Positions 1 to 64,000 of a DNA stretch of 64,000 bases are shown piece by piece (position 1 is the stretch's first letter; every line of letters starts with the position of its first letter). Position numbers and translations under genes: made by a program. The DNA is from Scyliorhinus canicula. Its lineage: Eukaryota. Under the pieces are notes generated by a model. That model ran no database searches. It had not been told where the DNA came from and worked only from the letters and a program-made list of their open reading frames with translations. Location of the stretch: contig NW_024055500.1 in the NCBI RefSeq assembly GCF_902713615.1, positions 248,001 through 312,000 of the forward strand. Reading direction: 5' to 3'.

Positions 1-225
1 TGTCTATCTATGTATCTATTTGTCTATTTCTCTTTCTAGCTCTATCTATCGTGATCTATCTATCTGTCTGTCTTTTTGTCTATCTATCTATCTGTCTACT
101 TGTCTATCTATCTGTCTACTTGTCTATCTCTCTCTCTCTCTCTCTCTTTCTATCTATATCTACTTTTCTATCGATCTATCTATCTGTCTACTTGTCTATC
201 TATCTTTCTACTTGTCTATCAATAT
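1..225. repeat. (TCTA)n/(CT)n microsatellite
   Basis: Direct reading of the sequence. Confidence 0.95.
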
Positions 226-351
226 TCAATATTCGGCAAGTGTTAACGATTTAACTTGGTCACCACGGTAACAGGATAGAGTTAATTTCTAAGACGGTCT
301 GTGCACTTTGAACTGGACATAAGAGTTTGTGTCCTGGGCTGTCATACTGTG

Positions 352-408
352 TGAATGATGTCTATGAACTATCATTCGGATCAGGCACCAAACTGCTTGT
401 GCAGCCGA
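352..408 (+). CDS. TRAJ: J-alpha segment NDVYELSFGSGTKLLVQP
   Basis: RSS agtttgtgt-12-tactgtg (324-351); FGXG; donor gtaagt. Confidence 0.9.
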
Positions 409-1354
409 GTAAGTGAAGTTTAATTCCGAATTATTGTGGTATTAACAATCAAAGCAAAAAAATTCCTGAGTTCATCGCAGGCAAACGACCATCAAGAGAT
501 TTTGAATCGGGGTGAGGAACATTTCTCTGGGATACAAATGGCCCACGGTCCATTTCGTGAAGGTCAGCAATATTCCAGAGAGGATTTCACTTGTCAATTC
601 AAGACGCGTAAATCCAATTCAGGAGAAATCTCTGGACTCAAAGAATGGTGACACTGTGGAATTCAGTGGCACATAAATTAGTTGAGAGGGGATAACCTAG
701 CGATTAAAAAATGAAAAGGTGGGGGGGGGGGGGGGGAATAGACGATAGACAAGAACAGGTGAGACAGATATGATGATGTGGAGATGCCGGCGTTGGACTG
801 GGGTGAGCACAGTAAGAAGTCTTGAAATCAAATGAAAATCACTTATTGTCACAAGTAGGCTTCAATGAAGTTACTCTGAAAAGCCCCTAGTCGCCACATT
901 CCGGCACCTGTTCGGGGAGGCTGGTACGGGAATCGAACCGTGCTGCTGGCCTGCCTTGGTCTGCTTTCAAAGCCAGCGATTTAGCCCAGTGTGCTAAACC
1001 AGCCCCACACAACACCAGGTTAAAGTCCAACGTGTTTGTTTCAAACACTAGCTTTCGGAGCACTGCTCCTTCCTCACCTGACGAAGGAGCTCCGAAAGCC
1101 AGTGTTTGAAACAAACATGTTGGACTTTGTGTCCTCTGGTTCTAGTTTTTCCTGCAAGTGGAACCATCCTCTCCACGTCAACTCTATCCAGGCCTCGCAG
1201 TATCCTGTAAGTTTCAATGAGATCCCCTCCATCTTTCGAAGCTCCATCGAGTACAGACCCAGAATCCTCATTTGACAAGATCTTCATTCCGGGCATCATT
1301 CTTGTGAACCTCCTCTGGACCCTCTCCAGCGACCTTAGATATTAATACGCATTA

Positions 1355-1590
1355 ATACAGACCCTGGAATAATTAAAGAAAATGGGCGTGCTTAATAAAT
1401 AACCTGTAAAGATTCAACTACCTGCAAAAACTCCCATTCAAAGTATCATCTTGCATCATTGACTTTGTCTATATATGTGGTTGTGGAACCCGTCTCTTCA
1501 TTCACCTGAGGAAGGAGCTGCGCTCCGAAAGCTGGTGATTCGAAACAAACCTGTTGGACATTAACCTGGTGTTGCAAGACTTCTTACTGT
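1355..1590. mobile_element. Probable Penelope-like terminal fragment; related pieces at 770-830, 1010-1120 and 38030-38120
   Basis: Recurrent cacctgaggaaggagctgcgctccgaaagct..aaacctgttggac motif. Family assignment is tentative. Confidence 0.45.
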
Positions 1591-1732
1591 AATATTAAAT
1601 AGGTGCATTTCTAAAAATGTGGATGTAAAATGAGAAGGTAAAGTGGCCCCTGTTACTGTAACTTGCTAAGGCTAATTAAAGAACGAGGACCAATTGAGCC
1701 GGGAGGTTTTTGTTAGCCAATGTAGGGCTGTG

Positions 1733-1792
1733 TGAATGTTCAGAACCTCAAGCTAATATTTGGAAGTGGCAGCAGGCTCACGGTGAAACCCA
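1733..1792 (+). CDS. TRAJ: J-alpha segment NVQNLKLIFGSGSRLTVKP
   Basis: RSS ggtttttgt-12-ggctgtg (1705-1732); donor gtaagt. Confidence 0.93.
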
Positions 1793-1825
1793 GTAAGTCT
1801 TGTAACTTGGAACAATGCGATTTAA

Positions 1826-2165
1826 GGGGCAGCACGGTAGCATTGTGGTTAGCGCAATTGCTTCACAGCTCCAGGGTCCCAGGTTCGATTCCCGGCTTGG
1901 GTCACTGTGTGCGGAGTCTGCACATCCTCCCCATGTCTGCGTGGGTTTCCTCCGGGTGCTCCGGTTTCCTCCCACAGTCCAAGGATATGCAGGTTAGGTG
2001 GATTGGCCGTGATAAATTGCCCTTAATGTCCAAAATTGCCCTTCGTGTTGGGTGGGGTTACTGGGTTATGGGGTGGAGTTGTGGGCTCGGGAAGGGTGCT
2101 CTTTGCAAGAGCCGGTGCAGACTCGATGGGCCGAATGGCCTCCTTCTGCACTGGAAATTCTATTG
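1826..2165 (+). mobile_element. HE1-like (V-SINE core) tRNA-derived SINE, representative copy
   Basis: ggcagcacggtagc..ggttcgattcccggc..gggtttcctccgggtgctccggtttcctcccacagtccaaagatgtg core with a 3' tail shared with CR1. More than 20 copies across the window, e.g. near 3006, 4345, 9250(-), 14200, 15712, 16870(-), 23320(-), 29845, 38545, 51520(-), 58315 and 60330. Confidence 0.85.
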
Positions 2166-2487
2166 CAAATAATAATTGTGAGAAATGAAATGAAATGAAA
2201 ATGGCTTATTGTCACGAGTAGGCTTCAAAGAAGTTACTGTGAAAAGCCCCTAGTCGCCACATTCCGGCGCCTGTCCGGGGAGGCTGGTACGGGAATCGAA
2301 CCGTGTTGCTGGTCTGCTTTGAAAGCCAGCGATTTAGCCCAGTGTGCTAAACCATGAAGGCAGTGCTGCGGATAATCTAGAATGCAGTCGCTTTCGATGG
2401 CTGAGTGTTTGAGCATAATCCCAGCCAGGGCAAAGAATCACTCCAGTTAATCTGAAGAGAGTTTTTGCCAACAGGCGCAATGCTGTG

Positions 2488-2550
2488 TGAATGGCGGGGC
2501 AGCCCGTCAACTTAGCTTTGGAAAGGGGACAAAGTTAACTGTGGTGCCAA
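2488..2550 (+). CDS. TRAJ: J-alpha segment NGGAARQLSFGKGTKLTVVP
   Basis: RSS agtttttgc-12-tgctgtg; donor gtaggt. Confidence 0.93.
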
Positions 2551-3930
2551 GTAGGTATCCATTAATTACTGTCAACTCACGCATAAATGTCTGTGTTTTC
2601 TCCACGATGAAGCAAATAATTTTCCCAGATGTTTTCCATCACGTTTCTCCTTTTCAAAGCTTGTCGCTTACTATTGAGAGAATTTGAATATTGAAGTAGG
2701 GCTGTTATGCTTTAGGTGTACAGGAAACAGGCGAGTCTGTACCTGGAGTATTGTGTACACTATTGGGATCCTTGTTTGAGGGAGGATGTAAATGTGCGAG
2801 ATGCAGTTCTGAGAAGGTTTACTGATACCAGGAATGGGCAAGTTGTCTTATGAGGAAAGTTGGGCTAGGTTTCATCTGCTGGAGTTCAGAAGATTGGGGG
2901 GCAACTCGATTGAATCCTTTAGGATGCTGAGGGGCACTGATAGGAGGGATGGGGAGAGGATGTTTCCTCTTGTGGGAAAATCTAGAACCTAAACTCTTTT
3001 AAAGTGGGCAGCACCGTCGCACAGTGGTTAGCGCAACTGCTTCACGGGTCCCAGGTTCGATTCCCGGCTTGGGTCACTGTCTGTGCGGAGTCTGCACGTT
3101 CTCCCCGTGTGCGTGGGTTTCCTCCGGGTGCTCCGGTTTCCTCCCACAGTCCAAAGATGTGCAGGTTAGGTGGGTTGGCCATGATAAATTGTCCCTTAGT
3201 GTCCAAAATTACCCCTTGTGTTGGGTGGGGTTACGGGGATAGGTTGGAGATGTGGGCTTGGGTAGGGTGCTCTTTCCAAGAGCCGGTGCAGACTCGATGG
3301 GCCAAATGGCCTCCTTCTCTACTGTAAATTCTATGAAAAAAAACAGGCTTTGGCAAAGAGTCATCGGACTGGAAACTTTGACAAAGAGTCATCGGGCTCG
3401 AAACGTTAGCCCTTTTCTCTCCCTACAGATGCTGCCAGACCTGCTGAGAATTTCCAGCATTTTCTCTCTCTCTCTCTCTCTTTTAAACAGCAGCTGGATA
3501 TGTACCTTAAGTGCTGTAAACTACAGGGAAATGGATAGGGTGCAGGAAGGTGGGATTAGAAAGGGGTGTCCTCTGGGCTGGCATAGACAAGATGGGCCGA
3601 CTGATCTCCCCCTGTGCTGTAACTTTTCTATGGTTCTATGGGTGAAACATGATGATTGTCAGATTTAAAATGCATGCAGGGAGGTCAAACAAAACTAATT
3701 GCCTTGGTTGCAAAATCAGTGCGAACATCCATTGATGCCTCTATGTATTTATGTACCTGTGTGCAGATTGTGAATCCCGAATAGATTATTCCTAAATGCA
3801 GATAGATTAACAGACAGAGAGAGATAGGTGTGAAAATGAATGGGTGCAACGCATAGGCAAAGTGGAGTCTGTCACTGTGAATAATCAATAATTCAATCCG
3901 GAGGTTTTTGTTAACTAGCGTAGGACTGTG

Positions 3931-3990
3931 TGAATACTGGGAACTTCAAGACCATTTTTGGAAGTGGAACACAGCTCATTGTGGAACCTA
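3931..3990 (+). CDS. TRAJ: J-alpha segment NTGNFKTIFGSGTQLIVEP
   Basis: RSS ggtttttgt-12-gactgtg; donor gtaagt. Confidence 0.93.
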
Positions 3991-4180
3991 GTAAGTGTTT
4001 CTTTTGAAAGAATATTATTACAAATGCAAGCAAGGAAGATATGTCAAGAATAATTCAGCAAGTATAATAATTCTCTTGCTGCGAGATATTGAGTGGTTGA
4101 AGTGAGACTGAGGGTAAAGTGGTAGTTAGGCAGTTGGGAAGCAGGACTCTCAAGTTGTTGTAGAAGGATAAGTTACTGTG

Positions 4181-4243
4181 TGAATGCTGGAGGTTACAGT
4201 AAAATGGTCTTTGGACGTGGAACCGCAGTGATTGTTAATCCCG
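4181..4243 (+). CDS. TRAJ: J-alpha segment NAGGYSKMVFGRGTAVIVNP
   Basis: RSS agttgttgt-12-tactgtg; donor gtaagg. Confidence 0.92.
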
Positions 4244-5936
4244 GTAAGGCAAAAAAGCTTGTTCCTCAGAATGATTACATCATTTTTTTTGCAAAATAGT
4301 CATAGATACTGGCCAGGAAATGTACAGATGCTCAATCACCAAGTTGATGGTAGCATCCTGGTTAGCACAATTGCTTCACAGCTCCGGGTCCCAGGTTCGA
4401 TTCCCGGCTTGGGTCACTGTCTGTGCGGAGTCTGCACGTCCTCCCTGTGTGTGTGCGTGGGTTTCCTCCGGGTGCTCCGGTTTCCTCCCACAGTCCAAAG
4501 ATGTGCAGGTTAGGTGGATTGGCCATGCTAAATTGCCCTTAGTGTTGGGTGGGGGTATTGGGTTATGGGGATAGAACATAGAACAAAGAAATTTACAGAA
4601 CAGAAACAGGCCCTTCGGCCCTCCCTAGCCTGCGCCGATCCAGATCCTTTATCTAAACCTGTTGCCTATTTTCCAAGGTCTACTTCTCTCTGTTCCCCAC
4701 CCGTTCATATATCTGTCCAGATGCATCTTAAATGATTCTCTCGTACCCGCCTCTACCACCTCCGCTGGCAAAGCGTTCCAGGCACCCACCACCCTCTGCG
4801 TAAAAAACTTCCCACGCACATCTCCCTTAAACTTTCCCCCTCTCACCTTGAAATCGTGACCACTTGTAATTGACACCCCCACTCTTGGGAAAAGCTTGTT
4901 GCTATCCACCCTGTCCATACCTCGCATAATTTTGTAGACCTCAATCAGGTCCCCCCTCAACCTCCGTCTTTACAATGAAAACAATCCTAAAGAAAGAAAA
5001 ACAATCCTAAAGAAAGGTGGAGATGTGGGCCTGATTTGGCTGCTCCTTCTAAGAGCTGGTGCAGACTCGATGGGCCGAATGGCCTCCTTCTGCACTGTAA
5101 ATTCTATGATAATAATAAGACATATTCGTACATGGACTAAATATGTAATGACATCATAGGACATTGGTTGAACCTGAATGAGATGTCAAATATGCAATAT
5201 TCAATTGTTTTAATAAATTGGCGGATCGATAATCCATAAATATAATTTACAATTAATTCTGGAGATAGTCTATGTTCTTGCATCAACTGTAATCCCAGAT
5301 TATGGTCCATTAGTCCAGGTGCTGGTTTAGCTCACTGGGCTAAATAGCTGGCTTGTGTTGCAGCACAGGTTCAATTCCCATACCAGCCTCCCTGAACAGG
5401 CGTCGGAATGTGGTGACTAGGGGCTGTTCACAGTAACTTCACTGAAGCCTACTCGTGACAATAAGCCATTAATATTATTTCAGATGGAGAGTGGGACCTC
5501 TGGTGCACGAGTAATGATGTCTGACCCAATGTCCGTCCACTGGCTTCCTTAAGTTGATTGAAGTTGTGTTAAGTTTTGAATCATTTGCCTGGGAAACTAA
5601 ATTTATGATTTAACAGTTAATATGCACCCTAATTATTCACCTATATGCAGAGTTGCATAGACGCCTGTTCGGGGAGGCTGGTACGGGAATTGAACCCACG
5701 CTGCTGCCTTGTTCTGCATTACAAGCCAGCGATTTGGCCCAGTGTGCTAAACCAGCCCAATATATAACCAAGGGAATAATTCAGGAAAGTGGTAAGCGAG
5801 TGCATGCACCACCACAAGCAAACCTGCTCTCCAACAGGGCGTAATGGCCAAATATTAACCCTTCAACAGAAAGAAACCAACTAAAGTCCCGGGAGTTAAT
5901 CTGAAGGAGGTTTCTGCTAAAGGACCCAACACTGTG

Positions 5937-5993
5937 TGAATGTCGGCAATGAGCTGATCTTTGGAAAGGGCACAAAACTATTGGTGGAGCCAG
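5937..5993 (+). CDS. TRAJ: J-alpha segment NVGNELIFGKGTKLLVEP
   Basis: RSS ggtttctgc-12-cactgtg; donor gtagga. Confidence 0.92.
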
Positions 5994-7390
5994 GTAGGAG
6001 ATCGTTCATAACATATCCAGGAACTGGGACGTTGGGAAATAAACCGAGTGTCAATTTCACTCTCCTTAAATTGAGATGAGACGAGTTTAAGTTTCTGAAC
6101 TCGGGGAGTAAGGTGCACATGTCTGTCCTCTGGAATGAATCAAGGGCTTCCTCCGGTACGTGCAACATTCCTGAATAATGGAGTGTGGCACTTGCTCTCC
6201 TGAAAAAAATGAAGTGAAACGAAAATGGCTTATTGTCACAAGGAGGCTTCAAAGTGAAGTTACTGTGAAAAGCCCCTAGTCGCCACATTCCGGCGCCTGT
6301 TCGGGGAGGCCGGTACGGGAATCGAACCGTGCTGTTGGCCTGCCTCGGTCCGCTTTCAAAGCCAGCGATTTAGCCCAGTGTGCTAAACCAGCCCCTGATC
6401 TCGTGTGGATTATTTGAGGCGAGCAGTGTGTGTGTGTGTGTGGGGCGAAGAGGCAGCTGGACAAATGGAACAGGCAGCAAGAAATAGGAGGGAGTGCAGA
6501 GGGAGATTGATTAGGGATGTTGGGAGGGATGGAAAGTTTCAGCTACGGGGAGGGACTGGGGGTGTATTCCCCGGACCAGAGGAGGCTGAGTGGGGGGAGA
6601 GGGGGAGGGGGAGGTTGGGGGAATCTGATAGCGTTGCAAAAAAAAATGCTGCGAGGCATAGATGTAGATCGTAAGAATATTTTCCCCATGGATGAGGTGC
6701 GTAAGACGTCAAGGCATAGTAGCTATGGAGCAAGCACTGGTAAATGGGATTAGTATAGATTGGTATTTTATGGTCAATTTGGCGTGGAGGCCGAATGGCC
6801 TGTTTATGTGCTGTATGACTCTATAATTCTATAACTCTATGACTGTTTGCTTGGAGTAGATAAAGGGGAAAGGCGTGTATGTGGCTCAACTCGTGAAATA
6901 GACCATTTGGATGTGATAGCTTGCCTGTTTGCTGCACATCCTCTCCCATAATATTCCTTAATTTAAAAAATAATTCATGAACATTGAGCCAATATGATTG
7001 CCAAGGGATGCCTGCATTAAGTCATCATTCCTATCAATATACAAATGAGTAGATGAAAATATATGTGTAAATGAAAAGGTAAAATAGGTGCATGGTTCAT
7101 TTAACTGTGACGATGTGCAATGGATAGGGCAGCACGGTGGCGCAGTGGTTAGCACTGTGGCCTCACGGTGCCGAGGTCCCAGGTTCCATCCCGGCTCTGG
7201 GTCACTGTCCGTGTGGAGTTTGCACATTCTCCCCGTGTTTGCGTGGGTTTCGCCCCCAAAAATGTGCAAGCTAGGTGGATTGGCCACGCGAAATTGCCCC
7301 TTAATTGGGAAATATGGGTACTCCAAATTTATTTTTTTTAAAAGATGGTCATTAAATCGGAAGGTTTTAGTGAGGCACACTAGCGTTGTC

Positions 7391-7446
7391 TGCAGTATAC
7401 GGACAAGCTTATTTTGGAAGAGGGACCAATCTCATTGTGGAATCCA
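7391..7446 (+). pseudogene. TRAJ: J-alpha segment with defective heptamer (AVYGQAYFGRGTNLIVES)
   Basis: Nonamer ggttttagt-12-cgttgtc lacks the terminal GTG; open frame and gtaagt donor retained. Confidence 0.75.
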
Positions 7447-7643
7447 GTAAGTGATCGAATTTGTAAGAATAACAATAGAAGGCCAATTAAAAATAAATAT
7501 GGCCTTGCCATGATTAATCTAGGAAAGATAAAAATTGGATCCCTTCGGCCAGTCAATGAGTTTGAGAATAAGTGAGCATTGATACCAGTGGTACATTGGA
7601 ATAAACGCTCTTCAGAGTTCTTGTAAAGGGAAAAGCTACTGTG

Positions 7644-7706
7644 TGGATGCATCCGGACACAGTAAAATGATATTTGGAAGAGGCACAAAACTCACTGTTA
7701 ATCCTG
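7644..7706 (+). CDS. TRAJ: J-alpha segment DASGHSKMIFGRGTKLTVNP
   Basis: RSS agttcttgt-12-tactgtg; donor gtaaga. Confidence 0.92.
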
Positions 7707-7779
7707 GTAAGATCTCATTTATTGCTCTTCAAGGTAATATGTCAACAAGTTTATAAGCAATTTCTGAATTGGAACATAG

Positions 7780-8760
7780 AGAAATACAGCACAGAACAGG
7801 CCCTTCGCCCACGATGTTGTGCCGAACTTTTGTCCCAGATTAAGAACAAATTAATCTACACTCCATCATTCTACCGTAATCCATGTAGCTATCCAATAGC
7901 CGCTTGAAGGTCCCTAATGTTTCCGACTCAACTACTTCCACAGGCAGTGCATTCCATACCCCCACTACTCTCTGGGTAAAGAACCTACCTCTGACATCCC
8001 CCCTATATCTTCCACCATTCACCTTAAATTTATGTCCCCTTGTAATGGTTTGTTCCTCCCGGGGAAAAAGTCTCTGACTGTCTACTCTATCTATTTCCCT
8101 GATCATCTTATAAACATCTATCAAGCCGCCCCACATCCTTCTGAAAAAAATGAGATGAAAATCAGTTATTGTCACGAGTAGGCTTCAAATGAAGTTACTG
8201 TGAAAAGCCCCTAGTCACCACATTCCGGCGCCTGTCCGGGGAGGCTGGTACGGGAATCGAACCGTGCTGCTGGCCTGCTTTAAAAGCCAGCGATTTAGCC
8301 CAGTGAGCTAAACCAGCCCCTTCTCCGTTCTAATGAGAAAAGGCCGAGCACCCTCAACCTTTCCTCGTAAGTCCTACTCTCCATTCCAGGCAACATCCTG
8401 GTAAATCTCCTTTGCACCTTTTCCAAAGCTTCCACATCCTTCCTAAAATGAGGCGACCAGAACTGCACACAGTACTCCAAATGTGGCCTGACCAAGGTTT
8501 TGTACAGCTGCATCATCACCTCACGGCTCTTAAATCCAATCCCTCTGCTAATGAACGCTAGCACACCATGGGCCTTCTTCACGGCTCTATCCACTGGAGT
8601 TTTAACTTTCAAAGATCTATGAACACAGACCCCAAGGTCTCTCTGCTCCTCCACTTTGCCAAGAACCCTACCGTTAACCCTGTATTCCGCATTCATATTT
8701 GTCCTTCCGAAATGGACCACCTCACACTTGTCAGGGTTAAACTCCATCTGCCACTTCTCA
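7780..8760 (-). mobile_element. CR1-type LINE fragment interrupted by a SINE
   Basis: WAEKWQMEFNPDKCEV..LVRPHLEYCVQFWSP motifs. Confidence 0.9.
8148..8321 (-). mobile_element. tRNA-derived SINE family B (about 175 bp, (TTTCA)n tail), representative copy inserted in a CR1 fragment
   Basis: Minus strand reads ggggctggtttagctcactggg..ggttcgattcc (A/B box-like) and ends in gtgacaataa plus a tail. Other minus copies near 830, 2185, 6205, 9580, 13775, 15530, 31230, 31570, 41700 and 52555. Plus copies near 5318 and 14600; 3' fragments at 32090, 33972 and 35843. Confidence 0.85.
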
Positions 8761-9763
8761 GCCCAGCTCAAAATTCTGCTCAAACATTCCAGAAGTGTGT
8801 GAAACCAACTGAGCCCAAAGTGAATGGAAAGAGAGGGGAGTTAGCAAAATCAGCATTGGCTAATAGAGCATGGATCATTTTGGCAATAATATTTACACTT
8901 AGACTAGGTCAAACATCTGGACTGACAGATAAAGCTGCCTAAATGTTGTTGACAAGCTCATATTTATATTTGAAATGAACCTGAAAGTCGAACCTATTAA
9001 CTGAAGTTTAATTCTGAATGAACAACAATGACAATGGTCTAAACAATACTTTGTTAGCCAATACCATCAGTTATTTACCACTGGAGTATAAAGGCAAAGA
9101 GGTGTTACTTCAAGGTACTAATGAGGCTGTAGTTACAGTTACTGTGGACAGTTTAGGGTCCACTTATTTAAGGGATTATACATCATTAGAGGCAGCACAG
9201 AGGAGGTTTATTAGGATGACCCCAGGGACAGAAATATGAGGAAAGATTCATAGATGGAATTTGCAGTGCGGAAGGAGGCCATTCGGCCCATCGAGTCTGC
9301 ACCGGCCCTTGGAAAGCGCACTCCACCCAAGCCCACACACCTCCACCCTATCCCCGTAACCCAGTAACCCCACCCAACCCTTTTGGACACCCAAGGGCAA
9401 TTTAGCGCGGCCAATCCACCCTAACCTGCACATCTTTGGACTGTGGGAGGAAACCGGAGCACCCGGAGGAAACCCACGCACACACAGTGACCCAAACCGG
9501 GAATCGGACCTGGGACCCCATGAGCTGTGAAGCGACAGTGCTAGCTACTGTGCTGCAGAGAAATAAGACCAGATAAGACTTGAAATGAAAACGAAAATGA
9601 CTTATTGTCACGAGTAGGCTTCAAATGAAGTTACTGTGAGAAGCCCCTAGTCGCCACATTCCGGCCCCTGTTCGGGGAGGCCGGTACGGGACTGAATGGG
9701 AGTCGAGCAGCTGAATCATTGAAGAATGAGCAAGTACTTTTTGTTGAGGGGTTTAATAGTGTG

Positions 9764-9823
9764 TGAATACTAACTCATACAACTTGATATTTGGAGCTGG
9801 GACAACACTCACAGTTCAACCCA
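9764..9823 (+). CDS. TRAJ: J-alpha segment NTNSYNLIFGAGTTLTVQP
   Basis: RSS actttttgt-12-tagtgtg; donor gtaagt. Confidence 0.92.
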
Positions 9824-11346
9824 GTAAGTAATTTTTCATCTCAATATCCGTTCATTTTCTCCCTCCAATCAGCTGTCAAATAAATTGCATTAAGTCGCTT
9901 CTTTGCATTTCCATAATTGGGCAATTTCAAACTCCTGTCCAGCAGAATTGACGCTGTCTTTCTTTAAACCACCAGCACTGAGGTGGGTGCAATTTCTGAC
10001 TCTCCAAATAACGTGAAGAGTTAGTTAGTCCTCAGATTCGAACCTACGGTCTTACAATTTTGGCAGTATTCACTGAACAGCAGTTCCTTGATGCGATGAG
10101 CTGACGCGTTGCGTTGATTTGCAACATTTTCCATCGCTCTCAATTTTCCGCTCAAGGGCTCTGCAGGAATCGTACATGAAACCGAACTGGTCTATATTTC
10201 TGCTTTGCGAAACAGTGTCGCAACACTGAGCAACTGCAGCCCCATGACTCGTGGTCGGTCTTTGCTCGAGTTGAGAAGATTGGTGTGGGTTTAATTTTCA
10301 ATAAAGAGATGCCAAAAATGGTTCACCCAGTGTGATGATCAACCGGTAAATCAGAAACCGCTCTCAAATGTGTACTGCTTCAATTCAATCCGGATGGCAC
10401 GGTAGCACAGCGGTTAGCACTGCTGCCTCACAGCTCCAGGGACCCGGGTTCAATTCCAGCCTTGGGTGACTGTGTGGAATTTTCACATTGAGTATAAGAA
10501 TTGGCAAGTCATGTTGCAGCTGTATAGAACCTTAGTTAGGCCACACTTGGAGTATAGTGTTCAATTCTGGTCGCCACACTACCAGAAGGATGTGGAGGCT
10601 TTAGAGAGGGCGCAGAAGAGATTTACCAGGATGTTGCCTGGTATGGAGGGCATTAGCTATGAGGAGCGGTTGAATAAACTCGGTTTGTTCTCACTGGAAC
10701 GACGGAGGTTGAGATGCACCATAGAAAGCATTCTTTCTGGTTGTATCCCAGCCTGGTATGGAGCCTGCTCTGCCCAAGACAGCAGGAAACTACAAAAGGT
10801 CGTGAATGTAGCCCAGTCCATCACACAAACCAGCCTCCCATCCATTGACTCTATCTATCATTCCCGCTTCCTCAGAAAGGCAGCCAGTGTAATTAAGGAC
10901 CCCCACGCACCCCGGACATACTCTCTTCCACCTTCTTCCGTCAGGAAAAAGATATGAAAGTTTGAGGTCGCATACCAACCGACTCAAGAACAGCTTCTTC
11001 CCCACTGCCATCAGACTTTTGAATGGACCTACCTCGTAATAAGTTGATCTTTTCTCTGCAACGTGCTATAACTGTAACATTATATTCTGCAGTCTCTCCT
11101 TCCTTCCTTATATACGGTATGCATTGTTTGTCCAGCATGCAAGACCCAATACTTTTCACTGTAGACATGTGACAATAATAAATCAAATCAAATCTAAAAT
11201 AGAAATGGCTCATCAAATCTCAATGGCCATTTAAAAACCCTTTGGACCGTCTCTTGCTTGTAGCAAGTGGAACCCTTCCCAGAAGGGCTAAATGAGCCAC
11301 CAGAGTTAATCTGAATAGGGTTTTTGCTCAAGGGTGCCCTGCTGTG

Positions 11347-11409
11347 TGAATATTGGAGTTAACAATCAGCTTATCTTTGGAGAAGGGACGACAGTAACTG
11401 TGGAGCCAA
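11347..11409 (+). CDS. TRAJ: J-alpha segment NIGVNNQLIFGEGTTVTVEP (last intact J before TRAC)
   Basis: RSS ggtttttgc-12-tgctgtg; donor gtaggt. Confidence 0.93.
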
Positions 11410-12009
11410 GTAGGTGTTCCATATTAATTATACTCTATCTATTCTAGATATAGATCTGAATGTTCTCTGTACTGCCTGTGCTTGTGTGGTGGAGCCATTG
11501 TCGAGGGCAATAAATGATTAATGGGCAGAGGTACAGGGAACATGCCAGGCAGATGGCATTAAGTCATGATGCTCATTTGGAGAGCTGGAGCGCACACAAA
11601 GGGCCAAACGGCCTCCTTCTGCACCGTAACAATTCTGCGATTCTGCGTGTGTGTAGCACATTATGACGGGAATTCTCCGGGAGTTAGGAAATACCATTGG
11701 CAAGGCGCGGGAAGAAATAATCTCACCACTAGCGATTGGCCAGGAAACATGGGGCTGGGGAACTGAATAATCCGACCCTATAGATCCGTATATATAATAT
11801 ATGTGCATATATATATATATATATATATGACATGAATTGCTGGGAGGAGATATTAGATAGACGAGGGTTGTTTTTCTTAGAACAGAAGGGGTGATCTAAC
11901 TGAGGTGTACCGAATAATGTGGGATCGAGACAGAACGATTTGTTTATCTGAGCCGAAGGGGGCATAGATTTAAGGAGATCGGTAAAAGGGTTCAGAAGGA
12001 AATGGGACA

Positions 12010-12330
12010 ATTATACTGTATATAAATAGATATGATTGCACGTGTACACATATGTACAATTACATATAGATATGCATGTGTGCGTGTACATAATATACAA
12101 TTACATACAAATATGTATGTGTGCGTACACATGGATACAATTACATACAAATATGTATGAGTGTGTGCACATGTATACAATTACATACAAATATGTATGT
12201 ATGTGCAGACATGGATACAATTACATACAAATATATGTGTACACACATACAAATAGACACAAATACATGAGTGTGAACACATATTTTAAAATGCACACAA
12301 ATATATATGTATATATAAATAAATGGTGAT
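12010..12330. repeat. AT-rich minisatellite (tacaattacatacaaatatgtatg.. units)
   Basis: Repeated units of about 40 bp. Confidence 0.85.
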
Positions 12331-12425
12331 ATATCTGTAAAATAAACGGTGATATGAGTAACGGAAGGGTGGGCAAAGACTATTAATGAACACGGAAGGT
12401 ATGTGTGAGGTAGTGTATGGCTGTG

Positions 12426-12481
12426 TGAGTGTTGCAAACTCCAAGCTGACATTTGGACGTGGGACAAGTTAGTCGAACCCA
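12426..12481 (+). pseudogene. TRAJ: J-alpha pseudogene (SVANSKLTFGRGTS*), deletion in FR4
   Basis: RSS ggtatgtgt-12-ggctgtg; frameshift gives TAG before gtcgaaccca|gtgagt. Confidence 0.85.
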
Positions 12482-12683
12482 GTGAGTGTCGGAACCAGAA
12501 GGATTGTTGGCGTAAGGTTGTTTGATAGACATTAAAGGTAAATAATCACCACGGGAATTCGAGAAGGAATGAACATCAGAAGGCGGGGTTATTTTGACTC
12601 ATCGTCAGTGAATGAAAGTGTGAGAGTGGTACATTGGGACCCCAGCACTATCTTGTGTTTTTGGAATGGGATACGTTACCCTG

Positions 12684-12746
12684 GGGGTTTTGGAGGATTG
12701 GGTCAATTACTCTTCAGAGGCAGTGACACGGCCATTGTTAATGCTG
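12684..12746 (+). pseudogene. TRAJ: J-alpha relic (GFGGLGQLLFRGSDTAIVNA)
   Basis: tgtttttgg-12-taccctg (broken heptamer); 63-nt J length; donor GT changed to GG; 258 bp after the preceding J, as in intact J pairs. Confidence 0.55.
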
Positions 12747-12879
12747 GGAAGAACTCGTTCGACTTATTCCTCAAAAGGACCTCGTGGATTAGTTTGCAAT
12801 TATAAATTCTGGTCAAAATAATGTCTTGAATGTCAATAAAATCGAAGAGGGACGAGCTTAAATTAAACTATAGTCTTAC

Positions 12880-13690
12880 GGTAGCAAAAATAGGAAGGCA
12901 GGATCATTTTTGAATGGGTGTAAATTGAGAGAGATGGATACTCAGCGAGACCTTGCTGTCCTTGTGCATCAGTCGCTGAAAGTAAGCGCGCAGGTACAGC
13001 AGGCGGTAAAGAAGGCAAATTGCATGTTGGATGTCATAGCGAGAGGATTTGAGTACAGGAATAGGGATGTTTTACTGCCATTGTATAGGGCATTGGTGAG
13101 GCCACACCTGGAGTATTGTGTGCAGTTTTGGTCTCCTTCTCTGAGGAAGGATGTTCTTGCAATGGAGGGAGTGCAGCGAAGGTTTACCAGGCTGATTCCT
13201 GGGATGGCGGGGCTGTCATGTGAGGAGAGATTGAGTCGGTTAGGATTATATTCATTGGAGTTCAGAAGAGTGAGAGAGGATCTCATAGAAACGTCTAAAT
13301 TTCTGACAGGATTAGACAGGGTAGATTAAAAAGAATGTTCCCGATGGTGGGGGAGGGGGGTGGGTGGGGGGGAAGGGTCCAGAACTAAGGACATAGTTTG
13401 AGGATAAGGGGTAAACCTTTTAGGACTGTGGTGAGGAGAAATGTCTTCACCCAGAGAGAGGTGAAGCTGTGGAATTCACTATCACAGAAAGTAGCTGAGG
13501 CCACAACGTTGTGGAATTTCGAGAAGGAATTAGATAGAGCTCTTGGGGATAAAGGGATGAAGGGATATTGGGGGAAGGTGGGATCAGAGTACTGAACTTG
13601 ATGATCAGCCATGATCAGAATGAATGGCGAGGTAGACTTGAAGGGCTGAATGGCCTCCTCCTGATTCTATTTTCTATTAATGTCCCTCTG
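12880..13690 (+). mobile_element. CR1-type LINE 3' fragment (RT C-terminus)
   Basis: LYRALVRPHLEYCVQFWSP..VQRRFTRLIPG motif. Confidence 0.9.
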
Positions 13691-14598
13691 GTCCCTTATC
13701 CTCAAACTATGACCCCTGGTTCTGGACTCCCCCACCATCGAGAACATTCTTTCTGAATCCACCCTCTCTCGGGGGATATGAAATGAAACAATGGAATGAA
13801 AATGAAAATCGCTTATTGTCACGAGTCAGCTTCAAATGAAGTTACTATGAAAAGCCCCTAGTCGCCACATTCCGGCGCCTGTTCGGGGAGGCTGTTGCGG
13901 GAATTGAACCGTGCTGCTGGCCTGCCTTGACAGCCAGCGATTTAGCCCTATGCTAAACCAGCCCCAGCGTATCAGAGTAATATCAGAGTAAAGAGTCGCC
14001 CATTTAACACAGATGAGGAGGAATTTCTTCTCCCTGAGGATTGTCATAACGGATGAGTCATGATCTCATTGAAGGGCGGGGCAGACAGGATGGGCTGAAT
14101 GGGCTGCTTCTGCTCCTACATCTTATGGCCTTATCGTCCAGGTGTACCCGAGGGTTCCGAATGCAGAATGGACACTGTCCCTAAGCAGAACTGTCCCTTG
14201 GGCAGCTCGGTAGCATTGTGGATAGCGCAATTGCTTCACAGCTCCAGGGTCCCAGGTTCAATTCCCGGCTGGGTCACTGTCTGTGCGGAGTCTGCACGTT
14301 CTCCCCGTGTCTGCGTGGGTTTCCTCCGGGTGCTCCGGTTTCCTCCCACAGTCCAAAGATGTGCAGGTTAGGTGGATTGGTCATGCTAAATTGCCCTTAG
14401 TGTTCAATAAAAAAGATTGGGTGGGGTTACTGGGTTATGGGGATAGGGTGGAGGCGTGGGCTTGGGTAGGGTGCTCTTTCCAAGAGCCGGTGCAGACTCG
14501 ATGGGCCGAATGGCCTCCTTCTGCACACTGTAAATTCTATCTATGTAAGAACGCACTGGTTAGCTCTCAGCTAACAAAGTTTCGCACCAACCAGCCTC

Positions 14599-14770
14599 GG
14601 GGCTAGTTTAGCACAGTGGGCTAAACAGCTGATTTGTAGTCCTGCACCATGCCAGCAGCGCGGGTTCAATTCCCGTACCGGCCTCCCCGAACAGGCGCCG
14701 GAATGTGGCGACTAGGGGCTTTTCACAGTGACTTCATTTGAAGCCTACTTGTGACGATAAGCGATTATTA
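14599..14770 (+). mobile_element. SINE family B copy in the J-C intron
   Basis: Same consensus in the + orientation; contains CACAGTG-23-ACGATAAGC. Confidence 0.85.
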
Positions 14771-14907
14771 ATTTTGGACAGTGAGAAATGAAATGAAAAT
14801 GAAGTGAATGGAGCATGATGTCTCAGTTTGGCACGTTATAACACCTGATGACTTCAACCCTAACTCAGGAGGCCCTTCCTTACCCCTTCTCATTTTGCCC
14901 TCCACAG

Positions 14908-15186
14908 AATCCGATTATTCAGAACCATCCGTCTACGTCCTGCCTCCGAGGGGGAATCAGCCGAACGTTTCCCCCGTGTGCCTGGTGACGGATTATTTCC
15001 CCAACAACGTAAGCGTGTCCGTGAAGAATGGGGCCGCCAGCCAGGAACGAAACCATTCGTATGCCTCGCTCTCCATCGCAGATCGCAGCTACAGCATGGT
15101 GGGATTCCTGAACAGCCCTGCAAGCCAGCAGGATGAGAAATTTGAATGTACAGTTGGAGGGGAATGGAGGACATTGCCCGAAGCTG
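14908..15186 (+). CDS. TRAC: TCR alpha constant region exon 1 (Ig C domain)
   Basis: Acceptor ttttgccctccacAG at 14907 and donor GTGAGT at 15187; 279 nt, phase 1/1. Translation xSDYSEPSVYVLPP..VCLVTDYFPNNVSV..DRSYSMVGFL..FECTVGGEWRTLPEA has both Ig cysteines and the PSVY/CLxTD motifs of C-alpha. Confidence 0.95.
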
Positions 15187-15277
15187 GTGAGTTGCTCTGC
15201 TTTTTAATAATACTCGTACGGGAATTACAAATCATTTATTGGGATGGTGTCAATTATCCATGTCATTCTCATTTCAG

Positions 15278-15325
15278 CTCAAGTCAAGAGGCAGTGCATA
15301 GCTGTTGAGGAAGATAGTGATGGCG
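15278..15325 (+). CDS. TRAC: TRAC exon 2 (hinge/connecting peptide)
   Basis: Acceptor ttctcatttcAG, donor GTGAGT; 48 nt, phase 1/1; AQVKRQCIAVEEDSDG carries the interchain Cys. Confidence 0.92.
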
Positions 15326-16381
15326 GTGAGTATACCATGTGTTTGCGTACCTATGTGTATGTCTGCGTGTTTGTGCACGTTTTGTCTGTGTGCCTCTGTG
15401 TGTGTGAATACCTTTGTGCACACTCAAGTTCATAAATCATTGTGCGTGAGTAACAGTGTGTGTGTGTGTAAGTCTTTGTGGGTGTGTTTGTGTCGGCGAA
15501 TGTGAGGGACTTTGCACTGAAGTTGAAGAATGAAATGAACATCGCTTATTGTCACGAGTAGGCTTCAATGAAGTTACTGTGAAAAGCCCCTAGTCGCCAC
15601 ATTCCGGCGCCTGTCCGGGGAGGCTGGTACGGGAATCGAACCGTGCTGCTGGCCTGCTTGGTCTGCTTTAAAGTCAGAGATTTAGCCTGGTGAGCTAAAC
15701 CAGCAGAAGATGGGCAGCAGGGTAGCATGGTGGTTAGCATAAATGCTTCACAGCTCCAGGGTCCCAGGTTCGATTCCCGGCTGGGTCACTGTCTGTGTGG
15801 AGTCTGCACGCCTCCCCCTGTGTGCGTGGGTTTCCTCCGGGTGCTCCGGTTTCCTCCCATTGTCCAAAGATGTGCGGGTTAGGTGGATTGGCCATGCTAA
15901 ATTGCCCTTAGTGTCCTAATAAAAGTAAGTTTAAGGGGGGGGTTGTTGGGTTATGGGTATGAGAATGACAAATGGGTATGGGTATGGGGTGGATACGTGG
16001 GTTTGAGTCGGGTGATCATGGCTCGGCACAACATTGAGGGCCGAAGGGCCTGTTCTGTGCTGTACTGTTCTAAGATGCTGAAGTGTGTGTGTGTGTGTGT
16101 GTGTGTGTTTATGCATGTGTGTGCCTGTGAATGTGTTTTCGCATGTTTGTTTTTACGTGTGTGAGTGCGTGCATGCATGGTGGTGTGTCTGTGTGCCCAA
16201 GTATGTGTGTGTGTGTTGAGTTTGTGGACGCATGATGGTGTGTCTGTGTATTCAAGTGTCAAGTGTGTGGTGGCGTGTTTGTGGCCAAGTCTGTATGTGT
16301 GTGTGAGTGTGGGCATGGATGGTGGTGTGTTTACGTGTCCAAGTGTGTGTGTGTGAGTGTGAGCTTTTGCATGCATGGGTG

Positions 16382-16513
16382 NNNNNNNNNNNNNNNNNNN
16401 NNNNNNNNNNNNNNNNNNNNNNNNNNNNNNNNNNNNNNNNNNNNNNNNNNNNNNNNNNNNNNNNNNNNNNNNNNNNNNNNNNNNNNNNNNNNNNNNNNNN
16501 NNNNNNNNNNNNN
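16382..16513. other. Assembly gap (N run) in TRAC intron 2, next to a TG repeat
   Basis: Ns in the sequence. Confidence 1.
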
Positions 16514-16623
16514 GCAGTGCTCCCGTTCCCTCCCATTCTGTGTGCGCATCAATGTGGAGGAAGGGTTCCCTTTGTGACGAAGGCGGTTTGCTCATTCTCT
16601 GCAATTGCTTCTTCTTCCCGCAG

Positions 16624-16730
16624 TCGAACACTTGAACACCCTTTCCCTGACAGTCATCGGATTGCGAATTCTCTTCTTAAAAAGCATCGTCTTCAACGCC
16701 TTGATGACCTTTCGGATCTGGGTCTCATAA
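16624..16730 (+). CDS. TRAC: TRAC exon 3 (TM and cytoplasmic tail, stop TAA)
   Basis: Acceptor cttcttcttcccgcAG; VEHLNTLSLTVIGLRILFLKSIVFNALMTFRIWVS* has the conserved TM Arg and Lys and the alpha-type FNxLMTxRxW tail. Donor GTGAGT at 16733, 2 nt after the stop. Confidence 0.95.
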
Positions 16731-18238
16731 AGGTGAGTGACAACACTTTGCAAACTCGCCACCAAAGATTGGGAGCTCCCCTTCACACATCCTGCTTTGC
16801 CAAGTTGACCCATCAGTCCTTCAGGCGCACAGCAGTGTTGCCGAATCTTTTCTACGTTGTTCATTCATGGGGTGATAGAATCGCGACAGGGCCGAAGGAG
16901 GCCATTCAGCCTATCTAGTCGGCACCAACCCTCTGAAAGAACACCCTACTTAGGCCGCATCCCCAGCCTCTATCCCCTGCAACCCCCACCTTACCGTTGT
17001 ACACGAAGGGAGAATTTAGCATGGCCAATCCACCTAACCTGCACGTCTTTGGACTGTGGGAGGAAACCGGAGCACCCGGAGGAAACCCACGCAGACCCGG
17101 GGAGAGCGTGCAGACTCCGCACAGACAGTGACCCAAGCCAGGAATCGAACCTGGGACCCTGGTGCTGAAAGGCAGCAGTGCTAACCACTGTGCTGCCATG
17201 CCACCGATGTCGCCCATCCCTAATTGTCCTTGAACTAAATGACCACGTCAGTGGGGAGTCAATAAAGAGTCAACCACATCGCTGTGTGGATCTGGAGTCA
17301 CATGTAGGCCAGACAGGGTAAGGACGGCAGATTTCCTTCCCATAAGGGACCAAATGGCTTTTTGCCACAATCGATAATGGTTTTCTGGGCATCCTTTGAT
17401 TTTTAATTCCGCCATCTGCCAGTGTGGGATTCGAACCCCGGGCGCCCAGAGCAACCTCCTGGGTCTCCGGATTACTACTCCAGCCCGGAATGTCAATTGA
17501 ATCCGAAGTCTAGAATTGGACCCAGCCCCCATCTTTGCTGGAGAGAGTGTCGTGACTTTGTCGACCGTCAGCAAGTCCGAGCAGCTGCCCAGTGTCCCAG
17601 CTATCACCATTGACCGCTGTAAAAAGTCGCCTGTTCAACAATGCAATTGCTGTCGAACCGGAACAGAGGCAAATGCCAGGGGCGGCACGTGGGCGCAGTG
17701 GCTAGCGCTGGGACTAAGGCGCTGAGGACCCCGGTTCGAATCCCGGCCCTGGGTCACGGTCCGTGTGGAGTTTGCACATCCTCCCCGTGTCTGCGTGGGT
17801 TTCCCCCGCCCCCCCACAACCCAAAAGGATGTGCCGGTTCGGTGGATTGGCCGTGCTAAATTGCCCCTTAATTGGGGAAAAAAATATTTGGGTACTCTAA
17901 ATTTAAAAAGGAAAACAAAAACGAGGCAATTGTCGTTAACCCTCAACAGTGCCATTGCCGAGAATCCCTAACAAAGTAATTAATAAGGCATCGGCATAAT
18001 GGCGGATGGGAGGAAGTTAGTGTGGTACCAACATTGGCATGGACAACTGGAGGCCAAAGACCTGCTCCTCATAGTTTTACAGCACAAAACGAGGCCCTTC
18101 GGCCCATTGTCTCTGTGCTAGCCATCAAGCACATATCCATTCTAATCCCTATTTCTGTGCTCCAATTCGTTTTATTTGATACGATACGGCAATCATGCTC
18201 TGGACTAAAACCATCTCTTACATCTCTCTCCTCACCAG

Positions 18239-18860
18239 ATAGACCATCGAGCACAAGACCAGGACAGACCACAAGGCCGTGGCCAAGACCTGGAAGACCT
18301 TTGTTACCGCCTGGTGATGGCTCCAATGAAGGGCGACATGCCACATGTCAAAAACATATATGTGTTTGTATGTGTCAGTCACCATCCTCATGAATGTAGC
18401 ATTGCATAATGTTCATCCGTCCGATTCAAAGGACGGTGTCGCTTATTGAGCATAATCTCTTGCATGTACAGTTTCTGGTAAAACCCTCCTCATACTTATC
18501 TTTGTTGCTGTCTGAGCATATATTAAAAGTATCGGCTGTGTTATTGGAAGATGTACATTTAATCGTCTCTGTACATTCAGTAGTATAGTCATTTTTTTTT
18601 GTACAGTGCTTGAGTATCGCTACAACAGAACCTGCCAATCAATCTGTGCTCACTTCCCATGAAGTAGAAATTGTTGTTCTCTTCGCCATTTAGCACCTAC
18701 GCGCGAATCTGATGAGTGCCAGATTAAAAGCTTCGACAGCATTGTCTGGTTCTATCAGCAATACATTAAGGCTCACGGCCGAGCTCTTAGAATATTGACA
18801 TCCTGCAGTGCTGGAGTGCAGGGCATCGGGGGAATAAAAACAGGACCCATGAACGTACGA
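18239..18860 (+). other. TRAC: Probable non-coding 3'UTR exon of TRAC
   Basis: Pyrimidine tract plus AG (ctctctctcctcaccAG, 18238) in unique sequence and AATAAA at 18833-18838. The donor after the TRAC stop requires a further exon. Boundaries inferred. Confidence 0.5.
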
Positions 18861-21287
18861 GATTGGAGCAGAAGTCGGCCATTCGGCCCATCGGGCCTGC
18901 TCTGCCGTTCATGGCTGAACTGGTTGGAACATCCCTGACTCCCCCCCCCCCCCCCCACCCCCAACCCCCTCCCCGCACCAAGACACGAATGGCCAGAGTG
19001 GAAGATTGTAGACTCCCCCTGTACCAAAAGAGGCCTTTTGGCCCATTCATTGTCCTGCTGGCCCTATCCAACTTGTCCGCTGGTTCCCCCCCAACAGTCC
19101 TGGAAATGTATCCTCAACAAGTAGTCACCGAATCCTTCGGGAAGTTATCGTGGAGACAAATAATTCTCCCCGTGTCTGACTTGCCCACCTAATCCCGTTT
19201 GCCAACACTTGGCCCATAGCCTTGAATGTTAAGATGTTGCCAAGTGTTCATCCAGGTACTTTTTAAAGGATGTGAGGCAACCAGCCTCTACCCCCCTCCC
19301 AGGCAGTGCGTTCCAGATCGTCACCACCCTCTGGGTAGAAAGGTTTTTCCTCAAATCCTCCAAATCCCACCCCTCACCTTGAACTCGTGACCCCCTCGTA
19401 ACCGACCCTTCAACGAAGGGGAACAGCTGCTCCCTATCCACCCTGTCCATGCCCCTCAATCAGGGCGCCCCCCTCAGTCTTCTCTGCTCCAGCGAAGACA
19501 CCCCAAGCCTATCCAACCTCTCTTCGTAACTTCAATGTTCCACCCCAGGCAACATCCCGGTGAATCGCCTCTGCACTCCCGACTGGGGCCAGAAGGGGGA
19601 GCAATGCTAGCTCCTCCTGCCTCTCCACGTGAACTGGAATCTCTCATTCCCCCCACCCCCTCCCCAACCACCCACACCGGGTCCCTTCCAATAAACCTCC
19701 CCCGCTCCCTCTCCACAAAGCCCTAACATCCTCCCTAAAGCCTACCATCCAGAGTTGGAATGCACGTGCATGCGGTTGGAATTCACAAGTATTTTTGCAA
19801 ACACGCCATGTTTCAAGTCTTTGTCACCCACCAATCCAACGTCAATTTATGAGACAACTTTATCCAGCAGGATGTAAATACTCTAAGAGATTGGTGCGAA
19901 GGAAGATGTATTGGCATCTTGCTGTGCCTGGAGAACATTGGTCAACATGTTTCGCTGTAGACATTCCAATGAGATGCTGCACGCTGTTTTTGATAAACGT
20001 TTCTTAGCATTGTTCCATTTATTGAAGTGCTTGCAAGATTTTCAAAATGGTGTCCTTCTCGAAATGCTTGCCAATAAAATACATTTGAATAGAATTGAAG
20101 TTCACCGTTGTTCATTTTGCCGCGTTCAGTCATATATCCTCCATTTGCAAAGGTGCATCTCCCTGCATATCACAAATCCAGTGTTTGTAGAAGCGTAGGA
20201 GCAGGGAGACGCCATTCGGCCCCTCGAGTCTGCTCCGCCATTCAATACGATCATGGCTGATCATCCAACTCAGTAGCCTAATCCCGCTTTCCCCCCCCAC
20301 GTCCTTTGATCCCCTCCACCCGTGCGATATCTAAATGCTTCCTCAAAACATACAGGGACGACTTCTCCTTTCCTGAGACTAAGGGCGGGATTCTCCGACC
20401 CCTCGGTCGGGTTGAAGAATCGCCGGGAGGCTACGTGAATCCCGCCTCTCCGAAGCCGGCTGTGGAATTCTCCTGGTTCTGGTTTGGATTGGATTTGTTT
20501 ATTGTCACGTGTACCGAGGTCCAGTGAAAAGTATTTTTCTGCGAGCAGCTCAACAGATCATTCAGTACATGGGAAGAAAAGGGAATTAAACAATTCAAGA
20601 AAATACAAGAAAATACATGAGAATACATAATAGGGCAACACAAGGTAGACAATGTAACTACATAAACACCGGCATCGGATGAAGCAGACATGGGTGTAGT
20701 GTTAATGAGGTCAGTCCATAAGAGGGTCATTTAGGAGTCTGGTGACAGTGGGGAAGAAGCTGTTTTTGAGTCTGTTCGTCCGTGTTCTCAGACTTTTGTA
20801 TCTCCTGCCCGATGGAAGAAGTTGGAAGAGTGAGTAAGCCGGGTGGGAGGGATCCTTGATTATGCTGCCCGCTTTCCCCAGGCAGCGGGAGGTGTAGATG
20901 GAATCAATGGATGGGAGGCAGGTTCGTGTGATGGACTGGGTGGTATTCACGACTCTCTGAAGTTCCTTGCGGTCCTGGGCCGAGCAGTTGCCATACCCAG
21001 GCTGTGATGCAGCCCGATAGGATGCTTTCTATGGTGCATCTGTAAAAGTGTCTGCTTCACTTGATGTCTGTGCCTATGTATTTATATTGTGGTTTTATCG
21101 AATGTCCTGTTTTTCTACGAACGGGATGGTCTGCCTGGTCTGTATGCAGAACAATACTTTTTACTGTACCTCGGTACACGTGACAATAAACCTGAATCTA
21201 ATTCACTCAGAGTGGTGGTGACAATCTGGCCCAGGAAGGTATGGAGCCTGGAAACTTCACAACCATTAAAACGCACTTGGATGGGCT

Positions 21288-21867
21288 GTTACTGGCCAGG
21301 GTTTCGAGAACCCCAAAGTGTATTGTGGAGTTCACCTGACCCACAACTTTTACTAGATTGTGGTGTGGGGAGCACACGGCCCACTCTACAGGTACAGCAG
21401 AAATGGAAAAGTATTTTTTAAAGCAGAACAATGTGTATTCGATGAACCCACCTTTTTGAAACATACAGTGAACATCTCAGCAACCATCAATTCAACTACA
21501 ACCCCCAAAGAATACAACACTAAGTAATCCTTAATAATTTCCCAAGCAACATCCAGAAGACAAAAGAAACACCTTTCAACAGAAGCACATCAGGTTTACA
21601 TTCACTACTGTGTATATTTCTAATTCTGAATTCACCAAATGATCAAGAGATAGTCTTTTGATGGCAGAGAGATCAGCAGTACAGCTGCTCCGTCTGGCTT
21701 CAGCTCCAACGCTGAAAACAAAACTAAAACACACCCTGCAGCAAACAGCCTAAAATGAAAGTAAAAAGCTGACAGACAGTCCAGCTCCACCCACACTCTG
21801 ATGAACACCCATTTCTTAAAGGTACATTTCTTAAACACCCATTTCTTAAAGGTGCTCTCACATGACA
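21288..21867. mobile_element. Solo LTR (about 580 bp)
   Basis: Begins TGTTA and ends TGACA; flanked by the 4-bp TSD GGGC (21284-21287 and 21868-21871). Confidence 0.65.
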
Positions 21868-22509
21868 GGGCACTTGAAACATCAGGGGCGGGAGTCTCCG
21901 GCGGCCGACGCCGGAATGGGGAAATGTGATTGGGCGGAGAATTGGCGTTGACGGCCAAATCGTGACGGTTTCACGCCGAATCACAATTCTCCACAGCGGC
22001 GTCAATGCGTTCCACTCCGCCCGTACAGTAAACAAGGTGAATCATTAGCGGCTGGAGCTTGTCAGCCTCCCGAGTGTCAATCACGGGCCTGGCGACTCCC
22101 GCATCGTCTCTCACTGGAATCGATTGTGTTCCATGCGGCGCCGGTGCTAGCCCCTCCGCAGACGCTGAGTCAGTCCAGGTGCGGCGCCATTTTTGCTGTC
22201 CTGAATCCTGCCCAGGCGCCAACGCTTAGTCCCAGGATCGAAGAATCCTGCCGCGCATTCCTGGATTATGGTACAAGTGAATGGGATTAGCGTGAGATGC
22301 GGGGCGGTTATTGTCAGGGTAGAGCCGATGGGCTGAAGGGTGTATTCTGTGCTCTATGGCTCTGTGAATCAATATGATGCAGTCACAGAGAGAGAGTGAG
22401 TGAAAGAGAGAGACAGCGGCCGGGATTCTCCGAGACACGGCGGGCAGGCCGTACCGTCGCCAAGGCGAGGCGTGAACCACTTCGGCATCGGGCCGTCCGG
22501 AAGGTGCAG

Positions 22510-23160
22510 AATCAAAGAACAAAGAAAAGTACAGCACAGGAACAGGCCCTTCGGCCCTCCAAGCCCGTGCCGCCCATGCTACCCGTCTAAACTAAAATCT
22601 TCTACGCTTCCGGGGTCCGTATCCCTCTATTCCCATCCTATCCATGTATTTGTCAAGATGCCCCTTAAACGTCACTATCGTCCCGGCTTCCACCACCTCC
22701 TCCGGCAGCGTGTTCCAGGCACCCACTACCCTCTGTGTAAAAATACTTGCGTCTCGCACCTTAAACCTATGCCCCCTAGTAATTAACCCCTCTACCCTGG
22801 GGAAAAGCCTCTGACTATCCACTCTATCCATGCCCCTCATAATTTTGTAGACCTCTATCAGGTTGCCCCTCAACCTCCGTCGTTCCAATGAAAACAAACT
22901 GAGTTTATTCAACCGCTCCTCATAGCTAATGCTCTCCACTCTAGGCAACATCCTGGTAAATCTCTTCTGCACCCTCTCTAAAGCCTCCACATCCTTCTGG
23001 TAGTGTGGCGACCAGAATTGAACACTCTACTCCCAAGTGTGGCCTAACTAAGGTTCTATACAGCTGCAACATGACTTGCCAATTCTTATACTCAATGCCC
23101 CGGCCAATGAAGGCAAGCATGCCGTATGCCTCCTTGACTACCTTCTCCACCTGTGTCGCC
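22510..23160 (-). mobile_element. CR1-type LINE fragment
   Basis: ALERVQKRFTRMLP..LRGNLIEVYKIMRG motif. Confidence 0.88.
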
Positions 23161-24115
23161 CCCTTTCAGTTGTCCTGCTTAAATTTTGTACCCCTCATTA
23201 GCCACCCAAACAAGAATTCACCCTTGCTCCGTGATGTTCAAATGCCAAGCCTATTGTTTTCTTGCAAAGCTAGCATTCTGCCATTAATTATGCGATTAGA
23301 ACATAGAACATAGAACATAGAACAGTACAGCACAGAACAGGCCCTTCGGCCCTCGATGTTGTGCCGACCCATGATCACCCTACTCAAACCCACGTATCCA
23401 CCCTATACCCGTAACCCAACAACCCCCCCCTTAACCTTACTTTTATTAGGACACTACGGGCAATTTAGCATCGCCAGTCCACCTAACCCGCACATCTTTG
23501 GACTGTGGGAGGAAACCGGAGCACCCGGAGGAAACCCACGCACACAGGGGGAGGACGTGCAGACTCCACACAGACAATGACCCAGCCGGGAATCGAACCT
23601 GGGACCCTGGAGCTGTGAAGCATTTATGCTAACCACCATGCTACCCTCCAACGTGAGCGGAGAGCCAAATGAATGAACTTACCCCCAAACTTAATGTTGA
23701 CAAGGGCGTCTGTGCGGAGTCTGCACGTCCTCCCCGTGTGTGCGTGGGTTTCCTCCGGGTGCTCCGGTTTCCTCCCACAGTCCAAAGATGTGCGGGTTAG
23801 GTGGATTGGCCATGCTAAATTGCCCGTAGTGTCCTAAAAAATAAGGTTAAGTTTGGGTTTGGGTTACGGGTATAGGGTGGATACGTGGGTTTGAGTAGGG
23901 TGATCATTGCTCGACACAACACCGAGGGCCGAAGGGCCTGTTCTGTGCTGTACTGTTCTATGTTCTATGTTCTATGATCACACGTTAGGTGAATTAGATA
24001 TTCTGAATTCTCCCTCTGTGTACCCGAACAGGCGCCAGAATGTGGCGACTGGGTGCCTCATGATCAAACCTTACTCGGTAGCATGAGGGTTCTTGTGAGG
24101 CAGATTGTTACTGTG

Positions 24116-24175
24116 TGAATGCTGGAGCTGATAATTTAATCTTTGGCGGAGGAACCAAACTCACTGTAACCCCAA
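24116..24175 (+). CDS. TRAJ: J-alpha segment NAGADNLIFGGGTKLTVTP (first J downstream of TRAC)
   Basis: RSS ggttcttgt-12-tactgtg; donor gtgagt. Confidence 0.93.
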
Positions 24176-24701
24176 GTGAGTACAGCATGTTTTACATTTA
24201 TCTGAAATGGTGTTGGAGATCTACACATTCAGATATTTCAGCTAAATTTGGAAATGCAGATCTCAATAGTTACAAACCTCACCAAGCAACATTAATGCAA
24301 TTGTTTAAAGATTGTAAACATCGAATAAGCAGCCAAAACTTCACTAAATTGGGTATAGAACTAAATTTGCATGTCATGTCACTGATTATTCTGGCCAATG
24401 TCGTGAAGTGGAATATGGGACAGAATTTCAGGTGAAGAACCACAGATCTCTTTTGAAATTCAATTGGAACAAGATTCATGAAATGTTATTGGTCACAGCT
24501 TGTGCATGCGTGAAGGTGCATGTGAGAAATTGTATCATTTCATCTCAGACCTGAACTTAGCAGAAAATTGCAATTGTTATGTCCCCAAAGTGTGCTACTG
24601 AAAAGTTTCCAAAACAAAAACTATCCTCATTTCAAAAGTGGTCTCACTGTCAGCTGCCCATTGTGAGCTCTGAGGTTTGTGCAAGGGAATGTGGCATTGT
24701 G

Positions 24702-24764
24702 TGACTTATGATAATACCGGAAAACTGACGTTTGCAACTGGGACTAAACTAACTGTGCAACCAA
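24702..24764 (+). CDS. TRAJ: J-alpha segment TYDNTGKLTFATGTKLTVQP (FATG variant)
   Basis: RSS ggtttgtgc-12-cattgtg; donor gtaagt. Confidence 0.88.
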
Positions 24765-25445
24765 GTAAGTGTTATAAATGGTCATCCATTGCTTTCAAAC
24801 AAAATAATATTTTCAGATCATTTAACGGTCGAGCTGGTCACATTGTATGTTGTCAATTAAAGGTCAGGTTGCATATTGCCAGTTAGAGATATTTTTGTGT
24901 CGTGGAAATAACGATTAGACAGAGGCTTCGAGCTTCGTTTCAGGACTTTATTAGCACGGTACCGTGGAGCGGCTGCAGTAGGCTGAATAGCCATTCCACA
25001 ACACTCTGAAATCACACAGCAGAAAGCATTATATAGTCTTATATACACAACTAAAGATGTAAACAGCAGCTGGCTGGCTTTGTTTATGTTAAACAAACAT
25101 TGGGATTGGAGCTGGTTCCTTATCTAGCACGTATTTCCTTGCCCTTGCTAAAACAACTGTTTCTAAGCAGTATTTTGTTTCCCTTATCTGACGTTCTAAA
25201 GTTTCGTTCAGAAGTACTGATAAAATATCGTCAAGCAATCCAATTACGCAAATTGTGTCTACCTTAGAAAACAGGGAGAATGAACTTTTCACGAACAATG
25301 TGATTGAGATGCCCAGACCAACGATGAAGACAACTGAACGTGCAACGTTTGTAATCTGCAAACTAACTTACTATTGTGAAGTGTGCCTCGTGGTAACACA
25401 TTTCTCGGTAGCAGGAGCGTTTTTGTGAGGGTAATTGTCACTGTG

Positions 25446-25508
25446 GGTATGATGGAACTGGTACTAAGCTGATCTTAGGCGGAGGGACTAAACTCATTGT
25501 AACCCCAA
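25446..25508 (+). CDS. TRAJ: J-alpha segment YDGTGTKLILGGGTKLIVTP (F to L variant)
   Basis: RSS cgtttttgt-12-cactgtg; donor gtgagt. Confidence 0.87.
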
Positions 25509-26068
25509 GTGAGTACAGCATGTTTTCTTTTAACTGAAGCGATGTTGGGAGAGTTAGACATTAAGATACCCCAACGAGGGCAGCACAGTGGCCTAGTGGT
25601 TAGCACAACCGCCTCACGGCGCTGAGGTCCCAGGTTCGATCCCGGCTCTGGGTCGCTGTCCGTGTGGAGTTTGCACGTTCTCCCCGTGTGTGCGTGGGTT
25701 TCCTCCGGGTGCTCCGGTTTCCTCCCACAGTCCAAAGATGTGCGGGTTAGGTGGATTGGCCATGCTAAATTGCCCGTAGTGTCCTAAAAAATAAGGTTAA
25801 GGGGGGGTTGTTTGGGTTACGGGTATAGGGTGGATACGTGGGTTTGAGTAGGGTGATCATTGCTCGGCACAACATCAAGGGCCGAAGGGCCTGTTCTGTG
25901 CTGTACTGTTCTATGTTCTATGTTCTATGATCACACGTTAGGTGAATTAGATATTCTGAATTCTCCCTCTGTGTACCCGAACAGGCGCCGGAATGTGGCG
26001 ACTGGGTGCCTCATGATCAAACCTTACTAGGTAGCATGAGGGTTCTTGTGAGGCAGATTGTTACTGTG

Positions 26069-26128
26069 TGAATGCTGGAGCTGATAAATTAACCTTTGGC
26101 GGAGGAACCAAACTCACTGTAACCCCAA
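26069..26128 (+). CDS. TRAJ: J-alpha segment NAGADKLTFGGGTKLTVTP
   Basis: RSS ggttcttgt-12-tactgtg; donor gtgagt; duplicate of 24116. Confidence 0.93.
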
Positions 26129-26654
26129 GTGAGTACAGCATGTTTTACATTTATCTGAAATGGTGTTGGAGATCTACACATTCAGATATTTCAGCTAAAT
26201 TTGGAAATGCAGATCTCAATAGTTACAAACCTCACCAAGCAACATTAATGCAATTGTTTAAAGAGTGTAAAGATCGAATAAGCAGCCAAAACTTCATTAA
26301 ATTGGGTATAGAACTAGATTTGCATGTCATGTCACTGATTATTCTGGCCAATATCGTGAAGTGGAATATGGGACAGAATTTCAGGTGAAGAACCACAGAT
26401 CTCTTTTGAAATTCAATTGGAACAAGATTTATGAAATGTTATTGGTCACAGCTTGTGCATGCGTGAAGGTGCATGTGAGAAATTGTATCATTTCATCTCA
26501 GACCTGAACTTAGCAGAAAATTGCAATTGTTATGTCCCCAAAGTGTGCTACTGAAAAGTTTCCAAAACAAAAACTATCCTCATTTCAAAAGTGGTCTCAC
26601 TGTCAGCTGCCCATTGTGAGCTCTGAGGTTTGTGCAAGGGAATGTGGCATTGTG

Positions 26655-26717
26655 TGACTTATGATAATACCGGAAAACTGACGTTTGCAACTGGGACTAA
26701 ACTAACTGTGCAACCAA
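26655..26717 (+). CDS. TRAJ: J-alpha segment TYDNTGKLTFATGTKLTVQP
   Basis: RSS ggtttgtgc-12-cattgtg; identical to 24702. Confidence 0.88.
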
Positions 26718-27408
26718 GTAAGTGTTATAAATGGTCATCCATTGCTTTCAAACAAAATAATATTTTCAGATCATTTAACGGTCTAGCTGGTCACATTGTA
26801 TGTTGTCAATTAAAGGTCAGGTTGCATGTTGCCAGTTAGAGATATTTTTGTGTCGTGGAAATAACGATTAGACAGAGGCTTCGAGCTTCGTTTCAGGACT
26901 TTATTAGCACGGTACCGTGGAGCGGCTGCAGTAGGCTGAATAGCCATTCCACAACACTCTGAAATCACACAGCAGAAAGCATTATCTTTATAGTCTTATA
27001 TACACAACTAAAGAAGTTAAACAGCAGCTGGCTGGCTTTGTTTATGTTAAACAAACATTGGGATTGGAGCTGGTTCCTTATCTAGCACGTATTTCCTTGC
27101 CCTTGCTAAAACAACTGTTTCTAAGCAGTATTTTGTTTCCCTTATCTGACGTTCTAAAGTTTCGTTCAGAAGTACTGATAAAATATCGTCAAGCAATCCA
27201 ATTACGCAAATTGTGTCTACCTTAGAAAACAGGGAGAATGAACTTTTCATGAACAATGTGATTGAGATGCCCAGACCAACGATGAAGACAACTGAACGTG
27301 CAACGTTTGTTATTTAATCTACAAACTAACTTACTATTGTGAAGTGTGCCTCGTGGTAACACATTTCTCGGTAGCAGGAGCGTTTTTGTGAGGGTAATTG
27401 TCACTGTG

Positions 27409-27471
27409 GGTATGATGGAACTGGTTCTAAGCTGATCTTCGGCGGAGGGACTAAACTCATTGTAACCCCAA
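27409..27471 (+). CDS. TRAJ: J-alpha segment YDGTGSKLIFGGGTKLIVTP
   Basis: RSS cgtttttgt-12-cactgtg; donor gtgagt. Confidence 0.93.
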
Positions 27472-27540
27472 GTGAGTACAGCATGTTTTCTTTTAACTGA
27501 AGCGATGTTGGGAGAGTTAGACATTAAGATACCCCAACGA

Positions 27541-27764
27541 GGGCAGCACGGTGGCCTAGTGGTTAGCACAACCGCCTCACGGCGCTGAGGTCCCAGGTTC
27601 GATCCCGGCTCTGGGTCGCTGTCCGCGTGGAGTTTGCACATTCTCCCCGTGTCTGTGTGGGTTTCGCCCCCACAACTCAAAAATGTGCAGAGTTGGTGGA
27701 TTGGCCACGCTAAATTGCCCCTTAATTGGAAAAAATAATTGGGTAATCTAAATTTAGAAAAAAA
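27541..27764 (+). mobile_element. Short HE1-like SINE variant with target-site duplication
   Basis: Flanked by the 14-bp TSD agataccccaacga (27527-27540 and 27765-27778). Confidence 0.85.
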
Positions 27765-28199
27765 AGATACCCCAACGAAATTTGGATGAAGTGATGTCAA
27801 TAGTTAGCCTCTTTATTCAACAACATGAGTGCAATCCTTCTGATATTGCAGAAGGTCGATGAAGCAGTAACAAGGGAGTTCTGTTGACAAATACGACCAG
27901 CATTTCTTGCCATTGATTATTCGTCCAGCCAATATTGTGAACTAGACTATGGGACAGAATTGAACATGACAAATTCACAGATTGTGTTTTAGTTGAATTG
28001 GAGCAAGGTATGTTGTGTGAATAGTGGCAGGTTGTATAAGTGTCCAAGTGGACGAGAGAACCTGCTTTCTTTCATATATAATGTCCGAATTCAGCACGAA
28101 TTTGCCACTTGAAATTTCAGATGACTTCAATTTCCCAAGTGGTCACTTGGGGGTGCCACTTCGAGGTGTTAGGTTTGTGTCATGGAGTATGCCATCGTG

Positions 28200-28262
28200 T
28201 GACTTATGATAGTACTGACAAACTAATCTTTGGCTCTGGGACCAAACTAACAGTGGAACCAA
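28200..28262 (+). CDS. TRAJ: J-alpha segment TYDSTDKLIFGSGTKLTVEP
   Basis: RSS ggtttgtgt-12-catcgtg; donor gtaagt. Confidence 0.9.
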
Positions 28263-29065
28263 GTAAGTGATGGGAGTAGTCATCCAATATTCATAGCGCT
28301 CGTTTGAAAACTGTTAGCGACGTTCAATGAGGCCTGTGAGCAATTTGCATCAGTTAGTAATCAACGCTGAACCCAATGAAATAACAAAAAGAACTGTCCG
28401 TTTCCTTTTTTTATGAGAGTGGCTAATGCTTGACAGAATGTAAGAAATGCCAATATTAGTTGTAGGTGATTTGCAATTTGTGTCCTCACGTTTTGTCAGG
28501 AGAATATTCATTGTTGTGCAAGTAGTGAGGCAGCATTTCACACTGGGGTAAAACAGGGGTGAAGCTAAAGCTGCAGTTTACATAGGTTCATTCAGGTCCT
28601 AGAATCGAGCTACTTCTGGATAGAATGTTGTACTGAATAGAAACACCTGAACTTTCAAATATATTCCTGCCTGCCCCTGTCGCTGGAACCAAGTAGGCCG
28701 AAGATTGTTTCCCTAGACTCAAAGTTGAATTATATACCATTCGCTTAGGTATGTTACAGTGATAAAACGACAGATCTGGTGTAATGAGACGTGAATACTA
28801 AATTAATGTCCCAACTGCAACATAAAAAAGTCGTATACTCGTGAAATTTCAGTCTGGTCTGAGTTAGATCTGAGTTCACGAGAGTAGAACGAGAGAAATC
28901 GTTTGGAATAAGTTTTGTCAATTGGGGGAAAACATGTCGATGTTGAAGGGTTTGGAATGGGGGAAATGATAACCTTTGAGGGCTGCCTTCGGCTTGTAAA
29001 ATGGAGCCCCCACAGAAGCTCAAAAATAGCAGGATAGAGTTTTTGTGCGTGTGATCGACACTGTG

Positions 29066-29131
29066 TGAATACTGGAGGAAGTTATGGCAAGCTGATATTT
29101 GGAGCAGGAACAAGGTTAATCGTGGCACCCA
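29066..29131 (+). CDS. TRAJ: J-alpha segment NTGGSYGKLIFGAGTRLIVAP
   Basis: RSS agtttttgt-12-cactgtg; donor gtaagt. Confidence 0.94.
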
Positions 29132-29266
29132 GTAAGTGTTTGGAATAGCAATTTCTCACCTCTATTGTCCTGATCTAGAAAGTGCGTCTCTTCATATCTC
29201 CAAGTCTTCACGTTGTATGTCATCAGCTAGAGTTCTGAGGTTTCTGTAATGGAATATGGCATCGTG

Positions 29267-29330
29267 TGAGTTATTAGCAATGCTGGCAAACTGCTTTTTG
29301 AAACTGGCACTAAACTAAAAATTGAACCAA
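29267..29330 (+). CDS. TRAJ: Atypical J-alpha segment (*)VISNAGKLLFETGTKLKIEP
   Basis: RSS ggtttctgt-12-catcgtg; FETG instead of FGXG; first in-frame codon is TGA, which junctional trimming could remove; donor gtaagt. Confidence 0.75.
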
Positions 29331-30419
29331 GTAAGTGTTATAAATGGTCATCTAAGATTCATATTATTGGGTTTGAAACTGCGGGCAATGTTCAATGAGG
29401 TTTAAGAGCAGTTTGCACCAATTAGCAATGGACTATGGACAGAATGAATAAACACTGTATCCATAACCTTTTCTGAATGTGACCATCATTAGCTGATAGG
29501 AAGACAACTCAATTAGCTACAAAAGTCAGGCTCAACTGAATTAACAGTTGGCTTCCTGAAGCTTAATGAAGAATTGGTCCATCGTCGGGCAGGCACAAAA
29601 CACAGACAAGCTCAGCCTGCAGCTGAATTTGGCCAAATTTTCCTTCAGTTTCTAGAATTGGACCATCTCAGGCTGCAACCTTCTTGTGGAACCACGTAGA
29701 AATAAGATTGTGTCTCCGGGGAAAGAGTTACATTATTTCTATTCGCTGAGGTATGTTGCAGTTATAAAACGATAGGTCTGGTGAAGTGAGGCGAGAATGC
29801 GGAAATAATGCAACCAACTCCAAAATAATAATAATCTTTATTAGTGTCATGTTAGCATGGTGGTTAGCATAAATGCTCCACAGCTCCAGGGTCCCAGGTT
29901 CGATTCCCGGCTGGGTCACTGTCTGTGCGGAGTCTGCACGTCCTCTCCATGTGTGCGTGGGTTTCCTCCGGGTGCTCCGGTTTCCTCCCACAGTCCAAAG
30001 ATGTGCGGGTTAGGTGGATTGGCCATGCTAAATTGCCCGTAGTGTCCTAAAAAGTAAGGTTAAGGGGGGGGTTGTTGGGTTACGGGTATAGGGTGGATAC
30101 GTGGGTTTGAGTAGGGTGATCATTGCTCGGCACAACATTGAGGGCCGAAGGGCCTGTGCTGTACTGTTCTAAGTTCTAAGCAGGCTTACATTAACACTGC
30201 AATGAAGTTACTGTGAAAATACAATGCCACGTATTTCGATAGATTTTGTATCTGGATGCTACATTGAGTAGGCACAGTTAGTTCTTTGAGGCAGAATGGA
30301 TTGAAGACCAGTAACGTGTCCTTATGTAATGAGTGCAGTATTTACAGAAATGGCAAGTAATTCTAATGTCTGCGAATGGCAGACCAGGGAGGATTTCAGC
30401 ATTAACATATCTGGCTGTG

Positions 30420-30476
30420 CGATCTTGGCTGACAAGGTGATCTTTGTATCTGGAACTGGGTTCCGTGCCTGGCCAA
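30420..30476 (+). pseudogene. TRAJ: Degenerate J-alpha segment ILADKVIFVSGTGFRAWP
   Basis: Heptamer ggctgtg with a poor nonamer (gatttcagc); open frame; donor gtgagt. Confidence 0.6.
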
Positions 30477-31007
30477 GTGAGTGGGAATATTTTTCCGGAT
30501 GTCCACTCATTTATCCGAGCAGAATAGAGAAGCAGAAAGTGTGTTCTGAATTCACCATTGTAAAACCTGTCTTGAATTTTCTGTGTGTGCCCCTGATTCT
30601 TGAGCTGCCAATTAAATTTTCCTTCCACTCTCATCAGTTTTGTTAACATTTCCTGAGCTGTGCTGACTTGTTTTGGTTTGGTGGGCAAGACTTTTGATCT
30701 TCACGGGTGCAAGTGGCGAATCAGCAAGGGAATTAACTAGTTATCAGTGGAATGATGTGAAATTGCAGCCTGGTCTGAGTTAGTGAGAGAGGAAAACAAG
30801 AACAATTATTTGGATTTAGTTTGTCAATTGGGCGGGGGTAGGGGGAGGGGTGGACGCTGAAAGCTTTGAGGACAGGAGCACGATTGAGGTTTGTGAAAAG
30901 TACTCTAAACTATGTCCCTTGAATTTTCTCATCAAATTACCTCATTATCAACTGCACAAATCTCCACCCGTGAGGGAGGAGTTTTTGTCCCTGTGATTTA
31001 CACTGTG

Positions 31008-31073
31008 TGAATACTGGAACAGGTTCTGCCAAGCCCGTATTTGGGGCAGGGACAAAGTTGATTGTGATACCCA
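31008..31073 (+). CDS. TRAJ: J-alpha segment NTGTGSAKPVFGAGTKLIVIP
   Basis: RSS agtttttgt-12-cactgtg; donor gtaagt. Confidence 0.93.
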
Positions 31074-31872
31074 GTAAGTATTTAGAATAGCAATCCTTCA
31101 GCATTGTTTTCCTGATCTCGAAAGTGTCAATTCTTGAGTCAAGTACCTCAGGAATTTCAAAAAAACGTTGAAAAAGACAAAACAATATCTTCCCCAGAAA
31201 CAATGACAAAATAAAAATCTATTGCGTTGTTGAGATGAAACGAAAATGGCTTATTGTCACGAGTAGGCTTCTAATGAAGTTACTGTGAAAAGCCCCTAGT
31301 CACCACATTCCGGCACCTGTTCAGGAAGGCTGTAGCGGGAATTGAAACGTGCATGTTAGTCTAGATAGTCTGCTTTCAAAGCCAGCGAGTTAGCCCTGTG
31401 CTAAAGAGCCCATGAAGCCTAAACGTGAAGAGGATGAAGCGTTTTGCGACGTGTATGTTTGAGGTATATGGATGTATCGATATTGCCTGGCTGTCAGGCA
31501 ATGTATGGAATGTTGGATTGCTCGTCCAGCAAGGCAAGGTAAACCCATATTTAAATTAAACTCTCTGGTAAAAATGAAAATGAAATGAAATGAAAACCGC
31601 TTATTGTCACGAGTAGGCTTCTAATGAAGTTACTGTGAAAAGCCCCTAGTCACCACATTCCGGCGCCTGTCCGGGGAGGCTGGTACGGGGAGGCTGGTAC
31701 GGGAATTGAACCGTGCTGCTGGCCTGCTTGGTCTGCTTTAAAAGCCAGCGATTTAGCCCAGTTAGCTAAACCAGCCCCAAAATGGGTGCCTCTTACTTTA
31801 TATTGGTCCAGCCAGATAGAAAAACAGTAACCATTAACTCAGGAGGTTTTTGTTAGACAGTGGGGCACTGTG

Positions 31873-31932
31873 TGAATCTTGCAGGCAACGCATTAATCTT
31901 TGGAAGTGGGACCAGGCTAATCGTGGAACCCA
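31873..31932 (+). CDS. TRAJ: J-alpha segment NLAGNALIFGSGTRLIVEP
   Basis: Consensus RSS ggtttttgt-12-cactgtg; donor gtaagt. Confidence 0.95.
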
Positions 31933-32257
31933 GTAAGTTTTGCATTTGACAGAAACCTGATGGGTAATCCAGAAAATATATTTTTTAATAAAACACAGTT
32001 TTGAAATGAAAAGGGAAACAGTAATTAGTAATCGCAGCGTCAGATTGGGCAGCAGCATCTTATTGAGTTCTGATAAAGTCATTGTGCCGTGGCGACTAGG
32101 GGCTTTTCACAGTAACGTCATTTGAAGCCAACTTGTGACAATAAGCAATTTTCATTCCATCATGTATTCCCTTGCCCTGTATAACCTGACTGAGACTATG
32201 TTAGAGAGATGAAATGTTGGTCAGGAAGTGATTTTTGTTAAGGGATGTATCAGTGTG

Positions 32258-32317
32258 TGAATGCTAACAACCTCAAGTTAACATTTGGAGCAGGCACAAG
32301 ACTTATAGTTCAACCCA
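32258..32317 (+). CDS. TRAJ: J-alpha segment NANNLKLTFGAGTRLIVQP
   Basis: RSS gatttttgt-12-cagtgtg; donor gtaagt. Confidence 0.93.
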
Positions 32318-33301
32318 GTAAGTCTTTACATCTCTATTTCACTCGATTTTCTAATCGCCCGTTTGCAAAATGCACCTGATTAAATCTGTTCTTTGATCTT
32401 TCCGACTATCTTTAATCTTTAAAACTATAACGTTCAGTCCAATTGATGCTAACTCTCACCAAGCACCCAGCACAATTCACAGCTCTTGACTTCACTCACA
32501 TAATAGCTGATATTAGATCTGGTATATGGCTTTGCATGTTCCTGTCTGGTATTTCAAACTGTAATGTGATGGTTGGATTCTCATTGAAATAGTTTCCACT
32601 GCTCTTAATTCTTCAAGCCATACTTTTTTAGTGATTGAAGATTGAATGTAAATTTCCTTTATTTCCCTGCGAACGGTCAGTAAATTAAATGGCCTTGAAA
32701 CCTTCACTTTACCTTTGAGAGTTCCTTCAATCCTCTCCTTACTAAGTCTCATGCAGATCCATTGTTACAAAATCTACTCTGTCAATTACAGATCGAGACT
32801 GGGGAGGCAGTGGGATTGGCACATGACTAGTAATCGAGAAACACAGGTCAATGGATTAGGGAACCTGGGTATGGATCGCACCAGGACAGAACTAAAAGTC
32901 TTATGCTGACCATGGAGCCATTGTTGATTATTTTGTCCAAAAAAACCATCTGGTTCACTAATGTCCTTTCGGAAAAGAAATCTGCCATCTTTACCGTGTC
33001 TGGCCTACATTTCAGAGGGCATTCAAGGATCAACCACGTTGCTGTGGGTCTGGAGTCACATGTAGGCCAGACCAGGTAAGGACGGCAGATTTCCTTCCCT
33101 AAATCACATTCGGGAACGAGATTACTTTTCCTGACAATAATTTCGCAGTCAACGTGTCACATTGAATTCCAGAGTTTAAATGGTTTGATCAGAAAGTGCT
33201 ACAACGATGGGGTCGAGTACTCAAATAGAGCTCCTGGTAAAGAGCAGTAATGCACTGAGGTGGACCTGGGGGAGGTTTTTGCTGCCAGCTGTAATGCTGT
33301 G

Positions 33302-33361
33302 TGAATGCTGGAGGTTACAAGATTACCTTTGGAAAAGGGACACAATTAACTGTGGTGCCAA
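33302..33361 (+). CDS. TRAJ: J-alpha segment NAGGYKITFGKGTQLTVVP
   Basis: RSS ggtttttgc-12-tgctgtg; donor gtaagt. Confidence 0.93.
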
Positions 33362-33756
33362 GTAAGTCTTTATAATCCACTGTCTATTTACCTGTATTAT
33401 CTATTTATTTTATTATTTCAATGCTATGAGGGTATCGCTTGCTGGGTCAGCGTGTATTGTCCACCCCTAATTGCCCTCATACGGGTATTAAAGAGTTCTC
33501 AACTAATGTTAAACAACTATTGGTGAGGTGCATGTTTGAGGTATATGGATGTATCGATATTGCCTGGCTGTCAGGCAATGTATGGAATGTTGGATTGCTA
33601 GTCCAGCAATTAGACAGACAGCAAGGCAAGGTAAACCCATATATAAATTAAACTCTCTGGTAAAATGGGTGGCTCTTTACTTTATATTGCTCCAGCCAGA
33701 TAGAAAAACAGTAATCATTGACTCAGGAGGTTTTTGTTAGACAGTGGGGCACTGTG

Positions 33757-33816
33757 TGAATGATGCAAGGAACGCATTAATCTTTGGAAGTGGGACCAGG
33801 CTAATCGTGGAACCCA
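33757..33816 (+). CDS. TRAJ: J-alpha segment NDARNALIFGSGTRLIVEP
   Basis: Consensus 12-RSS; donor gtaagt. Confidence 0.95.
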
Positions 33817-34140
33817 GTAAGTTTTGCATTTGACAGAAACCTGATGGATAATCCAGAAAATATTTTTTTAAATAAAACAGTTTTGAAATGAAAAGGGAAA
33901 CAGTAATTAGTAATCGCAGTGTCAGATTGGGCAGCAGCATCTTATTGAGTTCTGATAAAGTCATTGTGCCGTGGCGACTAGGGGCTTTTCACAGTAACTT
34001 CATTTGAAGCCTACTTGTGACAATAAGCCATTTTCATTCCATCATGTATTCCCTTGCCCTGTATAACCTGAATTGAGACTATGTTAGAGAGATGAAATGT
34101 TGGTCAGGAAGTGATTTTTGTTAAGGGATGTATCAGTGTG

Positions 34141-34200
34141 TGAATGCTAACAACGACAAGTTAACATTTGGAGCAGGCACAAGACTTATAGTTCAACCCA
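34141..34200 (+). CDS. TRAJ: J-alpha segment NANNDKLTFGAGTRLIVQP
   Basis: RSS gatttttgt-12-cagtgtg; donor gtaagt. Confidence 0.93.
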
Positions 34201-35174
34201 GTAAGTCTTTACATCTCCATTTCACTCGATTTTCTAATCGCCCGTTTGCAAAATGCACCTGATTAAATCTGTTCTTTGATCTTTCCTACTATCTTTCATC
34301 TTTAAAACTATAATGTTCAGTCCAATTGATGCTAACTCTCTCCAAGCACCCAGCACAATTCACAGCTCCTGACTTTACTCACATAATAGCTGATATTAGA
34401 TCTGGGATATGGCTTTGCATGTTCCTGTCTGGTATTTGAAACTGTAATGTGATGGTTGGATTCTCATTGAAATAGTTTCCACTGCTCTTAATTCTTCAAG
34501 CCATACTTTTTTAGTGATTGAAGATTGAATGTAAATTTTCTTAATTTCCCTGTAAACGGCCAGGAAATTAAATGGCCTCAAAACCTTCCCATTACCTTTG
34601 AGAGTTCCTTCAATCCTCTCCTTACTAAGTCTCATGCAAATCCATTGTTACAAAATCTACTCTGTCAATTACAGATCGAGACTGGGGAGGCAGTGGGATG
34701 ACTAGTAATCTAGAAACACAGGTCAATGGATTGGGAACCTGGGTATGGATCGCACCAGGACAGAACTAAAAGTCTTATGCTGACCATGGAGCCATTGTTG
34801 ATTATTTTATCCAAAAAAAACATCTGTTCACTAATGTCCTTTTGGAAAAGAAATCTGCCATCTTTACCGTGTCTGGCCTACATTTCAGAGGGCATTCAAG
34901 GATCAACCACGTTGCTGTGGATCTGGAGTCACATATAGGCCAGACCAGGTAAGGACGGCAGATTTCCTTCCCTAAATCACATTCGGGAACGATATTACTT
35001 TTCATGACAATAATTTTGCAGTCAACGTGTCACGTTGAATTCCAGAGTTTAAATGGTTTGATCAGAAAGTGCTACAACGATGGGGTCGAGTACTCAAATA
35101 GAGCTCCTGGTAAAGAGCAGTAATGCACTGAGGTGGACCTGGGGGAGGTTTTTGCTGCCAGCTGTAATGCTGTG

Positions 35175-35234
35175 TGAATGCTGAAGGTTACAAGATTACA
35201 TTTGGAAAAGGGACACAATTAACTGTGGTGCCAA
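35175..35234 (+). CDS. TRAJ: J-alpha segment NAEGYKITFGKGTQLTVVP
   Basis: RSS ggtttttgc-12-tgctgtg; donor gtaagt. Confidence 0.93.
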
Positions 35235-35628
35235 GTAAGTCTTTATAATCCACTGTCTATTTACCTGTATTATCTATTTATTTTATATTTTCAATGCTAT
35301 GAGGGTATCGCTTGCTGGGTCAGCGTGTATTGTCCACCCCTAATTGCCCTCAAAGGGGTATTAAAGAGTTCTCAACTAATGTTAAACAACTATTGGTGAG
35401 GTGTATGTTTGAGGTATATGGATGTATCGATATTGCCTGGCTGTCAGGCAATGTATGGAATGTTGGATTGCTAGTCCAGCAATTAGACAGACAGCAAGGC
35501 AAGGTAAACCCATATATAAATTAAACTCTCTGGTAAAATGGGTGCCTCTTACTTTATATTGCTCCAGCCAGATAGAAAAACAGTAACCATTGACTCAGGA
35601 GGTTTTTGTTAGACAGTGGGACACTGTG

Positions 35629-35688
35629 TGAATCTTGCAAGCAACGCATTAATCTTTGGAAGTGGGACCAGGCTACTCGTGGAACCCA
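35629..35688 (+). CDS. TRAJ: J-alpha segment NLASNALIFGSGTRLLVEP
   Basis: Consensus 12-RSS; donor gtaagt. Confidence 0.95.
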
Positions 35689-36011
35689 GTAAGTTTTGCA
35701 TTTGACAGAAACCTGTGGATAATGCAGAATTTTTTTTTTTATAAAACACAGTTTTGAAATGAAAAGGGAAACAGTAATTAGTAATCGCAGCGTCAGATTG
35801 GACAGCAGCATCTTATTGAGTTCTGATAAAGTCATTGTGCCGTGGCGACTAGGGGCTTTTCACAGTAACTTCATTTGAAGCCGACTTGTGACAATAAGCC
35901 ATTTTCATTCCATCATGTATTCCCTTGCCCTGTATAACCTGAATTGAGACTATGTTAGAGAGATGAAATGTTGTTCACGAAGCGATTTTTGTTAAGGGAT
36001 GTATCAGTGTG

Positions 36012-36071
36012 TGAATGCTAACAACCTCAAGATAACATTTGGAGCGGGCACAAGACTTATAGTTCAACCCA
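36012..36071 (+). CDS. TRAJ: J-alpha segment NANNLKITFGAGTRLIVQP
   Basis: RSS gatttttgt-12-cagtgtg; donor gtaagt. Confidence 0.93.
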
Positions 36072-37056
36072 GTAAGTCTTTACATCTCCATTTCACTCGG
36101 TTTTCTAATCGCCTGTTCGCAAAATGCACCTGACTAAATCTGTTCTTTGATCTTTCCTACAATCTTTCATCTTTAAAACTATAACGTTCAGTCCAATTGA
36201 TGCTAACTCTCTCCTAGCACCCAGCACAATTCACAGCTCTTGACTTCACTCACATAATAGCTGATATTAGATCTGGGATATGGCTTTGCATGTTCCTGTG
36301 TGGTGTTTCAAACTGTAATGTGATGGTTGGATTGTCATTGAAATAGTTTCCACTGCTCTTAATTCTACAAGCCATACTTTTTTAGTGAGTGAAGATTGAA
36401 TGTAAATTTTCTTTATTTCCCTGCGAACGGTCAGTAAATTAAACGGCCTTGAAACCTTCCCTTTACCTTTGAGAGTTCCTTCAATCCTCTCCTTACTAAG
36501 TCTCATGCAGAACCATTGTTACAAAATCTACTCTGTCAATTACAGATCGAGACTGGGGAGGCAGTGGGATTGGCCCATGACTAGTAATCGAGAAACACAG
36601 GTCAATGGATTAGGGAACCTGGGTATGGATCGCACCAGGACAGAACTAAAAGTCTTATGCTGACCATGGAGCCATTGTTGATTATTTTGTCCAAAAAAAC
36701 CCATCTGGTTCACTAATGTCCTTTCGGAAAAGAAATCTGCCATCTTTACCGTGTCTGGCCTACATTTCAGAGGGCATTCAAGGATCAACCATGTTGCTGT
36801 GGGTCTGGAGTCACATGTAGGCCAGACCAGGTAAGGACGGCAGATTTCCTTCCCTAAATCACATCGGGGAACAAGATGACTTTTCCTGACAATAATTTCG
36901 CAGTCAACCTGTCACGTTGAATTCCAGAGTTTAAATGGTTTGATCAGAAAGTGCTACAACGATGGGGTCGAGTACTCAAATAGAGCTCCTGGTAAAGAGC
37001 AGTAATGCACTGAGGTGGACCTGGGGGAGGTTTTTGCTGCCAGCTGTAATGCTGTG

Positions 37057-37116
37057 TGAATGTTGGTGGTTATACCATTACCTTTGGAAAAGGGACACAA
37101 TTAACTGTGGTGCCAA
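37057..37116 (+). CDS. TRAJ: J-alpha segment NVGGYTITFGKGTQLTVVP
   Basis: RSS ggtttttgc-12-tgctgtg; donor gtaagt. Confidence 0.93.
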
Positions 37117-37510
37117 GTAAGTATTTATAATCCACTGTCTATTTACCTGTATTATCTATTTATTTTATTATTTCAATGCTATGAGGGTATCGCTTGCTGG
37201 GTCAGCGTGTATTGTCCACCTCTAATTGCCCTCAAAGGGGTATTAAAGAGTCCTCAACTAATGTTAAACAACTATTGGTGAGGTGTATGTTTGAGGTATA
37301 TGGATGTATCGATATTGCCTGGCTGTCAGGCAATGTATGGAATGTTGGATTGCTAGTCCAGCAATTAGACAGACAGCAAGGCAAGGTAAACCCATATATA
37401 AATTAAACTCTCTGGTAAAATGGGTGCCTCTTACTTTATATTGGTCCAGCCAGATTGAAAAACAGTAACCATTGACTCAGGAGGTTTTTGTTAAACAGTG
37501 GGACACTGTG

Positions 37511-37570
37511 TGAATCTTGCAAGCAACGCATTAATCTTTGGAAGTGGGACCAGGCTAATCGTGGAACCCA
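37511..37570 (+). CDS. TRAJ: J-alpha segment NLASNALIFGSGTRLIVEP
   Basis: Consensus 12-RSS; donor gtaagt. Confidence 0.95.
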
Positions 37571-38167
37571 GTAAGTTTTGCATTTGACAGAAACCTGATG
37601 GGTAATCCAGAAAATATTTTTTTTAATAAAACACAATTTTGAAATGAAAAGGGAAACAGTAATTAGTAATCGCAGCGTCAGATTGGGCAGTAGCATCTTA
37701 TTGAGTTCTGATAAAGTCATTGTGCCGATTCAGGGCCAAATGTTAAAATGATCTTGAAAAGTGCCACCAGGCTCATCGTTCTCCTGGTTAAGATGCGATA
37801 GTCGTCGTTCAAAAAACACGTTCAAATAAGTTGTGCGTAAGTTAGTCAGGATACCGTCCAGGTTGGAAATAGGCGTGGAATTAAACCAATTGTGTTAGAT
37901 TTCGTAAAAGGTTAATGTTGACATGAAGCAGTCTGAACATAGAATGAATTCCAGTAGCTGGGAGCCAAGCTAAACGAGACACTTGTTAATATAAAAAATT
38001 TGTGAATAGGGAACCCATTATGTTTGCTATCAGTAAGAAGTCTTACAACACCAGGCTAAAGTCCAACAGGGTTGTTTGGAGCCACAAGCTTTCGGAGCAC
38101 AGCTCCTTCCTCAGGTGAGCTGTTTGCTATTAGATAAGAGGTTAATGCACTAGCATGTGATACTGTG

Positions 38168-38224
38168 TGAATAACCTCAACAAGCTGATATTTGGATCTG
38201 GCACCAAATTAACCGTGCAGCCTA
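38168..38224 (+). CDS. TRAJ: J-alpha segment NNLNKLIFGSGTKLTVQP
   Basis: RSS ggttaatgc-12-tactgtg; donor gtaagt. Confidence 0.9.
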
Positions 38225-39096
38225 GTAAGTGAAGTGAAATCCTGTATTATTGTTTTTACTTTATTTTTAAATTTAGAGTACCCAATTATTTTTGTCCAAT
38301 TCAGGGGTAATTTAGCGTGGCCAATCCACCTACCCTGCACATCTTTGGGTTGTGGGGGCGAAACCCACGCAAACACGGGGAGAATGTACAAACTCCACAC
38401 GGACAGTGACCCAGAGCCGGGATCGAACCTGGGACCTCGGCGCCGTGTGACAGCAATGCTAACCACTGTGCCGCCGTGCTGCCCTGAAATCCTGTATTAT
38501 TAATGAGCGAATGAATTATTAAGCCAAAGTGGTGGCACCTTTCTGAGGTTGCGCTAGTGGATAGCACTGTGGCTTCACAGCGCCAAGGTCCCTGGTTCGA
38601 TTCCCCGCTGGGTCACTGTCTGTGCACGTTCTCCCCGTGTCTGCGTGCGTTTCCTCCGGGTGCTCCGGTTTCCTCCCACAGTCCAAAGACGTGCAGGATG
38701 GGTGGATTGGCCAGGATAAATTGCCCTTTGTGACCAAAAATGTTAGGAGGGGTCGTTGGGTTACGGGGATAGGGTGGAAGTGAGGGCTTAAGTGGGTCGG
38801 TGCAGACTCAATGGGCCGAATGGCCTCCTTCTGCACTGTATGTTCTATAGTCTATGTTTCTGTTGCACTGCATCATTATAAAAGGAATGTCCTCCTTAGA
38901 TTCCAAGCATGTTGCGTGAATAATTATGTGTGTGTGTGTGACAATTAGCAACGGTCATTAAAACTACCTTGCACAGATGGTTGCATGATGATGGAATTCA
39001 GAGATGCATACTGGGTCCAATCTAATCGCCAGGCAGAGGGGGAACTGTATTAAAGTTAGCCTAAAGGGGGTTTATGCCATAGGACACAACACTGTG

Positions 39097-39159
39097 TGAA
39101 TACTGGCAGTGGCTTCAAGCTTATATTTGGACGAGGGACAAAGTTAATTGTGGAACCAA
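39097..39159 (+). CDS. TRAJ: J-alpha segment NTGSGFKLIFGRGTKLIVEP
   Basis: RSS ggtttatgc-12-cactgtg; donor gtaggt. Confidence 0.93.
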
Positions 39160-39739
39160 GTAGGTATTTGTTCACGTCTGCGGACTATCTATTTACAATA
39201 ATGTATGTTCTCGGGGCTGGTACAATGCATCAAATCATTTCTCTTTACGGCTAAATAATATGAATGCAACTTCTTACTGACGGTACATTTGATAACTCAT
39301 GTGATACATGAGGTCTTTCCGAAGAATTGTCTCCCAATATTCACCTACCAAGTTGAACATCGAGGTTCAACGATTATCTGGATTCGTTTTCACGAAAATG
39401 CCAGATGGTAGGCGATGGAAATCTGGATCAGAATGCAACAGAAACCTGATTGAGGAGGATTCCGGGTTCTAGAATTGGTGTAAGTCTCGAAAAGGCTACT
39501 TAGACAGTGACAGGGTAGCGCATGGATAGATTTGAACATTAAAGTTGAGTTTAGAAGAATTGCGACTGGTTTGTGGTCAACAAGATTGTGTTAGGCCAGT
39601 GCTGGATTCTGGATTATATAACTGAAAGCTATTTTTAACCATGTGAGAGAAGGATATGGTGACGGCGGAACATATTAATTAAACTGTATAAAGTATTAGT
39701 TGCAAAAGCAAAACTACATTTGTCCAAATATAAACACTT

Positions 39740-40340
39740 AATCTACCATGTGCGTGTGTATGAGATTGTGTGCGTCAGTGTATATGAGTGTGTGTGATTA
39801 TGGCAATTGCGTATGTGTGGATCTGCAAATTGTGTGTGTATGATTGTGAGTGAGTGTGTGAGTATAATTGTTTGTGTACCTGTGCATCTGTGTGTTTGCA
39901 GTGTGAATGTGTGTGTTTGAGAGAGAGAGGGGGAGGGGGAGAGAGAGAGTGTGTGCGTGTATGTGGCTGTGAGGGAGGATGTGTGTTGTGTGTGTGTGTG
40001 AGCATAAGTGAGTGCGTGTGAGGCAGAGGGTGTGTTTATGTCTGTGGGACTGTGAGTGTGTGGATGTCTGTTTGTGTGTGACTGTGTGCGTGATTGTGAG
40101 ACAGATTGTGATTGTGAAGTGTTTGTGTGGATGCCTGTTTGCGTGTGACTGTGTGCGTGATTGTGAGACAGATTGTGATTGTGAAGTGTGTGTGTGTGGA
40201 TGCCTGTTTGTGTGTGACTGAGTGCGAGATTGTGAGACAGATTGTGATTGTGGTGTGCGTGGATGTCTGTTTGTGTGTGACTTTGTGAATGTGAGCCTAA
40301 TTGTGATTGTGAACTGTGTGTGTGTGTGTGTGTGTGTGGG
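39740..40340. repeat. TG-rich simple repeat/minisatellite with a unit of about 62 bp
   Basis: Repeated gtgactgtgtgcgtgattgtgagacagattgtgattgtg units. Confidence 0.9.
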
Positions 40341-40578
40341 GCCATGCAATGACTGGAGTAGTAGTTTGTTCATGCTGAAGTTGGGGAGATAGATGCATAA
40401 AAATAATGGAATAAACACATAGTTAGGAACAATGGACAGACAGAAAGAAAGACAGGTTCCTCGGAAGAAATGCACGTGAACGTATCTCTGAGGTAAAATT
40501 CATTTACCTTGCATCAGTAAAGTAGACAAAGAACATTAGTTAACCCAAAGGGTTTTTGTGATGTAGTGTAGGGCTGTG

Positions 40579-40638
40579 TGAGAGATGGGAGCTACAAGTT
40601 AATTTTTGGAAGTGGGACTAGACTGATCGTGGAACCTA
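40579..40638 (+). CDS. TRAJ: J-alpha segment RDGSYKLIFGSGTRLIVEP
   Basis: RSS ggtttttgt-12-ggctgtg; donor gtaagt. Confidence 0.93.
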
Positions 40639-40836
40639 GTAAGTGGTATACTTTCAAATAGTAATGTCCCAATTCTGATCGCAAGAAATTAAAGGATTAT
40701 TGCGGGTAATCTGGGAAAGGAGAACAATTTAATTTCAAATAATTGAAATGGCAATGGGAACAAAGTAATATTTATCGCAGCGATACATTGAGAATCAGCA
40801 CTATTCTGAGTTCTTGTAAAAGGATACATTACTGTG

Positions 40837-40899
40837 TGAATACTGGAGGGCATGGCAAAATAGTCTTTGGCAGAGGGACAGAACTCATTGTTAATCCTG
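40837..40899 (+). CDS. TRAJ: J-alpha segment NTGGHGKIVFGRGTELIVNP
   Basis: RSS agttcttgt-12-tactgtg; donor gtaaga. Confidence 0.92.
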
Positions 40900-41223
40900 G
40901 TAAGAATTTAAGCTATTAGCAAGGACGTTGAAACTAAGCTGAACTTGAATGATGTTTTTTTTTGCTGAAAATGATGTATCAATGGTAGATTAATGTCACC
41001 AAAATTAAATTCTACTTTGACATGATGTATGAGGTGGCTCTCATATGTGAGACTGTCAGAATCTGCTTTGCCTACAAAAAGGTGGGGGTGATGCAAGATC
41101 ATGCACGCATTAATATTGTAAATGTGAAGATTGAATTTGTGTGCAACATAAAGTTGTTGTCGAAGGTTCGCCTCCAGGCCAAGTATCAGGTAAAGGGTTT
41201 ACGTACTGGCGTGTCATACTGTG

Positions 41224-41280
41224 TGGGCACACAGAATAAGCTAATATTTGGACAAGGGACTAAGCTGACAGTTGAACCTC
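41224..41280 (+). CDS. TRAJ: J-alpha segment GTQNKLIFGQGTKLTVEP
   Basis: RSS ggtttacgt-12-tactgtg; donor gtaagt. Confidence 0.91.
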
Positions 41281-41999
41281 GTAAGTGAAGCTTCATTCTG
41301 CATTTTTATGATGGCGTTGGTCGTCAAATTCTTAATAACGATTGCCAGTTCGTTAGAGTTAAATTGAAGAAATAATTTGCAGAAAAGAGTGAAGAGATAG
41401 ATGTGGAACTCATCTGATGGAAACCTTGAAGCAATGATGATGGGTTTTGATGGGGTAGATCTGGAGACTATTCATCCTCACTGAATGGAAGATAGTCATT
41501 AATAATTGCAATCAATTCACCGGAAACGTCTGGACCTAGAGATTGTTTGAATGTAGAACTCGCTGTAATGCGGAGCACTTGACGCAAACAATATATATCC
41601 CAAATGGAAAGCTAGATTAATAAATGACAGAGAGAAAGGAGTGGCTGGATATGTCGAAAGGCCGAGAGGAACTAGGGTGGGAGCAGATTTGGTCTCTGTA
41701 TTTGAAAATGAAATGAAAATCGCTTATTGTCACAAGTAGGCTTCAAATGGAGTTACTGTGAAAAGCCCCTAGTCGCCACATTCCGGCGCCTGTTCAAGAA
41801 GGCTGGTACGGGAATTGAACCGTGCTGCTGGCCTTGTTCTGCATCACAAACCAGCTGTCTGGCCCACTGACTAAATAATCCTGACATGTAGCTTGCACAA
41901 TTTTGCATTAATGGGATTTAGCGATGCCAGTTAATCAAATGCCAGTCAGTCAGGTCAATAACGTTCCAGGGGGTTTATGTCAAAGGCTTAAACACTGTG

Positions 42000-42062
42000 T
42001 GGACTTTGGGGGTGCTAACAAACTGATCTTTGGAAGCGGAACACAGTTAATTGTGGAGCCAA
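42000..42062 (+). CDS. TRAJ: J-alpha segment DFGGANKLIFGSGTQLIVEP
   Basis: RSS ggtttatgt-12-cactgtg; donor gtaggt. Confidence 0.93.
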
Positions 42063-42497
42063 GTAGGTATTCATTAATGACTATAGACTATCCGTTTATT
42101 TATGTGTGGCTTCTTCCGTCCTGCTTTTCAAGTAATTTAGCCATTTGTTCCATTCACCGTTGTCACTTCTGATTGAAGAATGGATTTGATCATTTAGTCA
42201 TTATGCGTGATGGGGTCTGATCGATATAGTCAACTACCTGTCATTATACATCTTGCCAAGTTATAATTATTATCCCAATTTCCTCAGTCGTCCTGGCTCC
42301 ACTGCGCTTTGGGTAAAAAGGCCCAGCGATGGATGCACTAAATCCCAATGAGAATTTGCATTTATTATATGTCTCTTTTAAAGAAATTGAAGGTCCTGAG
42401 GTGGCTCATTAAACACATGGCGAGTGAAATAATGACCGACCGTTGAATGTACTAAAGTTAGTCAGCAGGGGTTTTGGGTATAGGACTCAATGCTGTG

Positions 42498-42560
42498 TGA
42501 ATGGTGGAGGCAACAGAGAGGTTATCTTTGGAAGTGGCACAACGTTAACTGTGGGACCAA
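42498..42560 (+). CDS. TRAJ: J-alpha segment NGGGNREVIFGSGTTLTVGP
   Basis: RSS ggttttggg-12-tgctgtg; donor gtatgt. Confidence 0.9.
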
Positions 42561-43044
42561 GTATGTATTCATCAATAACTAATTTATTGGTAGACGTGTT
42601 GTGAGCATTACCTATAATGCCTTTGTGTTTGACCTATTCATGTAGCCTGTGATCGAAGACAAAAGTGACCCATGGTTTAGAGTCTCAAAGAAACAGAGGG
42701 TTGGAGAGGCAGGGTGATGGTGGTGGCGGGGTAGGGGGGGGGGGGGGGGGGGGGGTTGGGAGGGGGGGGGGGGTTGAGGAGATGGAGGGAGGGTCTTTTG
42801 GGAGAGAACGGCGCAGGCAAGGGCGAGATGACAGGAATCTGGAATGTGCGACAGAGTTGGATTGGAGGAAGTTAATAGCGGGCGTAAGGAATGGAGGAGG
42901 CGTGCTGCTGATGGAGGCTGTTGGGGCCAGAGATGGATTGGAGGAATGTGGATGAAGTGTGGAGGGTCTACGTCATACATTGCCACGAGAGACAAGGACG
43001 GTGAATCAGCACGGATGGTTTTTGTTGGACTGTGTAAGGCTGTG

Positions 43045-43104
43045 TGAGTTATGGAAACAGCCAACTTACTTTTGGAAGTGGAACCAGACTAATTGTGGAA
43101 CCCA
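43045..43104 (+). CDS. TRAJ: J-alpha segment SYGNSQLTFGSGTRLIVEP
   Basis: RSS ggtttttgt-12-ggctgtg; donor gtaagt. Confidence 0.93.
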
Positions 43105-45165
43105 GTAAGTGTTGCACTTTGCAAAGAACATTCGGATGAGCACAAATTGAAGTATTGTCATGGGTAATCCAAAAAGTCGAAAAATTAGCTGGTTGGGTCC
43201 ATTCCAAGTCACCAAAATGAGAATGAGAGTACTTCCAGTGGCAATTGATAAGCAGTTTCCTCAGATAATTTTGGAAGGAGTAACAGGAAGACAGAGTACT
43301 GGGCTAATGGGAATATTCTTGGTAGTGTGGATGAGCAGAGAGATCTCAGTGTCCATGTGCATAGATCCCTGAAGGTTGCCACCCATGTTGATAGGGTTGT
43401 GAAGAAGGTGTGTTAGCTTTTACTGGTAGAGGTATTGAGTTTCGGAGCCATGAGGTCATGTTGCAGCTGTACAAAACTCTGGTGCGGCCGCATTTGGAGT
43501 ATTGCGTGCAGTTCTGGTCGCCACATTACAGGAATGATGTGGAAGCATTGGAAAGGGAGCTGAAGGATCTCGGACTTGACTGTGTCAGTTGAGGGATTAT
43601 GAAACCATCAATTCAAGGTTACCAGCCGTTCTTGCGATTACTGAAACTCAGTAGAAATTCAAGTTAAAACTTGCCAGGTGCAAATAAGAATTGTTTTATT
43701 TGTCTTCTATTGATTACAACTTGAAAGTCATTTAAAAGACAGTTTGTAAACAATTTGAAGCTTTCAAAGGATCACAGGAATGATCTTCTTAGACAAACAG
43801 CTCGAAACATAACTTTTAAAAGTCAAAGTCTGAAAATGAAATATGAATACAGAGAGCCAGTGAATAGTTCAGATCAAAGTATAGATGCCTAAAACTCTCT
43901 CTCTCTCTCTCTTGACACTCTCTCTCTAGCCTAACTCTCCCTACCGTAACTCTCCCTACCCTAACTCTTCTCTCCCTAACCTAACTCTTCTCTCCCTAAC
44001 CTAACTCTTCCTAACTCTTCTAAAAATGGCGGCAAAATCCCCAATGGTTATACTATCTCATATCTGTCTTAAACGATCTGATCACACCCCACTATAATCC
44101 TAATTGGTTTGGGTTAGACTCAAACACATTTGATTTGATGGTAAGCTGTCCATCTTCAATATGCAACATTACTTCTAATTGTTGCCTGTCTGCCTTTTTT
44201 GTGCATGTTAAAGAATGCAATATTGTGCTTTATCAAAGCCAGCAAAAACTGGTCTAATGTTGACCTGACTACTGTAACTATGGAGACCTCATGCTATCTC
44301 GTCATGCCATGCTGGACATAACTCCAAAAATATAAATCAAACTGTCTATTTCAATCTAGTAAAGTAAATTATGTTGCTTTTATAAAATTGTTGTTTTGTG
44401 AATGTTGGAATCAAATATATATTTGATTCGATGTTCTAACTGTCCACTTATTAAAAACAAGGCAACGTAGTCTAAAATGTTTCAGCTTGTATAAGTCATG
44501 GGATGTAATTCACCCTAATCTCGAACAGTAGAAATTCACTCCTACCACCTCGTTGCCATGGATTCAGCCCTTGTCCTTGGAGAAATGAAATGAGAAGTGT
44601 CTGTCTTATCAGACTTCTGTGTTACTTTACAACTATGACAATGAAAATTGCAAAATATGTGTTTTCTTTCATTTTAATACCGGGGATTAATATTAACGCT
44701 TAAACGCTTAAAGCTATTTTTTTACCTATATTAGGTGTATTAGAAATACCTGGCTTCTACAGTTGCAGAGGAGATTTACCAGGATGTTGCCTGGTATGGA
44801 GGGAAGATCTTATGAGGGAAGGCTGAGGGATTGAGGCTGTTTTCATTAGAGAGAAGATTAAGAGATGACTTAATTGAGGCATACAAGATGATCAGAGGAT
44901 TAGATAGGGTGGACAGTGAGAGCCTTTTTCCACGGATGATGATGGCTAGCATGAGGGGACATAGCTTTAAATTGAGCGGAGATAGATATAGGACAGATGT
45001 TGGAAAAAGTGTCAATGGTGTCGAGCAGGGAGTACATGGGCCATGTGAAGGTATGGGCAGCCATGGGAGTTAGAAGCCTACTTGTTAATATTCAGCAAAT
45101 CAGCGAGGTAAAAGCTGTGTAACCTGTTGAGTGGGAGAGTTTTTGCAATGGCCTCAGGCATTGTG

Positions 45166-45228
45166 TGAATTCAGGAGGTGCAACTCCACTCATATTTGGG
45201 AGCGGCACCAAACTCACCGTAACACCCA
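45166..45228 (+). CDS. TRAJ: J-alpha segment NSGGATPLIFGSGTKLTVTP
   Basis: RSS agtttttgc-12-cattgtg; donor gtaagt. Confidence 0.93.
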
Positions 45229-45769
45229 GTAAGTAAGATATCATTTGGTGGATATCATCGTATCGGATGGTGATGTCTAGCACGAGGGGACATAGCTTCA
45301 AATTGAGGGGAGATAGATATAGGACAGATGTCAGAGGTAGGTTCTTTACTCAGAGAGTAGTAAGGGTGTGGAATGCCCTGCTTGCAACAGTGGTGGACTC
45401 GCCAACATTAAGGGCATTTAAATGGTTATTGGATAGACATATGGACGATAAGGGAATAGTGTAGATGGGCTTTAGAGTGGTTTCACAGGTCGGCGCAACA
45501 TCGAGGGCCGAAGGGCCTGTACTGCGCTGTAATGTTCTACGTGTTCTATAATTGTATATGTAAACAAAACGGCTACTTCAACTGTGTTAAGGAATCCTGT
45601 CCTGTTAATGATCTGCAGGATGATTTAAGCTATTTGGAGGGTAATAGAGAGACACTTGATTTGAATTGGCCAACATATTGTTCCACTAATTAAAAAACAG
45701 GCTGAAGATGTCAGAATAAATGTCACAAATCATAACTTTCCACAATGGCTGGCCTGTGTTTTTGTCAAG

Positions 45770-46520
45770 AACATAAGAACATAAGAACATAAGAACTAGG
45801 AGCAGGAGTAGGCCATCTGGCCCCTCGAGCCTGCTCCGCCATTCAATGAGATCATGGCTGATCTTTTGTGGACTCAGCTCCACTTTCCGGCCCGAACACC
45901 ATAACCCTTAATCCCTTTATTCTTCAAAAAACTATCTATCTTTACCTTAAAAACATGTAATGAAGGAGCCTCAACTGCTTCACTGGGCAAGGAATTCCAT
46001 AGATTCACAACCCTTTGGGTGAAGAAGTTCCTCCTAAACTCAGTCCTAAATCTACTTCCCCTTATTTTGAGGCTATGCCCCCTAGTTCTGCTGTCACCCA
46101 CCAGTGGAAACAACCTGCCCGCATCTATCCTATCTATTCCCTTCATAATTTTAAATGTTTCTATAAGATCCCCCCTCATCCTTCTAAATTCCAACGAGTA
46201 CAGTCCCAGTCTACTCAACCTCTCCTCATAATCCAACCCCTTCAGCTCTGGGATTAACCTAGTGAATCTCCTCTGCACACCCTCCAGCGCCAGTATGTCC
46301 TTTCTCAAGTAAGGAGACCAAAACTGAACACAATACTCCAGGTGTGGCCGCACTAACACCTTATACAATTGCAACATAACCTCCCTAGTCTTAAACTTCA
46401 TCCCTCTAGCAATGAAGGACAAAATTCCATTTGCCTTCTTAATCACCTGTTGCACTTGTAAACCAACCTTCTGTGACTCATGCACTAGCACACCCAAGTC
46501 TCTCTGAACAGCGGCATGCT
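45770..46520 (-). mobile_element. CR1-type LINE fragment
   Basis: RDLGVLVHES..LVRPHLEYCVQFWSP motif; (ACATAAGA)n tail. Confidence 0.9.
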
Positions 46521-46842
46521 TTAGGTGGATCCCCATTGTATGGATAAAACATTGGAATACAAGCTGATTCTCCTGGCGAGAGAGTTTAATACATCCTGCA
46601 GTGCTTGGAGCCATCTGATGAAGTGACACAGAGATTGTCACTTCACTGAAATAGAAATAATTTACCTCTTTTGGAAATTAAGTGAGGTGTGTCTATTTAT
46701 TATTGATGACCATTTCAAATCATACATACGGGTGGATTCACAGCGCTGGGATTCAGTGATATCTAGTACTAAAACAGAAGGGAGAAGCAAATGCCCTAAA
46801 GTTAGTCAGAAGGGGGTTTTTGCTAAAGGACTTACCTCTGTG

Positions 46843-46902
46843 TGAATGATGGTATCAGAAATCTTATCTTTGGAAGCGGAACAAAGTTAATTGTGGTGCC
46901 AA
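46843..46902 (+). CDS. TRAJ: J-alpha segment NDGIRNLIFGSGTKLIVVP
   Basis: RSS ggtttttgc-12-ctctgtg; donor gtaggt. Confidence 0.92.
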
Positions 46903-47800
46903 GTAGGTATTAATTAATAATTAAAAGACTGCATGTGTATTTACGTACATCTTCACGTTCTTATCAACAATTTCTGTGTTTGATTCATTCATAATGTTCT
47001 TGTTGGTAGCGGATAGGACAATTCTGGTCGTATGTGTGATGGTTCCCAACGTTGTAACTGCATGATTGTGCATTCTATCAAGCCAAAATGTGTACCTGAA
47101 ATTAACAGGGTTGCGTGGGTCAACGTCCCTTTGTTAAAAAGTCAAATAATCTGGCCCGATTATTTTTTTAAAAATCTCGATGCAACTTCCAGTTCGACGG
47201 CGCCTCTGGTGAAACAAAGTGCTACCAGACATGTCACTGGAGCATTGTTATACATTATTATACAACTGCTCGGCCCAGGACCACAAGAAACTTCAGAGAG
47301 ACGTGAACACAGTCCAGTCCATCACACAAACCCGCCTCCCATCCATGGACTCCATCTACACCTCCCGCTGCCTGGGGAAAGCGGGCAGCATAATCAAAGA
47401 CCCCTCCCACGCGGCTTACTCACTCTTCCAACTGTTTCCATCGGGCAGGAGATACAGAAGTCTGAGAACACGCACTAACAGACTCAAAAACAGCTTCTTC
47501 CCCCCACTGTCACCAACTCCTAAACTCTTATGGACTGACCTCATTAACACTGCACCCTGTATGCTTCATCCGACGTTGGTGTTTATGTAGTTACATTGTA
47601 GACCTTGTGTTGCCCTATTATGTATTTTCTTTTATTCCTTTTTCTTCCCATGTACTTAATGATCTGTTGAGCTGCTCGCAGAAAAATACTTTTCACTGCA
47701 CCTCGGTATACGGGACAATAAACAAAGCCAATCCATCGCTAAGATAGGCACAGAAGGATAATTAACTCAGTGGGTTTTTGTGAGGGGGTGCAGGGCTGTG

Positions 47801-47860
47801 TGAATGATGGGGGCTGGAAGCTTATCTTTGGAAGTGGCTCGAGAGTAATCGTGGAACCCA
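47801..47860 (+). CDS. TRAJ: J-alpha segment NDGGWKLIFGSGSRVIVEP
   Basis: RSS ggtttttgt-12-ggctgtg; donor gtaagt. Confidence 0.93.
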
Positions 47861-48051
47861 GTAAGTGGTGCATTTGGAAATGACAATGTCATAAATCTGA
47901 TTGGAAGCAAATAATGTCACCACTATAATCTGGAGAATATAATAAGTGGACCGCTTGGCTATTTCCAGTCCTTGAAGTGAGAGGGAGATATGAAAGGCAC
48001 ATTGGGGAAACAGCACTATTCAGAATCCTTGCAAAGGGATAGATTACTGTG

Positions 48052-48098
48052 TGGATGAATAGTGTTTGGAGGGCGTGTCAAGCTTATTGTTAACCTTG
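48052..48098 (+). pseudogene. TRAJ: Truncated J-alpha pseudogene (..IVFGGRVKLIVNL)
   Basis: aatccttgc-12-tactgtg; shortened 5' end; splice donor lost (GT to CT). Confidence 0.65.
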
Positions 48099-48359
48099 CT
48101 TAGAATTGATTCTGAGAACCAGGTAAATGATCCTGGAAAGTTGCAATGTATGAATTCTGCTCAGAGTAATACATTTGTGTGTTCTGTAAAAGGATATCAT
48201 AAATATATGAAGTTAATTGATCAAAAGGAGCCTGAAATGATGGGGGTTGCGGCACTTGTTAATATTTGAACCTCGCACCTTGCTAAATGTAACATTCCGT
48301 TGATTTTGCCGATGGTCTATATACCCAGCAGAGTTTCTGCATTGGTATTTAATGCTGTG

Positions 48360-48416
48360 TGAATAACTACAATAAGCTCACATTTGGCTCTGGGACCAGA
48401 CTAACTGTGCAGCCCA
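48360..48416 (+). CDS. TRAJ: J-alpha segment NNYNKLTFGSGTRLTVQP
   Basis: RSS agtttctgc-12-tgctgtg; donor gtaagt. Confidence 0.92.
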
Positions 48417-49123
48417 GTAAGTGAAGTTCCAGTCTGCATTTTTGTGATTATTATGCTGATGATAGTTAACCACTGTTTCAGGAATCAATGCGGCCTGTTC
48501 TTCACAATTTAAAGCTAACACGGGAAAATCTAAAAGGGCATTTAAATGGTCATTGGATAGATGATAAGGGAATAGTGTAGATGGGCTTTAGAGTGGTTTC
48601 ACAGGTCGGCGCAACATCGAGGGCCGAAGGGTCTGTACTGCGCTGTAATGTTCTATGTTCTAAACTCCCACCACCCTCTGGGGAAATGGTGTTTCCTCAC
48701 ATTCCCTTCGAAATCTCCTGCCCCGCACCTTAAATCTACGCCCCCTGGTGATTGACCCCTCCACCAAGGAGAAACGTTTTTTCCTGTCTACTCTATCTAT
48801 GTCCCTTCTAATTTAATACATCTCAATCATGTCCCCCCTCCTGCTCCCCTGCTCCAAGGAAACCCCATTCTATCCAATCTCTCTCCATAACTAAAACCCT
48901 CCAGCCCGGCCAACATCCTGGTAAATCTCCTCTGCACCCTTTCCAGTTCTATCACATCCCTCCTTATAATGTGGATTCCAGAACTGCGCACAATTCCTGG
49001 ACAGTAGGTTGAGACATATATCAATAATTTTGACTTATAACCGGGCTGATGTAGACATGTAACATTCAACTGATGTACTTGGCGTGAGGTGAAAGGGTTT
49101 CTGCACTGGTCTGTAATGCTGTG

Positions 49124-49180
49124 TGTATAACTATGGCAAGCTAGTATTTGGATCGGGGACTAAACTAACTGTGGAACCCA
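49124..49180 (+). CDS. TRAJ: J-alpha segment YNYGKLVFGSGTKLTVEP
   Basis: RSS ggtttctgc-12-tgctgtg; donor gtgagt. Confidence 0.92.
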
Positions 49181-49340
49181 GTGAGTGAAATTTCGTTCTG
49201 ATTTCTTTCCCCCCCCCATCTACGATGGGGATAGTGACAATATTACGGTTGGTGTTAAGAGTTAACTTTAGTTGCCGAAGGGGCAGAGAATCAGTATAGT
49301 TCATCTGAAGGGGGTTTTTGCTAAAGGGTACAATGCTGTG

Positions 49341-49403
49341 TGAATTTTGGAAGCGGTACAAAACTTACCTTTGGACAGGGGACAAAAGTAACTGTGGTAC
49401 CAA
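49341..49403 (+). CDS. TRAJ: J-alpha segment NFGSGTKLTFGQGTKVTVVP (last J in window)
   Basis: RSS ggtttttgc-12-tgctgtg; donor gtaggt. Confidence 0.92.
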
Positions 49404-50447
49404 GTAGGTATTTATTAATAATTCTAGATTTCTTAAATATTTGTGTTTATACTTGTATATATATATGTGTGTGTGTGTGCCTGTCTGTATGTGTGTGTCT
49501 ATATGTATGTCTATGCTTGTGTTTGTCTGTGTGTGTGTGTGTATATACGTTTGAGTTGTATATGTGTGTCTTTGTGCGTCCATGTGTTCAATTCGCCCAT
49601 AAATTTGGAATATTTGCCCCATTTGATTTGCCATTTCATAATTCCATGTCCGTATTTAAGGAGAAAATGATTAGTACAGCAGGGCTAAAGGAATGGAAGA
49701 ATGGACTGATACAGTTAGATAAAGATGGTGGGATTGTTCTCGTATGGGGCAAAAACTTGAATTAACCCATTGGGCCAAGAATCATGGACTGTGGGGGACA
49801 TTTATTTGCAACATTAAGTATCATCATGTTATAGTTCATGCCTGAACATTAATCTCACGACATAGAGGTTATTCCTGTTGGTGTGCACTGAAACCTCAAT
49901 ATGTTTATGTACATGTGTGATTTTCTGTGAAATATAGAAGCATTGGCATGTTATTCCTATGTGTGCATGTGTGATGTTAAACGAGGGAGGGAGAGAGGGA
50001 CGGAGGGTGGGAGAGATGGGGAGAGAGAGAGATGGAGAGAGGGAGATGTAGAGAGGGCGACAGACAGAGGTAGAGAGAGAGTTGGGGAGAAGATTAAAAT
50101 ATGCATGTTAAATCAGGAGAGAGATGGAGGGGGAGAGATGGAGGGGGAGAGATGGAGGGGGAGAGATAGAGGGGAGAGATGGAGGGAGAGAGAGATGGAT
50201 TGGATTGGATTGGATTTATTTATTGTCACGTGTACTGACGTACAGTTAAAAGTATTTTTCTGCGAGCAGCTCAACAGATCATTCAGTACATGGGGAGAAA
50301 AGGGAACAAAAGAAAATACATAATAGGGCAACACAAGGTCCACAATGTAGTTGTACATAAGCACCGGCATCGGATGAAGCATACAGAGAGAGGTGGAGAG
50401 AGATAGAAATGGAGGGGAGAGAGAGGTGGAGAGAGAGAGGTGGAGAG

Positions 50448-50946
50448 NNNNNNNNNNNNNNNNNNNNNNNNNNNNNNNNNNNNNNNNNNNNNNNNNNNNN
50501 NNNNNNNNNNNNNNNNNNNNNNNNNNNNNNNNNNNNNNNNNNNNNNNNNNNNNNNNNNNNNNNNNNNNNNNNNNNNNNNNNNNNNNNNNNNNNNNNNNNN
50601 NNNNNNNNNNNNNNNNNNNNNNNNNNNNNNNNNNNNNNNNNNNNNNNNNNNNNNNNNNNNNNNNNNNNNNNNNNNNNNNNNNNNNNNNNNNNNNNNNNNN
50701 NNNNNNNNNNNNNNNNNNNNNNNNNNNNNNNNNNNNNNNNNNNNNNNNNNNNNNNNNNNNNNNNNNNNNNNNNNNNNNNNNNNNNNNNNNNNNNNNNNNN
50801 NNNNNNNNNNNNNNNNNNNNNNNNNNNNNNNNNNNNNNNNNNNNNNNNNNNNNNNNNNNNNNNNNNNNNNNNNNNNNNNNNNNNNNNNNNNNNNNNNNNN
50901 NNNNNNNNNNNNNNNNNNNNNNNNNNNNNNNNNNNNNNNNNNNNNN
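50448..50946. other. Assembly gap (N run) within a GA-rich tract, 1 kb after the last J
   Basis: Ns in the sequence. Confidence 1.
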
Positions 50947-51029
50947 NTCTCTCTCGATGATGCATTTTTGCAGAGAGGAGTCTGCATTGCATGGGCAAGG
51001 TGCAGATCTGACCCATTTTAAACAGCGTG

Positions 51030-51400
51030 TGTTGACAGGAAGTGTGGTAGAGAGAGAGAGAGGCGGTAAGTGGAAACTCAGATGTGACAGCGTGCTGCAG
51101 CCCGTGCAGAGAGCTGAAAGTGGGTCACTGAGAGAGAGAGAGAGAGAGAGAGAGGCACAGGAGGTGGGCGGTACAGGTGTGCACAGAGCAAGCGCGCGCG
51201 TGTGTGTGTGTTGGGGGGGTGGTGGGTGGAATGGAAAGTTCCAGAAAGCTATCTGCCCCTCGATTCTCTCTGATGCGGTCAGCGTTGTTTTCCACTGACA
51301 GCACAGACCGAGATGGGCTGACAGCCAGAAAGTGGATTTCGGTTAGACCGCACGCACAAACAACATCTCGCAAACTTGCAAAAAAAACAAAAGAACTGCA
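51030..51400. promoter_or_regulatory. Candidate T-cell enhancer island A
   Basis: CAGGAAGTGTGGT (Ets plus Runx), TGCGGT, ACCGCA, TGGAAA and E-boxes in non-repeat sequence. Confidence 0.4.
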
Positions 51401-53689
51401 ACGCACGACCAGCTGCCCTCACCTCCACTGCTCCAATTCGTCTCCTTGAGCTGCTGCCCATGAATGGAGTGTCAGGTTGTCTGATCTCCTGACGTTGCTT
51501 TGAGAGACTTGTCCCCTTATAGAACATAGAACAGTACAGCACAGAACAGGCCCTTCGGCCCTCAATGTTGTGCCGAGCCATAATCACCCCACTCAAACCC
51601 ACGTATCCACCCTATACCCGTAACCCAACAACCCTTAACCTTACTTTTATTAGGACACTACAGGCAATTTAGCATGGCCAATCCACCTAACCCGCACATC
51701 TTTGGACTGTGGGAGGAAACCGGAGCACCCGGAGGAAACCCACGCACACAGGGGGAGGACGTACAGACTCCACACAGACAGTGACCCAGCCGGGAATCGA
51801 ACCTGGGACCCTGGAGCTGTGAAGCATTTATGCTAACCACCATGCTACCCTGCTGCCCCTTGTTCGAATACAATCAGAAAGTTAGCTCACGTTCCCTGGA
51901 ATCATCACAGAATCATAGAATTTACAGTGCCGAAGGAGGCCATTCGGCCCATCGAGTCTGCACCGGCCCTCGGAAAGAGCAGCCTACCTAAGCCCCACAC
52001 CTCCCCCTTTATCCCCGTAACCCAGTAACCCCGCCCCACCATTTCTGAACACTAAGGGCAATTTATCATGGCCAATCCACCTAACCCGCACATCTTTGGA
52101 CTGTGGGAGGAAACCGGAGCTCCCGGAGGAAACCCACGCACACAGGGGGAGGACGTGCAGACTCCGCACAGACAGTGACCCAAGCCGGGAATCGAACCTG
52201 GAGCTGTGAAGCAACTGTGCCAACCGCAGTGGCTAACGTCAGGAACAGAGGAATTCGGAGCAGGAGGGAGGCCAATCAGCCCTTCCAGGGCTGCACGGCG
52301 GTTCGCACTGTTGCTTCACGGCGCCAGGGTCCCGGGTTCGATTCCCGGCTTGCTTCGCTGTCTGCGCGGAGTCTGTGCACGCCCTCCCCGTGTCTGCCCG
52401 CATTTCCTCCGGGTGCTCCGGTTTCCTCCCACAAGTCCCGAAAGACGTGCTGTTAGGTGAATAGGGCATTCTGAATTCTCCCTCTGTGCACCCGAACAGG
52501 CGCCATCGTGTGGCGGCTGGAGTATTTTCACACTAACTTCATTGCCGTGTTAATGAAAATGAAAATGGCTTATTGTCACGAGTAGGCTTCAAATGAAGTT
52601 ACTGTGAAAAGCCCCTAGTTGCCACATTCCGGCGCCTGTCCGGGGAGGCTGGTACGGGAATCGAACCGTGCTGCTGGCCTGCTTGGTCTGCTTTAAAAGC
52701 CAGCGATTTAGCCCAGTGAGCTAAACCAGCCCCTTAATGTAAGCCTACTTGTGACACGAATAAAAATGATAGATTATTATTATCAGCCTGCCCCACCATT
52801 GAATAAGATCATAGAATCATGGAGCCATAGAATTCCTACAGTGCGGAAGAAAGCCATTCAATAGGGCCATAAAACATTAAGACCATAAGATATAGAAGCA
52901 GAATTAGGCCACTCGGCCCATCGAGTCTGCTCCACCATTCAATCATGGCTGATATTCTCCCCATCGCCATTCTCCTGCCTTGTCCCCATAACCCCTGACC
53001 CCTTATTAATCAGGAACCTGTCTATCTCTGTCTTAAAGACACTCAGTGATTTGGCCTCCACAGCCTTCTGCGGCAAAGAGTTCCACCGATTCACCACCCT
53101 CTGGCTGAAGAAATTCCTCCTCATCTCTGTTTTAAAGGATTGTCCCTTTAGTCTGAGATGGTGTCCTCTGGTTCTAGATCTTCCTACAAGTGGAAACATC
53201 CTCTCCACGTCCACTCCATCTCGGGCCATTCGGCCCATCGGGTCTGTACCGACCCTCTGAAAGACCACCCTACCTCGGCCCACTCCCCCTGCACTATCTC
53301 TTAGACCCTATCTCACCTTTTGGACACAGAGGGCCAATTTAGCATGTCCAATCCACCTAACCTGCACATCTTTGGACTGTGGGAGGAAACCGGAGCACCC
53401 GGAGGAAACCCACGCAGGCACGGGGGGGGGGGGGGGGAGAAACCCACGCAGACAGTCACCCAAGGCCAGGATTGGACCTGGGTCCACTGTGCCAACCCGC
53501 TGCCCTTCATGCCCTAGGGCACCCAGATCCCTCTACATCTCAGAGCTCTGTAATCTCTCAACGTTTAGATAATACGCTTCTTTATCACTCTTCGTCCAAA
53601 GTGGACAATTTCATATTTGTCCACATGATACTCCATTTGCCACTTCTTTACCCACTCACTTAACTGATCGATATCCCTTTGTAACCTTC

Positions 53690-55600
53690 TTAGAACAAAG
53701 AACAAAGAACAATACAACACAGGAACAGGCCCTTCGGCCCTCCAAGCCTGTACCGGTCATGATAACAACCTTTGCCAAGACCCTCAGCCCTTCCTTGTGT
53801 CGTATCCCTCTATATCCATCCTATCCATGTGTTTGTCATGATGTCTTTTGAACGCCATTAATGTATCTGCTTCCACAACCTCCCCTTCGGAATGCGTTCC
53901 AGGCACTCACCACCCTCTGCGTAAAAAACCTGCCTCGCACATCTCCTCTAAACTTTGCCCCACGGACCTTAAACCTCTGCCCCCTGGTGACTGACCCCTC
54001 TACCCTAGGAAAGAGTGCCTGCCCATCCACTCTATCCACGCCCCTCATCATCTTGTAGACCTCCCTCAGGTCGCCCCTCAACCTCCGTCGTTCTAATGAA
54101 AACAGTCCGAGTCTATTCAGCCTCTCCACACAGCTAACACCCTCCAGACCAGGCAACATCCTGGTAAACCTCCTCTGCACCCTCTCCAAAGCCTCCACAT
54201 CTTTCTGGTAGTGTGGCGACCAGAATTGTGCGCAATATTCCAAGTGCGGCCTTATCAAGGTTCTATACAACCGTAGCATGACTTGCCAGTTTTTACACTC
54301 AATGCCCCGTCCAATGCAGTCAAGCATTCCGTATGTTTTCTTGACCACCTTGTCCACTTGTGTTGCCCCTTCAAAGATCGGTGGACCTGCACGCCCAGAT
54401 CTCTCTGACTTTCTATATTCCTAAGAGTTGTGCCATATATGGTACATTTCTCCTCTCTGTTAGACCTACCAACATGCATTACCTCACATTTGTCCGGGTT
54501 AAACTGCATTTGCCATTTCTCTGCCCAAGTCCCCAACCTATCTATGTCCTGCTGTATCTTCTGACAATCCTCAACACTATCTGCCACTCCACCAACCTCG
54601 GTGTCACCCGTGAATTTACGTCCTCTTCACAACTTACTTTCCCGCCTATCTTTGTGTCGTCGACAAATCTCGCAATCATACCGTCAGTCCCTCCGTCCAA
54701 GTATTGATATAAATTTCAAAATATTGAGACCCCGGCACTGATCCCTGTGGCACGCCACACATAATATTTTGTCAACCTGAGGAACCGCCAGTTCTGCCAA
54801 CTCTGTGTCCTGTTATCTGGCCAGTCTGTAATCCAATGCTGATATGTCAACTCTGACACCACCTATTCCTGGGGAGGAGGGCGGATGCCCTTGCCTTTGC
54901 CTCCCTGATCGCCCGCCGTAGAATCCTGTTTGGCTGGCGGTCAGCAGCACCGCCCAGAGCTGCGGACTGGCTGTCCGACCTCTCGGAATCTCTCCAAATG
55001 GAGAAAATCAAATTTGCCATCCGAGGGTCGGACGACGGCTTCCACAGAACGTGGGAGCCATTCATGCAACTGTTCCGGGACCTATTTGTGGCCAATGTAC
55101 AAGAGGAAGAATAGTCGGGGGAAGGTAGCGGGAGGGGGGGGGGGGGCTACAGGTTCGTTACGGGGGTTCGATGGCTAGCTAAGGCCCAAAACCAAGCTAA
55201 ATAAACATGTTGAGGGGGGGGGGGGGGGGGCGCAGTTACTACTACGAAGATGCTTACCTGTAAATATGTGTGTTAATTTTTGCGTGTTTGTTTTTGTTTG
55301 TTTTTTTTTCTCTCTCCTAACAATTTGTAATTTGTTCAATATAAAATACGAAAACTGAATAAAAACATTTATAAAAAAAAAAAAAACTCTGACACCACAA
55401 GTTTTTATTTCACACAATCATCTTTGATGTGGCACCTTATCAAATACCTTCTCGAAATCTAAGTACAGTACATCCACCGGTTCCCCTTTACCCACAGCAC
55501 ATGTGACAAAGAACTCCAATAAATTGGTTCAACGTCATTTCCCTTTCACAAAACCATGTTGACTCTACCCAATTGCCTTGAACTTATCCAAGTGCACAGC
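53690..55600 (-). mobile_element. CR1-type LINE fragment interrupted by an L1/Tx1-like insert
   Basis: RT C-terminal motifs in ORFs 53836-54357 and 54255-54587. Confidence 0.85.
54863..55386 (+). mobile_element. 5'-truncated L1/Tx1-like retroposon with poly(A) and TSD
   Basis: AATAAA plus an A-run ending at 55386; 12-bp TSD ctctgacaccac at 54851-54862 and 55387-55398. Confidence 0.75.
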
Positions 55601-55606
55601 TATAAC

Positions 55607-55932
55607 GGGCGAGATTCTCTGACCCCCCCCCCCCCGCCGGGTCGGATAATCGCCGGGGGTGGCGTGAATCCCGCCCCCTTCAGCTGCCAAATTCTCCGTG
55701 CCCCCACCCGGCGATTCGCTCCCGCCAAGCGCCGACTCACGCCGGCCGGCGGAGGCCCTTCGGTGCCAGTTGGCATGGGGCCAAGCCCCTTCCCCGGCCA
55801 GCGCGGTGCAAACCACTCCGGTGCCGGCCTAGCTCCTGAAGGTGCGGAGGATTCTGCACCTTCGGGCGGGCCGACCCCGAAGTGGTTCACACCACTCCAG
55901 CCCACCGGAGTTGCCCGCAGAATCCCGCTCAA
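55607..55932. mobile_element. GC-rich MITE-like non-autonomous DNA element; related copies near 20384, 21888-22252, 22418, 56107 and 56694
   Basis: Terminal inverted repeats gggcgagattct...agaatcccgctc. Confidence 0.6.
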
Positions 55933-57089
55933 CATCTTTAATAATGGCTTCTAACTTTTACCACATTTATTTATTTTTCTTCTTTTTTTTTATCAATTTA
56001 GAGTACCCAATAATTATTTTTTGCAATTAACAGGCAATTTATGGCCAATCCAGCTAACCTGCACATCTTTGGGTTGTCGGGGTGAAGCACACGCAGATAC
56101 AGTGGGGCTGGATTCTCTGTCCCCAGGCCATCGTGAAAACGGTGATCGTTTGCATCAGGAAAAGTGGCGTCAAAAGGCCACAAGGTCACCGCCTTGTTGG
56201 GGGCTCACAGGGAGTCGTCATGGTGCCCAGCTGCACTTCCGGGTCAGAGGTCGTGCAAGCGCATGGTGGCGGCCTCCAGCGGCCACGCCGTGTTCCATGG
56301 CCGACTCAGCCCGCGGACCTGGATCGCCGATAGTGCCCCCGATCGGCCGCTCGCCCGACCTGAACTGCCAGCGCAAAAAACAAAACCCCCAGTCCTGAAT
56401 GAGGCCCCCCCCCCCCCACTGCCCTCCGATCGGCCCTCCCTTGACTGTGGGGGTTGCCGGTGAGTCCGCAGCCGCCACACGGGTATCACCGACGGTGGGA
56501 CCATGGGTGATCCACACCGTCGGGAATTCGGCCAGTCAGGGACGGAGAATAGGGGGGGGGGGCGACCCTCAGGTAATGGCCAGAGGCGGTGGGTAATCGG
56601 CACGCCGCACTCCCAGAGTACCCCGCTCCACGACGGGGGGGGGGGGCGGAGAATCGTGGCATCGGCCCCAGTTCTGATTCGTGCAGGAAAGATGGGGCGG
56701 GATTCTCCCCTACCCGGTGGGGCGGGGGGTCCCGGCGCCGAGGAGTGGCATGTATCACTCCGGCGTCGGGCCACCCCTAAGTTGCGGAATCCCCCGCGCC
56801 TTCAGGGGCTAGGCCGACGCCGGAGTGGTTTGCGGCGGGCGGCGGCGAAGGGCCTCCGCCGGCCGGCGCGGGTTGGCGCACGCGTGCGTGCTGGCGTCAT
56901 CCCAGCGCATGCACGGAGGGCTTCGTCTCCCCACCAGCCATGGTGGACGGGTACAGCCGCAGGTGCAGAAGAATAGAGCACTCCCACGGCACAGGCCCAC
57001 CCGCGGACCGGTGAGCCCCGATCGCGGGCCAGGCCACCGTGGGGGGCACCTCCCAGGGCCAGATCCCCCCCGCGCCCCCCCCCCCCCCA

Positions 57090-58230
57090 GTGCCCGCCTC
57101 TACCACCTCCGCTGGCAAAACGTTCCAGGCACCCACCACCCTCTGTGTAAAAAACTCTCCACGCACATCTCCCTTAAACTTTCCCCCTCTCACCTTGAAA
57201 TCGTGACCCCTTGTAATTGACACCCCCACTCTTGGAAAAAGCTTGTTGCTATCCACCCTGTCCATACCTCTCATAATTTTGTAGACCTCAATCAGGTCCC
57301 CCCTCAACCTCCGTCTTTCCAACGAAAACAATCCTAATCTACTCAACCTTGCTTCATAGCTAGCACCCTCCATACCAGGCAACATCCTGGTGAACCTCCT
57401 CTGCACCCTCTCTAAAGCATCCACATCCTTCTGGTAATGTGGCGACCAGAACTGCATGCCGTATTCCAAATGTGGCCTAACCAAAGTCCTATACAACTGT
57501 AACATGACCTGCCGACTCTTGTACTCAATACCCCGTCCGATGTAGGCAAGCATGCTTCTTGACCGCTCTATCAACCTGCGTTGCCACCTTCAGGGTACAA
57601 TGGGCCTGAACTCCCAGATCTCTCTGTACATCAATTTTCCCCAGGACTCTTCAATTGACCGTATAGTCCGCTCATGAATTAGATCTTCCAAAATGCATCA
57701 CCTCGCATTTTCTTGGATTGAACTCCATCTGCCATTTCTCTGCCCAACTCTCCAATCTATCTATATTTTGTTGTATTCTCTGACAGTCCTCCTCGCTATC
57801 TGCAACTCCACCAATCTTAGTATCATCTGCAAACTTGCTAATCAGACCACCTATACCTTCCTCCAAGTCATTTATGTATATCACAAACAACAGTGGTCTG
57901 AGCACAGATCCCTGTGGAACACCACTAGTCACCCTTCTCCATTTTGAGACACTCCCTTCCACCACTACTCTCTGTCTCCTGTTGCCCAGCCAGTTCTTTA
58001 TCCATCTAGCTAGTACACCCTGAACCCAATACGACTTCACTTTTGCCATCAACCTGCCATGGGAAACCTTATCAAACGCCTTACTAAAGTCCATGTATAC
58101 GACATCTACAGCCCTTCCCTCATCAATTAACTTTGTCACTTCCTCAAAGAATTCTATTAGGTTTGTAAGACATGACCTTCTCTGCACAAAACCATGCTGC
58201 CTATCACTGATAAGTCTATTTTCTTCCAAA
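57090..58230 (-). mobile_element. CR1-type LINE RT fragment
   Basis: [35 protein letters not shown] motifs. Confidence 0.92.
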
Positions 58231-59384
58231 AATAGACTTATCAGTGATAGGCATAGACAGAGTGGATAGTCAGAGGCTTTTTCCCAGGGTAGAGGGGTCA
58301 ATTACTAGGGGGCATAGCATAAATGCTTCACAGCTCCATAGTCCCAGGTTCGATTCCCGGCTGGGTCACTGTCTGTGCGGAGTCTGCACGTCCTCCTCGT
58401 GTGTGCGTGGGTTTCCTCCGGGTGCTCCGGTTTCCTCCCACAGTCCAAAGATGTGCGGGTTAGGTGGGTTGGCCATGCTAAATTGCCCGTAGTGTCCTAA
58501 AAAGTAAGGTTAATGGAGGGTTGTTGGATTACAGGTATAGGGTGGATATGTGGGTTTGAGTAGGGTGATCATTGCTCGGCACAACATCGAGGGCCGAAGG
58601 GCCTGTTCTGTGCTGTACTGTTCTATGTTCTATGTTCTATAGGTTTACGTTGCGAGGGGCAAGGTTTAGAGGAGATGTACGAGGCAGGTTTTTTACATAG
58701 AGGGTAGTGGGTGCCTGGAACTCGCTGCCGGAGGAGGTGGTGGAAGCCGGGACGATAGTGACATTTAAGGGGCATCTTGACAAATACATGAATAGGATGG
58801 GAATAGAGGGATACAGACCCCGGAAGTGTAGAAGATTTTACTTTAGACGGACAGCATGGTCGGCAAGGGCTTGGAGGGCCGAAGGGCCTGTTCCTGTTCT
58901 GTACTTTTCTTTGTTCTTTGTTAACACTGCAGTGAAGTTATTGTGAAAATCCCCTGGTCGCCACACGATGGCGCTGTTCGGGTACAGAGAGGGAGAATTC
59001 AGAATGTCCAATTCACGTAACAGCACATCTTTGGACTGTGGGAGGAAACCGGAGCACCCGGACGGGAAACCCACGCAGACACGGGGAGAACGTGCAGACT
59101 CCGCACAGACAGTGACCCAAGCTGGGAATCGAAGCCGGGACCCTGGCGCTGTGAAGCAACAGTGCGAAGCATTGAGCTACTGAGATTAAGAGCGATTAAG
59201 AGATTGAAAAGGACATTCGGCCATTGACGTGCCCCCTGGTATTACTGAAACAGGGCTGGGCGAAGCGTCTTCTTCAATTCCTGATGATTTTCCAACGAGC
59301 TCTCTGCTCGTGTGCCAACCACCCCCACCCCCAAAGAAAGAGGGTGGCATTGGGTCACTTCAAACACAGGACAAGGAAACAGGT

Positions 59385-60110
59385 TTGGAAATGAAGGAGA
59401 TTGCCATCGACTTCAGGAAGCGTAGTGGCGAACATGCCCCTGTCTACATCAATGGGAATGAAGTAGAAAGGGTCGAGAGCTTCAAGTTTTTAGGTGTACA
59501 GATCACCAACAGCCTGTCCTGGACCCCCCCATGCCGACACTATAGTTAAGAAAGCCCACCAACGACTCTACTGTCTCAGAAGACTGAGGAAATTTGGAAT
59601 GTCAGCTACGACCCTCACCAACTTCTACAGATGCACCATAGAAAGCATTCTTTCTGGTTGTATCACAGCTTGGTATGGTTCCTGCTCTGCCCAAGACAGC
59701 AGGAAACTACAAAAGGTTGTGAATGTAGCCCAGTCCATCACACAAACCAGCCTCCCATCCATTGACTCTGTCTATAATTCCCGCTGCCTCAGAAAGGCAG
59801 CCAGCGTAATTAAGGACCCCACGCACCCCGGACATACTCTCTTCCACCTCCTTCCGTCAGGAAAAAGATCCCAAAGTTTGAGGTCACGCACCAACCGACT
59901 CAAGACCAGCTTCTTTCCCACTGCCATCAGGCTTTTGAATAGACCCACCCCGTATTAAGTTGATCTTTTCTCTACACCTTGCTATAACTGTAACATTATA
60001 TTCTGCAGCCTCTACTTCCTTCCCTATGTACGGTATCCATCGTTTGTGAAGCATGCAAGACCCAATACTTTTCACTGTCGACATGTGACAATAATAAATC
60101 AAATCAAATT
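59385..60110 (+). mobile_element. Rex1/Babar-like LINE 3' fragment; related pieces near 10715-11200, 20490-21050(-), 47230-47735 and 50200-50380(-)
   Basis: KKAHQRLY.LRRLRKFGMS..FYRCTIESILSGCITAWYG motif; 3' end gtgacaataa(atcaa)n. Clade assignment is from recall. Confidence 0.7.
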
Positions 60111-62205
60111 GTGGAAAGTAGGTTTTAACCCTCTTTGAAGTCGTTCACCCGTACCTGCCCCCAGGTCCCGCCCCACCACACTCCCGGCAAAATATCGTAA
60201 GTAGCTGATTGCGAAACGACATTATTCTCTGAAACGTTCTATCCCACTGTGCAATCAGACCCCCCCCCCCCAATCCCATTCCTCCCCTGGAGTCAACAAG
60301 ATCACCCCTCCTCAGTTCGCCTGCCTGTGTACCACAGTGGTTAGCACTGTTGCTTCACAGCTCCAGGGTCCCAGGTTCGATTCCCGGCTGGGGTCACTGT
60401 CTGTGCGGAGTCTGCACGTCCTCCCCGTGTGTGCGTGGGTTTCCTCCGGGTGCTCCGGTTTCCTCCCACAGTCCAAAGATGTGCAGGTTAGGTGGATTGG
60501 CCATGATAAATTGCCCTTTAGTGTCGAATGATGGGCAGGTTTGTGGAGTGTGCCTGGGTAGGATACTCGTTCAGAGGGTTCGTGCAGACTTGATCATGTC
60601 TGTTGGCAGTTCTGGTCGCCACATTACCAGAAGGATGTGGATGCTTTGGAGAGGGTGCAGAGGAGGTTCACCAGGATGTTGCCTGGTATGGAGGGTGCTA
60701 GCTATGAAGAAAGATTGAGTAGATTAGGATTGTTTTCATTGGAAAGACGGAGGTTGAGGGGAGACCTGATTGAGGCCTACAAAATTATGAGAGGTATGGA
60801 CAGGGTGGATAGCAACAAGCTTTTCCCAAGAGTGGGGGTGTCAGTTACAAGGGGTCACGATTTCAAGGTGAGAGGGGAAAAGTTTAAGGGAGATGTGCGT
60901 GGAAAGTTTTTTACGCAGAGGGTGGTGGGTGCCTGGAATGCTTTGCCAGCGGAGGTGGTAGAGGCGGGCACGATAGCATCATTTAAGATGCATCTGGACA
61001 GACATATGAACGGGCAGGAACAGAGGGAAGTAGACCTTGGAAAATAGGAGACAGCTTAAGATAAAGGATCTGGATCGGTGCAGGCTGGGAGGGCCAAAGG
61101 GCCTGTTCCTGTGCTGTAATTTTCTTTGTTCTTTGTTTTTTCATGGGATGAATGGCTTCCTTATGCACGTAGAAAACAGAAGCAGAAGGAGGCCATTCGG
61201 CCCTTCGAGCCAGTTCCCCCACTCATTATGATCATGGCTGATCATCAAGTTCAACACCCTGACCCTGCCTTCCCTCCCCATTTCCCTTCATCCCTTTACC
61301 GTCAAGAGCTGTATCGAATTCTATCTCAAAATTAGATCATCTGGAGACTTGGGCGGAGAGATGGCAGATGGCGTTTAATCCAGTCAAATGTGAGGTAATG
61401 CATTTTGGAAGGTCTAATCCAGGTAGGGAATATACAGTGAATAAATATTGTTACAGGTCAGACAAGATTAAGAAACAACAATTCAGTTTCTCTGTTTTTG
61501 GCCCTCAATAGAAAATGGCCCAGTTCAATCAAAAGTTGATTCCAAATCGTCAGTGAATCCATAAGACCGTAAGCTATCGGAGCAGACTTAGGCCACTCGG
61601 CCCATCGAGTCTGCTCCGCCAATCAATCATGGCTGATATTTTCTCATCCCCATTCTCCTGCCTTCTCCCCATAACCCCTGACCCCTTATTAGTCAAGAAT
61701 CCTATCTATCTCTGTCTTAAAGACACTCAGTGATTTGGCCTCTACAGCCTTCTGCGGCAAAGAGTTCCACAGATTCACCACCCTCTGGCTGAAGAAATTC
61801 CTCCTCATCTCTGTTTTAAAGGATCGTCCCTTTCGTCTGAGATGGTGTCCTCTGGTTCTAGTCTGTCCTACTCGTGGAAACATCCTCTCCACGCCCACTC
61901 TATCTCGGGTTCTCAGTATTCTGTCAGATTCAATGAGACCCCCCCTCATCCTTCTAAACTCCGATCCCGGCTCTGGGTCACTGTCCGTGTGGAGTTTGCA
62001 CATTCTCCCCGTGTCTGCGTGGGTTTCGCCCCCACAACCCAAAAATGTGCAGAGTGGGTGGATTGGCCACGCTAAATTGCCCCTTAATTAGAAAAAATAA
62101 TTGGCTAATCTAAATTTATAAAAACAATTAAAAAAAAACATCCTTCTAAACTCAGCGCAGGCCCAGAGTTCTCAAACGCTCCTCAAATGACACGAATCTT
62201 TGTGC

Positions 62206-62326
62206 GTTTAGTGGTCTCGCACTGCCCCCTCCTGGTGACAGTGTGAATTTACTGATCTCTCACTGCCCCTCTTCCTGGCCACAGTGGGTGAGTTTAGTGG
62301 TCTCGCACTGCCCCCTCCTGGTGACA
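62206..62326 (-). promoter_or_regulatory. Two tandem CTCF-like motifs in a 35-bp direct repeat
   Basis: gtttagtggtctcgcactgccccctcctggtgaca at 62206-62240 and 62292-62326; minus strand reads CCAGGAGGGGGCAG. Confidence 0.5.
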
Positions 62327-62349
62327 CTGTGCCAGGCAGGCAGGGAGGG

Positions 62350-62580
62350 GGGGCACACAGATGTCCCTGCACCTGTGCGGGGTGGAAAGTTTCTAAACCT
62401 CCCCCACTCTCACCTCACCTCAAAGACAGTCTGTGATGTGGGCTCCTTGTTTCCACTCGGCCGGGCAGACTGAATCATTGGGCGCTGGCTCACCAACGGA
62501 AGTCACTGGCTCCCCAGAGAGACAGACATCTTGCAAATTGCAAAAATGCAACGATAAAACAAAAAGCCACAGGACCGACC
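62350..62580. promoter_or_regulatory. Candidate T-cell enhancer island B
   Basis: CAGATG and CACCTG E-boxes, TGGAAA, TCAAAG and CGGAAGT; collinear with island A. Confidence 0.4.
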
Positions 62581-62759
62581 TCAAACACATCACTCAGAAC
62601 CCTGCCCTTGAATAAATTTAGCAGCAGTGGATAATTATTCCACCAGAACGGCGCTGCCTCATTCATCTGATCTCCCAAAGGGACAGCGGCCGCCGATTCT
62701 GAAAGTACTTCAGCTTTTTCCGCAGCCGACATCAGATCAGTTCCCTCCACCGATCTGTG

Positions 62760-64000
62760 TCATGTCTTACAAACTTAATAGAATTCTTTGAGGAAGTGAC
62801 AAAGTTAATTGATGAGGGAAGGGCTGTAGATGTCATATACATGGACTTTAGTAAGACGTTTGATAAGGTTTCCCATGGCAGGTTGATGGAAAAAGTGAAG
62901 TTGTAAGGGGTTCAGGGTGTACTAGCTAGATGGATAAAGAACTGGCTGGGCAACAGGAGACAGAGAGAAGTGGTGGAAGGGAGTTTCTCAAAATGGAGAC
63001 GGGTGACTAGTGGTGTTCCACAGGGATCCGTGCTCGGACCACTGTTGTTTGTGACCTACATAAATGATCTGGACGAAGGTATAGGTGGTCTGATTAGCAA
63101 GTTTGCAGATGATACTAAGATTGGTTGAGTGGCAGATAGCGAGGAGGACTGTCAGAGAATACAGCAAAATATAGATAGATTGGAGAGTTGGGCAGAGAAA
63201 TGGCAGATGGAGTTCAATCCAGGCAAATGCGAGGTGATGGATTTTCGAAGATCGAATTCGAGAGCGGACTATACAGACAATGGAAGAGTCCTGGGGAAAA
63301 TTGATGTACAGAGAGATCTGGGAATTCAGGTCCATTGTACCCTGAAGGTGGCAACGCAAGTCGATAGAGTGGTCAAGAAGACATACAGCATGCTTGCCTT
63401 CATCGGGCGGGGTATTGAGTACAAGAGTTGGCAGGTCATGTTACAGTTGTATAGGACTTTGGTTCGGCCACATTTGGAATACTGCGTGCAGTTCTGGTCG
63501 CCACGTTACCAGAAGGATTTAGATGCTTTGGAGAGGGTGCAGAGGAGGTTCACCAGGATGTTGCCTGGTATGGAGGGCGCTAGCTATGAAGAAAGGTTGA
63601 GTAGATTGGGATTGTTTTCGTTGGAAAGACGGAGGTTGAGGGGGGGCCTGAATGCGGTCTACAAAATCATGAGAGATAGGTAGGGTGGATAGCAACAAGC
63701 TTTTCCCAAGAGTGGGGGTGTCAGTTACAAGGGGACACGATTTCAAGGTGAGAGGGGGAAAGTTTAAGGGAGATGTGCGTGGGAAATGTTTTACGCAGAG
63801 GGTGGTGGGTGCCTGGAATGCTTTGCCAGGGGAGATGGTAGAGGCGGGCACGATAGCATCATTTAAGATGCATCTGGACAGGTATATGAACGGACGGGGA
63901 ATGGAGGGAAGTAGATCCTTGGAAAATAGGAGACAGGTTTAGATAAAGGATCTGGATCGGCGCAGGCTGGGAGGGCCAAAGGGCCTGTTCCTGTGCTGTA
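62760..64000 (+). mobile_element. CR1-type LINE RT fragment with stops
   Basis: [20 protein letters not shown] and FADDTK motifs, disrupted. Confidence 0.92.

Follow-up and report, generated by a model that had tools for sequence, protein, structure and literature searches.

The 3′ tail of SINE-B, an abundant tRNA-derived SINE, carries what its sequence marks as a real, rule-compatible cryptic 23-RSS, and the likeness to a recombination signal is most probably coincidental. The motif is the 3′ tail module of the element, whose RNA is predicted to fold into a hairpin of the kind recognised by stringent-type LINE reverse transcriptases, a role that we infer for it here. A shortened version of this tail may by accident have placed an A-rich nonamer at exactly 23 nt from a CAC-heptamer. 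Because the tail carries this accidental arrangement, each insertion would seed a cryptic 23-RSS, TCR-alpha J arrays included. This reading rests on the anatomy of the element, its scores, the neutral decay of the motif, and a homologous tail with another spacing.

Locus and SINE-B Anatomy

The window, meaning the whole 64-kb stretch analysed, contained 39 J segments with a 12-RSS and an FGxGT motif, all on the plus strand, plus about 5 with variant motifs (~44 in total). The first-pass annotation had described one J array. Its 12-RSS J segments are real, but they form two arrays split by a complete TCR-alpha constant gene (TRAC, Table 1). The closest TRAC-like protein is encoded on a Scyliorhinus torazame contig. 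Both assembly gaps are clear of every SINE copy and J, which limits the uncertainty to distances spanning the gaps.

BLAST and alignment across the window defined SINE-B as a ~187-bp tRNA-derived element, running from a tRNA-like head through a conserved body and the RSS-like block (consensus positions 128-166) to a (CATTT)n-like end. ARAGORN called a tRNA-like fold in 3 copies, and the head carries GGTTCGATTCC, which we take to be a form of the B-box. The window holds 17 copies or fragments, corresponding to about 15 independent insertions, and the local SINE density is about one copy per 4 kb. SINE-B density was ~0.30 copies/kb inside the J arrays and 0.15/kb outside, from 11 and 4 events, respectively, which are too few to interpret. 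A 20-nt pattern from the SINE body found no match in a scan of metagenomes.

The motif CACAGTA-22/23/24-ACAATAAGC belongs to the SINE-B consensus, as derived from 16 tail-bearing copies. Consensus alignment agreed with the first-pass annotation, which had located the motif at the 3′ end of this family, and every motif coordinate it had reported lies in a ~187-bp SINE and carries this sequence. The ten copies it had listed with an exact 23-nt spacer were all recovered, but three of them (32108, 33990, and 35861) sit in a 1.88-kb tandem J repeat and are therefore counted as one insertion. CAC was intact in 14 of the 16 tail-bearing copies. The spacer was exactly 23 nt in 11/16 copies and in 9/14 independent copies, and it was 22 or 24 nt in 5/14 independent copies via indels in the hairpin loop. 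At a tolerance of 3 mismatches, CACAGTA-N23-ACAATAAGC gave 13 matches in the window against 0.54 expected from shuffles, and 11 of these fell within SINE copies. This excess arises because one repeat family recurs, so the relevant chance figure is the one per family.

Table 1. Coordinates of the J arrays, the TRAC gene, assembly gaps, and SINE-B motifs in the window
Feature	Position	Strand	Remarks
J array 1, 3′ part	324..12500	+	J with 12-RSS; last is a broken J at ~12426
SINE-B motif, heptamer destroyed	841..878	-	CAGAGTA; 22-nt spacer
SINE-B motif	2204..2241	-	22-nt spacer
SINE-B motif	5429..5466	+	22-nt spacer; copy 5313-5480
SINE-B motif	6228..6267	-	24-nt spacer
SINE-B cryptic 23-RSS	8164..8202	-	CACAGTA-23-ACAATAACT; top-scoring copy, 20.6 bits; full SINE 8145-8325
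SINE-B cryptic 23-RSS	9600..9638	-	nonamer ACAATAAGT, 16.1 bits; 5′-truncated copy 9574-9695; 126 bp upstream of J coding start
SINE-B motif, heptamer destroyed	13811..13849	-	CATAGTA; 23-nt spacer
SINE-B cryptic 23-RSS	14724..14762	+	perfect heptamer CACAGTG; weakened nonamer ACGATAAGC; 13.4 bits; J-C intron, 112 bp before TRAC exon 1
TRAC gene, complete	14874..16727	+	
TRAC C1-set exon	14874-15194	+	
TRAC connecting-peptide exon	about 15274-15360	+	
SINE-B motif	15544..15581	-	22-nt spacer; TRAC intron after exon 2
Assembly gap	16382-16513		GT-rich simple sequence, TRAC intron
TRAC transmembrane exon	16626-16727	+	
J array 2	24088..49450	+	about 33 J with 12-RSS, downstream of TRAC gene
SINE-B cryptic 23-RSS	31249..31287	-	consensus form, 17.8 bits; copy 31228-31415
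SINE-B cryptic 23-RSS	31599..31637	-	consensus form; copy ~31572-31780; A-rich target duplication
SINE-B cryptic 23-RSS	32108..32146	+	5′-truncated fragment 32085-32166 (SINE positions 111-178); deletional orientation; about 112 bp upstream of next J coding start; founder of two paralogous copies
Paralogous copy of 32108 fragment	33990..34028	+	via 1.88-kb tandem J duplication; SINE positions 111-178
Paralogous copy of 32108 fragment	35861..35899	+	via 1.88-kb tandem J duplication; SINE positions 111-178
SINE-B cryptic 23-RSS	41722..41760	-	consensus form; copy 41697-41885
Assembly gap	50448-50947		GA-rich simple sequence, past last J
SINE-B cryptic 23-RSS	52568..52606	-	copy 52545-52737, nearest to consensus; downstream of all J; inserted in tail of a SINE-A copy; target duplication TTAATG

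Predicted Signal Strength

Signals were scored with a matrix derived from the heptamers and nonamers of 39 local J segments, used in place of an RIC23 score; it ignores spacer content, and its low end may include non-functional J. The SINE motif reached 17.8 bits, where the J signals spanned 12-26.7 bits (median 23.4). It outscored 5/39 J and thus lies in the bottom ~13% of the J range. The ten best 23-spacer matches in the window were all the SINE motif, and the best non-SINE match at this spacing reached 10.8 bits. The chance of an equally good match is 4.6 x 10^-7 per position (roughly 900 per Gb) and about 3-4 x 10^-4 per 187-bp family consensus. Across a whole repeat library, chance would supply on the order of one or a few such matches.

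Functional heptamers follow the purine/pyrimidine pattern CACNRYR (PMC9723617). CACAGTA satisfies this pattern and is also the heptamer of 8 local J, and the SINE nonamer satisfies the published purine-A/T-purine rule at positions 4-6 (A-T-A). ACAATAAGC retains the local J invariants C2, A6, and A7, while its T5 and G8 each occur in just 1/39 local J. Since both functional rules are obeyed, real RAG activity on the motif is plausible. The coding flank next to the heptamer is poly-T (GGGGCTTTT in 14/16 copies) and not of the favourable type. Going by a published comparison, in which the poly-pyrimidine flank TACTTT gave 5% of signal-joint reads versus 92% for CTATAC (PMC9723617), this flank is unfavourable.

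The first-pass annotation had proposed that these SINEs are 12/23-rule partners for every J here, and in silico the pairing of a 23-spacer motif with 12-RSS J segments holds. Its geometry holds as well. A plus copy that lies upstream of a J converges on it, and minus copies share the orientation of the J RSS. Predicted strength is low to middling, and if RAG does use the motif, the outcome would be rare, non-productive SINE-to-J joins, deletional for plus copies and inversional for minus ones. Such joins would cost little, as subsequent V-to-J rearrangement would remove them.

Decay, Orientation, and Traces of RAG Action

Among 14 independent copies, divergence from the consensus was 3.1% for the heptamer, 4.0% for the nonamer, 5.6% for the spacer, and 5.6% for the preceding body. 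CAC was intact in 12 of these copies versus about 11.8 expected at the neutral rate. The RSS-like motif is neither specially kept nor lost relative to neighbouring SINE positions, and we see no sign of selection for it at this locus.

Independent copies bearing the cryptic signal were oriented 3 plus and 11 minus (binomial p = 0.057), while the other SINE family was oriented 14 plus and 8 minus (Fisher p = 0.019 versus SINE-B, post hoc). This skew could be a hint of selection against convergent copies. A working RAG off-target would account for it: RAG bound at J 12-RSSs in the recombination centre would pair measurably with the SINE 23-cRSS, harmful convergent (plus) copies would be purged, and the SINE would both shape the locus and add a very large genome-wide load of cryptic signals. 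Scanning RAG is known to use convergent cryptic signals in an orientation-specific way. Besides a motif that is rule-compatible, scores inside the real J range with no better 23-spacer match in the window, and fits both the heptamer and nonamer (R-W-R) rules, weakening is seen in two of the three independent plus copies, at 5429 by a 22-nt spacer and at 14724 by the nonamer ACGATAAGC, in line with this proposal. However, the orientation test is post hoc and borderline on 14 events, and intact fractions are alike in both orientations (6/11 minus and 1/3 plus). The sole intact plus fragment was moreover retained and triplicated ~112 bp upstream of a J coding start, and the poly-T flank is unfavourable. 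On balance, measurable off-target use appears rather unlikely. The fuller claim, that the tail is a genuine RAG substrate, that retrotransposition seeded very many 23-RSSs, and that the shortage of plus copies is the footprint of selection against RAG deletions, strikes us as improbable from the sequence evidence.

Germline relics of RAG action were sought in the window, and neither a SINE body ending exactly at the heptamer border nor a heptamer-to-heptamer signal joint was found. Each tail-bearing copy keeps the SINE body in front of its heptamer. In copies that lack the head or the tail, the breaks fall at consensus positions 77, 103, and 111 rather than at 128. Separately, a SINE-A-like piece at 23984-24052 was considered as a coding joint. 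It stops a few bases before reaching the heptamer position and 32 nt ahead of a J nonamer. The adjoining J retains its full RSS, which rules the piece out as a coding joint.

Co-option of the copies as locus-editing elements, retained for removing or inverting stretches of the J array, was also weighed. Like deltaRec in TRD and the kappa-deleting element in IGK, the SINE motif is a non-coding 23-RSS that could in principle pair with the 12-RSSs of its locus; this 12/23 compatibility and the position inside the arrays are the points in favour. deltaRec and the kappa-deleting element each occur once, at a fixed position, and their recurrent rearrangement is documented. In contrast, SINE-B is present as ~15 dispersed, neutrally decaying insertions, with the spacing lost in a third of the copies. 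At least one insertion is recent and absent from paralogous units: the copy at ~31572-31780 entered tandem unit 1 after the J duplication, leaving an empty site at the other 3 units (2-4). Nor would a deletion serve any evident editing purpose where the copies sit, within or past the J arrays. An editing role is disfavoured, and we regard it as very unlikely.

Tail Hairpin and the SINE-A Relative

The predicted tail hairpin spans 47 nt in three tiers just before the (CATTT)n-like end and was predicted in 5/6 copies (-9.1 to -13.4 kcal/mol, z -2.2 to -3.9). In this fold, the middle stem has CACAGTA, the heptamer, as its 5′ arm, paired with TACTYGTG, the final 8 nt of the spacer. The nonamer end (AAGCC) pairs with GGCTT just upstream. 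By alignment, a SINE-A copy rejoined across a SINE-B insertion has the same tail in the form CACACTA-34 nt-ACACGAATA, a comparison covering one full and one truncated tail. The 34-nt spacing in SINE-A makes the 23-nt spacing specific to SINE-B.

These features bear on a possible homology, in which the tail would trace back to a genuine RSS, or to a terminal repeat of RAG/Transib type, captured by a retrotransposon. Heptamer, exact 23-nt spacing, and nonamer co-occur by chance at only ~3 x 10^-4 per family, which favours such descent. However, the heptamer pairs with the spacer end in the predicted hairpin, and we know of no such pairing as a feature of RSS spacers. The sister family SINE-A is spaced at 34 nt, and the tRNA head, simple-repeat end, and A-rich or 6-bp target duplications come without terminal inverted repeats. 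Descent from an RSS is therefore extremely improbable.

The accidental origin of the signal, which the first-pass annotation had named as its alternative (a chance match with no function), is preferable, given the neutral decay, the hairpin, and the SINE-A spacing. The decoy or editing role that it had put forward gained no support: the motif is kept no better than neighbouring positions, 5/14 independent copies lack the 23-nt spacing, the motif forms hairpin arms, the sister family is spaced differently, and the poly-T flank is poor.

Comparison with Known Elements

LINE/SINE tails of the stringent type are known to carry conserved stem-loops (PMC3747384). SINE-B shares with this type, known from UnaL2/UnaSINE1 and from the elasmobranch HE1 SINE with its HER1 LINE, a tRNA-derived head, a conserved 3′ block with a (predicted) stem-loop, a short tandem-repeat end, target-site duplications, 5′-truncated copies, and a second SINE family with the tail (PMC3747384). 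Unlike in those pairs, no partner LINE was found in the window: it holds no LINE 3′ end with this tail, and 17/17 tail matches were SINE-B copies or the one SINE-A copy. SINE-B may be HE1 itself.

Cryptic RSSs, the RAG off-target sites of vertebrate genomes, share with the SINE motif a CAC-heptamer, a 23-nt spacer, and an A-rich nonamer without a flanked gene segment. The SINE motif likewise scores below most real signals and far above background, and it fits the heptamer and nonamer rules. Whereas typical cryptic RSSs arise site by site, this one rides in the consensus of an abundant SINE and is thereby multiplied by retrotransposition. No description of a SINE-borne cryptic RSS was found in the literature searched.

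Significance

If the motif is inert or nearly so, it is an ordinary cryptic signal and a caution that repeats imitate RSSs well inside antigen-receptor loci. The orientation skew makes the RAG-use reading directly testable genome-wide. If RAG does use the motif, this shark genome would contain orders of magnitude more good 23-cRSSs than chance provides (~900/Gb versus ~1 SINE/4 kb locally). It would then serve as a natural experiment on the ways in which recombination centres, the orientation of RAG scanning, and the quality of coding flanks shield a genome from its own recombinase. Were the tail a true RAG substrate, it would show in nature a retrotransposon multiplying recombination signals, with RAG shaping where the copies survive.

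SINE-B Tail Motif

A pattern search of the window for CACAGTA-N23-ACAATAAGC, allowing up to three mismatches, returned 13 matches versus 0.54 expected. Eleven of these were motifs placed by the first-pass annotation or one further copy of SINE-B, a tRNA-derived SINE. BLAST with one copy as the query recovered 17 copies or fragments in the window, and their alignment defined an element of ~187 bp. Together, pattern search, BLAST, and alignment confirmed the observation of a SINE-borne CACAGTA-23-nonamer motif. The exact-23 coordinates were borne out by the pattern search, all within one repeat family, and copies whose spacer is 22 or 24 nt long were found at the positions reported earlier. A scan of metagenomes found no further SINE-B copies.

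Features of the SINE-B element and of the surrounding J and constant-gene locus
Feature	Position	Strand	Remark
SINE-B tRNA-like head	5' part of element		ARAGORN call in three copies
SINE-B conserved body	after head		alignment
SINE-B RSS-like block	consensus positions 128-166		alignment
SINE-B end			(CATTT)n-like; alignment
Highest-scoring SINE-B motif	8164-8202
SINE-B copy with dead heptamer	841-878		CAGAGTA
SINE-B copy with dead heptamer	13811-13849		CATAGTA
Variant or broken J segments	24702, 25446, 26655, 29267, 12426	+	good 12-RSS
TCR-alpha constant gene (TRAC)	14874-16727	+	complete; between two long J arrays
C1-set exon	14874-15194	+
Connecting-peptide exon	between C1-set and transmembrane exons	+
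Transmembrane exon	16626-16727	+
Second J array	24.1-49.4 kb	+	~33 segments, downstream of TRAC

J Arrays and the TRAC Gene

All J segments lie on the plus strand. FGxGT and a 12-RSS are present in 39 of them, and ~5 further segments have variant or broken motifs, including FATGT (two paralogues), LGGGT, FETGT, and FGRGTS*, the last a stop-bearing J directly before the TRAC region. The first-pass annotation had described a J array; its J segments with 12-RSSs were upheld, but they form two arrays with the TRAC gene between them rather than one. The constant exons are 77-78% identical (77% by tblastn) to TCR-alpha constant sequence from Scyliorhinus torazame and also match that of Mustelus asterias, and the C exon is present in several sequencing runs guessed to be RNA. 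Given the position of TRAC, the J segments up to ~12.4 kb belong to it. No second TRAC was found within the window, and the array downstream of TRAC suggests that this shark has duplicated J-C units. Of the two assembly gaps, one falls within an intron of TRAC and the other beyond the final J; neither touches a SINE or a J. Their borders are simple-sequence DNA (GT-rich at 16260-16381, GA-rich at 50380-50447), which probably caused them.

Signal Strength

Signals were scored with a log-odds matrix of the heptamers and nonamers of 39 local J signals. The J signals themselves ranged from 12.0 to 26.7 bits (leave-one-out), with a median of 23.4 bits. The SINE-B consensus scored 17.8 bits, outscoring 5 of the 39 J signals, and the best copy reached 20.6 bits. 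The top ten 23-spacer matches in the window were all SINE-B copies, and the best non-SINE match at 23-nt spacing scored 10.8 bits. Eight local J segments share the heptamer CACAGTA. The SINE-B nonamer retains the locally invariant C2, A6, and A7, while its deviations T5 and G8 are each found in one local J only.

Published assays agree that a signal like the SINE-B motif can work. CACNRYR heptamers were preferred >100-fold over CACNYRY in a high-throughput assay (PMC9723617). In a 23-RSS nonamer screen, purine-A/T-purine at positions 4-6 was common to functional nonamers, and top-strand T at position 5 was tolerated (PMC12711392). Two features count against a working signal, namely the coding flank GGGGCTTTT, present in nearly all copies, and a spacer beginning with AC where NT is preferred. 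A poly-pyrimidine flank yielded 5% of signal-joint reads versus 92% for a good flank (PMC9723617). The SINE-B motif is plausibly a signal of low to middling strength.

Predicted Tail Hairpin and Probable Origin of the Motif

Folding prediction placed the final 47 nt before the repeat end in one three-tier hairpin in five of six copies tested, with energies of -9.1 to -13.4 kcal/mol and z of -2.2 to -3.9. Its tiers pair GGCUU with AAGCC, which is the "nonamer" end; CACAGUA, the "heptamer", with UACUYGUG at the "spacer" end; and CUUC with GAAG. Recognition in stringent-type LINE/SINE pairs depends on conserved 3' stem-loops (PMC3747384), and the SINE-B tail hairpin may serve as such a LINE recognition element. 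The window contained no partner LINE.

SINE-A, a second, Deu-like family, has a homologous tail. Its single full copy, rejoined across a SINE-B insertion, reads CACACTA-34 nt-ACACGAATA and aligns with the SINE-B tail apart from a loop ~11 nt longer. This homology indicates that the heptamer- and nonamer-like pieces are inherited tail parts, and the 34-nt spacing in SINE-A confines the 23-nt spacing to SINE-B. A match of at least 17.7 bits has a probability of 4.6 x 10^-7 per position, or ~3 x 10^-4 per family (187 bp, two strands, two spacer lengths), and roughly one to a few are expected across a whole genome's repeat library. The SINE-B/RSS match is uncommon, yet within reach of accident. 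No paper linking SINEs to cryptic RSSs was found in the literature searched, an absence that is not proof.

Insertion History and Retention

Fourteen independent tail-bearing SINE-B insertions were counted, and in eight of these CAC is accompanied by a spacing of exactly 23 nt and a nonamer with A6 and A7. A single 5'-truncated fragment (SINE positions 111-178) accounts for the plus copies at 32108, 33990, and 35861; it multiplied with three J segments in a 1.88-kb tandem duplication. In tandem unit 1, a full minus-strand copy (31572-31780) precedes a J nonamer by 65 bp. The site is empty and uninterrupted in units 2-4, compared at 33660, 35532, and 37414, so this copy inserted later and SINE-B was still active after the J triplet duplication. 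The copy at 52545-52737 sits in a SINE-A tail with target duplication TTAATG; across 52080-52790, this minus SINE-B lies within the 3' tail of a plus SINE-A, with an inverted SINE-A copy immediately before. A SINE-A/B-like piece also occurs 32 nt upstream of a J nonamer at 23984-24052 and 25937-26005 (plus). It was duplicated together with its J and stops a few bases short of the heptamer-like motif position. These pieces were rejected as joints because the adjoining J retains its RSS.

Over the 14 independent copies, divergence from the consensus was 3.1% in the heptamer, 4.0% in the nonamer, 5.6% in both the spacer and the preceding body, and 17% in the tRNA-like head, the last because subfamilies differ. 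CAC was intact in 12 of 14 copies versus ~11.8 expected at the neutral rate, and hairpin-loop indels altered spacer length in five. Across these 14 copies, divergence, CAC, and spacer counts showed no selection for or against the motif.

Independent copies bearing the cryptic signal were 3 plus and 11 minus (binomial p = 0.057). SINE-A was 14 plus and 8 minus (Fisher p = 0.019 versus SINE-B), in a small, post hoc test where some SINE-A matches may be duplicates. Scanning RAG would favor convergent, deletional plus copies, and a deficit of these would be the pattern expected from selection against RAG damage. Both the nature of the test and the sole intact plus fragment, which was retained and triplicated and has a J coding start ~112 bp downstream, weigh against reading the skew as selection.

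Judged from its sequence, the SINE-B motif is a real, rule-compatible cryptic 23-RSS. That part of the earlier interpretation stands; for the proposed editing or decoy role, we found no evidence. Deep junction sequencing of thymus DNA might detect SINE-J joints, a prospect we hold possible but somewhat doubtful. The cryptic 23-RSS most likely arose by accident from the predicted tail hairpin of the retrotransposon.

What the first reader, a model, noticed from the sequence alone, without database searches (positions are those of the whole stretch)
14908..49403. Intact C-alpha sits inside the J-alpha cluster: 36 J segments lie downstream of TRAC with no second C in view
Seen: 12 J or J relics come first, then a complete 3-exon TRAC, then 36 more same-orientation J segments with 12-RSS and GT donors, most of them intact. 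No C exon is visible over the next about 14.6 kb. Established: in characterised TRA/TRD loci the J-alpha array lies 5' of a terminal C-alpha, and the C inside the locus is C-delta. This C is alpha-type (CLVTDY, short hinge, FNALMTFRIWVS tail). Deletional V-to-J joining into array 2 would delete this TRAC. Inference, three options: (a) a duplicated J-C-alpha cassette with a second, possibly divergent C-alpha further 3' or in the gap at 50448, allowing sequential replacement of the whole J-C unit; (b) intact J segments spliced to a distant or different C; (c) a misjoin in the repeat-dense 18.8-24 kb interval. The 499-N gap is too short for a C-alpha of at least 1.8 kb if its size estimate is right. 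Intact RSSs and recent duplication argue that array 2 is in use.
Basis: partly seen in the sequence, partly recalled or inferred. Interest (0 to 1): 0.85.

Follow-up and report, generated by a model that had tools for sequence, protein, structure and literature searches.

The report
Duplicated J-alpha block behind shark TRAC
The 31 T-cell-receptor J segments that lie after the alpha constant gene in this shark assembly are a 2%-diverged copy of part of the normal J array upstream, joined head-to-tail behind the gene; this most likely marks a tandemly duplicated J-C cassette whose second half was never assembled, so it is not yet proof of a new locus design.

Summary
The J–C–J layout exists in the assembly. 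About 11 J or J relics are followed by a four-exon TRAC and then by 31 same-strand J segments, not 36. The C is alpha-type, and TRDC lies about 80 kb upstream in the canonical order.

Three facts were not visible from the window alone:
- "Array 2" (window 23164–50447) is a collinear copy, 2.05% diverged, of C108:203842–225405, which is an internal part of the main J array.
- It sits in a 33.9-kb contig bounded by two gaps. That contig stops inside a low-complexity tract about 200 bp before the position of the next J in the upstream copy.
- Its left edge is a direct-orientation join of TRAC's 3' flank to an upstream point, at the 5' end of a truncated LINE. This is the signature of a tandem duplication of about 67 kb, covering the J array plus TRAC.

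The assembly holds only one TRAC. No C exon lies within 114 kb downstream.

My odds are:
- About 0.4 for a duplicated J–C cassette with an unassembled second C.
- About 0.25 for an orphan J block.
- About 0.3 for misassembly (chimeric contig 0.25, retained haplotype 0.05).

Read-level tests failed or were blank. Earlier notes of this scan covered J-duplicate codon patterns on this stretch, not this layout.

The parts
324..11409 (+). Array 1 within the window: 9 intact TRAJ segments. It is the 3' end of a longer J-alpha array that starts near C108:200078.
   Evidence: J segments at 324-408, 1705-1792, 2460-2550, 3903-3990, 4153-4243, 5909-5993, 7616-7706, 9736-9823 and 11319-11409. Each has a nonamer, 12-nt spacer, heptamer, FGXG and GT donor. 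56 more J-alpha lie upstream of the window.
7360..12470 (+). Two J relics, near 7413-7446 and 12398-12470.
   Evidence: The first has FGRG and a donor but a poor RSS. The second has a stop in FR4 and no donor.
14908..15186 (+). TRAC exon 1 (Ig C1-set domain, CLVTDYF).
   Evidence: Acceptor cag|AA and donor G|gtgagt. Pfam C1-set E=2.9e-9. 84% identical to the S. torazame protein and 56% to Mustelus TCR alpha-like proteins. Single copy in the genome.
15278..15325 (+). TRAC exon 2 (hinge with the interchain Cys).
   Evidence: Bounded by cag| and |gtgagt, with phase 1 at both ends. It corresponds to the hinge of Mustelus P0003.
16382..16513 (.). 132-N assembly gap inside TRAC intron 2; also a contig boundary.
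   Evidence: The left flank is GT-rich low complexity, and the two contig ends do not overlap.
16624..16733 (+). TRAC exon 3 (transmembrane region and short tail; stop at 16728-16730, then a donor).
   Evidence: 76% identical to the Mustelus TM region. Genome-wide only this exon and the TRDC TM exon match.
18239..18855 (+). TRAC exon 4 (3' UTR).
   Evidence: Acceptor ccag|ATAGACC, and AATAAA at 18833. The tail of the S. torazame model P0001 reads into the matching sequence.
22508..23163 (-). 5'-truncated CR1-like LINE fragment. Its natural 3' tail is at about 22508 and its cut 5' end is at the junction.
   Evidence: 92.9% and 91.6% identical to copies at window 138074-138730 and 162800-163477, both of which continue past the cut point. 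It has an (AGAACAA)n tail.
23163..23164 (.). Junction between TRAC's 3' flank and the start of block B (equivalent to C108:203842).
   Evidence: Alignment of B, A and LINE copies shows one exact shared base plus imperfect flanking similarity. No listed public run held the 3 sampled words across the junction.
23164..50447 (+). Block B: a collinear paralogous copy of C108:203842-225405 (block A of the upstream J array).
   Evidence: 94-98.4% identical per blast block. 2.05% substitutions, ts/tv 1.36, 23% in CpG context and few 1-bp indels. A test piece has exactly two copies in the genome.
23298..23648 (-). SINE present in B and absent from A.
   Evidence: The A/B homology resumes on both sides of it.
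24088..49403 (+). 31 TRAJ segments of block B.
   Evidence: Nonamer starts are 24088, 25418, 26041, 27381, 28172, 29038, 30980, 31845, 32230, 33274, 33729, 34113, 35147, 35601, 35984, 37029, 37483, 38140, 39069, 40551, 40809, 41196, 41972, 42470, 43017, 45138, 46815, 47773, 48332, 49096 and 49313.
25418..25508 (+). The only B-block J that has lost the canonical Phe (LGGG; TTC to TTA relative to A).
31783..37570 (+). Three tandem units of about 1.88 kb plus a partial fourth, each with 3 J; block A has about one unit here.
   Evidence: The units differ from each other by 3.1-4.2%, more than A differs from B overall. Their RSSs are almost invariant.
49990..50447 (+). GA-rich low-complexity tract at the contig end, still homologous to A.
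   Evidence: In A the tract runs to about 225590 and the next J starts at 225651.
50448..50947 (.). 500-N gap, one of three gaps of exactly this length in this stretch; probably a placeholder.
   Evidence: further 500-N gaps at window 99465 and 124383.

Best explanation
Shown: array 2 is not an independent J array. It is the first 27 kb of a second copy of a segment that starts inside the main J-alpha array (C108:203842).

Inferred: that segment ran through the remaining J-alpha segments, TRAC and about 4.3 kb of its 3' flank, about 67 kb in all. It was duplicated head-to-tail in the germline. The join lies at the 5' end of a truncated LINE. Either the LINE cDNA bridged two sister chromatids, or the break fell inside an older LINE. 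The product is J-array–C-alpha–J-array–C-alpha.

The assembler resolved only the part of copy 2 that differs structurally from copy 1. It broke in a low-complexity tract just before a 1.85-kb tandem J-unit array. The rest of copy 2, including the second TRAC, is collapsed, purged or missing behind a placeholder gap.

If so, V-to-J joining into cassette 2 deletes cassette 1 and uses the second C.
For: - Homology: B is collinear with A from window 23164 (C108:203842) to the contig end.
- Junction geometry: a distal point (C108:271163) is joined to a proximal point (203842) in direct orientation, which is the geometry of a tandem duplication. A minus-strand LINE has its natural 3' tail on the distal side and its cut 5' end on the proximal side. 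This matches the published LINE-bridged tandem-duplication architecture (PMC7058536).
- Boundary: the 314 bp just upstream of A are single-copy in the assembly, so B has no other left flank on record.
- Right end: B stops at a gap inside a tract that in A is followed after about 200 bp by the next J.
- Real paralogy: 2.05% substitutions with ts/tv 1.36 and CpG enrichment, a private SINE, and a difference in unit copy number.
- Preservation of the B-block J segments: 30 of 31 are canonical. My rough estimate is 4-6 disabling changes under neutral drift, giving P(one or fewer) of about 0.02-0.09. No change hits a heptamer GTG. A/B codon changes are 0 synonymous to 9 nonsynonymous before FGXG, against 4 to 4 in FR4 (Fisher p=0.03).
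- Scaffold join: TRAC exons 1-2 end one contig and exons 3-4 begin the next in the same orientation, so the join across the 132-N gap is gene-consistent.
Against: - The assembly holds no second TRAC exon 1, TM exon, TRAC 3' flank or array-1 piece. A copy diverged by 2% might have been expected to assemble separately.
- None of the listed public runs held the 3 sampled 31-mers across the junction, although 20 runs held TRAC exon 1. This is a weak search, but it points the other way, or to a polymorphic duplication.
- The LINE is at most 93% identical to the best relatives found. It therefore looks older than the duplication, which argues against the LINE-bridging variant but not against a break inside an older LINE.
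- The selection statistics rest on small counts. They could also reflect gene conversion from A.
- No read-level or RNA evidence could be obtained.
Confidence: 0.4

Rival explanations
1. Orphan J block. The junction is real, but only a partial J block lies 3' of the single TRAC. Either it was a dispersed partial duplication, or copy 2 later lost its distal part and its C. These J segments can rearrange but cannot be spliced to a C, so they are slowly decaying passengers.
For: There is only one TRAC in the genome, and no C exon within 114 kb after B. One B-block J has lost the FGXG Phe while its A-block partner has not. RSS plus FR4 divergence (1.2%) is about half the flank value (2.05%), which is what one constrained copy and one free copy would give.
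Against: It needs a second junction or a later deletion that nobody has seen. B is still homologous to A where the contig ends, so its true end is unknown. 30 of 31 J are intact, against my rough estimate of 4-6 disabled under neutrality. All 9 changes before FGXG are nonsynonymous.
Confidence: 0.25
2. Misassembly. The 33.9-kb contig is chimeric at 23163/23164. Block B really lies inside the J array upstream of TRAC, for example as a tandem paralog that the long upstream contig skipped.
For: The contig is short and bounded by gaps on both sides, and the next contigs are also short and joined by 500-N gaps. The TRA/TRD locus is split over several pieces, and DAD1 is on another scaffold. No listed run holds the junction words. 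The join coincides with a repeat end.
Against: A random chimera would not join two points 67 kb apart in the same locus in direct orientation. The LINE is only 656 bp long and at most 93% identical to other copies found; by my general knowledge of long-read assemblers that is too little for a false overlap. The upstream contig is gap-free for more than 106 kb with no room for B. A's upstream flank has no second copy.
Confidence: 0.25
3. Retained alternative haplotype. B is the allelic version of A that was left in the primary assembly (a false duplication).
For: It is a duplicate next to gaps in an immune locus, and the junction words are absent from the listed runs.
Against: 2.05% substitutions, a private SINE and a three-fold difference in unit copy number; by my general expectation for allelic variation that is too much. 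The contig's left 6.6 kb is the TRAC TM exon, UTR and flank, not A's upstream sequence. The copy lies 68 kb from A, not beside it.
Confidence: 0.05
4. The B-block J segments are spliced to a distant or different constant gene.
For: The donors and RSSs are intact.
Against: A sensitive tblastn with shark TRAC, TRDC and TM queries finds no C-type exon in 114 kb after B. Genome-wide, only TRAC and TRDC carry this TM type.
Confidence: 0.03

Closest known systems
Canonical vertebrate TRA/TRD locus, 5'-TRDC-(TRAJ)n-TRAC-3' (as used in PMC10322711)
   Same: On C108 the order is TRDJ (160-174 kb), TRDC (182.8-185.4 kb), about 65 intact TRAJ (200-259 kb) and TRAC (262.9-266.9 kb), all on one strand, with the published exon-1 peptide signatures.
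   Different: 31 further TRAJ follow TRAC, starting 4.3 kb after its 3' UTR. They are a copy of an inner part of the same array.
Tandem J-C or D-J-C cassettes of other antigen-receptor loci (mammalian TRB, IGL) - my general knowledge
   Same: Under the favoured reading the locus would hold two J-C units in series. Joining into the distal unit would delete the proximal one.
   Different: Each unit would carry tens of J segments rather than one to seven. The second C has not been seen. No characterised TRA locus I know of has this layout (single C-alpha in Ballan wrasse, PMC5972329).
LINE-bridged direct tandem duplication (PMC7058536, Fig. 7)
   Same: A short 5'-truncated LINE sits exactly at the head-to-tail join. 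Its 3' end is at the integration site and its 5' end is attached to a point that lies downstream in the LINE's own orientation.
   Different: This would be a germline event with a CR1-like element, not somatic human L1. The element looks older than the duplication. Only one copy of the duplicated segment is fully assembled.
False duplications and collapsed segmental duplications in long-read assemblies - my general knowledge
   Same: The block sits in a short contig between gaps, within a tandem-repeat-rich immune locus that is fragmented in this assembly.
   Different: The two copies differ by real substitutions, a SINE and a copy-number change. The contig begins with unique TRAC sequence.

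Membership tests
TCR alpha constant gene (TRAC) | Exon 1 is an Ig C1-set domain with the CLxTD(x)F signature | tested here: met
   CLVTDYF; Pfam C1-set E=2.9e-9, while DUF1968 (the TCR-alpha C family) scores below its cut-off; signature definition from PMC10322711.
TCR alpha constant gene (TRAC) | Hinge exon with Cys, TM exon with the conserved Arg and Lys, and a short tail | tested here: met
   Exon 2 holds QC. Exon 3 reads GLRILFLK and ends RIWVS, then stop. It is 76% identical to the Mustelus TM region.
TCR alpha constant gene (TRAC) | Lies 3' of a J-alpha array that itself lies 3' of TRDC | tested here: met
   TRDC exon 1 is at C108:182829 and its TM exon at 185352. About 65 intact J-alpha lie between it and TRAC.
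TCR alpha constant gene (TRAC) | Spliced to rearranged V-J in thymocyte RNA | not testable with these tools
No protein from this species was in the protein collection searched.
Functional TRAJ segments (block B) | 12-RSS, open frame with FGXG, and a GT donor in phase 1 | tested here: met
   30 of 31 meet all three; one reads LGGG.
Functional TRAJ segments (block B) | A constant gene downstream on the same strand | tested here: not met
   None in 114 kb, and none elsewhere in the assembly. The assembly is broken at 50448.
Tandem segmental duplication of the J-C cassette | A single junction joins a distal point to a proximal point in direct orientation | tested here: met
   C108:271163 is joined to 203842.
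Tandem segmental duplication of the J-C cassette | The second copy extends through the rest of the segment, including a second TRAC | tested here: inconclusive
   The homology continues to the contig end, but no second copy of the remainder is in the assembly.
Tandem segmental duplication of the J-C cassette | The junction is present in independent reads or animals, and a collapsed part shows double read depth | tested here: inconclusive
   No run was listed for the junction words (3 words only). Read depth could not be measured.
Assembly false duplication (retained haplotype) | The copies differ only at the allelic level and lie side by side across a gap | tested here: not met
   2.05% substitutions, a private SINE and a unit copy-number change; the copies are 68 kb apart.

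The most novel reading that the evidence does not exclude
This shark carries two complete J-alpha–C-alpha cassettes in tandem, about 65 J segments plus C followed by 31 or more J segments plus a second C, both in use. A thymocyte that has exhausted cassette 1 could then delete it entirely and continue receptor editing in cassette 2. This architecture is known for TRB and IGL but not for any characterised TRA locus.
Probability: 0.35. Interest if true: 0.7.

Novelty: new variant of a known kind. Interest (0 to 1): 0.5.

Why it matters
The TRA locus is the textbook case of one long J array in front of one terminal C. That design is what allows repeated V-J replacement (receptor editing) on a single allele.

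A germline duplication of the whole J–C unit in a cartilaginous fish would show that this design can be multiplied. It would add a further round of editing and about 30 or more extra J segments with altered CDR3 codons.

There is also a practical lesson. J counts, "extra" gene segments and missing C genes read from this assembly are unreliable around C108:264-300 kb. Anyone annotating shark TCR loci from it should treat the block as unresolved.

Tried and rejected
I therefore have no read depth, no junction reads and no J-to-C splice evidence.
- The junction search in public runs (60 nt, 3 sampled words) listed none.
- The search for homologous proteins with exon 1 alone found nothing. With a longer frame it found only S. 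torazame and Mustelus proteins, and none from this species.
- The look-up of encoding contigs gave no DNA for the S. torazame contig and no record for P0002, P0003 or two window ORFs, including a positive control. TRAC neighbourhoods in other sharks could therefore not be compared.
- Whole-genome DNA searches with long queries were swamped by repeats. Short unique pieces worked.
- A search for the missing remainder of the junction LINE at the starts of the downstream contigs found only intact LINE copies.
- No homology was found between TRAC's 3' flank and the post-gap contig.
- A germline RAG excision and reinsertion was considered and rejected, because neither breakpoint sits at an RSS.
- My first TM-exon queries were one base out of frame. 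I repeated the genome search in frame; the Pfam scan of that exon was not repeated.
90 kb was obtained in pieces.

Full report
**Context.** The window is G000:C108:248001-312000, on a 5.22-Mb scaffold of a 4.22-Gb, 646-sequence genome. The closest protein to its C exon is from the cloudy catshark Scyliorhinus torazame (84%), followed by Mustelus asterias "T cell receptor alpha chain-like" models (56%). It is therefore a shark. The window has two gaps: 16382-16513 (132 N) and 50448-50947 (500 N).

**The observation.**
- A scan for nonamer, 12-nt spacer, heptamer, FGXG and a phase-1 GT donor finds segments only on the + strand. There are 9 intact J and 2 relics at 324-12470, and 31 J at 24088-49403.
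- Thirty of the 31 are canonical. One, at 25418-25508, reads LGGG.
- TRAC lies between the two groups. Exon 1 is 14908-15186, the hinge exon is 15278-15325, and the TM exon is 16624-16733 with its stop at 16728 followed by a donor. A 3'UTR exon starts at 18239, with AATAAA at 18833.
- The exon joins reproduce the domain order of the Mustelus proteins. The S. torazame model runs from the TM exon into the same 3'UTR sequence.

**The gap flagged by the scan's program.** The 132-N gap lies in intron 2 and touches no coding base. Exon 2 ends in phase 1, and exon 3 supplies the two missing bases (G|TC). The gap is also the boundary between two contigs, and the contig ends do not overlap. The only evidence that the two sides are continuous is that together they make one correct, single-copy gene.

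**Identity of the C.**
- Exon 1 is a C1-set domain (Pfam E=2.9e-9).
- It carries CLVTDYF, which is the TRAC signature "CLXTD followed by F or XF" of PMC10322711.
- About 80 kb upstream, at C108:182829, lies an exon with CLASDFYP, the TRDC signature CLXXXFXP. Its TM exon is at 185352-185444. Three TRDJ-like segments lie before it.

**What array 2 is.**
- The 90 kb upstream of the window holds 59 more J segments and no gap.
- The J segments at C108:204426-224410 are the same series, in the same order, as array 2.
- Blast shows window 23649-50432 to be collinear with C108:203984-225405 at 94-98.4% identity.
- Window 23298-23648 is a minus-strand SINE present only in the distal copy. Beyond it the homology resumes, so it really starts at window 23164, equivalent to C108:203842. 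I call the upstream copy A and the distal copy B.
- A test piece of the block has exactly two copies in the genome.
- The copies differ by 2.05% substitutions over 19.7 kb. The ts/tv ratio is 1.36, 23% of changes are in CpG context, and there are only 16 one-base indels.
- B has three and a bit 1.88-kb units of three J segments each where A has about one.
- These are evolutionary differences, not consensus errors, and by my general expectation they are too many for alleles.

**The two ends of B.**
- *Right end.* The contig stops at 50447 inside a GA-rich tract. In A that tract continues for about 150 bp and is followed by the next J at 225651. That J opens an array of eight to nine 1.85-kb J units that are 95-96% alike. 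The duplication therefore runs on past what was assembled.
- *The gap behind it.* Two more gaps of exactly 500 N follow, between contigs of 48 and 24 kb. From that I infer these gaps are placeholders of unknown true size.
- *Left end.* B abuts the 5' end of a minus-strand CR1-like LINE fragment (22508-23163). The LINE's natural (AGAACAA)n 3' tail faces TRAC. Two related copies further downstream in the fetched region continue past the cut point.
- *The join.* It shares one exact base, with imperfect similarity around it.
- *A's upstream flank.* The 314 bp immediately upstream of A's start are single-copy in the assembly. No other left flank of B is on record.

**Interpretation.**
- A join of a distal point (C108:271163) to a proximal point (203842) in direct orientation is what a head-to-tail duplication of the intervening 67 kb leaves behind. 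That segment contains block A, the remaining roughly 45 J segments, TRAC and its flank.
- A short 5'-truncated LINE at exactly such a join, with this polarity, is the published architecture of LINE-bridged tandem duplications (PMC7058536).
- However, this LINE is at most 93% identical to its best relatives found. A break inside an older element is therefore at least as likely as bridging.
- Either way, the event would have created J-array–C–J-array–C.
- The assembly contains only the head of copy 2. That head is the portion with structural differences from copy 1, and the contig ends where a highly repetitive tandem array begins.

**Are the B-block J segments maintained?**
- Between A and B, the RSSs differ by 1.3% and FR4 by 1.2%, against 2.05% overall.
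- Five of the eight RSS changes are in spacers. None hits a heptamer GTG. The only nonamer change is in A, away from the consensus.
- By my rough count of critical sites, neutral drift would have disabled about 4-6 of the B-block J segments. One (F to L) is observed, giving a Poisson P of about 0.02-0.09.
- Codon changes before FGXG are 0 synonymous to 9 nonsynonymous, against 4 to 4 in FR4 (Fisher p=0.03).
- This agrees with earlier first-stage notes on the same stretch (s1-246772, s1-246664).
- The evidence is modest. It favours use of B, but it would also fit gene conversion from A, or one constrained copy and one free copy.

**What speaks against the favoured reading.**
- The assembly has one TRAC exon 1, one TRAC TM exon, one TRAC 3' flank and one copy of each array-1 piece tested.
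- No TCR C or TM exon, V-type RSS or J lies in the 114 kb after B.
- Twenty public runs hold TRAC exon 1, yet none was listed for a 60-nt query across the junction. That query sampled only three words, so it is weak. It still raises the odds of a chimeric contig or of a duplication private to the reference animal.
I therefore have no depth, junction-read or splice evidence.
- DAD1, the usual 3' neighbour of TRAC, is on another scaffold. The V arrays are on other pieces. The locus is clearly fragmented in this assembly.

**Weighing the readings.**
- *Random chimera:* it would not link two points of the same locus in direct orientation. By my general knowledge of long-read assemblers, a 656-bp LINE at most 93% identical to other copies is a poor substrate for a false overlap. 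I therefore put a real junction near 0.7.
- *Given a real junction:* a single-junction tandem duplication is the simplest origin. Whether copy 2 still carries its C is unknown.
- *My odds:*
  - 0.40 for a duplicated cassette with an unassembled second C.
  - 0.25 for an orphan J block.
  - 0.25 for a chimeric contig.
  - 0.05 for a retained haplotype.
  - 0.03 for a different C.

**Verdict.** "36 J segments downstream of TRAC with no second C" should read [quoted passage not shown]. It is a good lead for a new TRA locus variant but not a demonstrated one. Interest 0.5.

Noticed in passing
L024-L022 (C108:225600-240400, i.e. window -22400 to -7600): There are eight to nine tandem units of about 1.85 kb, each with three J segments, 94-96% identical to one another and found only on C108. 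This stretch is likely to be under-counted in any assembly.
   Followed up: partly
L030-L028 (C108:160370-185444): Three TRDJ-like segments (one with a stop), TRDC exon 1 (CLASDFYP) at 182829 and the TRDC TM exon at 185352-185444 complete the canonical delta part of the locus.
   Followed up: partly
window 41196-41280 versus C108:216740-216824: The FGXG motif differs by two adjacent bases (CAA against CCC, i.e. FGQG against FGPG). This is an example of the adjacent double substitutions noted by earlier readers.
   Followed up: no
G000:C10:106640819-106643386 and C9:77106576-77106881: DAD1, normally next to TRAC, is on a chromosome-scale piece (two exon hits). An intron-less copy with an open frame, possibly processed, is on C9. 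Neither is on C108.
   Followed up: no
window 67000-79000 and 142000-151200 (loci L012-L020): Large minisatellite arrays give very long open frames (up to 1509 codons) made purely of repeats.
   Followed up: no
L020:7151-7462 (-) (window about 151150-151462): A short open frame looks to me like the last exon of an SLC7-type amino-acid transporter, which would fit the usual gene neighbourhood 3' of TRAC. Pfam did not support it.
   Followed up: partly
protein P0001 (S. torazame): This public model fuses two J-like exons, reads through the hinge donor and translates the TM exon out of frame. It is useful for splice positions only.
   Followed up: partly
C108:203100-203527 (L026): A 428-bp older copy of the J region found at C108:220865 in A and at window 45111 in B (95.3% and 94.6% identical) sits just upstream of block A, separate from the A/B duplication.
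   Followed up: partly
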